A stretch of DNA of 64,000 nt from the NCBI GenBank assembly GCA_963825865.1, contig CAWGVG010000036.1, positions 96,001-160,000 on the forward strand, in the 5' to 3' direction. The notes beneath the pieces are model-generated. The model did not search any database and was not told the origin of the DNA. It saw only the letters and a program-made list of their open reading frames with translations. Each line of letters opens with the position of its first letter. Positions within the stretch are counted from its first letter, which is position 1. This DNA is from an uncultured Nitrososphaeraceae archaeon (GTDB lineage: Archaea; Thermoproteota; Nitrososphaeria; Nitrososphaerales; Nitrososphaeraceae). Both the position numbers and the translations under genes were made by a program. Of this stretch, positions 1 through 64,000 are shown piece by piece.

Positions 1-14
1 TCTAGGCATAAGAA

Positions 15-206
15 ATGTCATTCATAATGCAGCTATTTAAAAGAAAAGGAAAAGAAGAAGAAAAAGTTGATAACAATAATAGAAGGGTTGTCAAATGTAA
101 AGAATGCGGGATGCACTTTGAAAGTAAAGACAGATTAAATACACATGACAAAAAAGCTCATTCAGGCAGAGGAGAAAGGAAGAAAATGAAGAAAGAGAGA
201 TTTTGA
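15..206 (+). CDS. Small C2H2 zinc-finger protein
   Basis: CKECGMHFESKDRLNTHDKKAH matches the C2H2 pattern Cx2C-x3-F-x5-L-x2-H-x4-H. Confidence 0.75.
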   Translation: MSFIMQLFKRKGKEEEKVDNNNRRVVKCKECGMHFESKDRLNTHDKKAHSGRGERKKMKKERF

Positions 207-397
207 ATTATATGATATAGAAATTTCTGCCTGCCTCTTTTTGTACTCTTTTATAACAAAGCCATTAGATTCTTTATCAAAGGCAAGAGTATCAATTCTT
301 GGCGAGTCACTTTCTGAAATAGAATGGATGTATACCTTGCTTACGAGTAGCGTAAGTAATATTAAAGAAGGGGAAGGGAAAGAACAACTTGGTTTTC

Positions 398-1066
398 CTA
401 TTCTATATTTATCTGCATTCCTTTGGGTTTGGATTGTTCTTTTTTCTTGAACGTTATTTCAAGTATTCCATTTTTATAAGTTGACTTGGCTGTTTCAATA
501 TTTGTTTCAGGAGGAATTTCAATAACCTCGCGATATTTTCTTTCTTCTGGATGAGTAGTTGTAACTTCTACTGAATTGTCATACGCATTTACCTTGATAT
601 TTTCTTTGTTGGCACCTGGCATTTCTACTATCACTTTAACTTCTGTATCTGTAGTTACTACATCTGCTAAAGGTTGCATTTCAGAAGAAATCAGTGGAGT
701 TGAAAAAGAGCCTCCTACTCCGCCGCCACGCAATGATGATGACCTGACATTACCGAATTCTCTTACCTTTGGTTTGCCATCCTGTCCAATAGTCATAGAA
801 TAACCATATACTATTGGTCCTACTTCACGCATCTTGCCACCTTCAGGTGTTTGATATTCTCTTACTAATTCTTTTGGTGCTGCCGACTGAAAGTTCTTAA
901 ACTGTTCTTCAAATTGCCTTTCCATTTCTCTTCTCATTTCCTCAAATCCTCTGAACATATCGCCAAAAGGGAATTGTCTGCTAGATTTACCACTGTTGCC
1001 ACTACCACCAAAGGACCTCCTAAACCAATCAAATGGTTCTATGTTATTGTCGCCTTCAGAACTCAA
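398..1066 (-). CDS. hsp20: Archaeal small heat-shock protein (Hsp20/alpha-crystallin)
   Basis: GPIVYGYSMTIGQDGKPKVREFGNV, VEMPG, AKSTYKNGILEI motifs. Confidence 0.92.
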   Translation of the reverse strand: MSSEGDNNIEPFDWFRRSFGGSGNSGKSSRQFPFGDMFRGFEEMRREMERQFEEQFKNFQSAAPKELVREYQTPEGGKMREVGPIVYGYSMTIGQDGKPKVREFGNVRSSSLRGGGVGGSFSTPLISSEMQPLADVVTTDTEVKVIVEMPGANKENIKVNAYDNSVEVTTTHPEERKYREVIEIPPETNIETAKSTYKNGILEITFKKKEQSKPKGMQINIE

Positions 1067-1451
1067 TTATAATAATAACACCACTGCTATAAAGGAGGTT
1101 ATAATGTTACATAAAGGTATTCTCAAAGTAGGACTAAATGACCTTTCCCGTTGGTTTTAGATTTGTAATATTTTATTGCGTATGTATGTATTTGTAGTCT
1201 TGAAATAATGTCCCTGTATCTAGAAAACAACCAAGATGAAACTTTTTGAGATAAACAAACCTATGCCTGTACTTCAATAGATTTGGTAGTACTAACCAAC
1301 TCCTTTCTATCACTCCTCTTTAGGTTTTAGAATTTATGCTACTGCTAGATTATATATTTCCATTAACCGGGCCTGACAGTTTAATTTTTATTTTTTAGCT
1401 TCTTTAAGAATATTCGCTTTTTTTGTTAAGAAAATTGTTGTCGTCCTTCTT

Positions 1452-2042
1452 CTATTTATCATCACTTCTGTTTACTATTATTATAAAAGCTACCACTAAT
1501 ACAGTACTGACAATTCCTACCAATCCTGCAGGCAAAAGCAAAGGAATTAGATAATTCATATTTATAATGCCAACTGGCTGAGATGGAACAATAACCTTGA
1601 AAGATGCTAATGCAATTGCATTATTTATCGAGGCTATTCTAATAATGACTTGATAGGTACCAGTATCAAAGAATCGTGACTTTATAGAGAAGTCCCCGTC
1701 TGGTGCGGATATATTGTTAAATTTGAAGGTTTTTTGTTGTTGATTTGTTATAGTAATATTTGTAATTAGATCTTTCAAATGTTCCCCAGTTTGTAGATTC
1801 TGTATACTGAAGTTAAGCTCGGTAAAAGTATAAACTAGAGGTTTTTCTGGTTCATAAGTAAACTGAATTTTCACATTCTCCCTTTGGTTTACCCATTCTT
1901 GTACTCTTCTCTTATCGTAAATATGTGCATAGGGAGCAATAACACTTGGGAATATAATTCCCACTAGCATAATAGAGAGTATTAAGGATAACATAATCTC
2001 AAAAGCAAGAGCCCTAGAAAATGATAATATAAAGACTATCAA
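1452..2042 (-). CDS. Membrane-anchored hypothetical protein with beta-rich extracellular domain
   Basis: N-terminal hydrophobic signal, beta-strand-like middle (GTYQVIIRI), C-terminal TM helix. Confidence 0.55.
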   Translation of the reverse strand: MIVFILSFSRALAFEIMLSLILSIMLVGIIFPSVIAPYAHIYDKRRVQEWVNQRENVKIQFTYEPEKPLVYTFTELNFSIQNLQTGEHLKDLITNITITNQQQKTFKFNNISAPDGDFSIKSRFFDTGTYQVIIRIASINNAIALASFKVIVPSQPVGIINMNYLIPLLLPAGLVGIVSTVLVVAFIIIVNRSDDK

Positions 2043-2452
2043 ACTAATATACGAATATATGTAAAGAAAATAAATAAATTAAGAATTCTAATGAACATTA
2101 ACCGGCCAACCCAGTAATTATTATTATACACAAATGACAAACATGAATTTGCTCCGATCATTGTAATGGGTATATTTAATACTTAGATTTCATTTTATAT
2201 TTGTACCCAGCAGAAAAACGTGTATGAAGCAAGGCTGCAATATGTTACATATATATACAAATGGATAGTATAGGATTATTCCTCTTTATTCACTGCTAGA
2301 ATAGAATATATTAAATTTAGCTTACTTGACTGATATGGGGTGAGAAGGCCATTGTCATATTAAAAGTCCGATAATATGGCCAACAAATATTCTCCAAATG
2401 ATAAAAAATATGCACGATAAAAATTATTAATATCACAAAGTTTGTTCCATTA

Positions 2453-3273
2453 ATGAAGAGAGAGAAAAAGACTAATTATTATATGTCACTTTCTGAAATC
2501 GCCATTTTAACCATAGTTATAGTAATTTCAATATCTTCTATAATCGGGATTCAATTTCCGCTGAAAACATTAGCAGAAAACTCGAGCAATGCTAATCTTA
2601 CAGGAAAAACAGCAAGTCAGTCTGCTGAGTCATTGATGAAATCTATTATTGACCCACAGTCGATAATATCGTCCATATGTCAATGAAACTCGTAATACAC
2701 CCACAACAAGTACAGCTGTCGATAACATAAAAAATGCAACTTCGACGCTAACTTCAATTAAAAATATAACATCAGCAAGACAGCCCAATTGATAATTCAT
2801 TGGCAGTCGAGAAGAAAAACAAAGAAACCAGTATGCAAAGTAGCATTCCAGCTTTAAGGCAATCTGCTATATTGATGTTAGCCCATCAAATAATTCCACC
2901 AAAGGACTTCATCCCTCTTTACGATAGCTCATTAGACAAGATAGCCGATGCCCATATAACTGCAAAGATCCCATGTAATGGAAATTCTTCGTCTACATTA
3001 GAATTGCTTATAGGACATACTCCGGATTTTAAACCAGTTAAACTCGAGCCAGTTAAGGAATTGTCTAAACCCGGATACTTATGCACGTATCATACAGATA
3101 TTGGATCAACACACAATAGTAGTAGTGATGACAGAATAAATAGTACTACAATCACCAACGTATTGCTTCGTAATCCTTCAGACTATAGAACAATATTACC
3201 AAATACCAGTACCATAATTATAGACGTAAATAAAATTATTCCTCTTTATACAACTCAGAACCCAAGAAAGTAA
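2453..3273 (+). CDS. Secreted hypothetical protein with His/Cys residues, split into two ORFs
   Basis: ORF 2453-2686 has a signal peptide; ORF 2800-3273 has HITAKIPC and LSKPGYLCTYHTD; probably one gene broken by frameshifts. Confidence 0.45.
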
Positions 3274-4011
3274 AAAAAGAAGGACACATCAGTAGTAATG
3301 ACTAGTGCATTCATCCTATTTTTATTGCTGTTCGTTTTGTTGTTGTCATTGAGGATAATCGTGATGATGATTGATTTTGGCTTTCTGTATTTTCATCTGC
3401 ATGCACAGTATCAGCCATTGTATGATTAAATATTCCACTTTCGCTTATTTAAGACCAGACCCTTACAATTGTAAAGGATATAATGGAGCGTCTTCCGTTA
3501 TCTACTGTTACTTTCCTTATAATGTCATAATGTCGCCAAATGACGCATGCACTTCTTATGCAATTTCTCTAATCGTTTCACGTTGTTTACAAAGCTCAAC
3601 GGTTCCCTCTTTGTCTACTAAGTAATGCATATCGTAATATTGTCTCCCCAATGCCAATAAAGTGGCTTTGCCTATAAAAGTGAAAATTAACAAGCTGTGT
3701 TTTCTCTTGTTACTACGTTGTTTTCTAATGTTACAGTTTTGCAGTTTTGTTATCACAATATGCGGCTTTGTTATTTCTTATCTCATGTTATTTTATGTAT
3801 TTTGTTCTGCACGAATTATGCTGTCAATAGAGTATAGAGTAAATAATGAAAGATTAAGACAGATAAATATTAAGCTGAGAAAAATTTTGTCCTAACTAAT
3901 TTGACATAGCTACCAGTAGTATAGCACTGAGTTATAGAGAGAACTGATCTATAAACCAAATGATTCAAATCCTCCACTCTCCTCTTTATATTTTATATTG
4001 TCCTTGGCACT

Positions 4012-6224
4012 CTAAACAAACTTCTTAAGCAGCACAGAGTTCCCAAAGACTGCAGAGTCACTTATGACCCATCCCAGTGCTGCTAATGCTGGCGTAAGGA
4101 CAAGGGAGTTTGTAATACCATATAATAGTCCAGGCAGCTATTGATATTGTTACAACATTATATGTAAAGGACATAGCTAAATTCTGTTTTATCTTTTTCA
4201 TAGAGTATTTAGCTAATTTTAAAGTATAAACAATTTGATTTAGATCGCTTTTCATTAGTATTATGTGTCCTGACGACAACGCAACATCTGTTCCAGAGCC
4301 TATTGCTATTCCTATATCTGCTGTGGTTAGTGCTGGTGCATCATTTATCCCATCGCCAACCATTGCTACTACTACTTTCTTTGCTTGGTTTTGTTGCAGC
4401 TTTTTAATTTCTAAGGCCTTTGATTCAGGTGAAACTTGAGCCAACACTGTTGTTATGCCAAGCTCTTTGGCGATGGCATTAGCAGTTGTTTTATTGTCTC
4501 CGCTCATAAGTATAACTTCCTTTTTCATATTGTATTGAATTTTATCAATTACCTGTTTTGCATTTTCTCTTAATATATCGGCTACAGCTATCAAACCAGC
4601 TAGTTTATCTTCAACAAAAACAGTAACAACAGTTTTACCTTCTGATTCAAGCTCAGTAATTTTTTGTTGTTGTTGCAGCTTTTCATGAACTGCTTCTGCT
4701 CTTGTTATTATCATTCTGTTGTTGATATTATTATTGTCCTCATCATCATCTTTTCTAAAATTGCCAATGAATATTCTTTTTTCCAAGTATGTTGCAAGGA
4801 CTCCATGGCCAGTTAGTGAATTAAAGTCAGAAACTTTCAATATGGGAATTGATTTTTCATATGCCTTTCTCACTATGGATTGTGCAATCGGATGTTCTGA
4901 CTTTATCTCAGTAGATGCTGCTAACTGCAAAATCTCAAATTCACTGTATCCGTTAATTGGGATTACATCTGTTACTTCTGGCTTTCCTTTTGTAAGAGTG
5001 CCTGTCTTATCAAATACTATGGTGTCTACAGACGATAATTTTTCCAAGTATTGTCCGCCCTTTATTAATACACCTTCTTTTGCTGCCTTGTCTATTCCTA
5101 AGGATATTACCATTGGAGTAGCTATTCCTAAAGCACAAGGACATGAGACAACAAGTATTGTGGCAAAGACAGTTATAGCAAAAGAAATAGGCTGGTGTGC
5201 CACGAAAAGCCAATAAAGTGAAGAACCAAGTGCAATAGAAAGTACAATTGGGACAAAATAGCGAACCGCTCTATCTGCAATCCTCTGTACTGGTGCTTTT
5301 GACATTCTTGCTTTCTTTACCATGTCAATTATGCTTGCAAGTACAGTATGGCTGCCCACATTGGTTGCTTTGAATTGAAGATATCCGTTTTTGTTAATTG
5401 TACCACCAATAACTTTATCACCCATTTTCTTATCTATTGGTATTGATTCTCCTGTAATCATAGATTCATCTACTGAGGATTCACCATGTACTACTATGCC
5501 ATCCGTAGCAATCTTTTCCCCTGGTTTGACAATAACTATATCTCTAGCGACAATATCGTCAGAATTAATTATTACTTGCTCTTCTTCTTTTCCTTTGATA
5601 TTTCTTCTAATTACCGTAGCTTTTTTAGGCTTTAGAGCAAGCAAGTTTCTTAGTGATTCAGATGTTGTTTTTAGAACTCTGCTTTCGAGGTATTCACCTA
5701 TTGTAAAAATAGTCAAGACCGAAGCTGATGCCTCGAAGAATAGTAAGTCAGATCCTGCTAACAGATTTACCAAGCTATAGCCGTATGCTACACTTGTAAC
5801 TCAACACAACCAGTGTGTCCGTAGTAAAACCTTTTCTTTGTTTTATTGTTCTATAGAATCGGAGATAGAATGGTTTTCCCAGAATAAATTGAACTGGAGT
5901 TGCTAAAGCTAGCGCTATAATATAGTCTGTTACGATAGAATGATAAGAAAGCAATTCGAGCAATACTATCGGTATAGTCAGAGCAAGTCCGATAACAATT
6001 AGTAATTTAGGATTGCTTAACCTCCGTTCATTATCTTTGCCCTGATGTTCTTGGTTAAACTCTTGTCCTTTTTCTTCTGTCGATGTTTCTGACGCAATTA
6101 TATTGCTACAACAACAGTCGCAACTAGTATCATTATTAGTATTATTGTTATTCCTGCCACCACCACCAACTTCTTTCGCTTTTTTTTCTTCTTTTATTAC
6201 TATTTTGTCATCAAGTTTTTTCAT
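4012..6224 (-). CDS. Heavy-metal-translocating P1B-type ATPase (CopA-like), two frameshifts
   Basis: TGES, CPCALG, DKTGTLT, SEHP, GDGINDAPAL and YN motifs. N-terminus in ORF 5775-6224. True C-terminus (GLLYGITNSLVLTPALAALGWVISDSAVFGNSVLLKKFV*) is in a shifted frame ending at 4012. Confidence 0.9.
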
Positions 6225-6248
6225 TTTCTTAAATCTCCATGGAAAATA

Positions 6249-6596
6249 TTAGGATTTTTCTTCATTATAGTTTACACAAGCATAGATACCATTTGCTATC
6301 TCCGATAAAGTCGCATCACTTTCTTCCAATAGTTTTGAAACTTTTTTGTTTCCTAGACTATAGAATATGTTCTTTCCCTGTCTTCTATTTTTAACAAGTC
6401 CGCAATCTAGTAAACAGGCCAAGTGATTTGATACATTAGATTGGCTGTGACCAGTTTCCTTAACTATTTGCGATGTGGCTTTTTCACCTTCCCGTAATGA
6501 TTCAAGAATGGCAAGCCTTGTCGAATCCCCCAGACCTCTGAATAACTTTGCCTTTAAACCAAGCTTTTGGAGATGTATTGATACATTATTAGTCAA
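6249..6596 (-). CDS. ArsR/SmtB family transcriptional repressor
   Basis: LFRGLGDSTRLAIL...SQSNVSNHLACLLDCGLV...RQGKNIFYSL; directly upstream of the ATPase. Confidence 0.9.
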   Translation of the reverse strand: MTNNVSIHLQKLGLKAKLFRGLGDSTRLAILESLREGEKATSQIVKETGHSQSNVSNHLACLLDCGLVKNRRQGKNIFYSLGNKKVSKLLEESDATLSEIANGIYACVNYNEEKS

Positions 6597-6952
6597 TGAT
6601 TTGTTAATTTGTTAATATGATAGATAAATGTATCTGAGATAATTTGTAGAAAAACATGATAAAATAGTTTATGTAACAACAATCAATACTACTATTCCTA
6701 TTATAGGTTCGAGACTCTTATCATTGAATCGATTAGTATATCTTGTTACTACTCAATAAAAAAGAAAAGAAATGAAAAATGATAAAGGCTAAGAAAATTT
6801 TAGTCACTCTCTTTTTCTTCATTCTTGCTGGATTCTTCGAAATAGGCGGGAGTTATTTGATATTGCTGTGACTACGAGAAGAGAGGGGGATGGCTTCTTG
6901 ATATGATTGGAGGATGAATAAACTATCCAATCATGTTAGGTAATGCAACGGT

Positions 6953-7214
6953 ATGACACACCACAAAAGGCCAGAATTGGCAAAAAAGATTGGCAAGAAT
7001 TGAAGGTCATGTTAAAGGTATTAGGAAAATGATCGATGAAGATAAGAGCTATTCAGACATAGTACAGCAAATATCTGCTGTTCGAGCAGCATTGGATGGT
7101 GTAATAGAGGTTATGGTTCAAGACTTAGTTGAGTATTACGTTAGCCAAACAGCAGATAATAAAGGGAAGAATATAGCTATCAAATTAAAGGATACAGTTT
7201 CAAGGATTCTCTAA
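6953..7214 (+). CDS. CsoR/RcnR-family repressor-like protein
   Basis: RLARIEGHVKGIRKMI...DIVQQISAVRAAL; ATG at 6953 (MTHHKRPE) is offset by one base in an A-run. Confidence 0.8.
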
Positions 7215-7457
7215 CTTACCGTTATACATCGCTTTAACAATCCTTGTTTCAATATGCGTGAAATATTTATACTCACTGATTGATAGAAATATTTATTTTC
7301 CCAATTCAAAGTACGTCTATCTTCTGTAATTGATGAATGTCTTATCTTTATTGTATCATGTGCATGTGCTTCAATCCTACAAACCATTATGCTTCTTCGA
7401 AGTCTTTTGCTAGAGTTAAAAGAATAATTAGATCAAGGTTTATGACAATGTTGCCCA

Positions 7458-7790
7458 ATGGTATACAAAATAACTCCAAAAGAACTGCAAGGAAGAAAAG
7501 ATGAATACATGATAGTAGATGTACGAGAAGCCGATGAAATGGAGGAAGGCAAGATAGAAGGAGCAGTCAATATGCCACTAGGACAGCTAATAAGGAAGGC
7601 AAGGCATGGGGATCTGAATGATCTTAAGAGTAAGAAAATTGTTACTTACTGTTCTGGTGGATATAGAGGAAATATGGCTGCAGATGAGTTAACCAGGCAA
7701 GGATTTGATGCTGTAACTATTGAAGGAGGATATTCTGCTTGGAAAGATGGGGAAAAGAAAAATGAGGACAGTAGCAATAGCAATAAGTGA
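7458..7790 (+). CDS. Single-domain rhodanese (sulfurtransferase)
   Basis: IVDVRE, GKIEGAVNMP, active-site YCSGGYR, EGGYSAW. Confidence 0.9.
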   Translation: MVYKITPKELQGRKDEYMIVDVREADEMEEGKIEGAVNMPLGQLIRKARHGDLNDLKSKKIVTYCSGGYRGNMAADELTRQGFDAVTIEGGYSAWKDGEKKNEDSSNSNK

Positions 7791-8408
7791 AGTCTGGAAT
7801 GAAGTCTACAAATCAGACAGCACTTTCTTTGGAGAGGAACCTAGCAACTTTGCCTTGCTTTGTTTTAATCATATGAAAATGAACAATGCAAAGAAAGTAT
7901 TATTGGAGTTGGGAGCCGGCCACGGCAGAGATGCAACTTTTTTGCGTCAAATGGAATTGAAGAAGAGGCATTAGACTATTCTGTCATTGCCATTGAGATA
8001 CTAGATAAAATAGCAAAGGAAAAAAGGCTGCCAATAAAACCACAAATCTTTGATGTTAGAAAGCCGCTTCCATTTACAGATGACTATTTTGATGTGGTAT
8101 ATTCACATATGCTACTTAACATGAAGTTTTCACTAGACGAGCTTCATTTTATATTTTCAGAAATGAGGAGAGTGCTAAAACCAAAAGGTTTGAACTTTTT
8201 TTCTGTCAGAAACCACAATGACAAATCCTATGGCAAAGGTGTAGAGATAGACAAAGGAATCTATGATATATATGGCTTTGAAATCAGATTCTTTACAGAA
8301 AAGGAGATTCAAGGTTTGGCAGCAGAAGGAGGCTTTCAAATACTCTGGATAAGAAAAGAATATGAAGAGCCAGTTACGCTTTATTTTGTATCCAACAGAA
8401 AAATGTGA
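7762..8408 (+). CDS. Class I SAM-dependent methyltransferase, frameshifted
   Basis: LLELGAGHGRD motif I; FDVVYSH; RVLKPKG; spans ORFs 7720-7974 and 8094-8408. Confidence 0.8.
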
Positions 8409-8578
8409 ATGAAACAATTTTTCTTTGTCTTTTTTTATGCATAAAATGTTCTATGTGAAGCTTTTTATGAACATAATTCTCGCGAATCTATCCATTCATC
8501 CAACGGCATCTACCCACCAAGGCCAATAGTGCTTGCAATTGGTGTATGATGGTTACTCATTCAATACTACTTTTTTTA

Positions 8579-8782
8579 CTACTTCCTTTTTTTGGCTGCT
8601 TTATTACGGTTATCTGTGTCTCTACTACTACTACTACTGCCAATATAATTCTCAATAGCTCTTAGAATATACCTGCTCCTAGGAATATCGCCACGTTTTT
8701 TGTCGATCCTCTGTATTATTGATTTAGGTAAAGTGATTCCTAGTTTTACAGTCTTATCCATTGCAATAGTGCCACCTGTCAT
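8579..8782 (-). CDS. Ribbon-helix-helix DNA-binding protein
   Basis: VKLGITLPKSIIQRID...IPRSRYILRAIENY. Confidence 0.75.
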   Translation of the reverse strand: MTGGTIAMDKTVKLGITLPKSIIQRIDKKRGDIPRSRYILRAIENYIGSSSSSRDTDNRNKAAKKRK

Positions 8783-9304
8783 ACTAGTAGTATAGAGATC
8801 TATCTACTCATATCTAAAGGATCCAGATAAGAATTATATTACATTATTATAATTAATTCACCTAAGAACATTAAAAAATGACACTAACTACTATACAAAA
8901 GTTCATCTTCTTTTAAAATTCTATGTAGTAGTAGGTCGGCAGCCTGACTGGAGTTTATACACCCGTCTTGCATTCTAGGAAAAGTGGTAAACAAAAATAC
9001 AAAAGATAATAATAATAGTGATATCTGTATTGAAAAAGTAATAAAGCTAATTATTATTTATAATTTTTTGCTATATTGAATAATAAATATATATTTAATT
9101 TTATCCTAGTTTTATATCAAAGAGATATTATATTTTATTGGTTTGTCTCTCTTTCTTCTATTTCTCTCTTAAAATATTCGAGATTCTTAAATTTTTTTCC
9201 TCTTATACATATATAAATGATCTTTTAGAATTATTTTGCTTCACTCTTTTTAAAGCTTAAAACTAAAATATATATTCGGATATTGATCTTCAAATTGTCT
9301 GTAT

Positions 9305-9484
9305 ATGTCTAAACCCTTGCAATTACCTGTCTGTACCTCCTGCAACAGACCTATAATGCCTAATGACGAGTGTGTAAAATATTATTGCCCTAACTGCGGC
9401 TATGTTTTAATTTGGAGGTGTCAAAGCTGCCGTGAATTTGCTAGAGTTTACAAATGTGTAGGGTGCGGATTTGAGGGTCCTTAG
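9305..9484 (+). CDS. Small archaeal multi-CxxC zinc-ribbon protein (DUF1610-like), not in ORF track
   Basis: My translation: MSKPLQLPVCTSCNRPIMPNDECVKYYCPNCGYVLIWRCQSCREFARVYKCVGCGFEGP*; four CxxC motifs; in the usual position upstream of EF-1beta. Confidence 0.9.
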   Translation: MSKPLQLPVCTSCNRPIMPNDECVKYYCPNCGYVLIWRCQSCREFARVYKCVGCGFEGP

Positions 9485-9541
9485 AAATGACATCGCCATC
9501 ATCCATCACCATCATCATCGCATAGCAATAGCCGTCGTCTC

Positions 9542-9808
9542 GTGGCAAGAATTAGGATTCTACCGGCTGAATCTGATTCCAACTTGGATAGTGTTGTCAC
9601 GAATCTAAAGGACAAGATTCCAAAGGGTATGGAGCTCAAAGCTCATGCAAAAGAACCAATTGCCTTTGGTTTAAATGCAATCATTGGAGATTTTTTGATA
9701 GATGACGAAGAAGGTCAAATGGACAAGTTAGAAGATTCAATAAAAAGTATAGAAGGAGTTGGCCAAATAGAGGTAATTAACATAAGCAGGCAGTCTATAA
9801 GAATATGA
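9542..9808 (+). CDS. ef1b: Archaeal elongation factor 1-beta
   Basis: EPIAFGLNAI, EGQMDKLEDSIKSIEGVGQIEV. Confidence 0.92.
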   Translation: MARIRILPAESDSNLDSVVTNLKDKIPKGMELKAHAKEPIAFGLNAIIGDFLIDDEEGQMDKLEDSIKSIEGVGQIEVINISRQSIRI

Positions 9809-9913
9809 AATAAAATAAAAAATATAAAATATGATAAACAAAAACTACCACCACTACCACCATTACCGCCTCGGCCAGTACCATGGGACAGTGACGGAGG
9901 TTACCAGTAGCTT

Positions 9914-12129
9914 TTGAAAAAATCTCATGGAAGCAGTGGTGGCGATGAATCATCATCATCACGGAAAATTCAATTAAGAGTGGCTGAAGCAAAACATAGA
10001 GATGTAGGTAAACGCAGAGCACGAATTGACCCTGAAGCCATGGATAGACTTGGGATTGAGGCAGGTGAAGTTATTGAACTAGTTGGCAAACGCACGACTG
10101 CTGTAACTGCCTGGCCTGCTGATGAAGAAGAAAAGGAGACTGATATTATTCGAATGGATGGCCAGACAAGGAAGAATGCCGGTGTTGGTCTAAATGATCA
10201 GCTGGTGGTAAGGAAGATTGAATCAAAAACTGCAAAAGTTGTGGTTTTAATGCCTTTGGTAAGTAGCGAGCATTTCTGTTGATAAAGAATTCTGCGAATT
10301 TGTAAAAAATAGGCTCAGAGGTTTTCCAGTTAACGAAGGTGATGAAATATCGGTAGTAATTTTAGGAAATCCAATGGATTTTCGTATTGAAAGAGTAACG
10401 CCACATGCAATTGTAAAGATCGAACGCTCAACCAAGTTGAATATAATGTCAGAAACTGTTGTTGATAAAAAACCTCGAGTGACTTATGAGGAGATTGGTG
10501 GATTAAAAGATCAGATTAAGCGACTCAGAGAAATAGTCGAATTACCTTTAAGACATCCTGAGGTTTTTGCAAGGCTTGGTATTGAACCTCACAGTGGTAT
10601 ACTCATGTACGGTTCTCCTGGCTGTGGAAAGACACTGATTGCAAAGGCGCTTGCATCCGAATCAGAAGCAAATTTCTATATTATAAATGGTCCAGAAATT
10701 GTGAACAAGTACTACGGCGAAACAGAAGCTAGATTGCGGGATATTTTTAAAGAAGCGAGGGATTCTGCACCCAGTATCATATTTATTGATGAAATTGATG
10801 CCATAGCTCCAAAGAGAGAAGAAGCCTTTGGTGATGTTGAGAAAAGGGTTGTAGCACAATTGCTTGCGCTTATGGATGGAATGTCAGAACGTGGAAATGT
10901 GATAGTGCTTGGGGCGACTAATAGGGCTGAAAGCATTGATCCTGCACTTAGACGTCCAGGTAGATTTGACAGGGAGATTGAAATTGGTGTTCCAAACGTT
11001 GAAGGAAGGCTGGAAATTCTTCAAATCCATACCAGGGGAATGCCTCTTGCCGAAGACATCGATCTAACAGAATTATCGTCTGGGCTGTATGGATATACTG
11101 GTGCAGACATCAAGGCTTTATGCAGAGAAGCGGCAATGAAAGCCCTCAGGCGCTACTTGCCAGAGATCGATTTAGAAGGAGACAAAGTTTCACCAGATAC
11201 GCTCGAGACAATTGAGATTACGAACAGAGATTTCAAAGAAGGGATGAAGGAGATTATTCCAACTGCAATGAGAGAATTTTACGTTGAAGTTGCACGAGTT
11301 AAATGGAATGATGTGGGCGGGTTATATGATGCAAAACGAACGTTGTATGACAATCTTATTACTGCTATCAAAGAGCCTGAAAGTTTCGTCAAAATGGGTA
11401 TCAAACCGCCAAGAGGAGCGCTATTATTTGGTCCTCCTGGCTGTCGGCAAGACCTTGATTGCAAAATCTCTGGCAACTGAGAGCAATGCTAACATTATAG
11501 TGGTAAGGGGCCCTGAAGTACTATCTAAATGGGTAGGAGAATCTGAAAAGGCAATACGCGAAATTTTTAGAAAGGCAAAGGCCTCTTCGCCATGCGTTGT
11601 AGTATTTGACGAACTTGACTCTCTTGCTAGACCTAGAGGGGGTGAAGACGATATGTCAGGGAATGAAAGGGTACTTTCCCAGATTTTAACAGAAATGGAT
11701 GATTCAGGCAGTGCAGAAGTTATAGTGATTGGTATTACAAATAGACCTGACCTTATAGATACATCTATGCTTCGCCCAGGGAGGCTAGACTTGATTTTGT
11801 ATATTGGTCCACCTGATGATAAAGGCCGGCTTGAAATTATGAATATATTGACTTCTCCCATGCCACTAGCAAATGACGTTAATTTAAAAGAAATTTCTCT
11901 ATTATCTACAAAAGGATTCAGCGGTGCAGACCTTGTTGCACTATGCAGAGAGGCAGCTGTTAACGCAATGCGAGGAAAATCAGATATCATCAGTAACTCT
12001 GACTTTGGTAAAGCGTTGCATATGGTAAAGCCCTCTATAACCAAGGATGTAGAAGACTGGTATGAATCTATGAAAAAAAGTGTTACCTATGCAATGCCAA
12101 AACAGATAGACAAGATATTTTATGGATAG
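9914..12129 (+). CDS. cdc48: Cdc48/VCP-family AAA+ ATPase, frameshifts near 10260 and 11445
   Basis: N-domain plus two AAA modules ([21 protein letters not shown]; GPPGxGKT, VFDELD, RPGRLD) across three ORFs. Confidence 0.93.
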
Positions 12130-12133
12130 CAAA

Positions 12134-12159
12134 GATAGATAGATAGATAGATAGATAGA
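12134..12159. repeat. (GATA)n microsatellite
   Basis: About 6 GATA units right after the cdc48 stop. Confidence 0.85.
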
Positions 12160-12333
12160 CAGGCAGCATATACATACATACACACGTTTCATATGTTATG
12201 TCATGCAATGGTAATTTATTATTGGTATTTTACTCATTCTTACACTCAATCACCGTCCTATATAATTGAGAACTTTGCATTAGTTATTTGTCTAATTATC
12301 TGTCTTCAAAAAAAATATAAAAAATTTTGGTTA

Positions 12334-12356
12334 GAGCCATTATTTTTTTCTGGCTC
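12334..12356 (-). terminator. Type-B 3' hairpin of MNNT copy 1
   Basis: GAGCCA...TGGCTC stem; same element follows copy 9 at 37832. Confidence 0.6.
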
Positions 12357-12363
12357 ATATGAA

Positions 12364-12578
12364 TTATGGAATGCAGACTAGCTGTGACGAATTAGTTGCA
12401 GAGCCAACTTTATCTGAGGTTGTCGATGGTGGAGTGTTCCCTTCCCCTTCGACGGGTCTGTTTGGAAACTCAAATAGAGTAGTTGTATGTGGACATGGTG
12501 CTCCTGGATCTCCTTTATCTCCTTTCACTCCCTGGAGTCCCTGGTCGCCTTTATCCCCATAGCTGTTGTATTGTTCAT
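12364..12578 (-). pseudogene. MNNT family copy 1: internally deleted, collagen-like tail
   Basis: ATG AAC AAT ACA start behind the family upstream block, joined out of frame to GDKGDQGLQGVKGDKGDPGAPC...VCIP*. Confidence 0.65.
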
Positions 12579-12715
12579 ATATTTTCATTACAATGTCATC
12601 TATATATCTGACTTGAGGAAGTTAATGCTGTTTGTTATAACTGACTTATCTAGTATAATTATTGAGAATATCCAAGCAGGTGATGTTATTCACTCATCTA
12701 TTGTCATTAGATATT
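12579..12715 (-). promoter_or_regulatory. Conserved MNNT upstream block (short type)
   Basis: tgacttgaggaagttaatgctg...ttatctag...attgagaatatc shared with 8 other copies. Confidence 0.75.
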
Positions 12716-13337
12716 CTTGAGAACAAAATTATAAACGAAATATCCTATCGAATCTTTGCTTGGTGTAGATTGTAAGATTTAGATCAATTCATTTTTTAAT
12801 GCTTTAGACTAGAGGATAACACAATTTGCAGCACATTCCACCGAACCTATATCAATATAACTGTCCGTTTGTCTGCACTATGTGATTAATAAATTAGTAA
12901 ACTACGGCCATGTAATTTTTAATATGCAAAGCTGCCAATAATAGTCAGGATCACATCATTTTTAAGAGAAGATATCTTTTTCAGGCTTATAATCCAACTA
13001 TTATTTATATTGCATCATACACTTTAAATGAACAAATACCTGAATATTATTTTTATAAATAATAGAGGAGATATATATATTCAGCACATAGATAGATAGA
13101 TGGAGAGACAGGCAACACAGACACACATACTTCTACACAAAAATAATATACACATGTATATGCACATGTGCAGTAAAGTACTCTGACTAGTGGTAGTTGT
13201 GGAGGAGGGAGGAAGAAGAAGACAAAGATTAAACCGAGTAAAAGTATTTTTGTAGATTATAAATTTTTTATTTTGTTTTATTATTTTTTATTTAAGTGCG
13301 CACAGATATATGTGAAAAAGGAAAGAAAAAATGTTGT

Positions 13338-13360
13338 GGTAGTAGTAATAAATTACTACC
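13338..13360 (-). terminator. Type-A 3' hairpin plus T-tract (copy 2)
   Basis: GGTAGTA...TACTACC then ACAAC and a T-run on the coding strand. Confidence 0.65.
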
Positions 13361-13398
13361 TTACCTGTAGTAACAGTCGCTGCTGTTGTGCTATTCTA

Positions 13399-13680
13399 CT
13401 AACCGCTTTCACTAGTACAGGTTGCGTTTTCGCCAGGGTGTGTGCAGATAACGTTTTCAGCTTCTTGGTCTAGTGTGTTATCAAACCCACTTACTGACCC
13501 TTTTTGTTTGTTTGCCTGGATGGTAACTGTGTTACCATTCTCATTTCCATTATCTCTTCCCTTGTCTCCTTTCTTTTGATAATAAGCAGATGCAGAGTGT
13601 GTTGCTGCGAATGTTACTCCTACTACTAATGTTGCCGCTGTTAAGACAGCAACTATTGCTAGAGTTCTTGTGTTGTTCAT
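13399..13680 (-). CDS. MNNT family secreted small protein, copy 2
   Basis: Signal peptide, K-rich linker, NGNTVTIQANKQKGSVSGFDN...NVICTHPGENATC. Confidence 0.85.
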   Translation of the reverse strand: MNNTRTLAIVAVLTAATLVVGVTFAATHSASAYYQKKGDKGRDNGNENGNTVTIQANKQKGSVSGFDNTLDQEAENVICTHPGENATCTSESG

Positions 13681-13918
13681 TTAGATTTCGTCACCAACAT
13701 TATGATTTCATCTGTATATTTGACTTGAGGAAGCTAATGCTGTTTTATCTAATATAATTTAGTGCTTACTTATCTAGCATAAGTATTGAGGATATCAAAT
13801 GACATGAAATTACTCATTTATCTATTGATAGTAGATATTCACTATAATTAAATAATAACAAATAAACGCACCACTAACATAGAGTTTTTCTTTTATACTT
13901 TTAAATAAAACACACACT
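13681..13918 (-). promoter_or_regulatory. Conserved MNNT upstream block (long type, with distal extension)
   Basis: Aligns by eye with 15082-15310 and 28574-28806 over its whole length. Confidence 0.8.
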
Positions 13919-14254
13919 GGTCATCATATCAACACATGATGCAAAATTGTTATAAAATTATATCCTTTAATGGTTAAAGTTATAGTTGAACCCTGGATAT
14001 ATGTTCTTAAGAGTATTGTAAGTCAGTCAATTGGGAATTACGGTAAGCTATTACTTGTCTTTTTGACAAGTTCATCTTATCGTTATAGCTTTAGCTTGCT
14101 ACAGTTTAGTCAGAGGAAGGGAAGAGAGAGTTGTACGACCTTCTAGATAATAATCCTGACATTGTCATATTTTATATGACGCCTTTTTTCGTTGAATATA
14201 TATATATGTAACTAAAAAAATAATACAACACAATAAGAATCCAAACAACATCTT

Positions 14255-14420
14255 ATAAGGACCTAAAAAGACAACATGGTAGTAAAAATGGTAATATGTA
14301 GTTGTTGATACGGTGGAGTAGGTAAACAAACAACACGGAGAGAAAGTGGATTTGATGACGCTCATTCGAGCAAGATGTTCAAAACGTGATATGTACTCAC
14401 CCAAGCGCAGCCCTGTAGGT
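14255..14420 (+). pseudogene. Decayed MNNT family core
   Basis: agtaaaaatggtaat (SKNGN), aacaaacaa (NKQ), agtggatttgat (SGFD), gagcaagatgttcaaaacgtgatatgtactcacccaagc (EQDVQNVICTHPS), with stops and indels. Confidence 0.7.
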
Positions 14421-14724
14421 GAAACATTAACAATACTAATAATACTAGTCACACTAATGACAACAATATCATGATAATGTCTTGCAGGTAATCGTTATGA
14501 TGATGTAAAAATGTCACTCAGGCCTATAGCAATGTTACTCCCCCCACAGAAGAGACAGGCATTGTACCTTGGAAGATCTCCATAGAGTGATGCCCCTAGG
14601 TCCTCATCATATATATGCATACACCCATGTGCGCACAGCAGAGCAGATGTGCCTAGTATCTGTGGAAGAAGAAGCAGACCAAGATAATCAAGCAGGTAAC
14701 AGCTATAAAATAAAAAAAGGTTGT

Positions 14725-14744
14725 GGTAGTAGTAAAGAACTACC
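14725..14744 (-). terminator. Type-A 3' hairpin plus T-tract (copy 3)
   Basis: GGTAGT...ACTACC-ACAAC-C-T7. Confidence 0.65.
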
Positions 14745-14775
14745 TTCTCATGTAGTAATCGCTACAGCTGCTATT

Positions 14776-15081
14776 CTAGCCGCTTTCTTCTACACACGTG
14801 TCATCTGGATGAGTGCAGATAACATTTGAAGCTTCTTGTTCTAGTGTGTTATCAAATCCACTTACTGACCCTCTTTGTTTGTTTGCCTGGATGGTAACTG
14901 TGTTACCATTTTCATTTCCATTGTCTCTTCCGTCTTTTCCCTTGTTATCTTTTCTATCTTTTCCATTGTCTTTCTTGTAAGCAAATGCTGATGGTGTAGA
15001 TGTTGCTGCGAATGTTACTCCTACTACTAATGTTGCCGCTATTAAGATAGCAACTATTGCTAGAGTTCTTGTGTTGTTCAT
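14776..15081 (-). CDS. MNNT family secreted small protein, copy 3
   Basis: Signal ending AFA-Y, KKDNGKDRKDNKGKD linker, core ...NVICTHPDDTCVEESG. Confidence 0.85.
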   Translation of the reverse strand: MNNTRTLAIVAILIAATLVVGVTFAATSTPSAFAYKKDNGKDRKDNKGKDGRDNGNENGNTVTIQANKQRGSVSGFDNTLEQEASNVICTHPDDTCVEESG

Positions 15082-15310
15082 TTAGATTTCGTCATCAAGC
15101 ATTACGATATCATCTGTATATTTGACTTCAAGAAATTAATGCTGTTTGTTATTACTGACTTATCTAACATAATTATTGAGAATATCAAATGACGTGAATT
15201 TATTCATTTATCTATTGATAGTAGATATTCACTATAATTAAATAATAACAAATAAACGCACCACTAACATAGAGTTTTTCTTTTGTACTTTTAAATAAAA
15301 CGCACACTAG
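15082..15310 (-). promoter_or_regulatory. Conserved MNNT upstream block (short type, with distal extension)
   Basis: Same block as upstream of copies 2 and 5. Confidence 0.8.
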
Positions 15311-16080
15311 CAGACTTTGAGTACTATAGTTATAACTAAATGATAATAATAAAAACATATGACAAATTAAAATGTCCAATATGATACTTTTTAAGCTATT
15401 ATGTAATAAAGAAATGAAACTTTGGCTTAGGCCGTCCGTGATGAACATGTGCCTCTAGTGTACATAAGACCTGAGATGTGATAATTACACATCACATGCT
15501 TCATTCGAGCATGCACTCTAACCTAAATTCGTACCCATACATCGTATTTCATATATCAATTCTTAATGTGGCTGTTTTTCCCATCACGTCGTTCTGCGAT
15601 AGTGGTAGTATATTATTGCTTCTTTCTTCTGTTGGGGGATGGCTGATGGTCGTCTTTGACTATTTTTTGTGAATGCATCAAGAATGCATCTCTTTGTTAG
15701 TCTATTGTGCACGGGATATGATGCCACTAGAAGAACACTGATAGGTACTATTCGTAATGGAGTTTGATAATTTGTAAGTAAATCTGTTGCAACTATGCCA
15801 AAGCATTAAGCTTTTATCTTCATATTTTAGAACGCTGATTTGTAAGTTTTCAATAATAATTATAGTAATTTAATAAATATATGCCAATAAACAAGACATG
15901 AATAACACAACTTTGGGATTTATAGGCGAGAAATATACTATTGAGGATACTAAAGAACAACTCATGAAAGTTTCTATAGGCAGGAGCAGAGCTGATACTA
16001 AAAGATAGAGTGGCAAATGTGAAGGAAAAAGGTTTTGCTGTAAAGTTCTCAATATGCAATAATCATGGTTTTCTTCTTGG

Positions 16081-16416
16081 TCACACTGTTTCTGGCTCCG
16101 TTACTTGTAGATCATTTAAGACTTCTGATACTCCTGAGACATTCCATGCTTCTTGACCTGCCAAACCTCTTTCTTCATAAGTTTTGACAAGGCCTTTCAA
16201 AGTAACAGCTGAATTGTTAACATATACTTCGATGTGTGAAGAATCAATCTTGTTGTTTTTTCTCAGGTTTTCATTAATCTTATTTTTTAATTCGTCATCA
16301 CCTTTACGTCCAGCTATATGGGATGAATCATATGGTTCGTTGCCCCAATAGTAGCCAGAATAAGAATCTTCAGGAGGTTCTTTTCTTGGTTCTACTCCGT
16401 TACGCTTTTCTTTCAT
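16081..16416 (-). CDS. BON-domain protein
   Basis: DDELKNKINENL...IEVYVNNSAVTLKGLV...AWNVSGVSEVLNDLQV. Confidence 0.85.
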   Translation of the reverse strand: MKEKRNGVEPRKEPPEDSYSGYYWGNEPYDSSHIAGRKGDDELKNKINENLRKNNKIDSSHIEVYVNNSAVTLKGLVKTYEERGLAGQEAWNVSGVSEVLNDLQVTEPETV

Positions 16417-16605
16417 TATTAACGTTGTTTGAATGCGGCTCTTTTAACTATATAATAAAAATCTTCTAGGCTTTATTTGCATTCATTGTGTGGACATGAA
16501 ATAGAGTCCAAAGACCACATGATTCAATTGTGCATTCAAAGGTCGATTGAATGGACGGTTAATTTTTACAACAGCAGCTTAGCATACTAATTCTTCTAAC
16601 ACTTT

Positions 16606-16925
16606 ATGCGCCTATCCATCTTAGAGATATTACTGAAGATGAGAAGAACTATCTATATGACATGATGGATAATGATGCAGAAGCAGGTTACAGAGACAAG
16701 ATTATTCTTCTTCTAAGGAGTGAAGGTTACACTATAACAGAGATACACTCATACAGACAAACCATCATGACAACAACATAAAGAAATGGATACACCGATT
16801 CAACGACTATGGCATTGTATCAAGAAAACACAATCATACCGCTCCAAAGACAACTGATGGTATAGAAAAAGAGATTGTACAGTATAGATTCAACCAATCC
16901 GAGGAAACTTGGTTTGGGTTAGGAT
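16606..16925 (+). mobile_element. IS630-like transposase N-terminal HTH remnant
   Basis: Broken frames read LRDITEDEKNYL...GYRDKIILLLRSEGYTITEI...NNIKKWIHRFNDYGI...IEKEIV; no DDE domain follows. Confidence 0.55.
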
Positions 16926-17119
16926 AGGTTATGGGCAATATTACTAACCAGTTGACCAACTAATGATAAGAGTTAACCAACCACTAATTAGTAGATAGAA
17001 GCGTTTGCTTTTTATCCAAATATATAATAACTGATAGTTGCGTTCGTGCACCTACACATTCTGATTTTTTGCATCATCCAGTCCTGTTAGCAACTATATT
17101 CCTAAAATCCAAATTTAAA

Positions 17120-18751
17120 TCAGCAAATATCACTTGTGCTCGCATTACGCCCTGGAGCCATGGATACTCCTGGCCCAGGGTGACTGCCGGCACCACACAG
17201 GTAAATATTAGGAATTGGCATTCTATAACATCCCAATTCAGGAACAGGTCTCATAGATGATCTCTGGTATGGAACTACTGCTCCACATGAAAGAGTGCCA
17301 TATACTGATGTCGTTGGCCTTTTTTCAAAGTCTGCAGGAGAATATATAACTGGCTTAAGTGTTATTTTCTTCAAATTAGGTATATATTTTTCAGTTATCA
17401 TATCTATAATATGATCACCATATTGCTCCTTGACATTGTCCCAATCACCATTGGTAATATTACTATTATCATCGTAAGTATTATTATGATGATCATTATC
17501 AATGATATCATCATCAATCAATTTGACCTTATATGGTACGCTTAGAATTAAAAACTTCATCAGATGTTTACCGGTTGGTACCCTGCTTGGGTCCGCTATT
17601 GAGTCATTACTCATTATAAAAAGGGGCTCTGAAGGTAACTTTCCAGATCTGCATTCATAGAAGATCTTTGCAAAGAAATCTATTGTTGGCGGCGAAAGGT
17701 GAAGTTGCGTTGATTGAATAATATCTGTGCCTGCATAGTATTCAGCTGGCCCATTTAGAGCAAGGTAAACTGCAGGTACTGAGTCTCCCCACTCAATCTT
17801 CTTGATACCATTTACAATTCTTGCATCAAGGTATTCTTCTCCAATAAGCTTAAGAGCTAGTGTAGATGGATCTGCGCTTGATGCTATAATCTTTTTTACA
17901 CCAATCTCTTTTCCGCTGTCAAGTCTCACTCCTACAGCTCTTCCTTCTCTGATTATGATCTTTGTAACTGCTGTATTTGTAATTATTTCGCCTCCTCTGG
18001 ATTGAAGATACTTTGAAAGAGCAAGAGGAAGATTAACAAATCCCCCCTTTACTACATTGTTTCCTCCATCTTGCATAATAGTACTAAACAAGTAGGCTGT
18101 CTCGCCACCACCAGCATCATCTGGTGAAAGACCAACAAATGCAGCAAAGGTACCAAACATTACCTTTGCTTCTTGTGATTCGAACCATTCATTACACCAT
18201 GAACGCATAGACTGCAGACTAAATCTATACGGATTTAGTCTCTCGCCATCACTACTACTACTACTACCTGTATGACTGTTCTGCATCATAGCAATTTGAG
18301 TAGATAAAGGAAGGGGTGGTGTGTTAATAGTAGATATTATGAAATCTTTTTCCCCCAAATATCTATCAAACATCTTCTTCCAAGTATGGGCATCCTTTTT
18401 TGAATATTTCCCAATACTCTTCATGGTCTTCTCTACACTTCGATACATGGAAATATATCCACCATCAGGGAATACATGGGAATAAGAAATCTCCGGTCGT
18501 AAGAGTTCAAAGCCATATTTATCAAGATTCAGTTCATCTGGAACTGGAGACAAATTTGCAAGTTGGTAACCAAAAGCATGAACATCTGATCTAAAACCTG
18601 GCAATGTAACTTCTTCTGTTATAGTCATGCCTCTTATGGACTTGTACTGTTCAATAACCAAAACCTTCAGACCTGCTTTTGCGAGATAGCATGCACATGT
18701 CAAGCCATTGTGACCTGCACCAATAACTATGGCGTCATATTCCGAAGACAA
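17120..18751 (-). CDS. Phytoene-desaturase-like NAD(P)/FAD-dependent oxidoreductase
   Basis: YDAIVIGAGHNGLTCACYLAKAG; C-terminal IYLCGAGSHPGPGVSMAPGRNA. Confidence 0.85.
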   Translation of the reverse strand: MSSEYDAIVIGAGHNGLTCACYLAKAGLKVLVIEQYKSIRGMTITEEVTLPGFRSDVHAFGYQLANLSPVPDELNLDKYGFELLRPEISYSHVFPDGGYISMYRSVEKTMKSIGKYSKKDAHTWKKMFDRYLGEKDFIISTINTPPLPLSTQIAMMQNSHTGSSSSSDGERLNPYRFSLQSMRSWCNEWFESQEAKVMFGTFAAFVGLSPDDAGGGETAYLFSTIMQDGGNNVVKGGFVNLPLALSKYLQSRGGEIITNTAVTKIIIREGRAVGVRLDSGKEIGVKKIIASSADPSTLALKLIGEEYLDARIVNGIKKIEWGDSVPAVYLALNGPAEYYAGTDIIQSTQLHLSPPTIDFFAKIFYECRSGKLPSEPLFIMSNDSIADPSRVPTGKHLMKFLILSVPYKVKLIDDDIIDNDHHNNTYDDNSNITNGDWDNVKEQYGDHIIDMITEKYIPNLKKITLKPVIYSPADFEKRPTTSVYGTLSCGAVVPYQRSSMRPVPELGCYRMPIPNIYLCGAGSHPGPGVSMAPGRNASTSDIC

Positions 18752-18836
18752 ATGCGAGTTATATGAAAGAAGAAAGCGCTTTTATGAGTTTTGTCAGAAA
18801 TCTGTATTAATGAGATAAGCACACCTCGATAAACTA

Positions 18837-18941
18837 ATGGCACATGCATCAACAACCAAGAGCGCCATCGTCACCGGCGCCTCACGCGGGATCGGACGCG
18901 CGGTAGCGATAAGGCTGGCACGCGATGGCTTCGCGGTATAA
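18837..18941 (+). pseudogene. GC-rich N-terminal fragment of a short-chain dehydrogenase
   Basis: MAHASTTKSAIVTGASRGIGRAVAIRLARDGFAV*; contains TGxxxGIG. Confidence 0.75.
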
Positions 18942-19248
18942 GAGCACGGCTGACTTTTTTTTGTTTTTTATTATTCCAATCGCCTGAAGTTACTTGACCA
19001 TTCTGGCCTAGTAACAGAAGGAATAATGATAAGATTTTCTGTCTATGCGCATTATAATCTACTCCACGTTCTCCTTGGTTCATATCTCTATGCAACATGA
19101 ACCACGAACTCGTAAAGTCGTTTCTGACGGATCTGACGGCGTATTTAACGTGCTATTTGACGATGACCATATTCAGAAAAAATGATGATATCTAAAGCAG
19201 TAGATATGAAAGATCTCTTTCTGTAGACTTAACGGAAAAAAAGGTTGT

Positions 19249-19266
19249 GGTAGTAAATTAACTACC
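19249..19266 (-). terminator. Type-A 3' hairpin after a decayed distant MNNT-like gene
   Basis: GGTAGT...ACTACC-ACAAC-C-T7; upstream remnant reads NGNNST...C...CINEA. Confidence 0.55.
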
Positions 19267-20658
19267 TTGTTGTGCATCTTCTTCGGGGCTGTGGCCATCC
19301 TCATTATTGGTGCTGCCGTCATCATTACTGGTGTTATCAGTAGGATTAACGTGGTTCTTGATAGTAATGAAGATTGCAGCTTCATTAATGCATGAGTGTT
19401 TGATTGGACTTTTTTTTACCATCAGTGTCACAATTTGTCTTCTACTTCATGATGGCGGTAGAGTTGTTACCATTTACTGTCGTACAGTAAGACCATATGC
19501 TGCTGCCATATGCTAAATAGATGGTTGTTCTTTCAATGAAGAAACAGTGGTATTCTTGAATTTCTTAAAACACGATATATTGTATTTGCTAGTCTAACAT
19601 ACTTAGATTCCTTCAATATCTATAGTCTATTATGCTTCTAGAAAGCTTTGACGGAATCTGTCAAAAGCATGTTTTCTAGAGCCTAATGTATACTATATTA
19701 GGAATATATAGGCTATATTCATTCTACAATTATGAATATAGTAGCGATTCCAAAATCGGTACATGAAAACAGGATCCTAGAGAACAGCCAGGTGTTTGTT
19801 GACTTCCAGCTTGCGCCTGAAGATATGAAACTTCTAGACTCGCTGAACGAGAATTTGCAGACAGTCTTCTTTGGTTAGTGATTGATTGAGTGTCTTCTGG
19901 AAAAGTTTGATATTCACCTACAATTAACGGTGAATTGATCTGATAATACAATGGGATTAATCACTTTCTAACAAGACATGCGCTTATGAGTGCGTTTTTT
20001 ATTCTTGTTTATTCAGATCCAAAAATATGGAAGAAGACTCTACTTCTGTGTGTTTAATGGAACAAGAGTCACTCTATCTGGTACCTGATGTATAATCCCT
20101 GTATGTGACGTGTATAAATGGTCTGGTAGCTGGGCTGATGCCTGCATCGTCTTTGAACTTACAATAAAGCTGCCTATTGAGAAAAACAAACAAACAAACA
20201 GATAATATGGCAGCAGATATCCTAAGATTCGTTCTTATGTTTGTATATTTCAATATATAGATTATCTTAGTAATTATTGTTAGTATATTTATCTTTTAAA
20301 CATTGTTTCCTTACTTTGTTTCTGCTAAATTATAAGTGTTTTTCACTATTATTAGTAATAAGTGGATAGATATTATTATTTGATATAGTATTCTGTTTTG
20401 TCTGGTTCTCTATATCTCGCTGTGCACTATCCTGCTAACAAATGACTGATTACGATTCTTTTTAAAGCCTATTTTTCTAAATCTTTAACGTTCTCATTTT
20501 TGATAAGGACTATTTGAAAGCAAATAAATGGTAACAAGCATATCATTGTGGTAAGACAGTAACAGCTTTACAAATTGTCACGTTATGGTTAGATATATAG
20601 ATATAGATAAATCCACCTGCAAGTATCTATCCTGCTTAGTTTTTGTTACTCTTCTTGG

Positions 20659-21405
20659 TCAGTTAGTTACAAGCAGAAGCAACAACAGCATCATCCTTGT
20701 CCTGCTTCTTATTCTTCTTCTCATCCGTTCCATATAGGGTCTAATTTGCTCCCCTATTCGGTCATCGAATGCTTTACGTATCTGTAGTGTTTTTGCAATA
20801 CCATCAGCAAGATCGTCTTTACTATAAGTTACACCCCTTGACTTCATGATCTCTATCATAATATCTTGACGCTTCTTTGCCTCCTGCTCTAGTAGTTTCT
20901 GATATTCACTTGGACCCAAAGAATCGTCATATTTTAACTTCCCAGGATTGTCAGGATCAGAAACCCAATGACTATAATCATACTTCAACCATCCTGGCTT
21001 ATCTGGGTCTGGAATCTTGTTCCTACTTTTGTAAACATCTGAACCATTGTTATATCTCCCCACTGGTGAGCAATAAATCACTTGCTTCAATTCTTTTATA
21101 GTTGGTTTAGGTTTTATATTCAGAAATTTCTCAGCTAGGTCATAAGGCCAATCTATGGACCACTTGTGATCTGTACCTCGATAATGTGAAGTATCACCTT
21201 CATAAAGTTCTCTAAAACCATTTATTCGCCTTCGCAAGCCATTTTCTTTAGGAGTGATATCTTCAGAGAGATCATTCCAATTCACCCGTTTGCATTTAGC
21301 ACATCTATCTGGTATAGGGCCATTCTTGCCGTTAATACGATTAAGCCATTTATAGCCACATTTAGCGCACTCATATTCTTTAATTTGTATCTCATGAATT
21401 GGCAT
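20659..21405 (-). CDS. Hypothetical protein with N-terminal zinc ribbon
   Basis: YECAKCGYKW...PDRCAKCK; internal repeat PDPDKPGWLKYD / SDPDNPGKLKYD; likely start MPIHE at 21405. Confidence 0.65.
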   Translation of the reverse strand: MPIHEIQIKEYECAKCGYKWLNRINGKNGPIPDRCAKCKRVNWNDLSEDITPKENGLRRRINGFRELYEGDTSHYRGTDHKWSIDWPYDLAEKFLNIKPKPTIKELKQVIYCSPVGRYNNGSDVYKSRNKIPDPDKPGWLKYDYSHWVSDPDNPGKLKYDDSLGPSEYQKLLEQEAKKRQDIMIEIMKSRGVTYSKDDLADGIAKTLQIRKAFDDRIGEQIRPYMERMRRRIRSRTRMMLLLLLLVTN

Positions 21406-21413
21406 AATTAAAT

Positions 21414-21484
21414 TCACTAATGGTGAGATGACATATATGCCTTTACTAATGGTGACCACTATTAATTCAATTCACTAATGGTGG
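21414..21484. promoter_or_regulatory. Three 13-bp quasi-palindromic boxes (TCACTAATGGTGA) with 29-bp period
   Basis: Boxes start at 21414, 21443 and 21472, flanking a TATA-like catatatg. Confidence 0.65.
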
Positions 21485-21963
21485 GCTGATAAATGCTCCC
21501 ATTTGATTTTCAGCTGCCAAAAAAAGCTACCTAGAAGGCTTATTATGCTGTAAGGCTTCTTCATTTACCTGTCAAAGATTCTCAAAATCCTCGAGTTGGA
21601 TAGTCAAGCTTGTCTATAGATGGCATCTGTATCTCTTTCAGTAATATCATCCTTTGTTGTGGTCTTGTTGCAAATTTATTGAAGTCTTACGTAGGTCTAT
21701 CAATTTCCAAGCAAGTGCACCCTAATAGACAATCTATTATTGAAGTCTTTTTGTCATCAGTTAGTTTGGGCACGAACAAGTCCGAATCTAGGATCTCCTG
21801 AAGTCGCTCACTTTCTGAGGTTAATTCTTTTGAAGTCGCATAAGGTTGCAGGTGACGTTACTTCTTTTGTGTACAGACATCCCAAAGTGTAGATGTATTC
21901 TCACTTCTTTAGAGCCATTTAGCAAATTAATCGGAGAAAGTGTCCACCAATTTAGTACTAAAT

Positions 21964-22140
21964 ATGCAGAAAGAACATACTGCTACAGACTGGAACGAAA
22001 AAGGTATTAGTCTTTTCAAAAGAAAAAATATGATAACAGGAAAGTATCAGGAGCTTATAGAGTGTTGCGACAGAGCTATAAAGATAATCCAAACAATATT
22101 AATGCATGGTATAACAAAGGTGCAGCTCTTGATAAGTTAA
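21964..22140 (+). pseudogene. TPR-repeat fragment
   Basis: DWNEKGISL...YQELIECCDRAIKI, then AWYNKGAAL in a shifted frame. Confidence 0.6.
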
Positions 22141-22321
22141 GACAAAAGGATGCAAGGCACCCTGCCTTCTTGTCCTGTTCCTGTCTAAAGTAATAATATG
22201 TAATACTGTCCAATAAGAGACACATATGAGTAAAGTTGTTATAGTTATGCCAACTTGCCTTAGTTATGTTCAGAAATAAGGAATTTGGTTTTAACTGTAA
22301 ATGGGGAGGGTTAGTGCAATA

Positions 22322-23804
22322 ATGACTCAAGAGTTGATTGTAACCCAAAAAACAAAGGGCATTAATTTTCCAAGGTGGAGGATCACTTGGCGCATATGAA
22401 GTCGGTGTCTTTCAAGCACTCTATGAAAATATAACAAGAGAAGATGAGAAAAAAGGAGAAGAAGAAAAAGGCAGGCCATTATTTGACATTGTTGCTGGTA
22501 CTTCCATAGGTGCGATAAATGCAGCCTGTCTTGGTAAGTTATGTTGCAGAAAATGGAACTTGGAAGAAGGATGACACAGAAGCTTAATGAGTTTTGGGAT
22601 TATGTGTCAACTGAGTCTTATGCAGATGTCTCCTGGATTTACCTCCTGGTGGGACTACTGGCATAATACTGGCGGTAGTATTGCGTCAGGAGAGGCTGCC
22701 AGAAGATATTATTCGGCAAAACAATTCGGACTGTCCGGTGTACCAAACGTGTTTTCGCCACTACCTCCATCTGTTGACGATAAGTTCTTAGATGCCCAAA
22801 ATATGTGGTATCGTTATGATAACTATCCGTTAAAGACAACTATTGAAAAGTTTGCAAAATTTCCTATAGCAACAAGTCATGATGAAAATAGCCAACAACC
22901 AAGACTGCTTTTAGTAAGTGTTGATTTACAAGATGGCGCAACAGTAACATTTGATAGTTATCTAAAAGAAGATAATCAAAGAAAATCTGAATATGGAAAG
23001 TATGGCACTGAAATCAGCACTAATGGAAAGAAAGGCGGATATGAACATGTAATAATCGATAATGAAGGCATAAAGGCAGACTACGTTATTGCAAGTGCGC
23101 CTGTACCAATAAACTTTAACTATACGACCATTCAGGCAGAGAAGAAAAAGAGAAATTCAGAAAACACTATGGTGGGAAACAACAACAATAAAACCAATAA
23201 CAACAATTCTAAACAAGAGCGCTACTTTTGTGATGGTGGTCTACTAAGTAATACACCATTAAGGGAAGTATTGGAAGCACATAGAAACTATTGGTTCAAA
23301 GCGAAAAAGCACGGAACAATTAATTCAAAGAATTCTGTTCCCAGATTTAGAAATATATGTAGTGGATTTACATCCAACAAAACAAGATTCTATACCTATC
23401 GATCACGATGGAGTTGTTAATAGAAATAATGACATAACATTCCATGACAGAACTACGTATGATAAGAAAGTGGCACTACTTGTAGCAGATTATATTAATT
23501 TCGCAAACGATTTAATTAAAGTTGCAAAGGATAATGGCGTTTCAGAAGGTGCTATTGATAAAGTCTTAAAGAAAGGGGCAAAGAGCAAACACCGTACAGG
23601 AGAAATTAGAATATACCAAGATTTATTGGAAGGACGATTTAACATAGACAAAATCGTACGTATAGAACGCAAAAATGATGTTGTAGCACCATTTCAAATA
23701 AAATATTTGACTTTTCAAGCGGTACAGTAAGGCAGTTGAGAGAAAATGGATATAGAGATACTATTGATAAACTAAACCTACTACTAAATGTGCATAAGAG
23801 TTAG
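22322..23804 (+). CDS. Patatin-like phospholipase, multiply frameshifted
   Basis: FQGGGSLGAY, DIVAGTSIGAINA (GxSxG) and DGGLLSNTP in successive frames. Confidence 0.8.
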
Positions 23805-23859
23805 GAGCAGTGTCAGAAAATATGCTCCCTCCATCAAAAAGATGCATTTCCACCTGAAC

Positions 23860-23945
23860 AATGGAATGCAAAAGGCCTATCTTCTACTAAGGTTTGGTCG
23901 ATATGAAGGTGCAATCGAGTGCTTTGATAAAGCTATAGAGATACC
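23860..23945 (+). pseudogene. Single TPR fragment
   Basis: GRYEGAIECFDKAIEI. Confidence 0.5.
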
Positions 23946-24134
23946 CCTTCGTATGCCAACAAAATATCCCCCTAAAGTCTACCCACATAACGTTACAATC
24001 ATTTAACCACCTGTGAGATTCTAGAAGAAAAGAAGCAAAAAATGAATTATACTGTAAGCAGAGACCACTATTTTTTGCTACCACAATTTTTCGTTATTTA
24101 GTTCCGTAACTAGTTGTTATTGTACTCGCCCATG

Positions 24135-24174
24135 ATAGGTTACACTTTCGATTACCTACATAGGTTACACTTTC
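24135..24174. repeat. 15-bp direct repeat ATAGGTTACACTTTC x2
   Basis: Copies at 24135-24149 and 24160-24174. Confidence 0.8.
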
Positions 24175-25150
24175 TTGCTTCTTCATTCTGCATACAGTCG
24201 AATTATTGAATCTTTGTATAAAAACATCTCCGATGGAGTCAGACCGTTTATTCCACCATGCTCTCTAGTTTCGTTATATGCTTTGACAAACATGTCATAT
24301 CTTAATTTTCCATCACCTATATTTGATATGTCTTCAACTGAAAGAAATTCTCTCTTTATTATCTTATCATATGCTTCTACCTTTCCAACGGAATTGGATA
24401 TGCAGTCTTGTAGAAGCGTTTGTGGTTTATTTTATTATATGTATATATTCAAGAAAAAAATTAAATGTTTTCATTTCGTTCGTGCTTCCAATAGAAGAAT
24501 CATACTCCGTCTTTCATAGTTGCTCCTGCATATTTTTCTAGCAATTTTATATACACTTCTGTCGATTATATCATAATCAGAAAATCCATTTACAAGGAGT
24601 CATCATCTCTTGTACTTTCTATAAAACTTCATGGATCTTATAAGATTAGTCATGTCTCCTGCATGTTGTAGGTTATGCAACTCAATGACGATTCCCTGTT
24701 CTGTGTTCAAATCTATTTAGAAATCAGTTGTTCTTCTTCTTTCTTCTTCTTGCCCCCCCCTCCTTCCAAATCTATCTCTTTTAGTTACATCTGAAATTAT
24801 TGCCGGTTTCATCCTTGTTCCTTTGATTGTACAGTACCTTAGAATATCCACGTTTCATTTGTTTTCTGTATCTTCCATGTGTCCTCCATATTGGTACATC
24901 TCCATATCGGGCTGGGATTACACTAAATGCATGGAGTTTTTCTCTGACTAAAAGGTGGTTGTCTTCACACTATCATATCCTTTATCAGCTGTTACTACAG
25001 ATAACGGTAGAGTTTGGGATATCTTTGTTATAATTGGTTTGAAATATCAATCAATCATCTTTAAGTTGTATCTCGTCTACATTCAAATCCGAAGCTAATT
25101 GCCTTGCTTCTCTTATCTGTTTCATAATTGCCTTCTTTCTAACTTTATAC

Positions 25151-25268
25151 ATCAAACGGTAGCAGAATAATAGCATTAGAAAATGCAATTTTAGAGTTAG
25201 CACAACGCTCTTCTTCTGGGTAAGTGTTTTCAGGTATTACGTGTAGTGTGGTGGTGTGCTGTTGTCTG
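25151..25268. repeat. About 120-bp segment duplicated in inverted orientation at 32800-32922
   Basis: Reverse complement matches cagacaacagc...tctgctaccgtttgat. Confidence 0.85.
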
Positions 25269-25351
25269 CCAAGAACATTAAAGGCTCTACAAACAGGAGT
25301 TTTTAACATAATAGTCATTTCTTCTTTATAGGATTTAATCAGTAACTAGAA

Positions 25352-25519
25352 TCATTTCTTCTTAAGGTCTTTAAGATACTGTCTCATAGATTCTACGATA
25401 AGAGCAGTTACTGTCGTTTTCATATTTATAGCCAAGTGTTTGAAATCATCAAGCAGATCGGTAGGAATTTTAATCGTAGTTTTAGTTTCATCATCTCCTA
25501 CCATTTCATCCCTTTCCAT
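25352..25519 (-). CDS. Ribbon-helix-helix protein (55 aa, not in ORF track)
   Basis: MERDEMVGDDETKTTIKIPTDLLDDFKHLAINMKTTVTALIVESMRQYLKDLKKK*. Confidence 0.75.
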   Translation of the reverse strand: MERDEMVGDDETKTTIKIPTDLLDDFKHLAINMKTTVTALIVESMRQYLKDLKKK

Positions 25520-25883
25520 ATACGATATTTATATACACACAGTTATATGTATTTATACTTTAGCATATAGATATCTTGTAGTATAGAAATAGTATTTGTA
25601 TACTCAGTTATATTTATTCCTGCTTAAACATATAACTTTCTTACCGTATAGAAGTATACACTTATATATTCTATGTCTAGCAGTATGGGTATGGACACTC
25701 GAACGTTCTCCGTAAACGTAGTAACTACGATAGCAATACCAGCTACGATGATGAAAAGTACAATGACAAAGCAAGCATTTGTATTCGAAGATCCAAAACA
25801 TTGCAACACAGATGGATGGCCCTCGACCTGTTACAACGTAGGGTATAACGACGGTCAACAAAGCTGAGGAGATGAATTAATCA

Positions 25884-26867
25884 ATGAACAACCACAATAG
25901 CAAAACTCAATTCCACAAAGTTTTGGTAATAGGGCTAGGACAGCTAGGTTTGCCTGTAGCAAAATATGTTAAGGAAAAAGGATTTGACGTGTATGGCTAT
26001 GATTTAAGTCATGAAGCCATAGAGCGTGCAGAGAGGATCGCAGCAATAAAGAAAGCTACTAATTTTAGCGACTTTGATGTTTACATTATATGCGTGTCTA
26101 CCCACAATCCTGATGACATTTACTCTCCGAAAATAGACGGGTTGTTATCAATTGCCGGAACAATCTCCAGAGAGGCAAAAGACGGAGCACTTGTTTCAAT
26201 AGAGAGCACTATTCCGCGGGGCACTTCTAAAAGAGTATTTGAAATGCTTAACCATAGAGTACATGTAGCGCATGCACCCCATAGGTGGTATTCTCTAGAA
26301 CAAGAAGAACATGGGGTAAATCAATTACGTATTGTAGGAGGAGTCTGTGATTGTTGTCTTAAGACAGCTTTGGAGTTTTATAGTGACAGAAATACTGCTG
26401 CTACTTCTACCAATAATAACACTGCCATTACCAATGCTAGCACTTCTGAGATTAGCAATGACGGTAACAATAACAATAACAATAACAAAAGCTTGGCCAT
26501 TCCTATGCATCCAGTATCTAAAGTAGAAATTGCTGAAACAACAAAAATAGTTGAAAATGCACACAGATATCTGCAAATAGCTTTCGCTGAAGATCTTTAC
26601 CTATACTGTCAAGCAAATAACATAAGCTTTCCAGAATTGCGTGATGCGCTTAATACCAAATGGAACGTTGACATTTTAGAACCAATGGAAGGAATAGGAG
26701 GACACTGCCTACCAAAAGATACTAGAATGTTTTTGCAATCATCAGTTCGAAGAAAAAGTAAGATATTAACGGCAGCTATGGAAGTAGATGAAGATTATAA
26801 AAAATATAGAGCCATGATCGAATCACAGCTTGAATGTCCTCCTCTTGTTGAGCCTAACAGCAAATAG
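25884..26867 (+). CDS. UDP-glucose/GDP-mannose dehydrogenase family protein, C-terminally short
   Basis: GLGQLG, IESTIPRGT, KIVENAHR, catalytic GGHCLPKD. Confidence 0.85.
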   Translation: MNNHNSKTQFHKVLVIGLGQLGLPVAKYVKEKGFDVYGYDLSHEAIERAERIAAIKKATNFSDFDVYIICVSTHNPDDIYSPKIDGLLSIAGTISREAKDGALVSIESTIPRGTSKRVFEMLNHRVHVAHAPHRWYSLEQEEHGVNQLRIVGGVCDCCLKTALEFYSDRNTAATSTNNNTAITNASTSEISNDGNNNNNNNKSLAIPMHPVSKVEIAETTKIVENAHRYLQIAFAEDLYLYCQANNISFPELRDALNTKWNVDILEPMEGIGGHCLPKDTRMFLQSSVRRKSKILTAAMEVDEDYKKYRAMIESQLECPPLVEPNSK

Positions 26868-27976
26868 AATGTGGGACTGAGTATAAAACATCACAATTAG
26901 CAATTGTGTTCAATTGCTATTGCTGTAACCAAAGGTCATTCTAAACTTGGAAATGGAAGGCAATTCGCATTATAAAAGACTGGTTGGCTAGGTGCAACAA
27001 GCTTGATGGGCTAAACTTTAATGCCGAATTAAAGATGAATGAAAAGGCCTTAAAGGTGCAAGCGAAAGTTATTTCTCAGTCGTCAAAGATGGATTGATGG
27101 TGGTGCAAATAATATACATGAATATGGAGAAAGGATTACTGTCAGAAGCTTACTAAAGGAATTACTTAAAGAACGTTTGAAAAATATAGAAAAAGATTCA
27201 TCGAAGACACAGACAGATGGACACAAAGTACCGTATTTTATCGTAAGACCTAACCTATTAAAAGTACTTTGTATATAATTCCGAAGATATAAGAAAAAAG
27301 CGACAGTATATTACTAGTATGGCAAATATGTGAATAGCTAGCTACAAAAAGAGAAGAATTATGTATTTTTGTAGCAGACAGAGCTCAACTGCATTGTTGC
27401 ATAACTAACCATTCTGTCGATATAATTTGACCTATTTTCATATAGCTTACATGGTATAACGTTATCGAATGATTAACTGGCATGTATACAATAAACCGCG
27501 TAATTGAAAGCTTAAATCTTTATTCTCCATTGATCTGCACATATTCGATACTGTGTTGATGTCTTACGCTTGCCTATCAAGAAGGCCGTTGTTATTCAAA
27601 TCGTTTACTGGACTGGCTGTATCAGAATTTGATGTCATTGTCAAAAAAATAGAATCAAAATATGATGACATCGTAATTACGCAATATGTCTATTCTATAC
27701 TTCACTTATCACATAACAGGTAATTCTATTATTATATCACATTTTTTCCTTTATCTTTCCTGTGGTGTTCAGCCACAGAGCTAATAAGTGAAGTTATTAT
27801 CATCTCTATTGATAAGTCCTGATTGTGGGCTGCTTATTGATAGAAAATAATAATAATAATAATAAACATATGTATTTTAGATAGCTCTTAAATTCGAGTT
27901 GATAGATCTAAAATATCCTTTTCCTTTTTTAATTAAAAAAAATAAAAAAGTGTTGGGAAGTTAAAGTTGTTGTCTG

Positions 27977-28573
27977 CTATTTCTGTATTGTTAGTCTTTC
28001 GTCTCCAGAAATCAAGCCCGCTTGTTGTAGACAATCGAATAGGGCTCTTGCGTGACCTTCAGTAATATCACCGCTTAAGACAAGTCCAATTAGTATGAGT
28101 TCGATTTGCAGATCTGATACTGTGCCGGTGTTGATTATTTTGCATACGTCTTCAATTGAGGATACCTTGAAACCCAGTTTTACGAATGCTTGAATAAAAG
28201 CTTTTTGCTCATCCAAGGTAAGCTTTGTTGTGAAACAGTCTGCGCACGGATCTTTCACTGCGCCATTATTGACTGCGCCGTTATTGACTGCGCCGTTTTC
28301 TCTTACACATGATGCATTGTCACCTGGATGTGTGCATATCACGTTTTGACATTCTTGTGCTAATGAGTTATCAAATCCGCTTTCTGTCGCGTCTTGTTTG
28401 CATGCCTGTAAGGTAACTGTGTTACCATCTCTACTATTTTCTTGTGATCCTCCTCTATTCTTCTTTTGATAAGCAAGTGCTGTTTGTGTTGTTGCTGTTG
28501 CTGCAAATGTTCCTACTACTAATGTTGCTGCCATAAAGATAGCAACTATAGCTAAAGTTTTTGTGTTGTTCAT
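27977..28573 (-). CDS. MNNT family copy 5 with Cys-containing, probably helical C-terminal domain
   Basis: Core QACKQ...SGFDN...QECQNVICTHPGDNASC, then NGAV repeats, then DPCADCF...CK...CLQQAG. Confidence 0.85.
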   Translation of the reverse strand: MNNTKTLAIVAIFMAATLVVGTFAATATTQTALAYQKKNRGGSQENSRDGNTVTLQACKQDATESGFDNSLAQECQNVICTHPGDNASCVRENGAVNNGAVNNGAVKDPCADCFTTKLTLDEQKAFIQAFVKLGFKVSSIEDVCKIINTGTVSDLQIELILIGLVLSGDITEGHARALFDCLQQAGLISGDERLTIQK

Positions 28574-28806
28574 ACGTTACCAAGCAATATGATTTCATCT
28601 ATATATTTGACTTGAGGAAGTTAATGCTGTTTTATTTAGTATGATTTAGTGCTAACTTATCTAGCATAACTATTGAGAATATCAAATGACGTGAAATTAA
28701 TCATTTATATATTGGTAGTATATATTCACTGTAATTAAATAATAATAAATAAACCCACCACTAACATCGAGCTTTCTTTTATGTTTTTAAATAAAACACA
28801 CGCTAG
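28574..28806 (-). promoter_or_regulatory. Conserved MNNT upstream block (long type, with distal extension)
   Basis: Aligns with 13681-13918. Confidence 0.8.
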
Positions 28807-28928
28807 CAGTGGACTTGATAACATGAGAACAAAAAGATGATGGAAAATAATATGCAGTAATGATAATGGTGGTAGAGGAAAACAAAAAGGCAGCAGGTTA
28901 TTATCCTCGTGTTCATCTTTTTTTGCTA

Positions 28929-29060
28929 CTATTATTGTCAGTATTAGTTTTCATACTCAATTTTTCTATATCAATCTTATAGAGGTAAAAAAAATTTGGT
29001 TAATTTAATTAACTCATATAATAATAATGAAAAGGTTGTAATTACTCCTTCTGTTACAAA
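28929..29060. repeat. About 130-bp AT-rich segment repeated directly at 35023-35181
   Basis: ctattattgtcagtattagt...ctatatcaatctta...ggttaatttaattaa...gaaaaggttgtaatta...ttctgttacaa. Confidence 0.75.
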
Positions 29061-29431
29061 GCAGTGGTGTTATATCTATTTCTCTCTCTGTCTCTTTCTC
29101 CAATCTGCAACAGCTAATCGAGAATTCTATGCGAAGGCGTTGCACTGTGCCTGCTTGGTATAACATTATTACTATACATTATTATATATCTTATATGAAA
29201 AGATTGTTATAGTTAATTGTAAGTTAAAAAAGAGTATTTGTAAGTTAAGAGGCTCTTCCGAATCTAGTACTTTTGCCTATATATACCATTGTCATCAAAA
29301 ATACTTCATAAAAAATATATTAAAACATATTAAAACATATTAAAACATGGTTATATCATCCATTATGCTAAAAAATCCTGGATTATAGCACCAAACTACT
29401 CAACTTTTCATTGGCACCTGAACCAAAACAA

Positions 29432-29896
29432 TTCAATTATAATTAACATAGTTACTTAACAATCTTTTTATTCCAGATTACACCACTAACTATTAGATGT
29501 AGATTGGCATAGATAGAATGGTGGAGCGAGGTAGTTGTGTTGTTCATAATCTACTACTATTGTTGACCTATCTTCTGTCTTGCTAGTCTACATCTTTTAG
29601 ATTTAAAGTTTTAGGAGAGGGATTATTAAGAATAAACGAATAACTATTGAATTAATCTATGATATATAATTTAATTAATTTACACTCTTGGTTGTTTTGC
29701 CATATTAATTACCTGCTTACCTTTTTTTGTAAGCTTGTTGTATCGCCTGTTTTTAATTATTCTTCTTTCTACTAATCCATCATTGTGTGCTTTAAGCAAA
29801 AGTTTGTGACCATAACCATATCCCCCAAGCATTTTTAGTAGTTCTCTGGCTGTAAGAGCAATAAGCAAAGTTATAGAAGCATACAAACGAGATAAG
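29432..29896. repeat. About 465-bp near-identical inverted duplication of 35194-35658
   Basis: Direct reverse-complement match; includes a wHTH-like ORF end and the start of the TnpB remnant. Confidence 0.92.
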
Positions 29897-30420
29897 ACGA
29901 TTAAACCAGCATTCAAACCACCTGGTTCAATACATACGACCAGAGAAATTCTAGAATAGGAATTGATACGGCGTCTATAATGACTTTGCAAGGAAGGTTG
30001 AAACTTCCTACTAGAATAGGAGGGTATCAGAAAGCAAGGTTTGATAGGGTTCGTGGCCAATGCGATTTAATATACAGAAATGGTGTTTTCTACCTGATTG
30101 TCGTAGTAGATATGCACCAGAAAAGTCAGAAGAATATGATCCTGTTGGTGCTTTAGGCGTAGACTTGGGAATTAAAAATATAGCAGTAGATAGCGATAGA
30201 CAGATATTCGAAAGTAAAAAAGTTGAGAAAGCAAGACAGCATTATAACAAACAAAGATCAATATTACAGAAGGTAGGGACTAAATCAGCAGAGAAAACTA
30301 AAGAAAATATCTGGTAAGGAAAGACGTTTTAAGAAAGATACTAACCATTTTGAATGCCTTCAATGTGGATATAAGGAAATGGCGGATTATATTGCAGCAA
30401 AGAATATTGCTCGCCTAGGT
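29852..30420 (+). mobile_element. tnpB: IS200/IS605 TnpB pseudogene, truncated and internally deleted
   Basis: VRAISKVIEAYKRDK...YDQR; RGQCDLIYRNGVFYL; RuvC-I LGVDLGIKNIAVDS; KKDTNH joined directly to FECLQCGYKEMADYIAAKNIA. Confidence 0.85.
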
Positions 30421-30494
30421 TACAATCATTATTATCGTCTTATCTTTATCTATTTCTATTTCTTCTTCTATGGCTTCTTCTTTCTGTGATAACG

Positions 30495-30809
30495 CTACAT
30501 TCTTGTGATCACATGTTGTCTCCCTTGTTGTTTTTTTTGAGAATAATCTTTCCTTGTATGCTTTGTGAATTTCAAAACTTGGGGCAACAGCTTTCTTAAC
30601 CACGACTCAGATATACCTCTGATAGTAAAAGATTCAACAATCATTTTTCTAAATTGTATATTATCTATATTCAGATCTGAAGCTAATTGTTTTATTTCTT
30701 CTATCTGTTGGATGAATGTCTTTTTTGCATCTATGTAGATATTCTGTAGTCCGTAAACTGTTGACAAGTTAAAAGAAGTTATTGGTTTAAAGATAAGAGG
30801 GTTGAACAA
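30495..30809 (-). CDS. Hypothetical protein; paralogous fragment near 25060-25130
   Basis: QIEEIKQLASDLNIDNIQ versus QIREARQLASDLNVDEIQ. Confidence 0.5.
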   Translation of the reverse strand: MFNPLIFKPITSFNLSTVYGLQNIYIDAKKTFIQQIEEIKQLASDLNIDNIQFRKMIVESFTIRGISESWLRKLLPQVLKFTKHTRKDYSQKKQQGRQHVITRM

Positions 30810-31075
30810 ATCAGGGCAATATTGACGTTAATAGCAATGTAGGAATCACAAGATAGTAAAAGAAAAACAACTAGGCAGCAATAAGAAGATATAAATTTCT
30901 AAATGTTTAGTTGCTTCTAAGTCTGCTTTTAAAACGGTAGTGATTTATCTCGGGGTGGTTGACTTAGGCTTTCAATCCCATCTTCATCAGTTTCTAACAA
31001 GACATGCGTCCCTGTTAATCTTGCTTTATTTGATTTTGCGAAAAGATATGAAAAAAGAAAAGAAAAAAAAGTTGT

Positions 31076-31098
31076 GGTAGTAGTAGTAAAGAACTACC
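31076..31098 (-). terminator. Type-A 3' hairpin plus T-tract (copy 6)
   Basis: GGTAGT...ACTACC-ACAAC-T8. Confidence 0.65.
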
Positions 31099-31129
31099 TT
31101 ACCATGTATTAAGAGCTACAGCTGTTATT

Positions 31130-31435
31130 CTAACCGCTTTCTTCTACACACGTGTCATCTGGATGAGTGCAGATAACATTTTGTGCTTCTTGTTCTAGTG
31201 AGTTATCAAATCCACTTACTGACCCTCTTTGTTTGTTTGCCTGGATGGTGACTGTGTTACCATTTTCATTTCTATTATCTCTTCCGTCTTTTCCCTTGTT
31301 ATCCTTTCTGTCTTTTCCATTGTCTTTCTTGTAGGCAAATGCTGATGGTGTAGATGTTGCTGCGAACGTTACTCCTACTACTAATGTTGCCGCTGTTAAG
31401 ACAGCAACTATTGCTAGAGTTCTTGTGTTGTTCAT
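31130..31435 (-). CDS. MNNT family copy 6, near-identical to copy 3
   Basis: 101 aa; only a few substitutions versus 14776-15081. Confidence 0.87.
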   Translation of the reverse strand: MNNTRTLAIVAVLTAATLVVGVTFAATSTPSAFAYKKDNGKDRKDNKGKDGRDNRNENGNTVTIQANKQRGSVSGFDNSLEQEAQNVICTHPDDTCVEESG

Positions 31436-31590
31436 TTAGATTTCGTCACAAGCATTACAATGTCATCTATATATTTGACTTGAGGAAGTTAATGCTGTTT
31501 GTTATTACTGACTTGTCTAGCATAGCTATTGAGGATATCAAATGACGTGAAATTACTCATTTATCTATCATCAGTTATATTCTATAATTA
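31436..31590 (-). promoter_or_regulatory. Conserved MNNT upstream block (short type)
   Basis: Block ends at tataatta, next to the transposase region. Confidence 0.8.
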
Positions 31591-31717
31591 TTTGAGGCTT
31601 GGACATAATTCCAGATTCGTATTTTTGGCAATGTCTATTGATGAATTAGGATAAAGCTATCCTTTGAGTGTTTGAATTTGTGATGAAACATAATCAAACA
31701 TTCCCAAAGGATAGTAT

Positions 31718-32759
31718 ATGGTAGTAGTAAATGTGAATCTATCCTTTTTAGTATTCTGTATTTGATAGGATTGATACCATGGTCAGAATCACAAAAAAAG
31801 ATGAAAAGAAGGAGAAGAAGGGGCAGACCGTATGTCTATTCACCTAGCATAATTCTGAGATGTTTCATAGTAAGACTATGGTTTAGATTGGATTCTAACA
31901 ATGCATTACATAAATTCCTAGAATTGGATTATCCTTACAATAAGAAGATAATGAAAAGGTGTGGTCTGAGCCAAATACCATATAGACGAACATTTGACAG
32001 ACGACTTAAGACCATATCCATAGACATCAAGGAAAGGATTTCTGTCATGACCTGCCTGTTTGTATGCGAAAAGATGATAGATCCATACATTGTTGCAATA
32101 GATAGCACCTTACTCAAGGCCAAAGGATCTGTCTGGCACAAATCATCTATGGAGAATGGAATAGTACCACGTTCTGGCATAGATATACTGATGCAAGGTG
32201 GGGATTCAGTCATACTAAAGGATGGATATTTGGTTACAAACTACATATGATATCAAGTACTGGTTTGACTATATTACCATTAGCAGCTGATTTTACAACT
32301 GGCAACATACAGGATAACCAGATGTACAATCCAATGACATCATCATCAATGACTACAACTACTACTATACCAGAAGAAAAAATATGTTACATGATAGGCG
32401 ATTCTGGTTATGACGATCAAAAACTATATGATCTTAGCATAAACAGAGGATTTGAACTGATATGTCCAGTACAGAGGTATGAACATACTCCTGCTGACAG
32501 ACTGGAGTTAATCCAATTCTATGAATCTGAGTTAGGACAGGCTATATACTCTTGGAGAAGTAAATCAATAGAACCACTAATAGAGCATATTAAATCTGTT
32601 TTTAGAATAGACCCATTACCGGTAAGAGGCTATCAGATGGCTGCTGGAACAGGACTTCTGTCAGTACTACTGTATCAAATCATCGTTTATTACAATTATA
32701 AAACCAATCCTTATCTAATCTCTGCTGCAGTTCAACAACAACAGTTCTCCAAGCAGTAA
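31718..32759 (+). mobile_element. DDE transposase (DDE_Tnp_1-like), frameshifted
   Basis: RGRPYVYS, PYRRTFDRRL, VAIDSTLL, FGYKLH (shifted frame), IGDSGYD, RSKSIEPLIEHIK. Confidence 0.85.
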
Positions 32760-32799
32760 AAACTACTTCTTTTTGATTTGAGTTTTTACAGAATATTTT

Positions 32800-32922
32800 C
32801 AGACAACAGCGCACCACCACACTGCACGTAATACTTGAAAACACTCACTCAGAAGAAGAAGAAGAACGTTGTTCTAACTCTAAAATTGCATTTTCTATGC
32901 TATTATTCTGCTACCGTTTGAT
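32800..32922. repeat. Inverted partner of 25151-25268
   Basis: Reverse-complement match. Confidence 0.85.
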
Positions 32923-33299
32923 CAATGCTTTGATTCCTTATTAAAAATGAAAATGTTAAAGAAATTTAGAAAAATAACTTTAAAAAGAATCATTATCAGT
33001 TGCATAGTCCGTTTGTTAGTATAGTATAATACAATAGGAATATCACGTTTATGTGTGTCATATTTGTTAGTATAAGTGGCCCTTCCCTTACATACTTACA
33101 TTGACGTCCGCTTCACGTTTGTAAGCATAGTCCAAAAGAGTAGATGCAGTCACCAGAAACTAAATACTGGTTTACCAAGCTAAAAGCATAGCGAACAAAA
33201 TCATTAAACCATTCTACGCATTTTTGTTAGGCAGTATAGATGATATATTATTATGCAGATCTGTAAAAAGTCACGTAACCACACATACACTGACAAAAA

Positions 33300-34016
33300 A
33301 ATAAAGAGGAGGTTTTTTTCGTTCTAGTATCTATCTGATCTATGTGGCCGGACTCTCTTTTATACAGACTGTACCATGTGGACCTATTGGGTTGCCTGGA
33401 TCTCCAGATTCTACCAGAGCAAGCACGAACCCACTATTACCCTCTGAATTATTACATGGATTCTGATTTGGCTGTGCTACTACTACTCTAAAGGTATTAC
33501 CAGGAGTGCCTTGAGGATGTTGTTGGCAAAGTTGCTGTTTGGTCTCCGAGTTTCTTAGGCAGACATAATATCGTACCTGCAGGTATTGGCTCGTTGGCCA
33601 CCTTGGGCTGGGACCGTGTCATTGAGTTTCTACGTTATTGAGCAGTGCCATGCTGGACATCCTATTTCACTTGGTGGTGTTACTGGTGTTACTGGTGTTA
33701 CTGCTCTGCTTCGTTTTCAGTTACACATGTTGCATTGTTGCCTGGATGTGGTACATATCACGTTTTGACATTCTTGTTCTGCTGTGTTATCAAATCCACT
33801 TACTGAACCTAGTTGTTTGCATTTTTGGATGGTATCTGTGTTACCATTTTTACTATTTCCGTTATCTCGTGTTCCTTTCTTGTAAGTATCTTGTCCTCCT
33901 TTTTTCTTCTGATAAGCAAGTGCTGATTGTGTTGTTGTTGCTGCAAATGTTCCTGCTACTACTAATGTTGCTGCTATAAACATAGCAGCTATTGCTAGAG
34001 TTTTTGTGTTGTTCAT
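33300..34016 (-). CDS. MNNT family copy 7 with long Pro/Gly/Cys-rich tail, frameshifted
   Basis: Core QKCKQ...QECQNVICT; shifted frames give HPGNNATC, VTPVTPVTPP, PIPAGTILCLPK, NPCNN, GDPGNPIGPHGTVCIK; 3' end approximate. Confidence 0.7.
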
Positions 34017-34177
34017 ATAGTTTCGTTACCAAACATTATGATGTCGTCTATATATTTGACTTGTCGAACTTAATGCTGATTTATTTAGTATAATTTAGTG
34101 CTAACTTATCTAGCATAATTATTGAGAATATCAAATGACGTTAAATTACTCATTTATCTATTGATAGTGGATATTCA
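34017..34177 (-). promoter_or_regulatory. Conserved MNNT upstream block (long type)
   Basis: Near-identical to 34683-34852. Confidence 0.8.
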
Positions 34178-34361
34178 GAGTAATAACAAATAACAAATAA
34201 TAAACTGTATAACTTACCACTTTTTTCTTATATATACACGGTGTAAATAAACCGCACAAGATAATAGGAGACTTAATGCTGAAGAGGAAGAAGAGGAGGA
34301 GGAAAAATAATAATATACACTAGTAGTTTTTGCGCTGATATAAAAAAGAAAAAAAGGTTGT

Positions 34362-34384
34362 GGTAGTAGTAATAATGAACTACC
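34362..34384 (-). terminator. Type-A 3' hairpin plus T-tract (copy 8)
   Basis: GGTAGT...ACTACC-ACAAC-C-T-run. Confidence 0.65.
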
Positions 34385-34418
34385 TTACCATGCAGTAACA
34401 GCTACAGCTGTTGCTATT

Positions 34419-34682
34419 CTAACCGCTTTCACTAGTACAGGTTGCGTTTTCGCCAGGGTGTGTGCAGATAACGTTTTAAGCTTCTTGTTCTAGATCGTTA
34501 TCCCATCCACTTACTGACCCTTTTTGTTTGTTTGCCTGGATGGTGACTGTGTTACCATCTTTACTATTGTCCTGTCCTTTCTTGAAAGCAAATGCTGCTG
34601 ATGTTGCTGAGACTGTTAATCCCACTACTAATGTTGCCGCTGTTAAGACAGCAACTATTGCTAGAGTTTTTGTGTTGTTCAT
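34419..34682 (-). pseudogene. MNNT family copy 8 with in-frame TAA
   Basis: QEA-TAA-NVICTHPGENATCTSESG*; copy 2 has GAA at this codon. Confidence 0.75.
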
Positions 34683-34852
34683 ATAGGTTTCGTCACAAGC
34701 ATTACAATGTCATCTATATATTTGACTTGTCGAAGTTAATGCTGATTTATTTAGTATAATTTAGTGCTAACTTATCTAGCATAACTATTGAGAATATCAA
34801 ATGACGTTAAATTACTCATTTATCTATTGATAGTAGATATTTACTATAACTA
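34683..34852 (-). promoter_or_regulatory. Conserved MNNT upstream block (long type)
   Basis: Shared motifs tttgacttg, ttaatgctg, ttatctagcat, atatcaaatgacg. Confidence 0.8.
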
Positions 34853-35193
34853 AATAACCGAGAGTGCGGCATAATTTGATTATGCAATGTTCAAGTTAGT
34901 TTTATTGACAAGTCCGGTTAGTTAGCTTCATTTATAAATATCCAGATGCTCTGATTCTCGTTATTCCTTTTGTAATTCTTCTGCAGCATTTATTGTTTTA
35001 GGTTCCTCTTCTTCTTTTCGCTCTATTATTGTCAGTATTAGTATTCTCTCTTTTGTTTGGCATTTGGTGTTTTCATAACTCAGCTTTACTATATCAATCT
35101 TAAAGAGGTAAAAACACTTTGGTTAATTTAATTAATTCATATAATAATTTTGAAAAGGTTGTAATTAATCTTTCTGTTACAACAGGTGCAATC

Positions 35194-35658
35194 CTTATCT
35201 CGTTTGTATGCTTCTATAACTTTGCTTATTGCTCTTACAGCCAGAGAACTACTAAAAATGCTTGGGGGATATGGTTATGGTCACAAACTTTTGCTTAAAG
35301 CACACAACGATTGGTTAGTAGAAAGAAGAATAAATAAAAACAGGTGATACAACAAGCTTACAAAAAAAAGTAAGCAGGTAACTAATATAGCAAAACAACT
35401 AAGAGTGTAGATTAATTAAATTATATATTATAGATTAATTCAATATTATTCGTTCATTCTTAATAATCCGCTCTCCTAAAACTTTAAATCTAAAAGATGT
35501 AGACTAGCAAGACAGAAGATAGGTCAACAATAGTAGTAGATTATGAACAACACAACTACCTCGCTCCACCATTCTATCTATGCCAATCTACATCTAATAG
35601 TTAGTGGTGTAATCTGGAATAAAAAGATTGTTAAGTAACTATGTTAATTATAATTGAA
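35194..35658. repeat. Inverted partner of 29432-29896
   Basis: Reverse-complement match. Confidence 0.92.
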
Positions 35659-36192
35659 ATGTGTGTATTTATTTATTTAGGGATGGGAGTAGCCTCTATG
35701 GACAATTACATTTTTTATTATTGTGACTTCAAAAGTGATGTCAAAGGTTCAGAAAAAAAGTTGAATACATTGAGTTGATCTCATATATTATTAATTATAA
35801 TCTCACAACTTTCTGCAACTCCATATTATACAACCTATTGATCAATAAGTTATGATATCATCACAAGACGAATATTGCCGAGATATGATAATGATATCAT
35901 GCATGCATGAATACGACTTTATGCTATTATCATTAACAATATCGCATTCTTGCTTCCATTGCGTCATTTTCTTTGTATAATTGTACAATAAGAGTAATTA
36001 TTATAAAGATAATATAGTCGCAATTATTACGCCCGTAATGTTAGATCATAATAATAGAGAAAATAATTATTAAGAATCATAAATTAACAATTTAATACAT
36101 CTTTGATGTGAAACAATATATAAGTTTTAAATTATAGCAAGATTAACATTAAATCAAATATACTATAATAACAAATCCCTAATTAGAATTTC

Positions 36193-36541
36193 ATGAAGAA
36201 CAACGACACAACTTTAATAATGATTGCAGTAATAATGACGGCTACATTTATGGTGACAGCACTTGTATGGCAGCAGGCAGCGTGCGCAAGCCGAGATACA
36301 GTCGGAAAGTAGCTCAACATCATGTGTAGACAATCATCCGTGCCACATTTCAGTGTCGAATTCGACTGCACCTTCATCATCATCATCAAAATCAAATCAC
36401 AATAAAATCCGTAGCTCAATAACTTGTGTAAACGATCATCCATGCCACACTTCGGCGCTGAATTCAACTGAGAGCCTATCTCAAAACTATCCGCCTATAG
36501 ATAATGAGCTATCCGATTTAATCGGAGATACAACAAACTAA
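36193..36541 (+). CDS. Small secreted protein with duplicated CVxxHPCH motif, frameshifted
   Basis: MKNNDTTLIMIAVIMTATFMVTAL signal; SSTSCVDNHPCHISVSNST / SSITCVNDHPCHTSALNST. Confidence 0.6.
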
Positions 36542-37107
36542 AAATACTAATGCAAGGTAGTTTTCCTACTTCTTTCTCATATCTTATAAATCGTTTTTAA
36601 TCTGTTGTGTCTTAAGGTTGTTCTTTCTATAACAGTATTATTATATGATATTTTTGGATTTGTTCCGCTTTTCTATTGGTAGATGCAATTTTCTTCTTCT
36701 TCTTTGATTGGAGGATTTTTCTATACCTTCGTATTCTCGACCCTGCAAAGCTACATTTTTTTGTATATATTGCTAACTGTAACCAAATTCGTCTTTCTTT
36801 TGTCAGAGAAAATATATTTAACTAGAGAATCGACAAAATCTTCGAATCCTGGTGCTGTCATTAAGTGAAATAATGTAGTTTACATCTTATTAAATAACTT
36901 CAGTGCGTGATTATCATATCATCATCATCATCATCGAATATGTGTTCTTTTTTATAGTTATGATAACTCAACTTTGCAATGTCGAATGATATGGCTTGTT
37001 TCATATTCCAAGGGAATGGGTCTTCTGCTTGCTCTTTTTTCCTATTATGATTTCTTGTGGGGTGTAGTGGATGAAAAGGGCACTGTTATGTTATATATTT
37101 ATTATTT

Positions 37108-37255
37108 AATTATAATCGAATAAATACTGTTTATAGATAAATGAAAAATTTCACGTCATTTGATATCAACAATAATTATGCTAAATAATTCAGCAGTAAC
37201 AAATAGCATTAACTTCCTCAAGTCAAATATAGAGATGGCCTTGTATTGGGAATAT
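37108..37255 (+). promoter_or_regulatory. Conserved MNNT upstream block (short type)
   Basis: tagataaatg...tttcacgtcatttgatat...gcattaacttcctcaagtcaaatata. Confidence 0.8.
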
Positions 37256-37824
37256 ATGGACAACACGAGAATTCTAGCAATGTTAGCTATCTTAATGGCA
37301 GCAACACTAGTAGTAGGAGGAACATTAGCGCAGCAACAACAACAACACCATCAGCATTTGCTTATCAGAAGAAGAAAGGATCACAAGACGGTAGTGAAAA
37401 CGGTAACACAGTTACCCCCCAGAATAACAAACAAGACGGGATAGTGAGTGGATTTGATAACTCATTCAACCAAGAACTTCAAAACCTGATATGTACCCAT
37501 CCAAGCGCGACCTGTTCAACTGAAGGCAGTGAAGGCGCTGCGACTACAGCCAGCGGCAGCACTAGCAACACAGGCAGCACTAGCAACACAGGCAGCACTA
37601 GCAACACAGGCAGCACTAGCAACACAGGCAGCACTAGCAACACAGGCAGCACTAGCAACACAGGCAGCACTAGCAACACAGGGAGCACTAGCAACGCTCA
37701 ACAAGGATCACAAGGACTTAAAGAAAATACAGGTTCTCACGGATCACAAAGGAGCTCATGTACTGTAGGAGGTTCTTTTACTGATCTGGTACAGACAATC
37801 TGCATTCCAACGCTTAAGCCGTAA
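37256..37824 (+). CDS. MNNT family copy 9 with (STSNTG)7 tail, frameshift near 37330
   Basis: MDNTRILAMLAILMAATLVVGG, then SAFAYQKKK...NGNTVTPQNNKQ...SGFDN...NLICTHPSATC...ICIPTLKP*. Confidence 0.8.
37558..37695 (+). repeat. 18-bp tandem repeat AGCACTAGCAACACAGGC, 7 units plus a partial
   Basis: Counted directly; encodes STSNTG. Confidence 0.95.
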
Positions 37825-37831
37825 TTCTTAT

Positions 37832-37850
37832 GAGCCAGAAATAATGGCTC
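37832..37850 (+). terminator. Type-B 3' hairpin (copy 9)
   Basis: GAGCCA-gaaataa-TGGCTC followed by a T-run. Confidence 0.6.
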
Positions 37851-39667
37851 TTACCTATTTTTTACAATGAAGTAATAGAATGAGTTTATGAATCTTTTTT
37901 GTATTTTATTGGATTCTTTTTAAGTTAAAGTTTCTACAACTGTAAAAAACTACTTAGCTTGAAATATATGGAAATATAAGATTTTCAAGCAATCAGCTAC
38001 CTATGATATCAAATATATGTATGATATTGATAAAATCGTTAAAAGATAGCTATAGATCTATTATTGTTAGTATTAACAAGAAACACCTAATAGGTAATTT
38101 GTGTTGCTAGTTCTGATCTCCACTAGTAGTGTTGCTGGTAGCGGTCTGCGAAATGACAATAGGCAGGGGTCCGCATTGGTTCATCTCAAAAACCCCTCTT
38201 GCCTATTGGTTTTAGTTCGCATCTTAAAAAATCACAAAAGAATGTTTGCTTGTTTTTACTTAGTGTCCCCACACTGTCTAACATTGTTTGACATTCTATC
38301 CAAGATTTATCACCCATACTCTACATATACACACGAATTTTGCAGATATGAGCAAAAGGATAAGGCCAAAAGCTAGGATTCATTTATTTTGTATGACTTC
38401 GGTTTCTTTGCCTTTACAAATTCCTTTGTCGATAGCGTTGACCCTCTATAGCAGCTTTTCTTCAGTTGTGCAGTTTGGTGTAACAATGTATTTTATAAGA
38501 AGTAATTTTTTACATGTATCGGAAGGGTGTTAAGACAAATCCTCTGCTGCTAAATATATTTAATGTACAAGAGAGCTTCTTAACATAAAAGAAAGAATAT
38601 GCTCATCCAAATGAGTATATGCTGTTACAGTTTCATTAACAAGTCGATATCATGCCGGCAGATGAAAAACAAAAAAGACGAATGGAATCCCAATTTTGTA
38701 TCAAGAACAAAGACGATGAATGCCTTAGTTGACGATATCAAAAAAAACAAATAGTTTTTTTTACAGATAGTATAGCAGTGCAGCAAAAAAGAAGAAGCAT
38801 ATACAGCATTTTCGCCATCGTCGAAAACGTATTAATAGATAACAATAATTTTATTTATAAAAAAAGAGGTTAGATGTTGGTACCAAAAAACATCATCTTA
38901 TTTGGAATTACGATTCGCCTATGCATTCACACAGATAGAGATGTCATTCGTTCTGTTTAAGTGAGCCACTATCCTTACACATTTTGCTTGTCGCCTTCTT
39001 GTGATTGGCTTGTTGGTTTATTACAGCTTGACGGGATTTGCAGACTCTTAGCTGTCCGGGAGGGTAGACGCTAACCTTGCTGACTTGATTGAGCCTAGTC
39101 TCTCGCAAGATTGATTATGGCACTATATCTTCAGACTGTGGCTCCAAGACCTCAAAAGCGTTGGCTGAGGGACTCCGCACTATCTAACGATCATAGATAC
39201 TCGATACAAGAGAGCAGTCGAAGAGATGGAGATATACCACCGGATGGATGTAACATTTAGCATGGCAGTCACTGGGACTTAGGAGGAGCAAATTATCTAG
39301 GAACGTGCGACAACCTCACAGAGGAGTTGACATCCTCACTAAAGCAAAGTCCCTATGGCTTCAGGCTTTGATTAAGATAGAGACGGCGAGGGGCTCTCCT
39401 TGCGCTATGCCTTCACTTGGCGTCCGCTGACGGCCTACTTGATTTCCCTTACCCAACAAAGTGGGAAATACTAGAATTTGCTCCTTTTAAGTCAATTTAC
39501 CCTGATCGAATTTTGAGGACATATACGGAGATGATGACTATTAGGCTAGCCTCGTCTAATCAGATTCAGCTGCATAAAGGAACGCCTACGACAGGGGGCG
39601 ACTATACATTGAACTCGTAAGGCCTGGGATTCTGGCCTGAAGTTGGGTTTGCACCTCCTTGCGTTGC

Positions 39668-39911
39668 TCAAGTCGTCAGGTGGACAAAGAAGATGTGTGC
39701 TGGCAAGAGATAGACGTGGCCTTCTGGCAGGATAATCGCTCGAGCTGTCTCAGCAACTCTGATGGAACAGGGAATTGACGTTTACGATATTGGCGTGGCA
39801 CCAATCCTATGGCGTTTCGGAGGCAAGAAAAAATACGAAGCTGGTTGATTGTGACAGCCTCTCATAATCCTCTTGAATGGAATGGATTAAAGTTCATAGT
39901 CGAGGGAAGGG
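39668..39911 (+). pseudogene. Diverged duplicate fragment of the phosphomannomutase gene
   Basis: Aligns with about 41896-42132 (CVLARD...TASHNPLEWNGLKF), with many substitutions and indels. Confidence 0.85.
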
Positions 39912-40097
39912 ATAACAATCATACATAGCTGTAAGCTTTCAATTACGCAACAGGTCTATTGTTATCTGTGTCATTATTATTACTACTAAGATAGTTTTCT
40001 CAATTGTCCTTAGCGAAGGTTAAGTGAATGTGCTTATTTTTAATACGAAATGTAAGCAAAATAATAAATATATAAAAGGCTCGAATAATTGCCATAA

Positions 40098-40280
40098 ATG
40101 GTAAACAAACTTGTTAGCTTTGACGAGGACTTGGTACTGAAATCTGCCAACCTGCTTTATATCCTCTCAAAGAGAGACAATTTAGCCATTTTCATATCTG
40201 CAAACAATTCCCATACTAGTAATAATCAGAATAATAATGATAATGATAATGGTCTTAAAGCAGAGGTATCAACACCGCTA
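40098..40280 (+). pseudogene. Truncated N-terminus of a hypothetical, possibly wHTH-type, protein
   Basis: LLYILSKRDNLAIF resembles ILNALSDKEALSIF of 41081; runs head-on into the UbiA fragment. Confidence 0.4.
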
Positions 40281-40510
40281 GTTGATGGTCTGTTTGTTTT
40301 ATTTACCTTGTCTACTTCAAAGTCTGTCAGATCGTTGTAAATATAAACTGCCAGGCTTAAAAAATAACTTGCTATCACTGCATTTGCTGCTGTAAACACA
40401 TTGATATTTCCTTGCGAACTAAGGATTATTGCTATTAATGTTGCAAAAGGAAAACAATAGACAGGAGCTGTTCTTGCCTTTACGTAGTACATAAAGATTC
40501 TAAAGTATTC
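40281..40510 (-). pseudogene. UbiA-family prenyltransferase N-terminal fragment
   Basis: YIYNDLTDFEVDKVNKTNRPS matches NDxxDxxxDxxNxxxRP, then breaks off. Confidence 0.75.
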
Positions 40511-41080
40511 ATATAATGATTCACATTATTCTGATGGACGAAGTATGCTATAGCTATCTTTGTAGTTGTGTATTTATTCATTTTTTTACAGTTTCTGCGA
40601 CTCAGTATATATACTTGTCACCATTTTTGGTGACAATATCATTAAATGAATATTTTACATCACCGAATTATATTTTTTCTAAATAATTAAGAAGATTTAC
40701 AATATAATACAGCCAGGGGCCTGTCGGCTTTTTGATTGTATGGATAAATATATGTATATATAGATGATCTGTTCAGACGCGAAAGTTTTGAAGAATTTAA
40801 CTTTTTAATTACTGCTTTTTCTGCATAGTTGATATATATATATGTATATGTATATGTATATGTATAGGCAGAGCAATAATCCAATAACATAAAAACAAGA
40901 ACCAGGAGCTTTTCTTCTAAAACTGACATGATTACGTGATTGAGATACATCATGATATTTCCAATCTATTCTATAATTGTCTATAATTGGAAATAATTTC
41001 TAGTTTTCTCTATATTTAGTACTTTTAGTAAAAAATTAAATAGCTATGGTTAAATAAATTATATATCTTAATAAGACGAT

Positions 41081-41575
41081 TTGCCCTTACGTATGGTATT
41101 TACAGTTGTTGACATTCTTAATGCACTTTCTGATAAAGAGGCGCTAAGTATTTTTAAAACCGTATCCCTTGGAAACGATAATGTTACCAGTGACTTTCTT
41201 ATGACTAAACTAAAGCTTACGAGAAAGCAATACTATTCAAAGATGATGGCTTTAACGAAAATTGGTTTGATAGGGAGAAGGAAGGGAAAATATTTTCTTA
41301 CTTCATTGGGTAAAGTGATTTGCCATTTTATAATTAAGTTTGAAGACGCTCTCAACAATTACTGGAAACTAAAGGCAATTGATTCGATTCAACTGTCTTT
41401 TCCTGACCATTACGTATCAAAAGAAGAATTTGATAAAATAGTCGGTAATTTAATAGATGACCGTAAAATTGTAGATATTTTGCTTTCAGTAGAAGAAGAA
41501 AGCAACACTAAGCACCATGTTAGTGGTTTGCCCGGAATTGGAAAAACTACACTAGAAAAAAAACATCTGCAATGA
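41081..41575 (+). CDS. Winged-helix-type hypothetical regulator
   Basis: LKLTRKQYYSKMMALTKIGLIGRRKGKYFLTSLGK. Confidence 0.65.
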   Translation: MPLRMVFTVVDILNALSDKEALSIFKTVSLGNDNVTSDFLMTKLKLTRKQYYSKMMALTKIGLIGRRKGKYFLTSLGKVICHFIIKFEDALNNYWKLKAIDSIQLSFPDHYVSKEEFDKIVGNLIDDRKIVDILLSVEEESNTKHHVSGLPGIGKTTLEKKHLQ

Positions 41576-41781
41576 TTGTGTGGCTTTTTTAGGGAAACAT
41601 ATCGACAATAAAGTTAAGGCCACCAATAAGGGTAAGGGAATGCGTCACGTTTATCTATATCTTTATATTATATTTTATATATCTATATATATATATATAT
41701 ATATATATTATATGGCTTTACTTTTAAAAATTAGCACAGAATTAAATATCGCTCATATTTTATTCTGTTGTCGTAATATAG

Positions 41782-43126
41782 ATGAAGGTATCAATCTCTG
41801 GTATTAGGGGTATTTATGGTCATGATCTTAATTTACATGAAATTAGTAAATTTACCAGATTATTTGCTTCTTCTTTTTTTTTCTTCTTCTATAACCAAGT
41901 CAGGCAGGACAAGATGCGTGCTGGCAAGAGATACGCGACCTTCAGGCCGGATTATCGCTCAAACTGTTTCAGCAAATTTGATGGAACAGGGAATTAATGT
42001 TTACAATCTTGACGTTGCACCAACTCCTATGGTGTTTCGAGAAGCAAGAAAATACGAAGCTGGTCTTATTGTGACAGCCTCGCATAATCCTCTGGAATGG
42101 AATGGATTAAAATTCATAATTGAAGGAAGAGGAATCTTTGAAAATGAACTGACTCTAATGCTAAAAGGAACTACACCTAAGGTACCTAATGACAAATTTG
42201 GCGAATCATTTGATATTGTTTCAGAATATGTCAACGAAGTTGTTGATTTGGTATCACAGGAGGAACAATTTGGCAATGCTGTAAAAGTAGGATTTGACCC
42301 AGCAGGAGGAGCTGCCTGTGGCTATTCTGACCAGCTATTTAAAAAGCTTGGACACAAATTTTACTCAGTCAATGACATCCGTGGTATTTCTTCAAGAAGT
42401 CCCGATCCTACTGTAGATGACCTAACTGAATTACGGGTGATGGTAGCAGCAAATCAGCTAGACTTTGGCTTTGCGTTTGATTTGGATGGCGATAGGCTTG
42501 TAGTAGTTAACAACAAGGGCGAAAAGTTGAGTCCTGATGCCACACTTTTGATCTGTGTTGCCAGCGCCCTTAACCTCCTTCGAATGAAAAAATTTGTAAC
42601 AAGCATAGATACTAGCTTATCGGTTGAAAAGTTCGTAGTGCAGCATGGGGGTAAGTTCGATTATTCTAAAGTTGGCGAAGCAAACGTTGTCAACAAAATG
42701 TTACAAGTTAATGCTGATGCGGGAGGCGAGGGAAGCAGTGCTGGTTTTATTATGCCAAAGTTCAATAAATGCAGAGATGGATTTTTAGCAAGTGCAATCA
42801 TATCTTCATTGGATAGGAAAATAATAGATGAATGTCTAACATTTGCTTCCCAATACGTTCAGATTAGATCAAAAGTGCCTGCTGATTCTATTCTTCATGG
42901 CAAAGTGATCGAGAAATTAAACGATCTTTTTACAAGAGAATCATCGCAGGTTTTGACAATTGATGGTGTGAAAGCTATTATAGATGATGATTCATGGGTA
43001 CTTGTAAGACCTTCAAACACTGAGCATGCTATTCGGATTTCTGTTGAATCAACAAAAGACAAGGCGCAATCATTGTACAAAGAAATGATTGAAAAGGTTC
43101 AAGTAGTATATGACCAAGTTAAATGA
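41782..43126 (+). CDS. Phosphomannomutase/phosphoglucomutase family, frameshift in T-run near 41875
   Basis: SISGIRG, TASHNP, FDLDGDR, GGEGS, RPSNTE. Confidence 0.9.
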
Positions 43127-44179
43127 AAAGGAAATTATTGATCTTTTTATCTCTAAACTTGGGATAAATAAAATAGTAGAATTTGAAAAAGATGATGTCG
43201 CTATACTGTCATTGAAAAAGATAAAGAAGATTTCTGCTGCTGCTCCTGCTACCTCCAACCACCACCACCACCACCCCTGCTGCTATTGGTGCTACTACTC
43301 CAAATCTTATTCTCAAATGCGATATGCTTGTTGAAAGTACCTGATGTACCTCCTGGAATGCGACCGTGGCAAATTGCAAGAAAAAGTATAGTATCCTGCA
43401 TCAGCGATTTGTCAGCAAAAGGCATCAAGCCACCGTATATATCTCTAATTTCAATAGGGATTCCGAAAAAATATTCTAAAGCTGAAATTGTTGATCTGGC
43501 AAATGGTTTTCAACTGGCTTCTAAAGAATTTGAGGTCAAAATTGTAGGAGGCGATACTAACAAATCTAAAGAATTGATAATTGATTGTAATGTAGTTGGA
43601 ATTTCAGATGAGGATGGCGGCGACTCGAATATTCCAAAAAGAAAAGGCGCAAGACCCGGAGATGTAGTGATCTGTTCAGGAGAATTTGGCTATTCGTCTT
43701 CGGGCCTGAAGATCCTAATTGGCAATGCAAAGGCTAAAGGAGAATTTAAAAAGAAAGCTATTTTATCTGTAATAAAACCAAAACCACAACAAAAGTTTGG
43801 AATATCTCTTGCAAAATATTTTTCCTCTTCTATTGATTCAAGTGATGGTCTTGCCATTTCGCTTTATGAATTGGCAAAACAGAGTAAAGTTAACTTTATC
43901 ATAGATATTGTGCCATCAGCAAATGGTGTCAAAGATTTTGCCAAAGATAATCATCTGAAGACTAAAGACCTGATTTTCTATGGAGGAGAAGAATACGAAA
44001 TAGTAGCAACTATTCCGCAAGTATATTTGAAAAAAGCAGAAGCGTTAGCCAGAAAATTAAAATTGAAACTACATATTATTGGAAAAGTAGAGAAAGGAAA
44101 TGGCAAGGTAATTGCCATAAATGAGAATGGAAGATACTCGCTTCTCGATGACCGTGGCTACACTCACTTCGGTAGATAG
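43110..44179 (+). CDS. thiL: Thiamine-monophosphate kinase, frameshifted
   Basis: EKEII, DDVA, SDLSAKG, VGGDT, DSSDGL, GGEEYE. Confidence 0.88.
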
Positions 44180-44429
44180 ACCAGAAAAGGAGATGGGTTG
44201 CGTTGTATTTCTCTATATCTGAAATTTTAGGACAAAAAATCATCGTGTATATTGATTTATGTAATTTTACTGCTAATGCTTTCTTGGCCTAGAGTTAGCG
44301 AAACCCTCTCTACTAAACCCTGGGAATTAACCAACCATATTTTAATTATCTTGTCTCTACTCTTATTTCTTAAAAATTTAGTATAAAACATTAATATATA
44401 AAATGGATTATAACTATAACGCTATATTT

Positions 44430-44837
44430 ATGTCACAAACAGATGATATCACTCAGTACAAATGGGGAGTAGCCCACATATTTAGTAGTTATAATAACAC
44501 GCTCGTCCATGTTACAGATGTTAGCGGTGCTGAAACAATTTCATTTAGTTCTGGTGGAAGACATGTTACGGCAGACAGGTACGAATCTTCTCCATATGCT
44601 GCAATGAAATCTGCAGTTGCAGCAGCTGATGGTGCCAAAACTAAAGGAATCAATGCTCTTCACATACGCGTAAGAGCCGTTGGTGGCGTGGGTTCAAGAA
44701 TTCCTGGCCCAGGGGCTCAGGCTGCAATTAGAGCTTTGGCTAGAGCTGGCTTTCGAATTGGTAGAATTGATGATGTTACCCCAATTCCTCATGATACCAC
44801 TAGAAAGCCTGGAGGAAGAAGAGGAAGAAGAGTATGA
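44430..44837 (+). CDS. rps11: 30S ribosomal protein S11 (uS11)
   Basis: [35 protein letters not shown]...GGRRGRRV. Confidence 0.97.
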
Positions 44838-45119
44838 CATCATCATTATCATCATCATTGTTGTTGTTTTTCTTTCTTCATCCCACATATGCACATTAAT
44901 GGATTTGTGGGTACATCATTATCCCTCTTCCCCACCTCACACATTTCTAAGGAAACGTTTTGTTTGCTTCAATTCACCGTCTTGCAAAATCTGTTTGTTC
45001 CTGATACTTGTCCTTTACCTTGTCATAAGGTGGCGTGATTTTGATTTGATTATAATCTCTTTATATTTATATATATATATACAGTAAAAAACTCTACAAA
45101 ATTAAGCTTTTAATAATTT

Positions 45120-46490
45120 TTACGTCTTCATTTGGCCAGCGATCGTTCTGAGATCCCAAATCGATTTTTTAGTAGTAGCAAAATTATTACCTTCGCTATT
45201 ATTGTTATGCGCATTTGATGCAATTCCACCTTCAATCAATTGATTTACAACCAGGGCAGCCATAGGTAAGGCTCCAGTAGCCCCTGGTGAGTTATAATTG
45301 AGAAGATGTAATGAACTATCTTTTTTGATAATGAATGTATCAGAGACGAATCTTCCATACTTATCAAGTAGTGAGGATCTAATCCCAGAGGTTCCCCTTT
45401 GAGTAAACAAGGAGGGTTTCAGTTGTGGCAAAAATTCCCTTGCTCTATTTATCATGGCATTTTTGGAAAGCGAACTTTTTAATTCGTTGCTGGCCAGGGA
45501 TAAAAATTGTCTATTTGTTAGAATTTTGCGAATACCAGTTCGCGACGATTCAAAAACCTTGGGTATGAAGTATCTTAGATTGTTGCTCCAACTATATGCA
45601 TAAGGCCCAAATACAGGAACTGCATTTGGGCCTACCTCACATCTTCCATCAATGCGAACTACCCAATGCGGATCTAAGAAAGGGTATTCCGGATATTTTG
45701 GAACAGCGTAAATACTTAATTTTGTCAGATCATTGTATTCTGCTGGAGCCTGCCAATATTCACCCCTAAAGTGGAGATCTGTATATTCATTTGCTACGCC
45801 CATACTATGGGCAATGTCAACTGCATTACCTCCAGCTGCATTAATTACATATTCTGCAGAAATTTCTTCTCCATTGTTTGTATAAAGAAATATGCAATTA
45901 TTTTTGCAGAAGATTTTTCTTACTTTGCTACCGGTAATTATGGTACAACCAAATTGTTTTGCATCTTCAAAAAGTTGCTTAGTAATTGCTCCATATATTA
46001 CAGATCCATCCTTTAGACAGTAAATAGCAGATAAGCATTTTACATTTGGCTCGATCTTTAGGACCTCATCTTTTTCTAAAAATTTTAGTTCACTCTTCTG
46101 CAAGCCATTAGAATAACCCCATTCAATATATTTCTGAAGTACATCTATTCCTTTATCATAGGTTGCAATTTCTAATACCCCGTCCTGTTTAAAAGGTAAT
46201 GATTTTAGGGTGCAATACTCCTTTAACATATCAAAACCGAGAAAGGCTCGCTTTTGCGAAAAGTCTTTTTTTAATCGGATCATATAGAAAAGGAGCATGG
46301 ACTTTGCCTGTGTTTCTAGTGCTTGTATGAAATGCAACATCGTGTTCCTGCTCAATGAGTAAGACTTTAGAGTTAGAAGCAGAGGAGAGAAAGTATGCTA
46401 TCGAAGTGCCTAAAATCCCTCCTCCAATAATCGCGATATTATAAGGATCTTGCAATTTCAAGTTTTGTTTTCTCTCTTCCTCTTCCATCT
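45120..46490 (-). CDS. FAD-dependent oxidoreductase (L-2-hydroxyglutarate oxidase-like), frameshifted
   Basis: IIGGGILG, HTSTRNTGKVHA, FRGEY, PFLDPH, GIR, SPGATGA. Confidence 0.8.
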
Positions 46491-46897
46491 GTAATTGGAA
46501 GAATTTGATACTTTTACTCATCGGAGCAACAACATTTAATGTTTTATTTGGCTCTGGATTTGTTATTAATTGTAGGAATTCCACAAAGCTGAACAAAAGT
46601 TCGTTTTTATTGACTTATCGAGATAAACTACGTTAACTCTTGTTGTTGCTATCGTTGTTGTTGTTGCTGTTGCCTAACACAAAACCTCTCCATTTTTACA
46701 TATTGTCTTGTTAATTGTAAACTTTATTAAAGACTCTATTTTCTTCTTTTTTCAATTAGCTAAAGAATCACCTAATATCAATCATTCATTGCTAGAAATC
46801 GAATCTTGCTTTTTAATCTGTAAACTATGGCATTATATTATGGCGAATAAATTAAATGCAAGGTTGCGTAGAGCTCTAATTAGGTAGCCATAGATCT

Positions 46898-47785
46898 GTG
46901 AGTGCAAAGGATTACATCGAAGTTTCAAAGCCCAGAATAGTTATTGTTCTTGTAATCACAGCTGTTACATCGTTGCTTGCTGGTAGCAGGTTTGACAACA
47001 CACCATCTAATGCATGGGATGTTACTCTGTGGCAATTAGGTTTTCTTGTATTAACAGGCGCTATGGCATCAATGGGTTCTAGTGCTCTTAACCATTATTA
47101 TGATAGGGATATTGATAAAAAGATGGCTAGAACCTCAGAAAGGCCCATTCCTGCCGGGAGATTGTCTGTAAAAAGTGTTCTACTTTATGGAATTAGTCTT
47201 TGCATTCTGTCAGTTGTCATTGCATGGTTTACATTGAATCCTGTAGCTACTGGAATGATTGCTCTTGGTATCTTTTTTTATGTTATAATCTATACAGCAT
47301 GGCTTAAACGTATTAATGCCTCAAATATTGTCATCGGAGGCTTTGCAGGAAGCGCTGCGTCTATGGCGGGGTGGGCAACTGCGACTGGTTCAATAAATTT
47401 ACTTGGATTTTTAATTGGCTGGCTTGTATTTATGTGGACTCCTCCGCATTTCTGGTGTCTTGCAATCAGAGCAAGGGAAGAGTACGCTAGCGTTGGTGTT
47501 CCCATGCTGCCTGTTTTAATTGGAAATCAGAGGACTGCGAGCTACATTTTCGCAAATACTGCAATTTTACTACCGTATTCTATAGCACTTTACTTCTTTG
47601 GATTGGGTATTGTGTATACAATAATTGCAGCGATTTCTGGATCACTCATGTTGGTGTATCATTACAAATTAACAAAAACTCCGACGCCAGAGTTTGCTTG
47701 GAAAGCATACAAAGTTACTGCGCCATACTTGGTCATAATATTTGTTGCAATAGCACTGGATGCATTTTTTTATTACAGAATATAG
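46898..47785 (+). CDS. ctaB: Protoheme IX farnesyltransferase (heme o synthase)
   Basis: KPRI, NHYYDRDIDKKMARTSERPIP, FMWTPPHFW. Confidence 0.93.
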   Translation: MSAKDYIEVSKPRIVIVLVITAVTSLLAGSRFDNTPSNAWDVTLWQLGFLVLTGAMASMGSSALNHYYDRDIDKKMARTSERPIPAGRLSVKSVLLYGISLCILSVVIAWFTLNPVATGMIALGIFFYVIIYTAWLKRINASNIVIGGFAGSAASMAGWATATGSINLLGFLIGWLVFMWTPPHFWCLAIRAREEYASVGVPMLPVLIGNQRTASYIFANTAILLPYSIALYFFGLGIVYTIIAAISGSLMLVYHYKLTKTPTPEFAWKAYKVTAPYLVIIFVAIALDAFFYYRI

Positions 47786-48507
47786 TGTTAGTAGCAGTCC
47801 ATTGAAACAGATTTTTATAGTTATACGCGGTATAATCGAACATATAGTAGAGCTTGCATTATTTGTTTGAGCAAAATGAATGAGCACAACTAAAATAAAA
47901 TTTGTAACTATAGACTTTATGCATCTATGGCAAGGCAAAAATAGTCTTTGTTAAAAATATGCTAATTCCATGAAAATGTAAGCTCGAAAATATAATGCCA
48001 TATATTACTAATTAAATTAATATTGATAATAAGAGTAACGATAAATATGCTTCTGTTGAATCATCAATTATTGCTTTATTGTCATATTGTTAGGATTCAG
48101 TTAGGTTAATAAAGAAACATCGATTTTATCAATTATGTATACATCCCGTCTTCTGCCCTGTTTCTTTTTAAGAAAATACCAGAGAAATTCTTGGGAAAGA
48201 GTCGTCATCAATAAGAATTGTTCCAGCAACCAAATAAATAATATCTGTGGGCTTAAGAAATAATAATTTAATTTGTACTCGCAAAAGAATTCATAAAAAA
48301 AAGGAAGAAATATGTACAAGCTTGAAGTGACAATACCTTTTACTTTATTAGGTACTATAAAGTAATAGTACGGTACCATGAAGGATCAGATGTACTATTA
48401 TAAAAACACTAAGTTATATTTAGATTCAAAAAAAATAAAAAAAAATCATCTACCGATCAAACGATAATTAATAGATTGAAAATTGGTCAAATGATATGTG
48501 CATAAAA

Positions 48508-48876
48508 ATGAAGAAAATCTTGGTGGTGGATGATGAGCCAGATACAAGTTTGTTGTTAAAGATAGTTTTAGAGAGCAATAGTTTCAAAGTAGATTCTTTT
48601 GATAACCCGATTCTGGCATTAAAAAATTTTAGGGGTAATTTGTATGATCTCTTAATTCTTGATATCAGAATGTCACAAATGAATGGTATCAAACTCTATC
48701 AAGAAATTAGAAAGATAGACAATAAAGTTAAGGTATGTTTTTTGACAGCTGGCCAATCGTATTATGGCGCATTTACAAATATATTTCGCGATTTAAAGGA
48801 AGACCGATTTATTCAAAAACCAATTGAAAATGAAAAGTTGATACAAAGAATAAATGAAATAATTAGTTCAAACTAA
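48508..48876 (+). CDS. Stand-alone response-regulator receiver
   Basis: ILVVDDE, LLILDIRM, FLTA, FIQKP. Confidence 0.88.
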   Translation: MKKILVVDDEPDTSLLLKIVLESNSFKVDSFDNPILALKNFRGNLYDLLILDIRMSQMNGIKLYQEIRKIDNKVKVCFLTAGQSYYGAFTNIFRDLKEDRFIQKPIENEKLIQRINEIISSN

Positions 48877-49278
48877 CTATAGATATATACCTATAACTAA
48901 CATCAATGTTTTTAGTTCTTGCTATTTCTAAAATATGTTTTCTATGATGTCGGGGGAACAACATATAACTAACTACTATACATGGCTAATAATTAGTTGT
49001 CTAAAAAATACATAATCTATAGATGAATCCTTTGTATTCAAATATTTATCAAAAGCAAATAATCACGAGAAGTAGATGATTCATTCCTGACTAATACTCC
49101 CTTTGTGTATATTATTCAACTTTCTAAATTTGTCACCGACGTCGAAATATGCAATTTTTGATGTCCATTAAATTATTGCGTGGTTATTGCATAATTAGGA
49201 TTAATATATGACATAGAGCCTGAGTGTATATTATCTATATAATTATTTTTATTATTATTGGTGTTACTATTTTGTTTA

Positions 49279-49503
49279 CTAAGCTGAGCTAGAATCCACT
49301 ACCGCTTCAACTCTTCGTTTATCTTTTGTAATCCATGAGACTCTAATCAAGCCGTAAATTTCTAGGTCTAGCAGAACCTTATTTAAATCGGCTCCGCTTA
49401 AAAAGACATCACCTTTATTCAAGGCATTTATTAGTTCAGAATCTGTCATGTTACCTGCCTGCTTTATCTTCTCGTAAATTAGATTACGTATTGGGTAAGT
49501 CAT
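49279..49503 (-). CDS. Small winged-helix-like hypothetical protein
   Basis: LNKVLLDLEIYGLIRVSW. Confidence 0.65.
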   Translation of the reverse strand: MTYPIRNLIYEKIKQAGNMTDSELINALNKGDVFLSGADLNKVLLDLEIYGLIRVSWITKDKRRVEAVVDSSSA

Positions 49504-49543
49504 CTTTGTTAGTATAGGGTATTACACTACTTAGCCTTATATT

Positions 49544-49574
49544 GTATCTCCTATGAAGTCACTATAGGAGATAC
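49544..49574. repeat. Perfect 11-bp inverted repeat GTATCTCCTAT-N9-ATAGGAGATAC
   Basis: Read directly; TATGAAGTCACTAT inside it recurs at 49610-49623. Confidence 0.8.
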
Positions 49575-49626
49575 CAGAGGGTATTTTCTTAATTACCAGA
49601 AAGTTTCATTATGAAGTCACTATTCA

Positions 49627-49796
49627 GTTATAGTGAATATACTACTATCAATAGATAAAGGATTAATTTCACGTCATTTGATATTCTCGATAATTATACT
49701 AGATAAGTCAGCAATAAATCATATTAGATAAAACAGCATTAACTTCCTCAAGTCAAATATACAGATGAAATCATAACCATTGGTGACGAAATCTAT
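49627..49796 (+). promoter_or_regulatory. Conserved MNNT upstream block (long type)
   Basis: tagataa x3, tttcacgtcatttgatattc, cagcattaacttcctcaagtcaaatata. Confidence 0.8.
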
Positions 49797-50108
49797 ATGA
49801 ACAACACAAAAACTCTAGCAATAGTTGCTGTCTTAACAGCGGCAACATTAGTAGTAGGAGTAACATTTGCAGCAACAGCAACATCAGTAGCATTTGCTTA
49901 TAAGAAAGGACAAGATGGTAGAAAAGACAAGGGGAGAGATAATGGAAATGAAAATGGTAACACAGTTACCATCCAGGCAGAGAAGCAAAAAGCTTCAGTA
50001 AGTGGATTTGATAACAACGCCACACAAGAAGCTTCAAATGTTATCTGCACACACCCAAGCACATCTTGTGTGGTAGAGGGATCTCCATCTTCTGCTCGCT
50101 ACTGGTAG
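49797..50108 (+). CDS. MNNT family copy 10
   Basis: Signal, AFAYKK, NGNTVTIQAEKQ...SGFDN...NVICTHPSTSC. Confidence 0.85.
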   Translation: MNNTKTLAIVAVLTAATLVVGVTFAATATSVAFAYKKGQDGRKDKGRDNGNENGNTVTIQAEKQKASVSGFDNNATQEASNVICTHPSTSCVVEGSPSSARYW

Positions 50109-50154
50109 TACTACTGACGACAGCGGCGACAGCTCCGACGAAAATCCATAATAA

Positions 50155-50190
50155 GGTAGTAACTTTAACTACCGCAACTTTTTTTTCTTT
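50155..50190 (+). terminator. Type-A 3' hairpin plus T-tract (copy 10)
   Basis: GGTAGT-aacttta-ACTACC-GCAAC-T8. Confidence 0.65.
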
Positions 50191-50355
50191 TTCTTTTTCT
50201 TTTTCTTTTTCTATATCTTCTAAGAATTATAATAAATCAAAATAAAAAATTTTTTAAACGACCTTTTTCTTTATCTATCCAAGTTTGAATGGTGTTGTTG
50301 CTAACTAACTATAATGTGTATATAAAAAATAGTTAGTTCCTGCAACTGCTATCAC

Positions 50356-50647
50356 TTAATATGGAACAGGATATATGAATGGAGTCACAGCGCCGAAAAT
50401 GCATGTTGCATGTGTACAAAGTATATTTGTGGCCGTTTGTATACAGTTTGCGCCATCACTACATCTGCTTTTTTGATTAACTTCTTGTCCTGTTTTTGTA
50501 TTACCTGTCGCGTCAGCTTTCAGATCCTTTGTATGCGAATGTGCTTGTGCTACCTGCATAGGGAGAAGAAATGAGACCGATAGGCAGCAAGACAGAAGCT
50601 GGGATTGCAATCATCGCCAAACTCGTATAGTTCTTCTTCTTAAACAT
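50356..50647 (-). CDS. Distant MNNT-like secreted protein, frameshift in the signal region
   Basis: TGNTKTGQEVNQKSRCSDGANCIQTATNILCTHATC aligns with the family core; lacks the upstream block. Confidence 0.6.
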
Positions 50648-51305
50648 ATTCTCTAATATTTGTCATTTCGTGGTATATTTAGAATACTCCACAGTAGGTA
50701 ATAAAAAAATATATAATGAAAGTATTGCTAATATTATAATGTTGAAATAATAAGTTGTTTTTTAGCAACAGTATCAGCTGTTGCTATAAAAGTAGGTTAA
50801 TCAAGCAAAAACAAAAATATTATTAGTTCTTCTTCCTTTGATAAAGAGCGAGCGATTTTTTTATTGGTATTTGAATCTGTTCTCCCAGAGAGTACAGCCA
50901 CCTCTTTCTTCTTGATTAATGATTGAATGTACAAATCCTGTTTTTTTGTATTGCAAAAGATATCCTTTAAAAAAATAATAATAACAATAATATTTTAAAA
51001 ACCACATTTTTGAAACGATAATTTCTGGTAATCTCTATGTAATAGCAATTGTTGGCATTCATTTTTTTGTCAATCAGGGTAATTTTTTGTTAGCTGGTCC
51101 TTCTAACATTTAAAAAACTGTTTGAATTCATTTATAACTATTATCAACTAATAAAATTTTGAAACAATATAAAAAAATTTATACAATTTATATGAATATT
51201 TAAACTTATTTTTTATTTCTATTTTTTTATAACAACGATCTTCTATTTATAAATTGGATAAACTTAATATACCATAAAGAATGTGCTTTGCACAAGCACA
51301 ATATC

Positions 51306-51958
51306 ATGCTGATTATCTTTGATGTAGAGGGAGTTCTTCTTAATGCCGAATACCTTCCGGTTTTAGCCCAAATGATGGGCCCAGAAAAAGAGAAAGAAAT
51401 CTGGGATATTACAAAACAAGGTATTAGAGGGGAGATTGACTGGGAGGAAGGACTAAAGAAACGTGTCAGTGCTCTAAGGGGCATTAGCTTTGTTGATGCC
51501 ACAGAATTGGTGCTAATCTGGAGATTATGCCTGGTGCAAAAGAACTTTGTATGGCTTTGAAAAAGGCTGGCTGGAAAATGATTGCTGTCTCCGGGGGTTT
51601 TACAATAATAACTGATAGATTAAAGGATGAACTTGGTGTTGATAAAATATTTTCAAATCAGTTAGTCTTTAAGGATGGAAAGCTTGACGATATAAACATC
51701 AAAGTCACGTCTGACAAAGCAGCAGCAGTAAGTTCTACAATAAAGGAATGGGGAATAAAAAAAGATGATACTGTGGTTGTCGTGGATGGGGCAAATGATC
51801 TAAAATTGTTTGAGTTAGCAGCATTTACAGTTGGATTTTGTCCTGTAGATATAGTAAAGGAAAAGGCAGATGTAGTTATAGAAATACGGGATTTAACCTT
51901 GTTGCTTAATCTACTTGAAAAGAAATTTGGCAAAGCAGTGCTTGCAAACACCCAGTAA
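51306..51958 (+). CDS. serB: Phosphoserine phosphatase (HAD), frameshift near 51505
   Basis: IFDVEGVL, VSGGF, VDGANDL. Confidence 0.85.
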
Positions 51959-52109
51959 TTATTAATATATATATAAAAAGAGGGTGCGATTTTCTATGTA
52001 TTTTTTTATATACATTTATTTTATATCATCTATCCCATATTGAATGTCAATAATAAAAAAAAAATAATAATAATTGTAACAGCAGTCGCACTAATAAAAA
52101 TAATAACAA

Positions 52110-52866
52110 TATTATTCAGATTATTCCAGTTCATCTGTCTATCGATATAAAACCACAGGATAACTTGGATATGGTAATTCTGGAATCAGTAAAACACGCT
52201 CAGGTAAATCTTTATGACAGAGACATAGTAGTCATTGCGCAAAAAATTGTTTCAAAAGCGGAAGGCCGAATAATAAACCTAGACCATATCAAACCATCAG
52301 CCAAATCTCTAGCAATAGCAAAAGAAAATGACAAAGATGCCAGGATAGTGGAGCTAATTTTAAATGAATCCAAAGAGATATTAAGACTCATTAAGGGAAT
52401 CCTAGTAGTAGAAACAAAACAAGGTTTTATCTGTGCGAATGCAGGAATTGACCAAAGCAATGTTCAAGATAGTCATAATCATGCGTTATTATTACCCGTA
52501 GATGCTGACAGATCTGCAAACAAAATCAGAGATTCGTTGAGGAAGAAAACTGGAAAGGATGTTGCAGTTGTGATAACCGATACTTTTGGAAGGCCATTTA
52601 GAGAAGGACAAACAAACGTTGCCATAGGTATTGCTGGGATAGAACCGATAAAAAGCTATATTGGAACAACCGATATGTATGGAAAAAAACTGAAAGTAAC
52701 TGAAATTGCAATTGCAGATGAAATTGCTTCAGCGGCAGAATTATCAATGGGCAAATCGGATCGTGTTCCAATTGTCATACTAAGAGGTTACAAGTATCAA
52801 AAGGCAGATGAAAAATCTTCAATTTCGAAGATAATTAGGTCGAAAGAAAAAGATCTGTTTAGATAA
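52110..52866 (+). CDS. cofE: Coenzyme F420-0:L-glutamate ligase
   Basis: KIVSKAEGR, ANAGIDQSN, TDTFGRPFREG, ADEIASAA; start approximate. Confidence 0.92.
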
Positions 52867-53032
52867 ATATAATAATAATACTAATAATTTTATAATAATG
52901 ATGTAACTATATTATAATGGTATTGATTAACACAATAAATAATAATTATCACAACAATGATAACAATATATTAATTCAAGAGATCATAAAGATTTAATAT
53001 TACGTTTTTGTAATTTTATTCTGTTTATCAAT

Positions 53033-53288
53033 ATGACTACCAATACTAGTAATAAATCTCCTGATGCTAAAACTATAGACGTTAGAGGCCTATTTTGTCC
53101 TGAACCTGTATTTCGGTACAAAGATCGAAATAGAAAGATTGGCGATAGGAGATATGCTCAAAATAGTAGCCGATGACCCCGAGTCAGAGGAAGATATATC
53201 TAAATGGGTAAATAGAACCGGTCATGAACTTTTATCAATTAATAAGAATCAAAAAGATCTTGAGTTTTTAATAAAGAAGGCAAAATAA
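53033..53288 (+). CDS. TusA/SirA-like sulfur carrier, frameshifted, not in ORF track
   Basis: IDVRGLFCPEPVF, then LKIVADDPESEEDISKW...GHELL in the next frame. Confidence 0.85.
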
Positions 53289-53292
53289 AAAA

Positions 53293-54304
53293 ATGACAAC
53301 AACAACAGTTGCTCGATCTGATATAATTGACCGCATAGGACGAACTCCACTAATAGAATTAGCATCATTTTCTACTAAACACGTCAAACTTTATGCAAAA
53401 TTAGAATGGTTTAATCCATTTGGTTCGGTAAAAGATAGAGCTGCCATACTGGATGATCAAGGATGCTGAAAAAAGGGATCTTTTAAAGAAGGGTAAAAGC
53501 ATCATTATTGAACCAACATCTGGAAATACGGGTATTGCATTAACTGGCATAGCTACCTCATTAGCATACAAAGTCGAAATTGTGATTCCTGAAAAGGTAA
53601 GTGAAGAAACAAAAAGGATTCTAAGACATTTAGGCGCCACCCTTCATGAGACATCGGATGATTTATGTCCAAGGGTAGGTGCTGGAACAGACCAAAGTAT
53701 TGCACTTGCCAAGGCAATTTCAAAGCCAAGACCTGACATCTATTACATGCCAAACCAATATGAAAACGATGCTAATTTTTTTGCACATTATGAAAGTACT
53801 GGTCCAGAAATTTGGAAACAAACCGATGGTAGAATAACGCACTTCCTTACCGGGTGTGGGACAGGAGGAACTATTACCGGTACTGCAACTTTTCTGAAGG
53901 AAAATAACAGGAATATCAAAGTAGTTGCAATCCAAGCTCAGAAAAACCATTTACTTCAAGGGTTAAGAAACTTTGAAGAATCATCAATGCCTGATCTGTT
54001 CAAACGGCGTGAGAACGTTGTTGACAAATGGATGACCGCGACAAACGAAGACTCCTTTAACATGGTAAAGCAATTGATGGCAAAAGAGAGATTGTTAGTG
54101 GGGCCCTCTTCAGGCTCTGTCATGGCATCGATGCTAAAAATAGCCGAAAAGTTAGACAATGGCGTTCTTGTTGGGATATTTGCCGACGATGGTAGGAAAT
54201 TCAAAAGTCTCTACGCACAACAAAATGTTTTTACCAACGAAGAATATGAAAAAGCCTTGAAGAATGCAAAGAATCTTTCGAGTGTGGTATACACCCTTAA
54301 TTAG
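53293..54304 (+). CDS. Cysteine synthase family PLP enzyme, frameshift near 53445
   Basis: IGRTPL, NPFGSVKDR, EPTSGNTG, GCGTGGT, GPSSG. Confidence 0.9.
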
Positions 54305-54552
54305 TTACTCAATTACACAATTAGAATGCTCCCTTGGCCACGGCGTTAATAATAATAATAATAATATGCGCTATTGAATAACATGTAAATTTGTATAAAT
54401 ATAAATATAAAATATCAGTGCAATCTCTTGTCTGGTCTTCTCCAGTAAAGATGAAGATTCTAAAATCACTTAGTAGTTAGGATTATCACGGCAGAGACAA
54501 CAAAAGGAAGATATATATACAAAGTTTAGCAGTTCAAGTTCTCATTAGTTAA

Positions 54553-55536
54553 TTAGTTTCCACGTTTTCTTTCGGTCAACCATTTTTCTACATCAAGAGC
54601 TGCCATACATCCAAAACCAGCCGCGGTAATTGCTTGTCTATATCTATAATCATGCACATCCCCTGCTGCAAAAACTCCTTCGATACTTGTCCTAGTCTGA
54701 TTTTTCAAAAGAATGTAACCTTTATCATCCATTTCTAGCTGACCATTAAAAATAGCAGTGTTGGGCTCATGACCAATTGCAACGAATAGTCCGCCAGCTG
54801 AAATCTTTTGTTCTTTTTCATTGTTTATATCTCTCACTACAATCGTTCCAATTTTATTACTACCTTTAATATCCGATATTACGCTATTCCATAGGAATTG
54901 AATCTTCGGATTCTCAAAAGCCTTTTCTTGAAGAATTTTACTAGCACGCAGTGAATCTCTTCTGTGGACTATTTTTACAGATTTTCCAAACTTAGTAAGG
55001 AATGTTGCCTCTTCAATAGCTGTGTCTCCACCACCGACTACTATTATATCTTCACCTTTAAAGAATGGCCCATCACAGGTTGCACAGTATGATACTCCTC
55101 TGCCAGCAAATTGCTGTTCAGCTTTGATTCCTAATTTGCGAGGTGATGCTCCAGTACATATCAGGACCGATTCAGCTTCGTAATTTTCCGCATGAGTTGT
55201 AATTATAAATGGTCTTTTTTTGAAATCCACTCTGATAACTTCATCATCGACAATAACCGAACCAAACCTCTCTGCCTGTTGCCGCATATTCATCATAAGC
55301 TCTGGTCCAAAAATTCCGTTTGGAAAGCCAGGATAATTGTCTACTTCACTTGTTGTCATCAACTGACCTCCTGGAAGCGTACCTGAAATAACGAGTGTTC
55401 TAAGTTTTGCACGTGAAGTATAAATGCCAGCAGTGTATCCTGCAGGGCCTGATCCGATAATAATTATGTCGTAAAGCTTTGAGTGATGTGAATCCCCAGA
55501 TTCATCGTCTTCTCTTATAGATGGAGTATTAGACAT
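54553..55536 (-). CDS. trxB: Thioredoxin-disulfide reductase
   Basis: GSGPAG, CATCD, GGGDTA, FAAGD. Confidence 0.96.
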   Translation of the reverse strand: MSNTPSIREDDESGDSHHSKLYDIIIIGSGPAGYTAGIYTSRAKLRTLVISGTLPGGQLMTTSEVDNYPGFPNGIFGPELMMNMRQQAERFGSVIVDDEVIRVDFKKRPFIITTHAENYEAESVLICTGASPRKLGIKAEQQFAGRGVSYCATCDGPFFKGEDIIVVGGGDTAIEEATFLTKFGKSVKIVHRRDSLRASKILQEKAFENPKIQFLWNSVISDIKGSNKIGTIVVRDINNEKEQKISAGGLFVAIGHEPNTAIFNGQLEMDDKGYILLKNQTRTSIEGVFAAGDVHDYRYRQAITAAGFGCMAALDVEKWLTERKRGN

Positions 55537-55963
55537 ATAGTAATTACAATGTAAAGAAGGAGACCATTTAATAATTTGTTCGGAAGCGTATCAAACGATT
55601 TTTGAAAAGTAATGATGGTGGAATATCTTTTGATTAGGCCCCTAGATATTATAAGGGTCATTCAGACAGAATTGGTATAATGATCATTTATTGAAAAATT
55701 CGTAAAATTATTGTCAAAGTTATCGTTGTTTCTAGGTATTCAAATGAACATATTTTTTTTCAAAAAGCTCCACGCAAACCATGAAACCACTGCTATATAC
55801 TATAGTGTTGTTTCTTATTTTTTGAAAAGAGGATTATTCTAGTGCTGATGTACTTCTTTTCCTTGTTTTGGCAAAGTTCGGTCTTTGTATGTTTAATTTG
55901 ATGTGATGATGATGATGATGATACTGGTAGCAATTAACAGGCTCAAACCTTTATTCGATAAGG

Positions 55964-56431
55964 CTAGAAGGCTTCAACTAAGAAATCTATTTCAACTGAG
56001 CTATCAAAAGGTAGGCTATTTGCTCCTACTGCTACTCTAGTGTGTTTTCCTTTTTCACCAAAAAGTTGCATTAAAAAATCTGATGCACCATTGATTACTT
56101 TGGGATGGTCAGTAAATGAAGGATCGCAATTGACATAACCTGAAACTTTGACAAATTTTTTTATCTGATCAAGACTATCGAGTGCACCTTTTAATTGAGA
56201 GAGGGCATTTATAACACAAAGTTTTGCTGCCGCCTGGCCATCTTCTAATGAAATATCTCTCCCTATTTTTCCTTTATACTTTACGTGTATCAGATTCGAC
56301 CCTGGTTCCACTGGAATTTGACCAGATACAAAGATAAGATTACCTGCTATAATGACTGGAACATATGAGCCAACAGGTGGTAGTGGATCAGATAATTTTA
56401 TTCCAAGGGATACTAATTTCTCATCTATCAT
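55964..56431 (-). CDS. RidA/YjgF family protein
   Basis: YVP, FVSGQIP, NGASD, HTRVAVG, VEID. Confidence 0.88.
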   Translation of the reverse strand: MIDEKLVSLGIKLSDPLPPVGSYVPVIIAGNLIFVSGQIPVEPGSNLIHVKYKGKIGRDISLEDGQAAAKLCVINALSQLKGALDSLDQIKKFVKVSGYVNCDPSFTDHPKVINGASDFLMQLFGEKGKHTRVAVGANSLPFDSSVEIDFLVEAF

Positions 56432-56700
56432 TAGAGCTATAATGTAAGTTAAAATGCAAGTTAAATATATATATTATATATATATTATTAATTTTTTAAG
56501 AATCGATTTATTCACTTTAATATCAAACAATCTTATGTTTCAATTTAAATATAGCATTCATATGAATAACAAAGTATATATTTATAAGTACTGAGGTTTT
56601 TCTGCTTTTACAATTAGTTTACTTTACTTTAGTAAACAACCCATTCCTGAAAACTCCCAAACAAAAAAGAGTGAAAATAAAAATTAGCCTTTATATGTGA

Positions 56701-57501
56701 TTATCTTACATGGATTGGTATTTCCTTAAGTTTGCCTATTGCGACTTCGGCAGCCTTCTTGCCTGATAGCAACATGGAACCAAATGTTGGTCCCATTCTT
56801 GGTAAGCCATGTGTTTCTGTTACTGACATGCCAGCTGCTATCAATCCAGGAAATACTTCACCTGTATAATTTACTACTGCATCTTCACTGCCTTCCACCC
56901 ACAATGGATCCATGCCTTTCCATTTCATATAACCACGGTCCATTAATCGTTTCACAGCAACAGAATCATGACCTGATGCATCAATAACAATTTTACTTTC
57001 AAATGCTACCGGGTCAACGCATGTAATATTCCTTGGTAGTGCAGAAACTGGCATCCAGTTAACAACTATACCGCTTACACGTTTATTCTTTAACACCAAG
57101 TCATCAAATTTCGTTAATTGCAGGAATCTAACACCTGCATCACATGCAGCAGCGATTAGTTTTGAACAGGCATGTGGTCCCCACGTGGCATATAGCCCCT
57201 CAGTTATTTTACGATAAGGTATGCCTAATTCATCCCATATTTTCTGAGCTGGTGCCCTAACGGTTACTGGATTCATCATATATCCACCTACCCAATATCC
57301 ACCACCGAGGTAGTTGTTCTGTTCAACGATGAGTGTCTTTACACCCATTTTTCCCAATTCTTTACCTGCTGTTAATCCCGCTGGGCCTGCTCCAATTATT
57401 ATCACGTCAGAATCTGTATATTCTGTCATTGTTTCGTTAAACATAGCCGCTATCGTTCTCGTAATTTCCTTCTCGCTCACATTAGCAAAAATTTTTGCCA
57501 T
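56701..57501 (-). CDS. thi4: Thiazole synthase Thi4
   Basis: GAGPAGL, GGGYWVGG, CVDP, DASGHD, PRMGPTFGSMLLSG. Confidence 0.94.
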   Translation of the reverse strand: MAKIFANVSEKEITRTIAAMFNETMTEYTDSDVIIIGAGPAGLTAGKELGKMGVKTLIVEQNNYLGGGYWVGGYMMNPVTVRAPAQKIWDELGIPYRKITEGLYATWGPHACSKLIAAACDAGVRFLQLTKFDDLVLKNKRVSGIVVNWMPVSALPRNITCVDPVAFESKIVIDASGHDSVAVKRLMDRGYMKWKGMDPLWVEGSEDAVVNYTGEVFPGLIAAGMSVTETHGLPRMGPTFGSMLLSGKKAAEVAIGKLKEIPIHVR

Positions 57502-57783
57502 ATGTACCAAGTTCTTGTTGTCAGTATATATTATATGTTATCCAATCTCAAACTTATGAGACTAAAGTTCGAAGTATTTGACTAAATTGCCGATTGAATT
57601 GAATGGATTATATATGTTAAATGATGATCAAAAACCATCAAAAACTTTATAAAATAATTTGATAACTAAAATTTGAGTCGTCTGTGTAGTTTGAAAAATA
57701 ATCGGGAAGTTTAATCTATGATAAAAAGGTGTGGTGCTAGTAGATATTATATATAAAATATATTCATAGAATCTCTTAGAAGA

Positions 57784-58914
57784 TTAATAATCTTTTGTTG
57801 GCTTTGTGACAGGTCCAGTTCGTACTTTCGCATCAATATCTGAGAGTAAGTTAATCAAGTCAGACTTATGTGAATAAAGGTATTCTTGTCCCTTGTCTTT
57901 TAATCTTATTTGAAACAATCTGAGATCCCTGTGTTCATCAAAGAATTGCTCTATCATTGCGGTCCCATGCTTGGCAGGACTGATAAGCTGATCAAAGTCT
58001 TCAATGGTGGCATTGAGGTCACCTTTTTCTACAGACTCTTTGGCTCTACCGAGAATCTCGCTGATATCTTTTAATTGCTGTATAGGTGCATAGATTTCCT
58101 TGCTCTTCCCAAGGAGGCCAGAACGTTTTGCGACTCCCACTTTGTCTGCAATTTCCTTAGTAAGTTCATAATATTCTTCTTTACTGGTGAAGGTTTTCTT
58201 TTCTTTCTTTAGAGCTAATCCTTTCATCGACAGTCGCATCATAGCATCTTCAACTTCTTCTCTATCCATACCAGTAATCCACACAATTTTGCCTACGTAA
58301 TCGTACCCTTGTCTTATAGATTCTAGGACAACAACTTCAATAATCCGTCTAAATCCTTCCTCAGCTCTAGCATTTTCAAAATCTCTATCACGTACTGCCT
58401 TTTTGGCATTTGAAATGTCTATTTCTATAGAACGTTTTAGAGCCTCCATACCACCGTCCACCTCGCCAGTCAATGTGAGATAGCATGCCATGTTATACCA
58501 GGACATTCCGTCATTAGGGTTAATATCAATCGCTTTCTCACAGACTTCGATAGCCTTATCATAATTTTTCATTTTATAATAAGCTAGACCTTTCAGATTC
58601 CATGCTTCTGCATTGTTGACATCGATATCAAGAGCTCTATCATAGGAAGAAATGGAAACTGTATATTCACCTAAGTGAAAATGAGCATATCCTTTTTTTA
58701 TCCATGCATCAACATAATTAGGATCGATCCTTATAGCTAGTTCAAAACTGCGAATGGCATCTTCCAATTTCTCATTTGCCATATGATCAATGCCTTTCTT
58801 ATACAAGTCATGCTTTTGGAACTCTATGTTGTCACTATAATCCTGTTGCTTCGTATTTTCAGAAGGAGAATTCGAATATTTATCATCATGTTTTCTGCCT
58901 AGGAATCTGCCCAT
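57784..58914 (-). CDS. TPR-repeat protein with wHTH-like C-terminal part
   Basis: AWIKKG, AWNLKG, SWYNMAC repeats. Confidence 0.85.
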   Translation of the reverse strand: MGRFLGRKHDDKYSNSPSENTKQQDYSDNIEFQKHDLYKKGIDHMANEKLEDAIRSFELAIRIDPNYVDAWIKKGYAHFHLGEYTVSISSYDRALDIDVNNAEAWNLKGLAYYKMKNYDKAIEVCEKAIDINPNDGMSWYNMACYLTLTGEVDGGMEALKRSIEIDISNAKKAVRDRDFENARAEEGFRRIIEVVVLESIRQGYDYVGKIVWITGMDREEVEDAMMRLSMKGLALKKEKKTFTSKEEYYELTKEIADKVGVAKRSGLLGKSKEIYAPIQQLKDISEILGRAKESVEKGDLNATIEDFDQLISPAKHGTAMIEQFFDEHRDLRLFQIRLKDKGQEYLYSHKSDLINLLSDIDAKVRTGPVTKPTKDY

Positions 58915-59174
58915 AAATTAAATTGTTGTATTCGCAGATAAATAGATTTTGGACAAGTATTATTACATGCTCCTAGGCAATAAAATGAGCCTCTTCTTGT
59001 ACAACTGTACATGATCTATGGTAACAGTATTTTCTTAGCAATACTCGCCAATCTGTCTTGTCTTAATTGGGCTTCTCGACTCAGCGTGCTTCTCCGTCTG
59101 TGGTGTTATAATCTACGCTATTTGCAAATAACACATCTCTTTTATTGGATCATCGTATGGATCATCATGATAAT

Positions 59175-60181
59175 TCAACATATATCATAAATAAAAAATG
59201 AACTCAGTTTCAGTATATCTTTATTTTGCAAGAAATAACAATCTTTTACTCCCTGTATTATGGCTTGTTTAACTATGTATAATTGTAAGAAGAAGATCGA
59301 TTTTAATAGCATTTCTGTCAATGACAATTTATTACCACCACTGCTACTACAATTTGTATAAAAACATGAAGAAAAATCCAATTCTTCTAACCTGTCATTT
59401 AATGTCTTGCTGTTGCTATTGCTGTTGTTGATTCTTTTGACATATTCTTTGTTTCCAAGTATCATTATTTTATCATTCCTTTTGATACTGAATATTGGAG
59501 AATGACAAAATTCTTCAAGTGGATAAGCAAAAGACTTTGAACCAAAAACTTCATTTATCTTTAACGCACCATAGATACCAACGGGAAATAATATTCCATC
59601 TCCTAGAAATATGTAAGAGGATAAGTTTTCTAATATGTTGTCGTCATCCTTATCATCATAAACATCTATTAAACTCTCAACCTCCTTCTTTGTTTCTCTG
59701 TAAATCATTTTCAGATTATCAAAATCGTTTACTTCACTTACTAAAGAAAGACAGCTTAGCATACTAGAAGTAAAACTAATAGTGCCAGAGGTCGGAATCC
59801 CTGTAGTTTTATACTGAACCTCCATTATTTCATCACAGTTTTTCGCAAGTTTACTTTCTGGATTCGCAGTAATCGCAGTCGTCCGAACATTCTGTTCCTT
59901 TGCAATTTTTGCCGAGTATGTTTGCCTTAGTGTTACCTGAAATGGACACTATGTATATTCTACGGTTCTCTACTATTTCTGGATTGAGAACAATATCCAT
60001 TGGATTGCAACAGATTACTTTATGATTCGAAGCATACTGTGCAATTAATGCTGCCAACATAAGAATCGCCAGAACCCACAAACATACAATCGCTTAAATT
60101 AGTTTGTTTAGGTAAATTTGATTTTGATAAATTCTCTACCTGATATCTGATCTCAGTTTCCATCGCATCGATAGAGTTCAT
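59175..60181 (-). CDS. SIS-domain sugar isomerase/aminotransferase-like protein, frameshifted
   Basis: FVGSGDS, VSISGNT, EEFCHSP across frames. Confidence 0.7.
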
Positions 60182-60333
60182 GATTTATTTTATTGTTGTT
60201 AACTCGTATATACAAATATTAGGTTACTGGCCATCGGTTACTAATGATAAATGATAATATCCTGAAAAAATTGGATGCGTGTTCCAATCACGAATTTTTC
60301 CCATCTTTCTGTCTAACTCATACGAACTATACT

Positions 60334-60849
60334 TTAACTGATTGCTCTAACTGGTATAAGAAAATATGAACTGATGGATATTCCAATAAGGACTAGATTT
60401 GTAGCCAAGTGCAAAGTATATGCGTGGTTGATACCATATTTGTTGAATATACTGCGATAAAAAAAACCAAGAGGAAGCAATACTAGTGCAACATAAACCG
60501 CAACACCCATTGCTACATGCATCAATGCCCAGATAATAACACGCTTGACATTTTTCCTAAAGTAAAATTCTTCAAAGTAGTTGACGTGAATTAGCATATA
60601 TATCAACATAGGTATAAACGGCAAAATGCCAAAAACCCCTTGATTACCGAATGGGCCAAGGGCAATATTATATCCAAGCCAAGATAAATTTAAGATAGGA
60701 ATTTGAGACAAGTAGTCCTTCCCAAATATGACATAGATCATCAGCATACCTACTGTTAACGGCAAAAAGAAAAGCCCTTTTATTCCGCTTTTTAGATTCG
60801 AAAGTCTTGTCTTTGTTTCCTTGGCTAATAGCAAAGAAGGTCCTGCCAT
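60334..60849 (-). CDS. Multi-pass membrane protein, possibly CPBP/Abi-like
   Basis: Several TM helices; FEEFYFR, WALMH, LHLATN. Confidence 0.55.
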   Translation of the reverse strand: MAGPSLLLAKETKTRLSNLKSGIKGLFFLPLTVGMLMIYVIFGKDYLSQIPILNLSWLGYNIALGPFGNQGVFGILPFIPMLIYMLIHVNYFEEFYFRKNVKRVIIWALMHVAMGVAVYVALVLLPLGFFYRSIFNKYGINHAYTLHLATNLVLIGISISSYFLIPVRAIS

Positions 60850-60979
60850 ACAAAGGTAAAATATTATTAAATAAATATCTTCCAAACAAATGATATTTAA
60901 CATATGTTATCTATATGTCTTGATTTTTTTAGACAAAAATGATTATTTACTAGGTCTATCTAATATATACATACCAAAA

Positions 60980-61414
60980 GTGACGAATCACTACAAGGTA
61001 TTAGAAGTTACTAACACTGCTTCAGAAGCAGAAATTAAAAGGTCTTTTCGTAATTTAGCGTTAAAATATCATCCGGATAGAAATAAAAACTCCGAAGAAT
61101 CAAAGCAAAAATTTATGCAGATTGTTGAAGCTTATGAGGTCCTTTCTGACGAGCACTCAAGGAAAAACTATGATAGCAACATATACTACCATGGATTGTA
61201 TAATTACGCTCCAAGAGGACATAGATGGACACCTTCTGCAGACTTTGACCGGATTTATAGCTATGCAGAGATCAAGAGGAGATATAGGCAGAGCACGATT
61301 ACTGGTGGTATGTGGGATATTAGTGAAACTGCAAATGCAGGTATGTGGAAAGCCACAGTGATTTTATTTGGCTGTCTGGCAGCCATTGTTATGTTCATAA
61401 TGCTGATTCATTAG
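60980..61414 (+). CDS. J-domain (DnaJ-like) protein with C-terminal TM helix
   Basis: HYKVLEV, LKYHPDRN, EAYEVLSD. Confidence 0.9.
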   Translation: MTNHYKVLEVTNTASEAEIKRSFRNLALKYHPDRNKNSEESKQKFMQIVEAYEVLSDEHSRKNYDSNIYYHGLYNYAPRGHRWTPSADFDRIYSYAEIKRRYRQSTITGGMWDISETANAGMWKATVILFGCLAAIVMFIMLIH

Positions 61415-61629
61415 TGTCTTTTTCGGGTTCTTTTGCGTTCTTCATAATTTCTCATACTTTTATCGTATGTGATGTATTTGTAACTAAAGAAGACGGCTAA
61501 ACTTAAATTTGGTAACGAAAATATCAGAAAAGCATATGATGCTAAGAATGCAGAGAGAACAATTCCTAGGATTCCAACAGTTAAAGATATTATCAAAAGA
61601 AGTCTAATTTGGTTCTTTTTAGCTGCCAA
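61411..61629 (-). CDS. Small two-TM membrane protein
   Basis: Two hydrophobic stretches and a basic tail. Confidence 0.55.
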   Translation of the reverse strand: MAAKKNQIRLLLIISLTVGILGIVLSAFLASYAFLIFSLPNLSLAVFFSYKYITYDKSMRNYEERKRTRKRH

Positions 61630-61779
61630 CTATCGGATATAGCATATTTTACACTATAAAAGAGATCGGAAATTTCGTCAAATCTGTATATATATGTCGA
61701 CCTTTTCGCTATTCTCATAATGAACTAACTATCTCAAAAAGGTTAAAATGGGATTGAAATTAACAGCATTCGAAACAGA

Positions 61780-62077
61780 TTGCGAGTAGTTGCCATCGGA
61801 AGTCGTGTATTTGTGACTAGTTTTCAGCTTGCTGGGGTTCAAGGAATTAAAGTTGATTCTCCTACACAGGCACTTTCAGAAATTAATAAGATCGGTGGCA
61901 CTAGTGATGTCGGTTTGATACTCTTAAGCGACGATATAGGAAAACAAATTCGCTATAATCTTACAGAGATAAGGGCTAAGAAACCAATTCCATTAATTTT
62001 TGAACTTCCTTCTCCCGGAAGTACAAAAAGAAAAAGTGGATTATAGATCTCTGTTGAAGCAAATTCTAGGTGTTTAA
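61780..62077 (+). CDS. atpF: A/V-type ATP synthase subunit F, frameshift near the end
   Basis: VVAIGS...FQLAGVQG, DVGLILL, PLIFELP; VDYRSLLKQILGV* in shifted frame. Confidence 0.88.
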
Positions 62078-62322
62078 AAGATCTTCGTGTTTTTACCTCG
62101 ACCTCTATACTCTTGTATTCACTTATCAGGACTTCGAAGCCCCGACTGCATGATATCTATCTATATATATATCACAAATCGTGCGATATGATTCTTTTTT
62201 CTATAAAAGATAACTCTTAACTGAGCGAGGAACAAACTTAAACGATGGAAAGAAATCACATGGTCAGAAAAATATAATGCATATTATGTAGTCTAAAATG
62301 TAAGTTTTATATTATATCAATT

Positions 62323-62601
62323 ATGACTTTAATTATGTTATTGCCAGGATACTGCTCGCTCAGGATAAATGGTGATATTTGCCAACTTCCGCCATCATAT
62401 ATTGTTTCGGTAAATTCTCAAAGTGAAGAATATATGATAGCTGTTGTATGCGACAGTCACATGAAGAAAATGGAAAATCGGCTTCATGTGATGCAATTGG
62501 AAGGCAGTATTCCAGAAGGCAATATAAAATTTCAGCCTTTAAAAATGGTTACAACCAATTGCATTAAGGGCATAGATGAAGATTATATTGAAATTGAGTG
62601 A
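62323..62601 (+). CDS. Hypothetical protein with Cys/His residues
   Basis: CSL...CQLPPS...VVCDSH. Confidence 0.55.
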   Translation: MTLIMLLPGYCSLRINGDICQLPPSYIVSVNSQSEEYMIAVVCDSHMKKMENRLHVMQLEGSIPEGNIKFQPLKMVTTNCIKGIDEDYIEIE

Positions 62602-62858
62602 AGGCGACATATGGACTCTAAAAAGAACCTTCGAATTTGAAATCTAACTATCCCATGTTACGAATTTCAAATACTAAAATTGATAGATTACTTTCTTTGA
62701 CATCTTAAAATTCGCAGTTAGTCTTAAAGTAAAAACGAACAATCTTAACATCGCTTCTAATGCTCCATTTATCTTTTGGAATTTCAATTATATATGTGTG
62801 GGATACGACAGTAACATTATTTCTCTACTTTGGCTTTTACACAAACCTACTTTATTGA

Positions 62859-63850
62859 TCAGTTTTTCTTCTTCTTTACATCTGAATTTACAATAAATAG
62901 TGGATCCTTGCCCTTTAAAATATTGAGCAAATTTTGGACTGCAACCTCTGACATTTTGGAACGGGTTTGATATGTTGCACTACCTATATGTGGTAATACT
63001 ATCACATTCTTCATTTTTAACAATGGATTAGAGTTAGATAATGGTTCCTTTTCATATACATCCAAACCTGCACCTGCGATCCAGTTGTTTTTTAGTGCTT
63101 TAATTAAATCAGGCTCATTGATAATTTGGCCTCTTGCAGTGTTAATTATACAAGCTGTTTTCTTCATTTTTCTAAATTTTGGTTCGTCAAGCAAATGAAA
63201 GCTGTCATTGTTTAGAGTAGTATGTATAGAAAGAAAATCACTCTGTTCTAGAATGTAGTTGAAATCAACGTACTCTGCCTTGAGTTCAGACTCTATTTGA
63301 CTATTTCTAGTAGATCTATTATGATAAATAATTTTCATGTTAAATCCCTTTGCTCGTCGAGCAACTGCTGTGCCGATTCTTCCCAATCCGATAATGCCTA
63401 ATGTCATGCCATACACTTCCGTGCCTAATAAAAGGTTAGGCATCCATCCTACTTTCCACTGCTTTCTTTTGGTAAATTCATTAGCTTCAATGATTTTTCG
63501 TGCTAAGGCCAGAATTAATGCAAATGTCAGATCGGCAGTCGCTTCTGCAAGTATGTTCGATGTAAAGGTGACATGAATCCCTCTTTTTGTTGCCTCATCA
63601 ACGTCAATATGATCAACTCCTGTACTGTAAGAGCTGATCACCTTAAGTTTGGGTCCTGCCGAGCCATAACTTCTGCATCGATTTTATCTGATAGCATACA
63701 CAGTATTCCATCCTTATTTCGAATATTCTTGAGAATCTCCTTTCTAGTAGGAGGTCTATCTTTATTATTTAAAACCACATTACATTCTTTCAATAACATT
63801 GAAAGCGCGGGCTCCAAAATCTTTCTAGTCACATAAACTTTTTTTCGCAT
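62859..63850 (-). CDS. D-2-hydroxyacid dehydrogenase (glyoxylate reductase-like), frameshift near 63660
   Basis: GVDHID, GLGRIG, INTARG, LDVYEKEP, PHIGSAT. Confidence 0.92.
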
Positions 63851-64000
63851 AGCCACACTAATCTGTTTTATATTTCACTGCTATGAATTTTTACTACCAC
63901 ACAACTTTAAGTAAATAATCTCTCCTTAGCATATTCCACTACCCTAGGCAATTCGCAGGAACATCTATAATATTGTATAAAAAACAAATGTATATGTCAT

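Follow-up and report, generated by a model that had tools for sequence, protein, structure and literature searches.

A large family of predicted exported-protein cassettes with a common upstream block and N-terminal module in a Nitrososphaeraceae archaeon

The SLH-domain proteins of Bacillus and the CWB2 proteins of Clostridioides difficile are protein families built on one common anchoring module. The family described here, from an uncultured Nitrososphaeraceae archaeon, resembles them in that its dozens of paralogs each combine a predicted Sec signal peptide, a small conserved module and a linked variable domain, some of these variable domains being adhesin-like (SpaA_2 in P0224). Unlike the SLH and CWB2 families, to which it has no sequence relation, its module is a single, putatively disulfide-braced hairpin of ~45 aa, a cargo domain is absent from many of its members, its archaeal host has only an S-layer, and binding to the envelope is putative. 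We propose that the cassettes encode surface or matrix proteins, co-regulated and exported by Sec, that share an N-terminal module, and that they form a lineage-specific, heavily expanded family of real protein genes; taken jointly as one explanation, this stands at about an even chance. The location at the surface or in the matrix, and the role of the family there, are what we infer from the features set out below. Soil ammonia-oxidising archaea drive nitrification, yet little is known of how they adhere to particles, form aggregates and shape their envelope. A role in the matrix, in adhesion or in surface variation would make these proteins relevant to the biofilm ecology of ammonia-oxidising archaea and to virus-host interplay.

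The whole stretch of DNA analysed (64,000 nucleotides, here called the window) had been described as holding nine related loci. All nine exist, each with an upstream block of 147-178 nt and an MNNT/MDNT start. An nhmmer search with the upstream-block model gave exactly nine matches in the window (E 2.7e-49 to 8.4e-34, 147-178 nt), and each match stops at, or no more than ~15 nt from, the ATGAACAA/ATGGACAA start. As the same description stated, a signal peptide, a K/D/N/G linker and the core are encoded by eight of the nine loci, the exception being copy 1; the signal peptide of all eight core-bearing copies ends in AxA followed by Y or F, as read from the sequences. Six copies are intact, copy 1 is cut, copy 7 carries a stop and copy 8 a frameshift. 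The features are as follows.

12586-12732, minus strand: copy 1, upstream block (block model), followed at 12525-12578 by a 17-codon remnant, MNNTTAMGIKATRDSRE, ended by a stop (translation)
12364-12588, minus strand: chimeric ORF of copy 1 with collagen-like GXY triplets; Collagen match at E 8.2e-4, below the Pfam cut-off
13338-13857, minus strand: copy 2, block 13681-13857, intact CDS 13399-13680 (93 aa), hairpin and T run 13338-13360
14257-14412, plus strand: decayed core remnant, four stops inside the match, E 0.0013
14725-15246, minus strand: copy 3, block 15082-15246, intact CDS 14776-15081 (101 aa), hairpin and T run 14725-14744
19249-19266, minus strand: orphan 3' hairpin and T run, preceded by a family-tail remnant
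27977-28744, minus strand: copy 4, a long form, block 28573-28744, CDS 27977-28573 (198 aa), encoding a four-cysteine core and a C-terminal five-helix, four-cysteine domain
31076-31590, minus strand: copy 5, block 31436-31590, CDS 31130-31435 (101 aa), hairpin 31076-31098; 94-95% identical to copy 3 (basis includes P0001)
33717-34186, minus strand: copy 6, block 34020-34186, CDS 33717-34016 (99 aa), encoding a four-cysteine core with the variant tail ICTTSRQQCNMCN
34362-34858, minus strand: copy 7, block 34683-34858, CDS 34476-34682 ended by a single in-frame TAA, beyond which the same frame reads NVICTHPGENATCTSESG and the core continues to 34419; hairpin 34362-34384
37100-37824, plus strand: copy 8, block 37100-37248, MDNT start at 37256, frameshift between signal peptide and linker; core and (GSTSNT)n tail in the frame of ORF 37246-37824
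49619-50173, plus strand: copy 9, block 49619-49796, intact CDS 49797-50108 (103 aa), hairpin and T run 50155-50173
50356-50610, minus strand: diverged member of 84 aa with a different signal peptide; core HMM E 1.4e-15, no match there from the upstream-block model

The last of these is a real member and the match at 14257-14412 a decayed one, as had been suggested for two of three more distant relatives; of the third, near 19400, nothing can be recognised beyond the 3' remnant and hairpin. The 3' hairpin itself, GGTAGT-loop-ACTACC followed by a T run, lies behind five of the nine copies (copies 2, 3, 5, 7 and 9), with a sixth orphaned at 19249-19266, so the statement that most copies end in it is barely true.

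The host genome (4.98 Mb) is that of an amoA-positive Nitrososphaeraceae, an ammonia-oxidising archaeon of soil. Genome-wide, the nhmmer block model found 89 upstream-block matches and the core HMM found 63 ORFs with a core; in this, the family's own genome, 85 matches reached E <= 0.01, and E-values down to the best, 4e-50, indicate that the matches are not due to chance. Merged, they give ~94 loci spread over 37 of the 62 contigs, 48 of them <5 kb from another locus. With a locus about every 50 kb, this may rank among the largest paralogous families in such a genome. The preliminary description of an expanding family of exported peptides is thus borne out as to expansion and predicted export, on a scale far above that first reading, and is too narrow in the word peptides, since the members include modular proteins of up to 426 aa. 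In public protein sets the family comprises 330 clusters at 90% identity and 190 at 50%. None of these Nitrososphaerota clusters has a name, domain model, structure or function attached: P0033, for instance, bears only the name 'hypothetical protein [Nitrososphaeraceae archaeon]', and the ESM Atlas neighbours of the family are unnamed Nitrososphaerota clusters. The earlier concern that the copies might be assembly artefacts can be set aside, as pieces of them were found independently in contigs of four public runs from two studies; many of the short contigs of the public runs pile up on the bins of the block and signal peptide. Many copies appear broken. Housekeeping genes of the same window are also split, and therefore some of the broken copies may be assembly indels.

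The upstream block is ~160 nt long and carries CAGCAT(T/C)AA boxes; its last element, ~28 nt ahead of the ATG, is a TATA-like AAATATA. All 23 genomic occurrences of the composite motif CAGCAT[TC]AA-N12-30-AAATATA fall inside block matches, and a search of both strands of the block for a conserved RNA fold found none. The block is probably a promoter together with a regulator-binding region. It would comprise a core promoter and sites for a common regulator and would give rise to a nearly leaderless mRNA, the promoter and the start site both being putative assignments; co-regulation of the cassettes through this common block is plausible. Environmental relatives share it, as it precedes 36 of the 37 metagenomic core ORFs that have at least 200 nt of upstream sequence. 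Conservation extends in part to other genera, with a partial block match directly before a relative in L014 (E 8.2e-10) and another overlapping the start of a relative's ORF in L017 (E 1.4e-5); by eye, a TCAGCAT..AA ... CAAATATAG motif can also be made out in L013 and L015. The block is an unusually long conserved cis-element, and one that could be used as bait to find a secretome regulon and a regulator in archaea.

Divergence of the 5' module is below that of the core synonymous sites in the same copies. Measured on one set of 16 copies, p-distance is 0.236 upstream, and pS is 0.181 in the signal peptide and 0.388 in the core, the upstream distance lying below core pS in 105 of 120 pairs; downstream identity of the copies is 0.44. 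The low divergence could be a product of gene conversion instead of selection acting on a regulatory site. This block and signal peptide are also found at the head of unrelated secreted proteins, with Ig-like domains, BNR-like domains, Cys-rich repeats or a helical domain alone. As in the Vlp/Vsp systems of Mycoplasma, the 5' non-coding block and the codons of the signal peptide vary far less than the mature region, which is diverse or swapped; on this model the block and signal peptide would form a homology region for recombination and gene conversion that shuffles and switches mature domains and so varies the cell surface, for example against viruses. Such a model would be in keeping with one type of block and signal peptide before unrelated mature domains, with the many truncated, frameshifted, block-only (26 of 94) or core-only (14 of 94) loci, and with arrays among IS elements, one of which lies between an inverted repeat pair of 96-99%. 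We nevertheless consider it improbable. A complete promoter block stands before nearly every copy, so there is no single expression site, and homopolymers do not exceed 7 nt in any of 50 block copies, so there is no poly-A switch. Unlike Vlp/Vsp proteins, those of this archaeal host have no lipobox, with no cysteine at the signal-peptide end in any of 25 intact copies, and their mature N-terminal core is conserved, under selection that is purifying (dN/dS ~0.4) and not diversifying. No invertase was linked to the loci, and some of the broken copies may stem from assembly errors. A further idea, possible but unlikely, is that block and signal peptide act as a portable 'export head', in which a dedicated CAGCAT(T/C)AA-binding regulator would turn on the ~ninety promoters together and recombination within the head would capture unrelated mature domains. 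If true, the archaeon would go on devising new surface and matrix proteins and displaying them on a common hairpin module, disulfide-braced and previously undescribed, and this head would be an archaeal counterpart of the bacterial variable-surface-protein systems at the scale of a regulon. On our preferred explanation, a co-regulated surface or matrix secretome, the family would have grown by tandem and segmental duplication, with mature domains swapped behind a conserved block and signal peptide.

All 25 intact copies listed begin with a short polar N-terminus and a hydrophobic stretch of ~20 residues, read from the sequences. In most of them an AxA-type site (AFA, ALA, ASA or AYA) follows, and then Y, F, G, W, A or S; this reading covers the residues listed, beyond which three copies with long leaders extend. 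Judged by eye, the features of a Sec signal peptide cut by signal peptidase I are present (polar n-region, h-region, small residues at -3 and -1), and cleavage after AxA is accordingly a prediction from the sequences. The mature protein would then open with a charged, low-complexity K/D/N/G(/Y) spacer. The h-region is on the long side for a Sec signal peptide, and the hydrophobic stretch could instead be an uncleaved membrane anchor. In a class III signal peptide a K/R-G/A cleavage motif immediately precedes the hydrophobic stretch. Archaeal type IV pilins were rejected on this ground: among the 25 intact copies, a K or R just before the stretch is followed by T, S, I or N and never by G or A, neither K nor R is present there in two copies, and the conserved AxA comes after the stretch instead.

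The core (~45 aa) had not been recognised as a named domain, and indeed it has no match in Pfam, NCBIfam or PDB; the family thus consists of exported-type proteins on a domain for which none of these holds a model. Across the 190 clusters at 50% identity it sits nearly always directly behind the signal peptide, mostly at residues ~45-100 of proteins of 44-426 aa. Its dN/dS of ~0.4 (300 pairs, 25 intact copies) indicates a real protein under purifying selection. An extra pair of cysteines tends to occur together: both are present in 89 of 225 distinct cores, neither in 131 and a single one in 5, counted over related sequences and not independent events. This co-occurrence argues for a disulfide-braced beta-hairpin outside the cell. 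The AF2 model of copy 3 places strands at 63-67 and 84-90 with low confidence; since the core is modelled poorly (pLDDT 41-68), the hairpin reading rests mainly on the cysteine pattern, and the beta-hairpin proposed earlier holds in part. The domain would consist of a long beta-hairpin (NGNTVTIQxxKQ ... QExxNVIC), with a cross-strand disulfide in many members, followed by a short disulfide-closed loop (C-THP-x3-5-C). In alignments A3 and A5 the H and P of this C-T-H-P-x3-5-C loop are at least 90% conserved. A Cys, a His and a Cys so close together and nearly invariant, in a genome with amoA, might suggest extracellular copper binding in an organism with copper-dependent ammonia oxidation. This we regard as very improbable indeed, because intact variants without His-Pro exist (ICTSSKLNLCK and ICTTSRQQCNMCN), a disulfide, as for the co-occurring pair, is the simpler account of the two loop cysteines, and no metal-binding family is matched.

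Chaplins of Streptomyces occur as short and long forms. The present family likewise has abundant short paralogs beside longer ones, with a putative disulfide, and shares with curli CsgA small proteins of the Sec-exported type and a polar, Q/N/T/G-rich strand-turn-strand. The preliminary description had suggested a curli-like fibre from the Q/N-rich alternating pattern. On that account single polar hairpins would, after export, stack between molecules into an extracellular functional amyloid that the long forms decorate or nucleate. As read from alignment A5, one face of the hairpin would be rich in T/Q/N and the other in V/I/A, which counts in its favour. A further point for the fibre is that Sec-exported matrix filaments are known in archaea and bacteria (PMC9245690, PMC9674648). 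Several results speak against it. None of ten window proteins matches the Curlin_rpt or chaplin profiles at E <= 1. Each protein has one full core without tandem repeats (a second, short partial match occurs in only 7 of 63 ORFs), as against five repeats in curli, and, in contrast to chaplins, the core is hydrophilic, with abundant N, Q, T, S, E and K. Around the loci no assembly or secretion gene recurs, and the ORFs lying up to 4 kb from 54 block anchors include no csgB/E/F/G-like partner. Fusions of the core to adhesin-like globular domains and to helical ones, moreover, suggest a module and not a polymer. The stacking fibre is so far not supported and is, in our judgement, also an improbable account.

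We return to the secretome explanation and to the proteins on which the module is displayed. Many members carry P/T linkers and variable C-terminal domains, and the short forms are the module alone. P0224 contains a SpaA_2 prealbumin-like domain (E 7.1e-9, 36.6 bits, the Pfam cut-off being 25), whereas P0253, at 23.9 bits, falls just short of the cut-off; this fold is found only in a few long members, and no window copy has it. A conserved N-terminal region linked to variable C-terminal domains is also the plan of polymorphic toxins, and small, cysteine-stabilised, secreted-type proteins could be antagonistic or signalling peptides, with a conserved N-terminal part for export or delivery and variable C-terminal effectors acting on neighbouring cells. 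We find this decidedly improbable. Unlike polymorphic toxins, the 10 window proteins and 16 long members scanned have no recognisable toxin domain, bacteriocin or immunity family; around the loci no small, immunity-like neighbour gene recurs, nor does a transporter. In addition, ~90 copies under one common promoter are unlike known bacteriocin loci, and the conserved part is a mature N-terminal domain, not a cleaved leader. In the secretome explanation the N-terminal module would be tied by P/T-rich linkers to the variable domains and would act as a common handle that holds or presents the proteins extracellularly, on the S-layer or in the extracellular matrix, a role modelled by analogy on the bacterial cell-wall protein families. 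Short forms without a cargo domain are odd for a pure anchor. When the 259 ORFs that encode at least 90 aa and lie within 4 kb of the 54 block anchors were clustered, no partner gene recurred apart from receiver domains, IS genes and a small membrane protein, a result in keeping with stand-alone Sec substrates. The five-helix, four-cysteine C-terminal domain is modelled confidently (pLDDT 86-97) and has no match; together with the small core domain it is well suited to structural and localisation work. The loci themselves form arrays and sit among IS elements, and in the window the inverted repeat pair noted above (96-99%) flanks copies 5-7.

Our results support the view that these loci encode a probably co-regulated set of Sec-exported extracellular proteins with a common, undescribed N-terminal module. 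All nine loci named in the preliminary description were recovered from the ORF list and a protein alignment, with the following starts:

12578, 13680, 15081, 28573, 31435, 34016 and 34682, minus strand: family starts, copies 1 to 7
37256 and 49797, plus strand: family starts, copies 8 and 9

Eight of the loci show the same order of start, hydrophobic stretch, spacer and core. The start reads MNNT(K/R)TLAIVA... (MDNT in copy 8), the hydrophobic stretch of about 20 residues ends in AxA followed by Y or F, the spacer is rich in K, D, N and G, and the core follows the pattern NGNTVTIQxxKQxxxxSGFDNxxxQExxN(V/L)ICTHPx3-5C. Six copies in the window are intact. Copy 1 runs for 17 codons before a stop; copy 7 carries a single in-frame TAA, which is a substitution, and the frame beyond it still reads NVICTHPGENATCTSESG; copy 8 has a frameshift between signal peptide and spacer, lying within a CAA/ACA-rich stretch and not in a homopolymer. 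Several housekeeping-type genes of the window are also split or truncated:

4058-6224: P-type ATPase, truncated
9914-12129: CDC48, split into three ORFs
45120-46596: DAO-family oxidoreductase, split in two

The split housekeeping genes could be either real pseudogenes or assembly indels, and therefore some of the family's apparent pseudogenes may be assembly indels as well, which bears on the number of family copies that are truly broken. The 3' hairpin described for most copies is present behind five of the nine, a bare majority (GGTAGT-loop-ACTACC, next ACAAC and then a T run); an orphan hairpin lies at 19249-19266. The scan for sigma-70 promoters and terminators was uninformative for an archaeon and missed the family hairpin. 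The distant relative suspected near 50400 is a real diverged member (50356-50610, E 1.4e-15), and the one near 14300 does give a match, but is decayed with four stops.

The core protein, when checked against Pfam and NCBIfam as had been suggested, matched no model above cut-off, and a PDB search with the family profile returned 0 matches at E <= 10; one fetched protein (P0142) has a weak DUF3060 match (E 0.004), under the cut-off. The core is under purifying selection, with a mean pN of 0.21, a mean pS of 0.40 and a median dN/dS of 0.42 over 300 pairs from 25 intact copies, pairs that are not independent; every pairwise statistic here is drawn from related paralogs. Two extra cysteines co-occur at sites placed symmetrically about SGFDN: of 225 distinct cores, taken from 420 proteins or ORFs, 89 have both, 131 neither and 5 just one. 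This pair fits a cross-strand disulfide bracing an antiparallel hairpin, and such a bond would imply an oxidising, extracellular location. The invariant cysteine of ICTHP and the cysteine 5-7 residues further on (3-5 after THP) would form a second small disulfide loop. AF2 placed strands at residues 63-67, 84-90 and 95-98 of the core protein from an alignment of 124 sequences, with a mean pLDDT of only 53.6, and a second run gave a pLDDT of 41-46 across the core. The predicted self-association of four core copies scored 0.02, a value that counts neither for nor against binding. The curli-like fibre proposed initially gained nothing specific in its favour; a fibre subunit is a possible reading, and a toxin or a copper-binding protein are weaker readings still.

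The upstream regions were aligned as DNA, and an nhmmer model of that alignment locates the upstream block exactly nine times in the window (147-178 nt, E 2.7e-49 to 8.4e-34). Over the 25 intact copies, mean pairwise identity is 0.73 in the proximal 160 nt, falls to 0.49 beyond them on the upstream side, and is 0.44 downstream; four-fold synonymous sites of the core give 0.67. In a set of 16 copies compared throughout, the upstream p-distance is 0.236, the signal-peptide pS 0.181 and the core pS 0.388, the upstream p-distance being lower than the core pS in 105 of 120 pairs. The block is not a structured RNA: RNAalifold detects no conserved base pairs in it on either strand, whether from 50 genomic or from 83 genomic and metagenomic distinct sequences, and no Rfam family lies in the window, which also lacks tRNAs. 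Of the 37 metagenomic core ORFs whose start can be recognised and that have 200 nt or more of sequence ahead of it, 36 show the block immediately in front. Loci from other genera retain traces of it: L014 has a partial match directly before the relative (E 8.2e-10) and L017 one over the start of the relative's ORF (E 1.4e-5); in L013 and L015 nhmmer gives nothing significant, but the block's TCAGCAT.AA ... CAAATATAG can be seen by eye.

The best-conserved stretch of the block is CAGCATTAACTTCCTCAAGTCAAATATA.AGATGAC. Many copies contain two CAGCAT(T/C)AA boxes, with a 12-nt indel separating them. Since the spacing in the window is 12 nt, the strict pattern TCAGCATTAA-N15-30-AAATATA fits nothing there. 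The looser CAGCAT[TC]AA-N12-30-AAATATA, used in its place, has 23 occurrences genome-wide, every one of them within a block match. The A/T-rich AAATATA lies about 28 nt ahead of the ATG. Archaeal TATA boxes keep a usual spacing to the start site, on which our predicted start is based; given the position of AAATATA, the mRNA would be nearly leaderless, and the other ~130 nt of the block would act as an upstream regulatory region.

The family extends far beyond the window. The genome (4.98 Mb, 62 contigs, 82% complete) encodes an archaeal AmoA (E 5.4e-115), and at this size and completeness tops the family relatives listed, which span 1.2-4.9 Mb among those shown. The family profile matches 85 places in it and the block model 89; a core-only HMM matches 63 stop-to-stop ORFs, with 38 full-core domain matches representing 35 distinct sequences. 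Merging block, signal-peptide and core evidence yields about 94 loci on 37 of the 62 contigs, of which 40 combine the three, 26 show just the block and 14 just the core; 48 sit less than 5 kb from another locus, and the contig of the window is the richest, with 18. The concern that the copies might be assembly artefacts is answered by Logan contigs: in four public runs, which come from two studies, they independently carry pieces of the cassette; therefore the repeats are not an artefact of this assembly. Many short Logan contigs pile up on the bins of the block and the signal peptide, where the summed word depth is 150-300 against ~3-10 alongside, a depth that does not equal copy number. Among relatives sampled at one genome per species, 1 of 40 has a weak match (E 6.2e-4), and within the same taxonomic family only 2 of the 237 other genomes match at E <= 1e-5, with five matches (G043) and three (G083). 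Their ORFs keep the architecture: a signal peptide ending in AFAGG, a K/D/Y spacer and TVTIQINKQKQ..SG....Q.A.NCI...NAC. A profile scan of a genome-contig collection, which may itself lack the present genome, gave no relative. In protein collections the family is frequent, though without a name: at 90% identity there are 330 clusters for lengths of 55-177 aa alone, and at 50% identity 190, of which 133 reach E <= 1e-10. In the ESM Atlas its neighbours are only unnamed Nitrososphaerota clusters, and one metagenomic relative (P0033) is labelled Nitrososphaeraceae archaeon. P0239 (1642 aa, ten stretches) was rejected, being judged an unrelated repeat protein that matches by chance. Full-text searches on secreted families of Nitrososphaeraceae and ammonia-oxidizing archaea and on archaeal amyloid yielded no paper on the family; PMC13577086, in the portion available, is unrelated to it.

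The family had been described as one of peptides; short forms do exist, but the core often heads proteins with further domains. In the genome and the 50% representatives the core mostly occupies approximately residues 45-100, and P/T-rich linkers leading to additional domains often come after it. Its C-terminal partners include SpaA_2 prealbumin-like domains (36.6 bits in P0224, where the cut-off is 25), a beta domain ending in ...TFTGNVxCTTT, an 'EVGCP.GTLYNV' domain shared with the other-genus relative L017, tails that in copies 1 and 8 are collagen-like or (GSTSNT)n, and a helical four-cysteine domain, seen for example in copy 4:

27980-28270: five-helix, four-cysteine domain, C-terminal part of copy 4 (AF2 model)

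The five helices are modelled at a pLDDT of 86-97. This domain occurs in 18 of 275 fetched proteins, and at C44:44420, on another contig, straight behind a signal peptide. Foldseek against the PDB gave no convincing solved counterpart (best E 1.3), and death-fold-like bundles (PYD, DED) were rejected, the best VIA-align Z of 5.9 being below the tool's meaningful level for helical bundles. As for the tails, the ORF of copy 8 (37246-37824) has about eight tandem GSTSNT units and the chimeric ORF at copy 1 (12364-12588) about seven collagen-like GXY triplets, and both terminate alike in a ...C(I/V)P motif.

The same block, in most cases joined to the MNNT signal peptide, precedes genes without the core as well: Cys-rich 'SC(V/I)NDQPCQT' repeat genes, two Ig-like proteins with a different signal peptide, a BNR-like protein, a glycine-rich protein and the helical domain alone. 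The Cys-rich genes form a second small family with 'S(T/S)SC(V/I)NDQPCQT' units:

C29:52036-52287, C47:4651-4956 and C14:147263-147454: same block and MNNT signal peptide
Window 36263-36541, plus strand: related Cys-rich ORF, no block detected

We propose that the set expands by tandem and segmental duplication, and that mature domains may be exchanged behind a conserved promoter-plus-signal-peptide head. The SLH/CWB2, Vlp/Vsp and chaplin families offer features for comparison. A Mycoplasma-like variation system is attractive, the 5' head being uniform and many loci partial, but each copy has its own promoter, the block contains no homopolymer switch of the poly-A type, and the core is conserved, not diversifying. 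We infer a surface or matrix role, which might consist of presenting or retaining variable domains, or of adhesion, since the family has adhesin-type partner domains, linkers and disulfides and bacterial cell-wall protein families offer an analogy.

When the neighbourhoods of 54 anchors were clustered, neither a chaperone or transporter gene nor a small partner gene recurred; the only recurrent neighbours were receiver-domain genes, IS genes and a small membrane protein. Stand-alone response-regulator receiver genes lie less than 4 kb from family loci in six cases on three contigs (window 48496-48876 and five other places in the genome), and the small membrane protein, which we take to be FUN14-like, recurs near family loci on six contigs. 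Both recurrences may be due to chance, both genes being multi-copy. Mobile elements and repeats lie among the cassettes of the window:

29428-29896 and 35194-35662: inverted repeat arms, ~470 nt in total, 96-99% complementary, 5.3 kb apart
30060-30317: IS605 OrfB fragment
31762-32759: DDE_Tnp_1 transposase, split into two ORFs

The segment between the inverted repeats could be an invertible or composite mobile segment. The arms enclose copies 5, 6 and 7 together with an IS, and a short ORF is common to both (ORFs 29680-30060 and 35186-35347).
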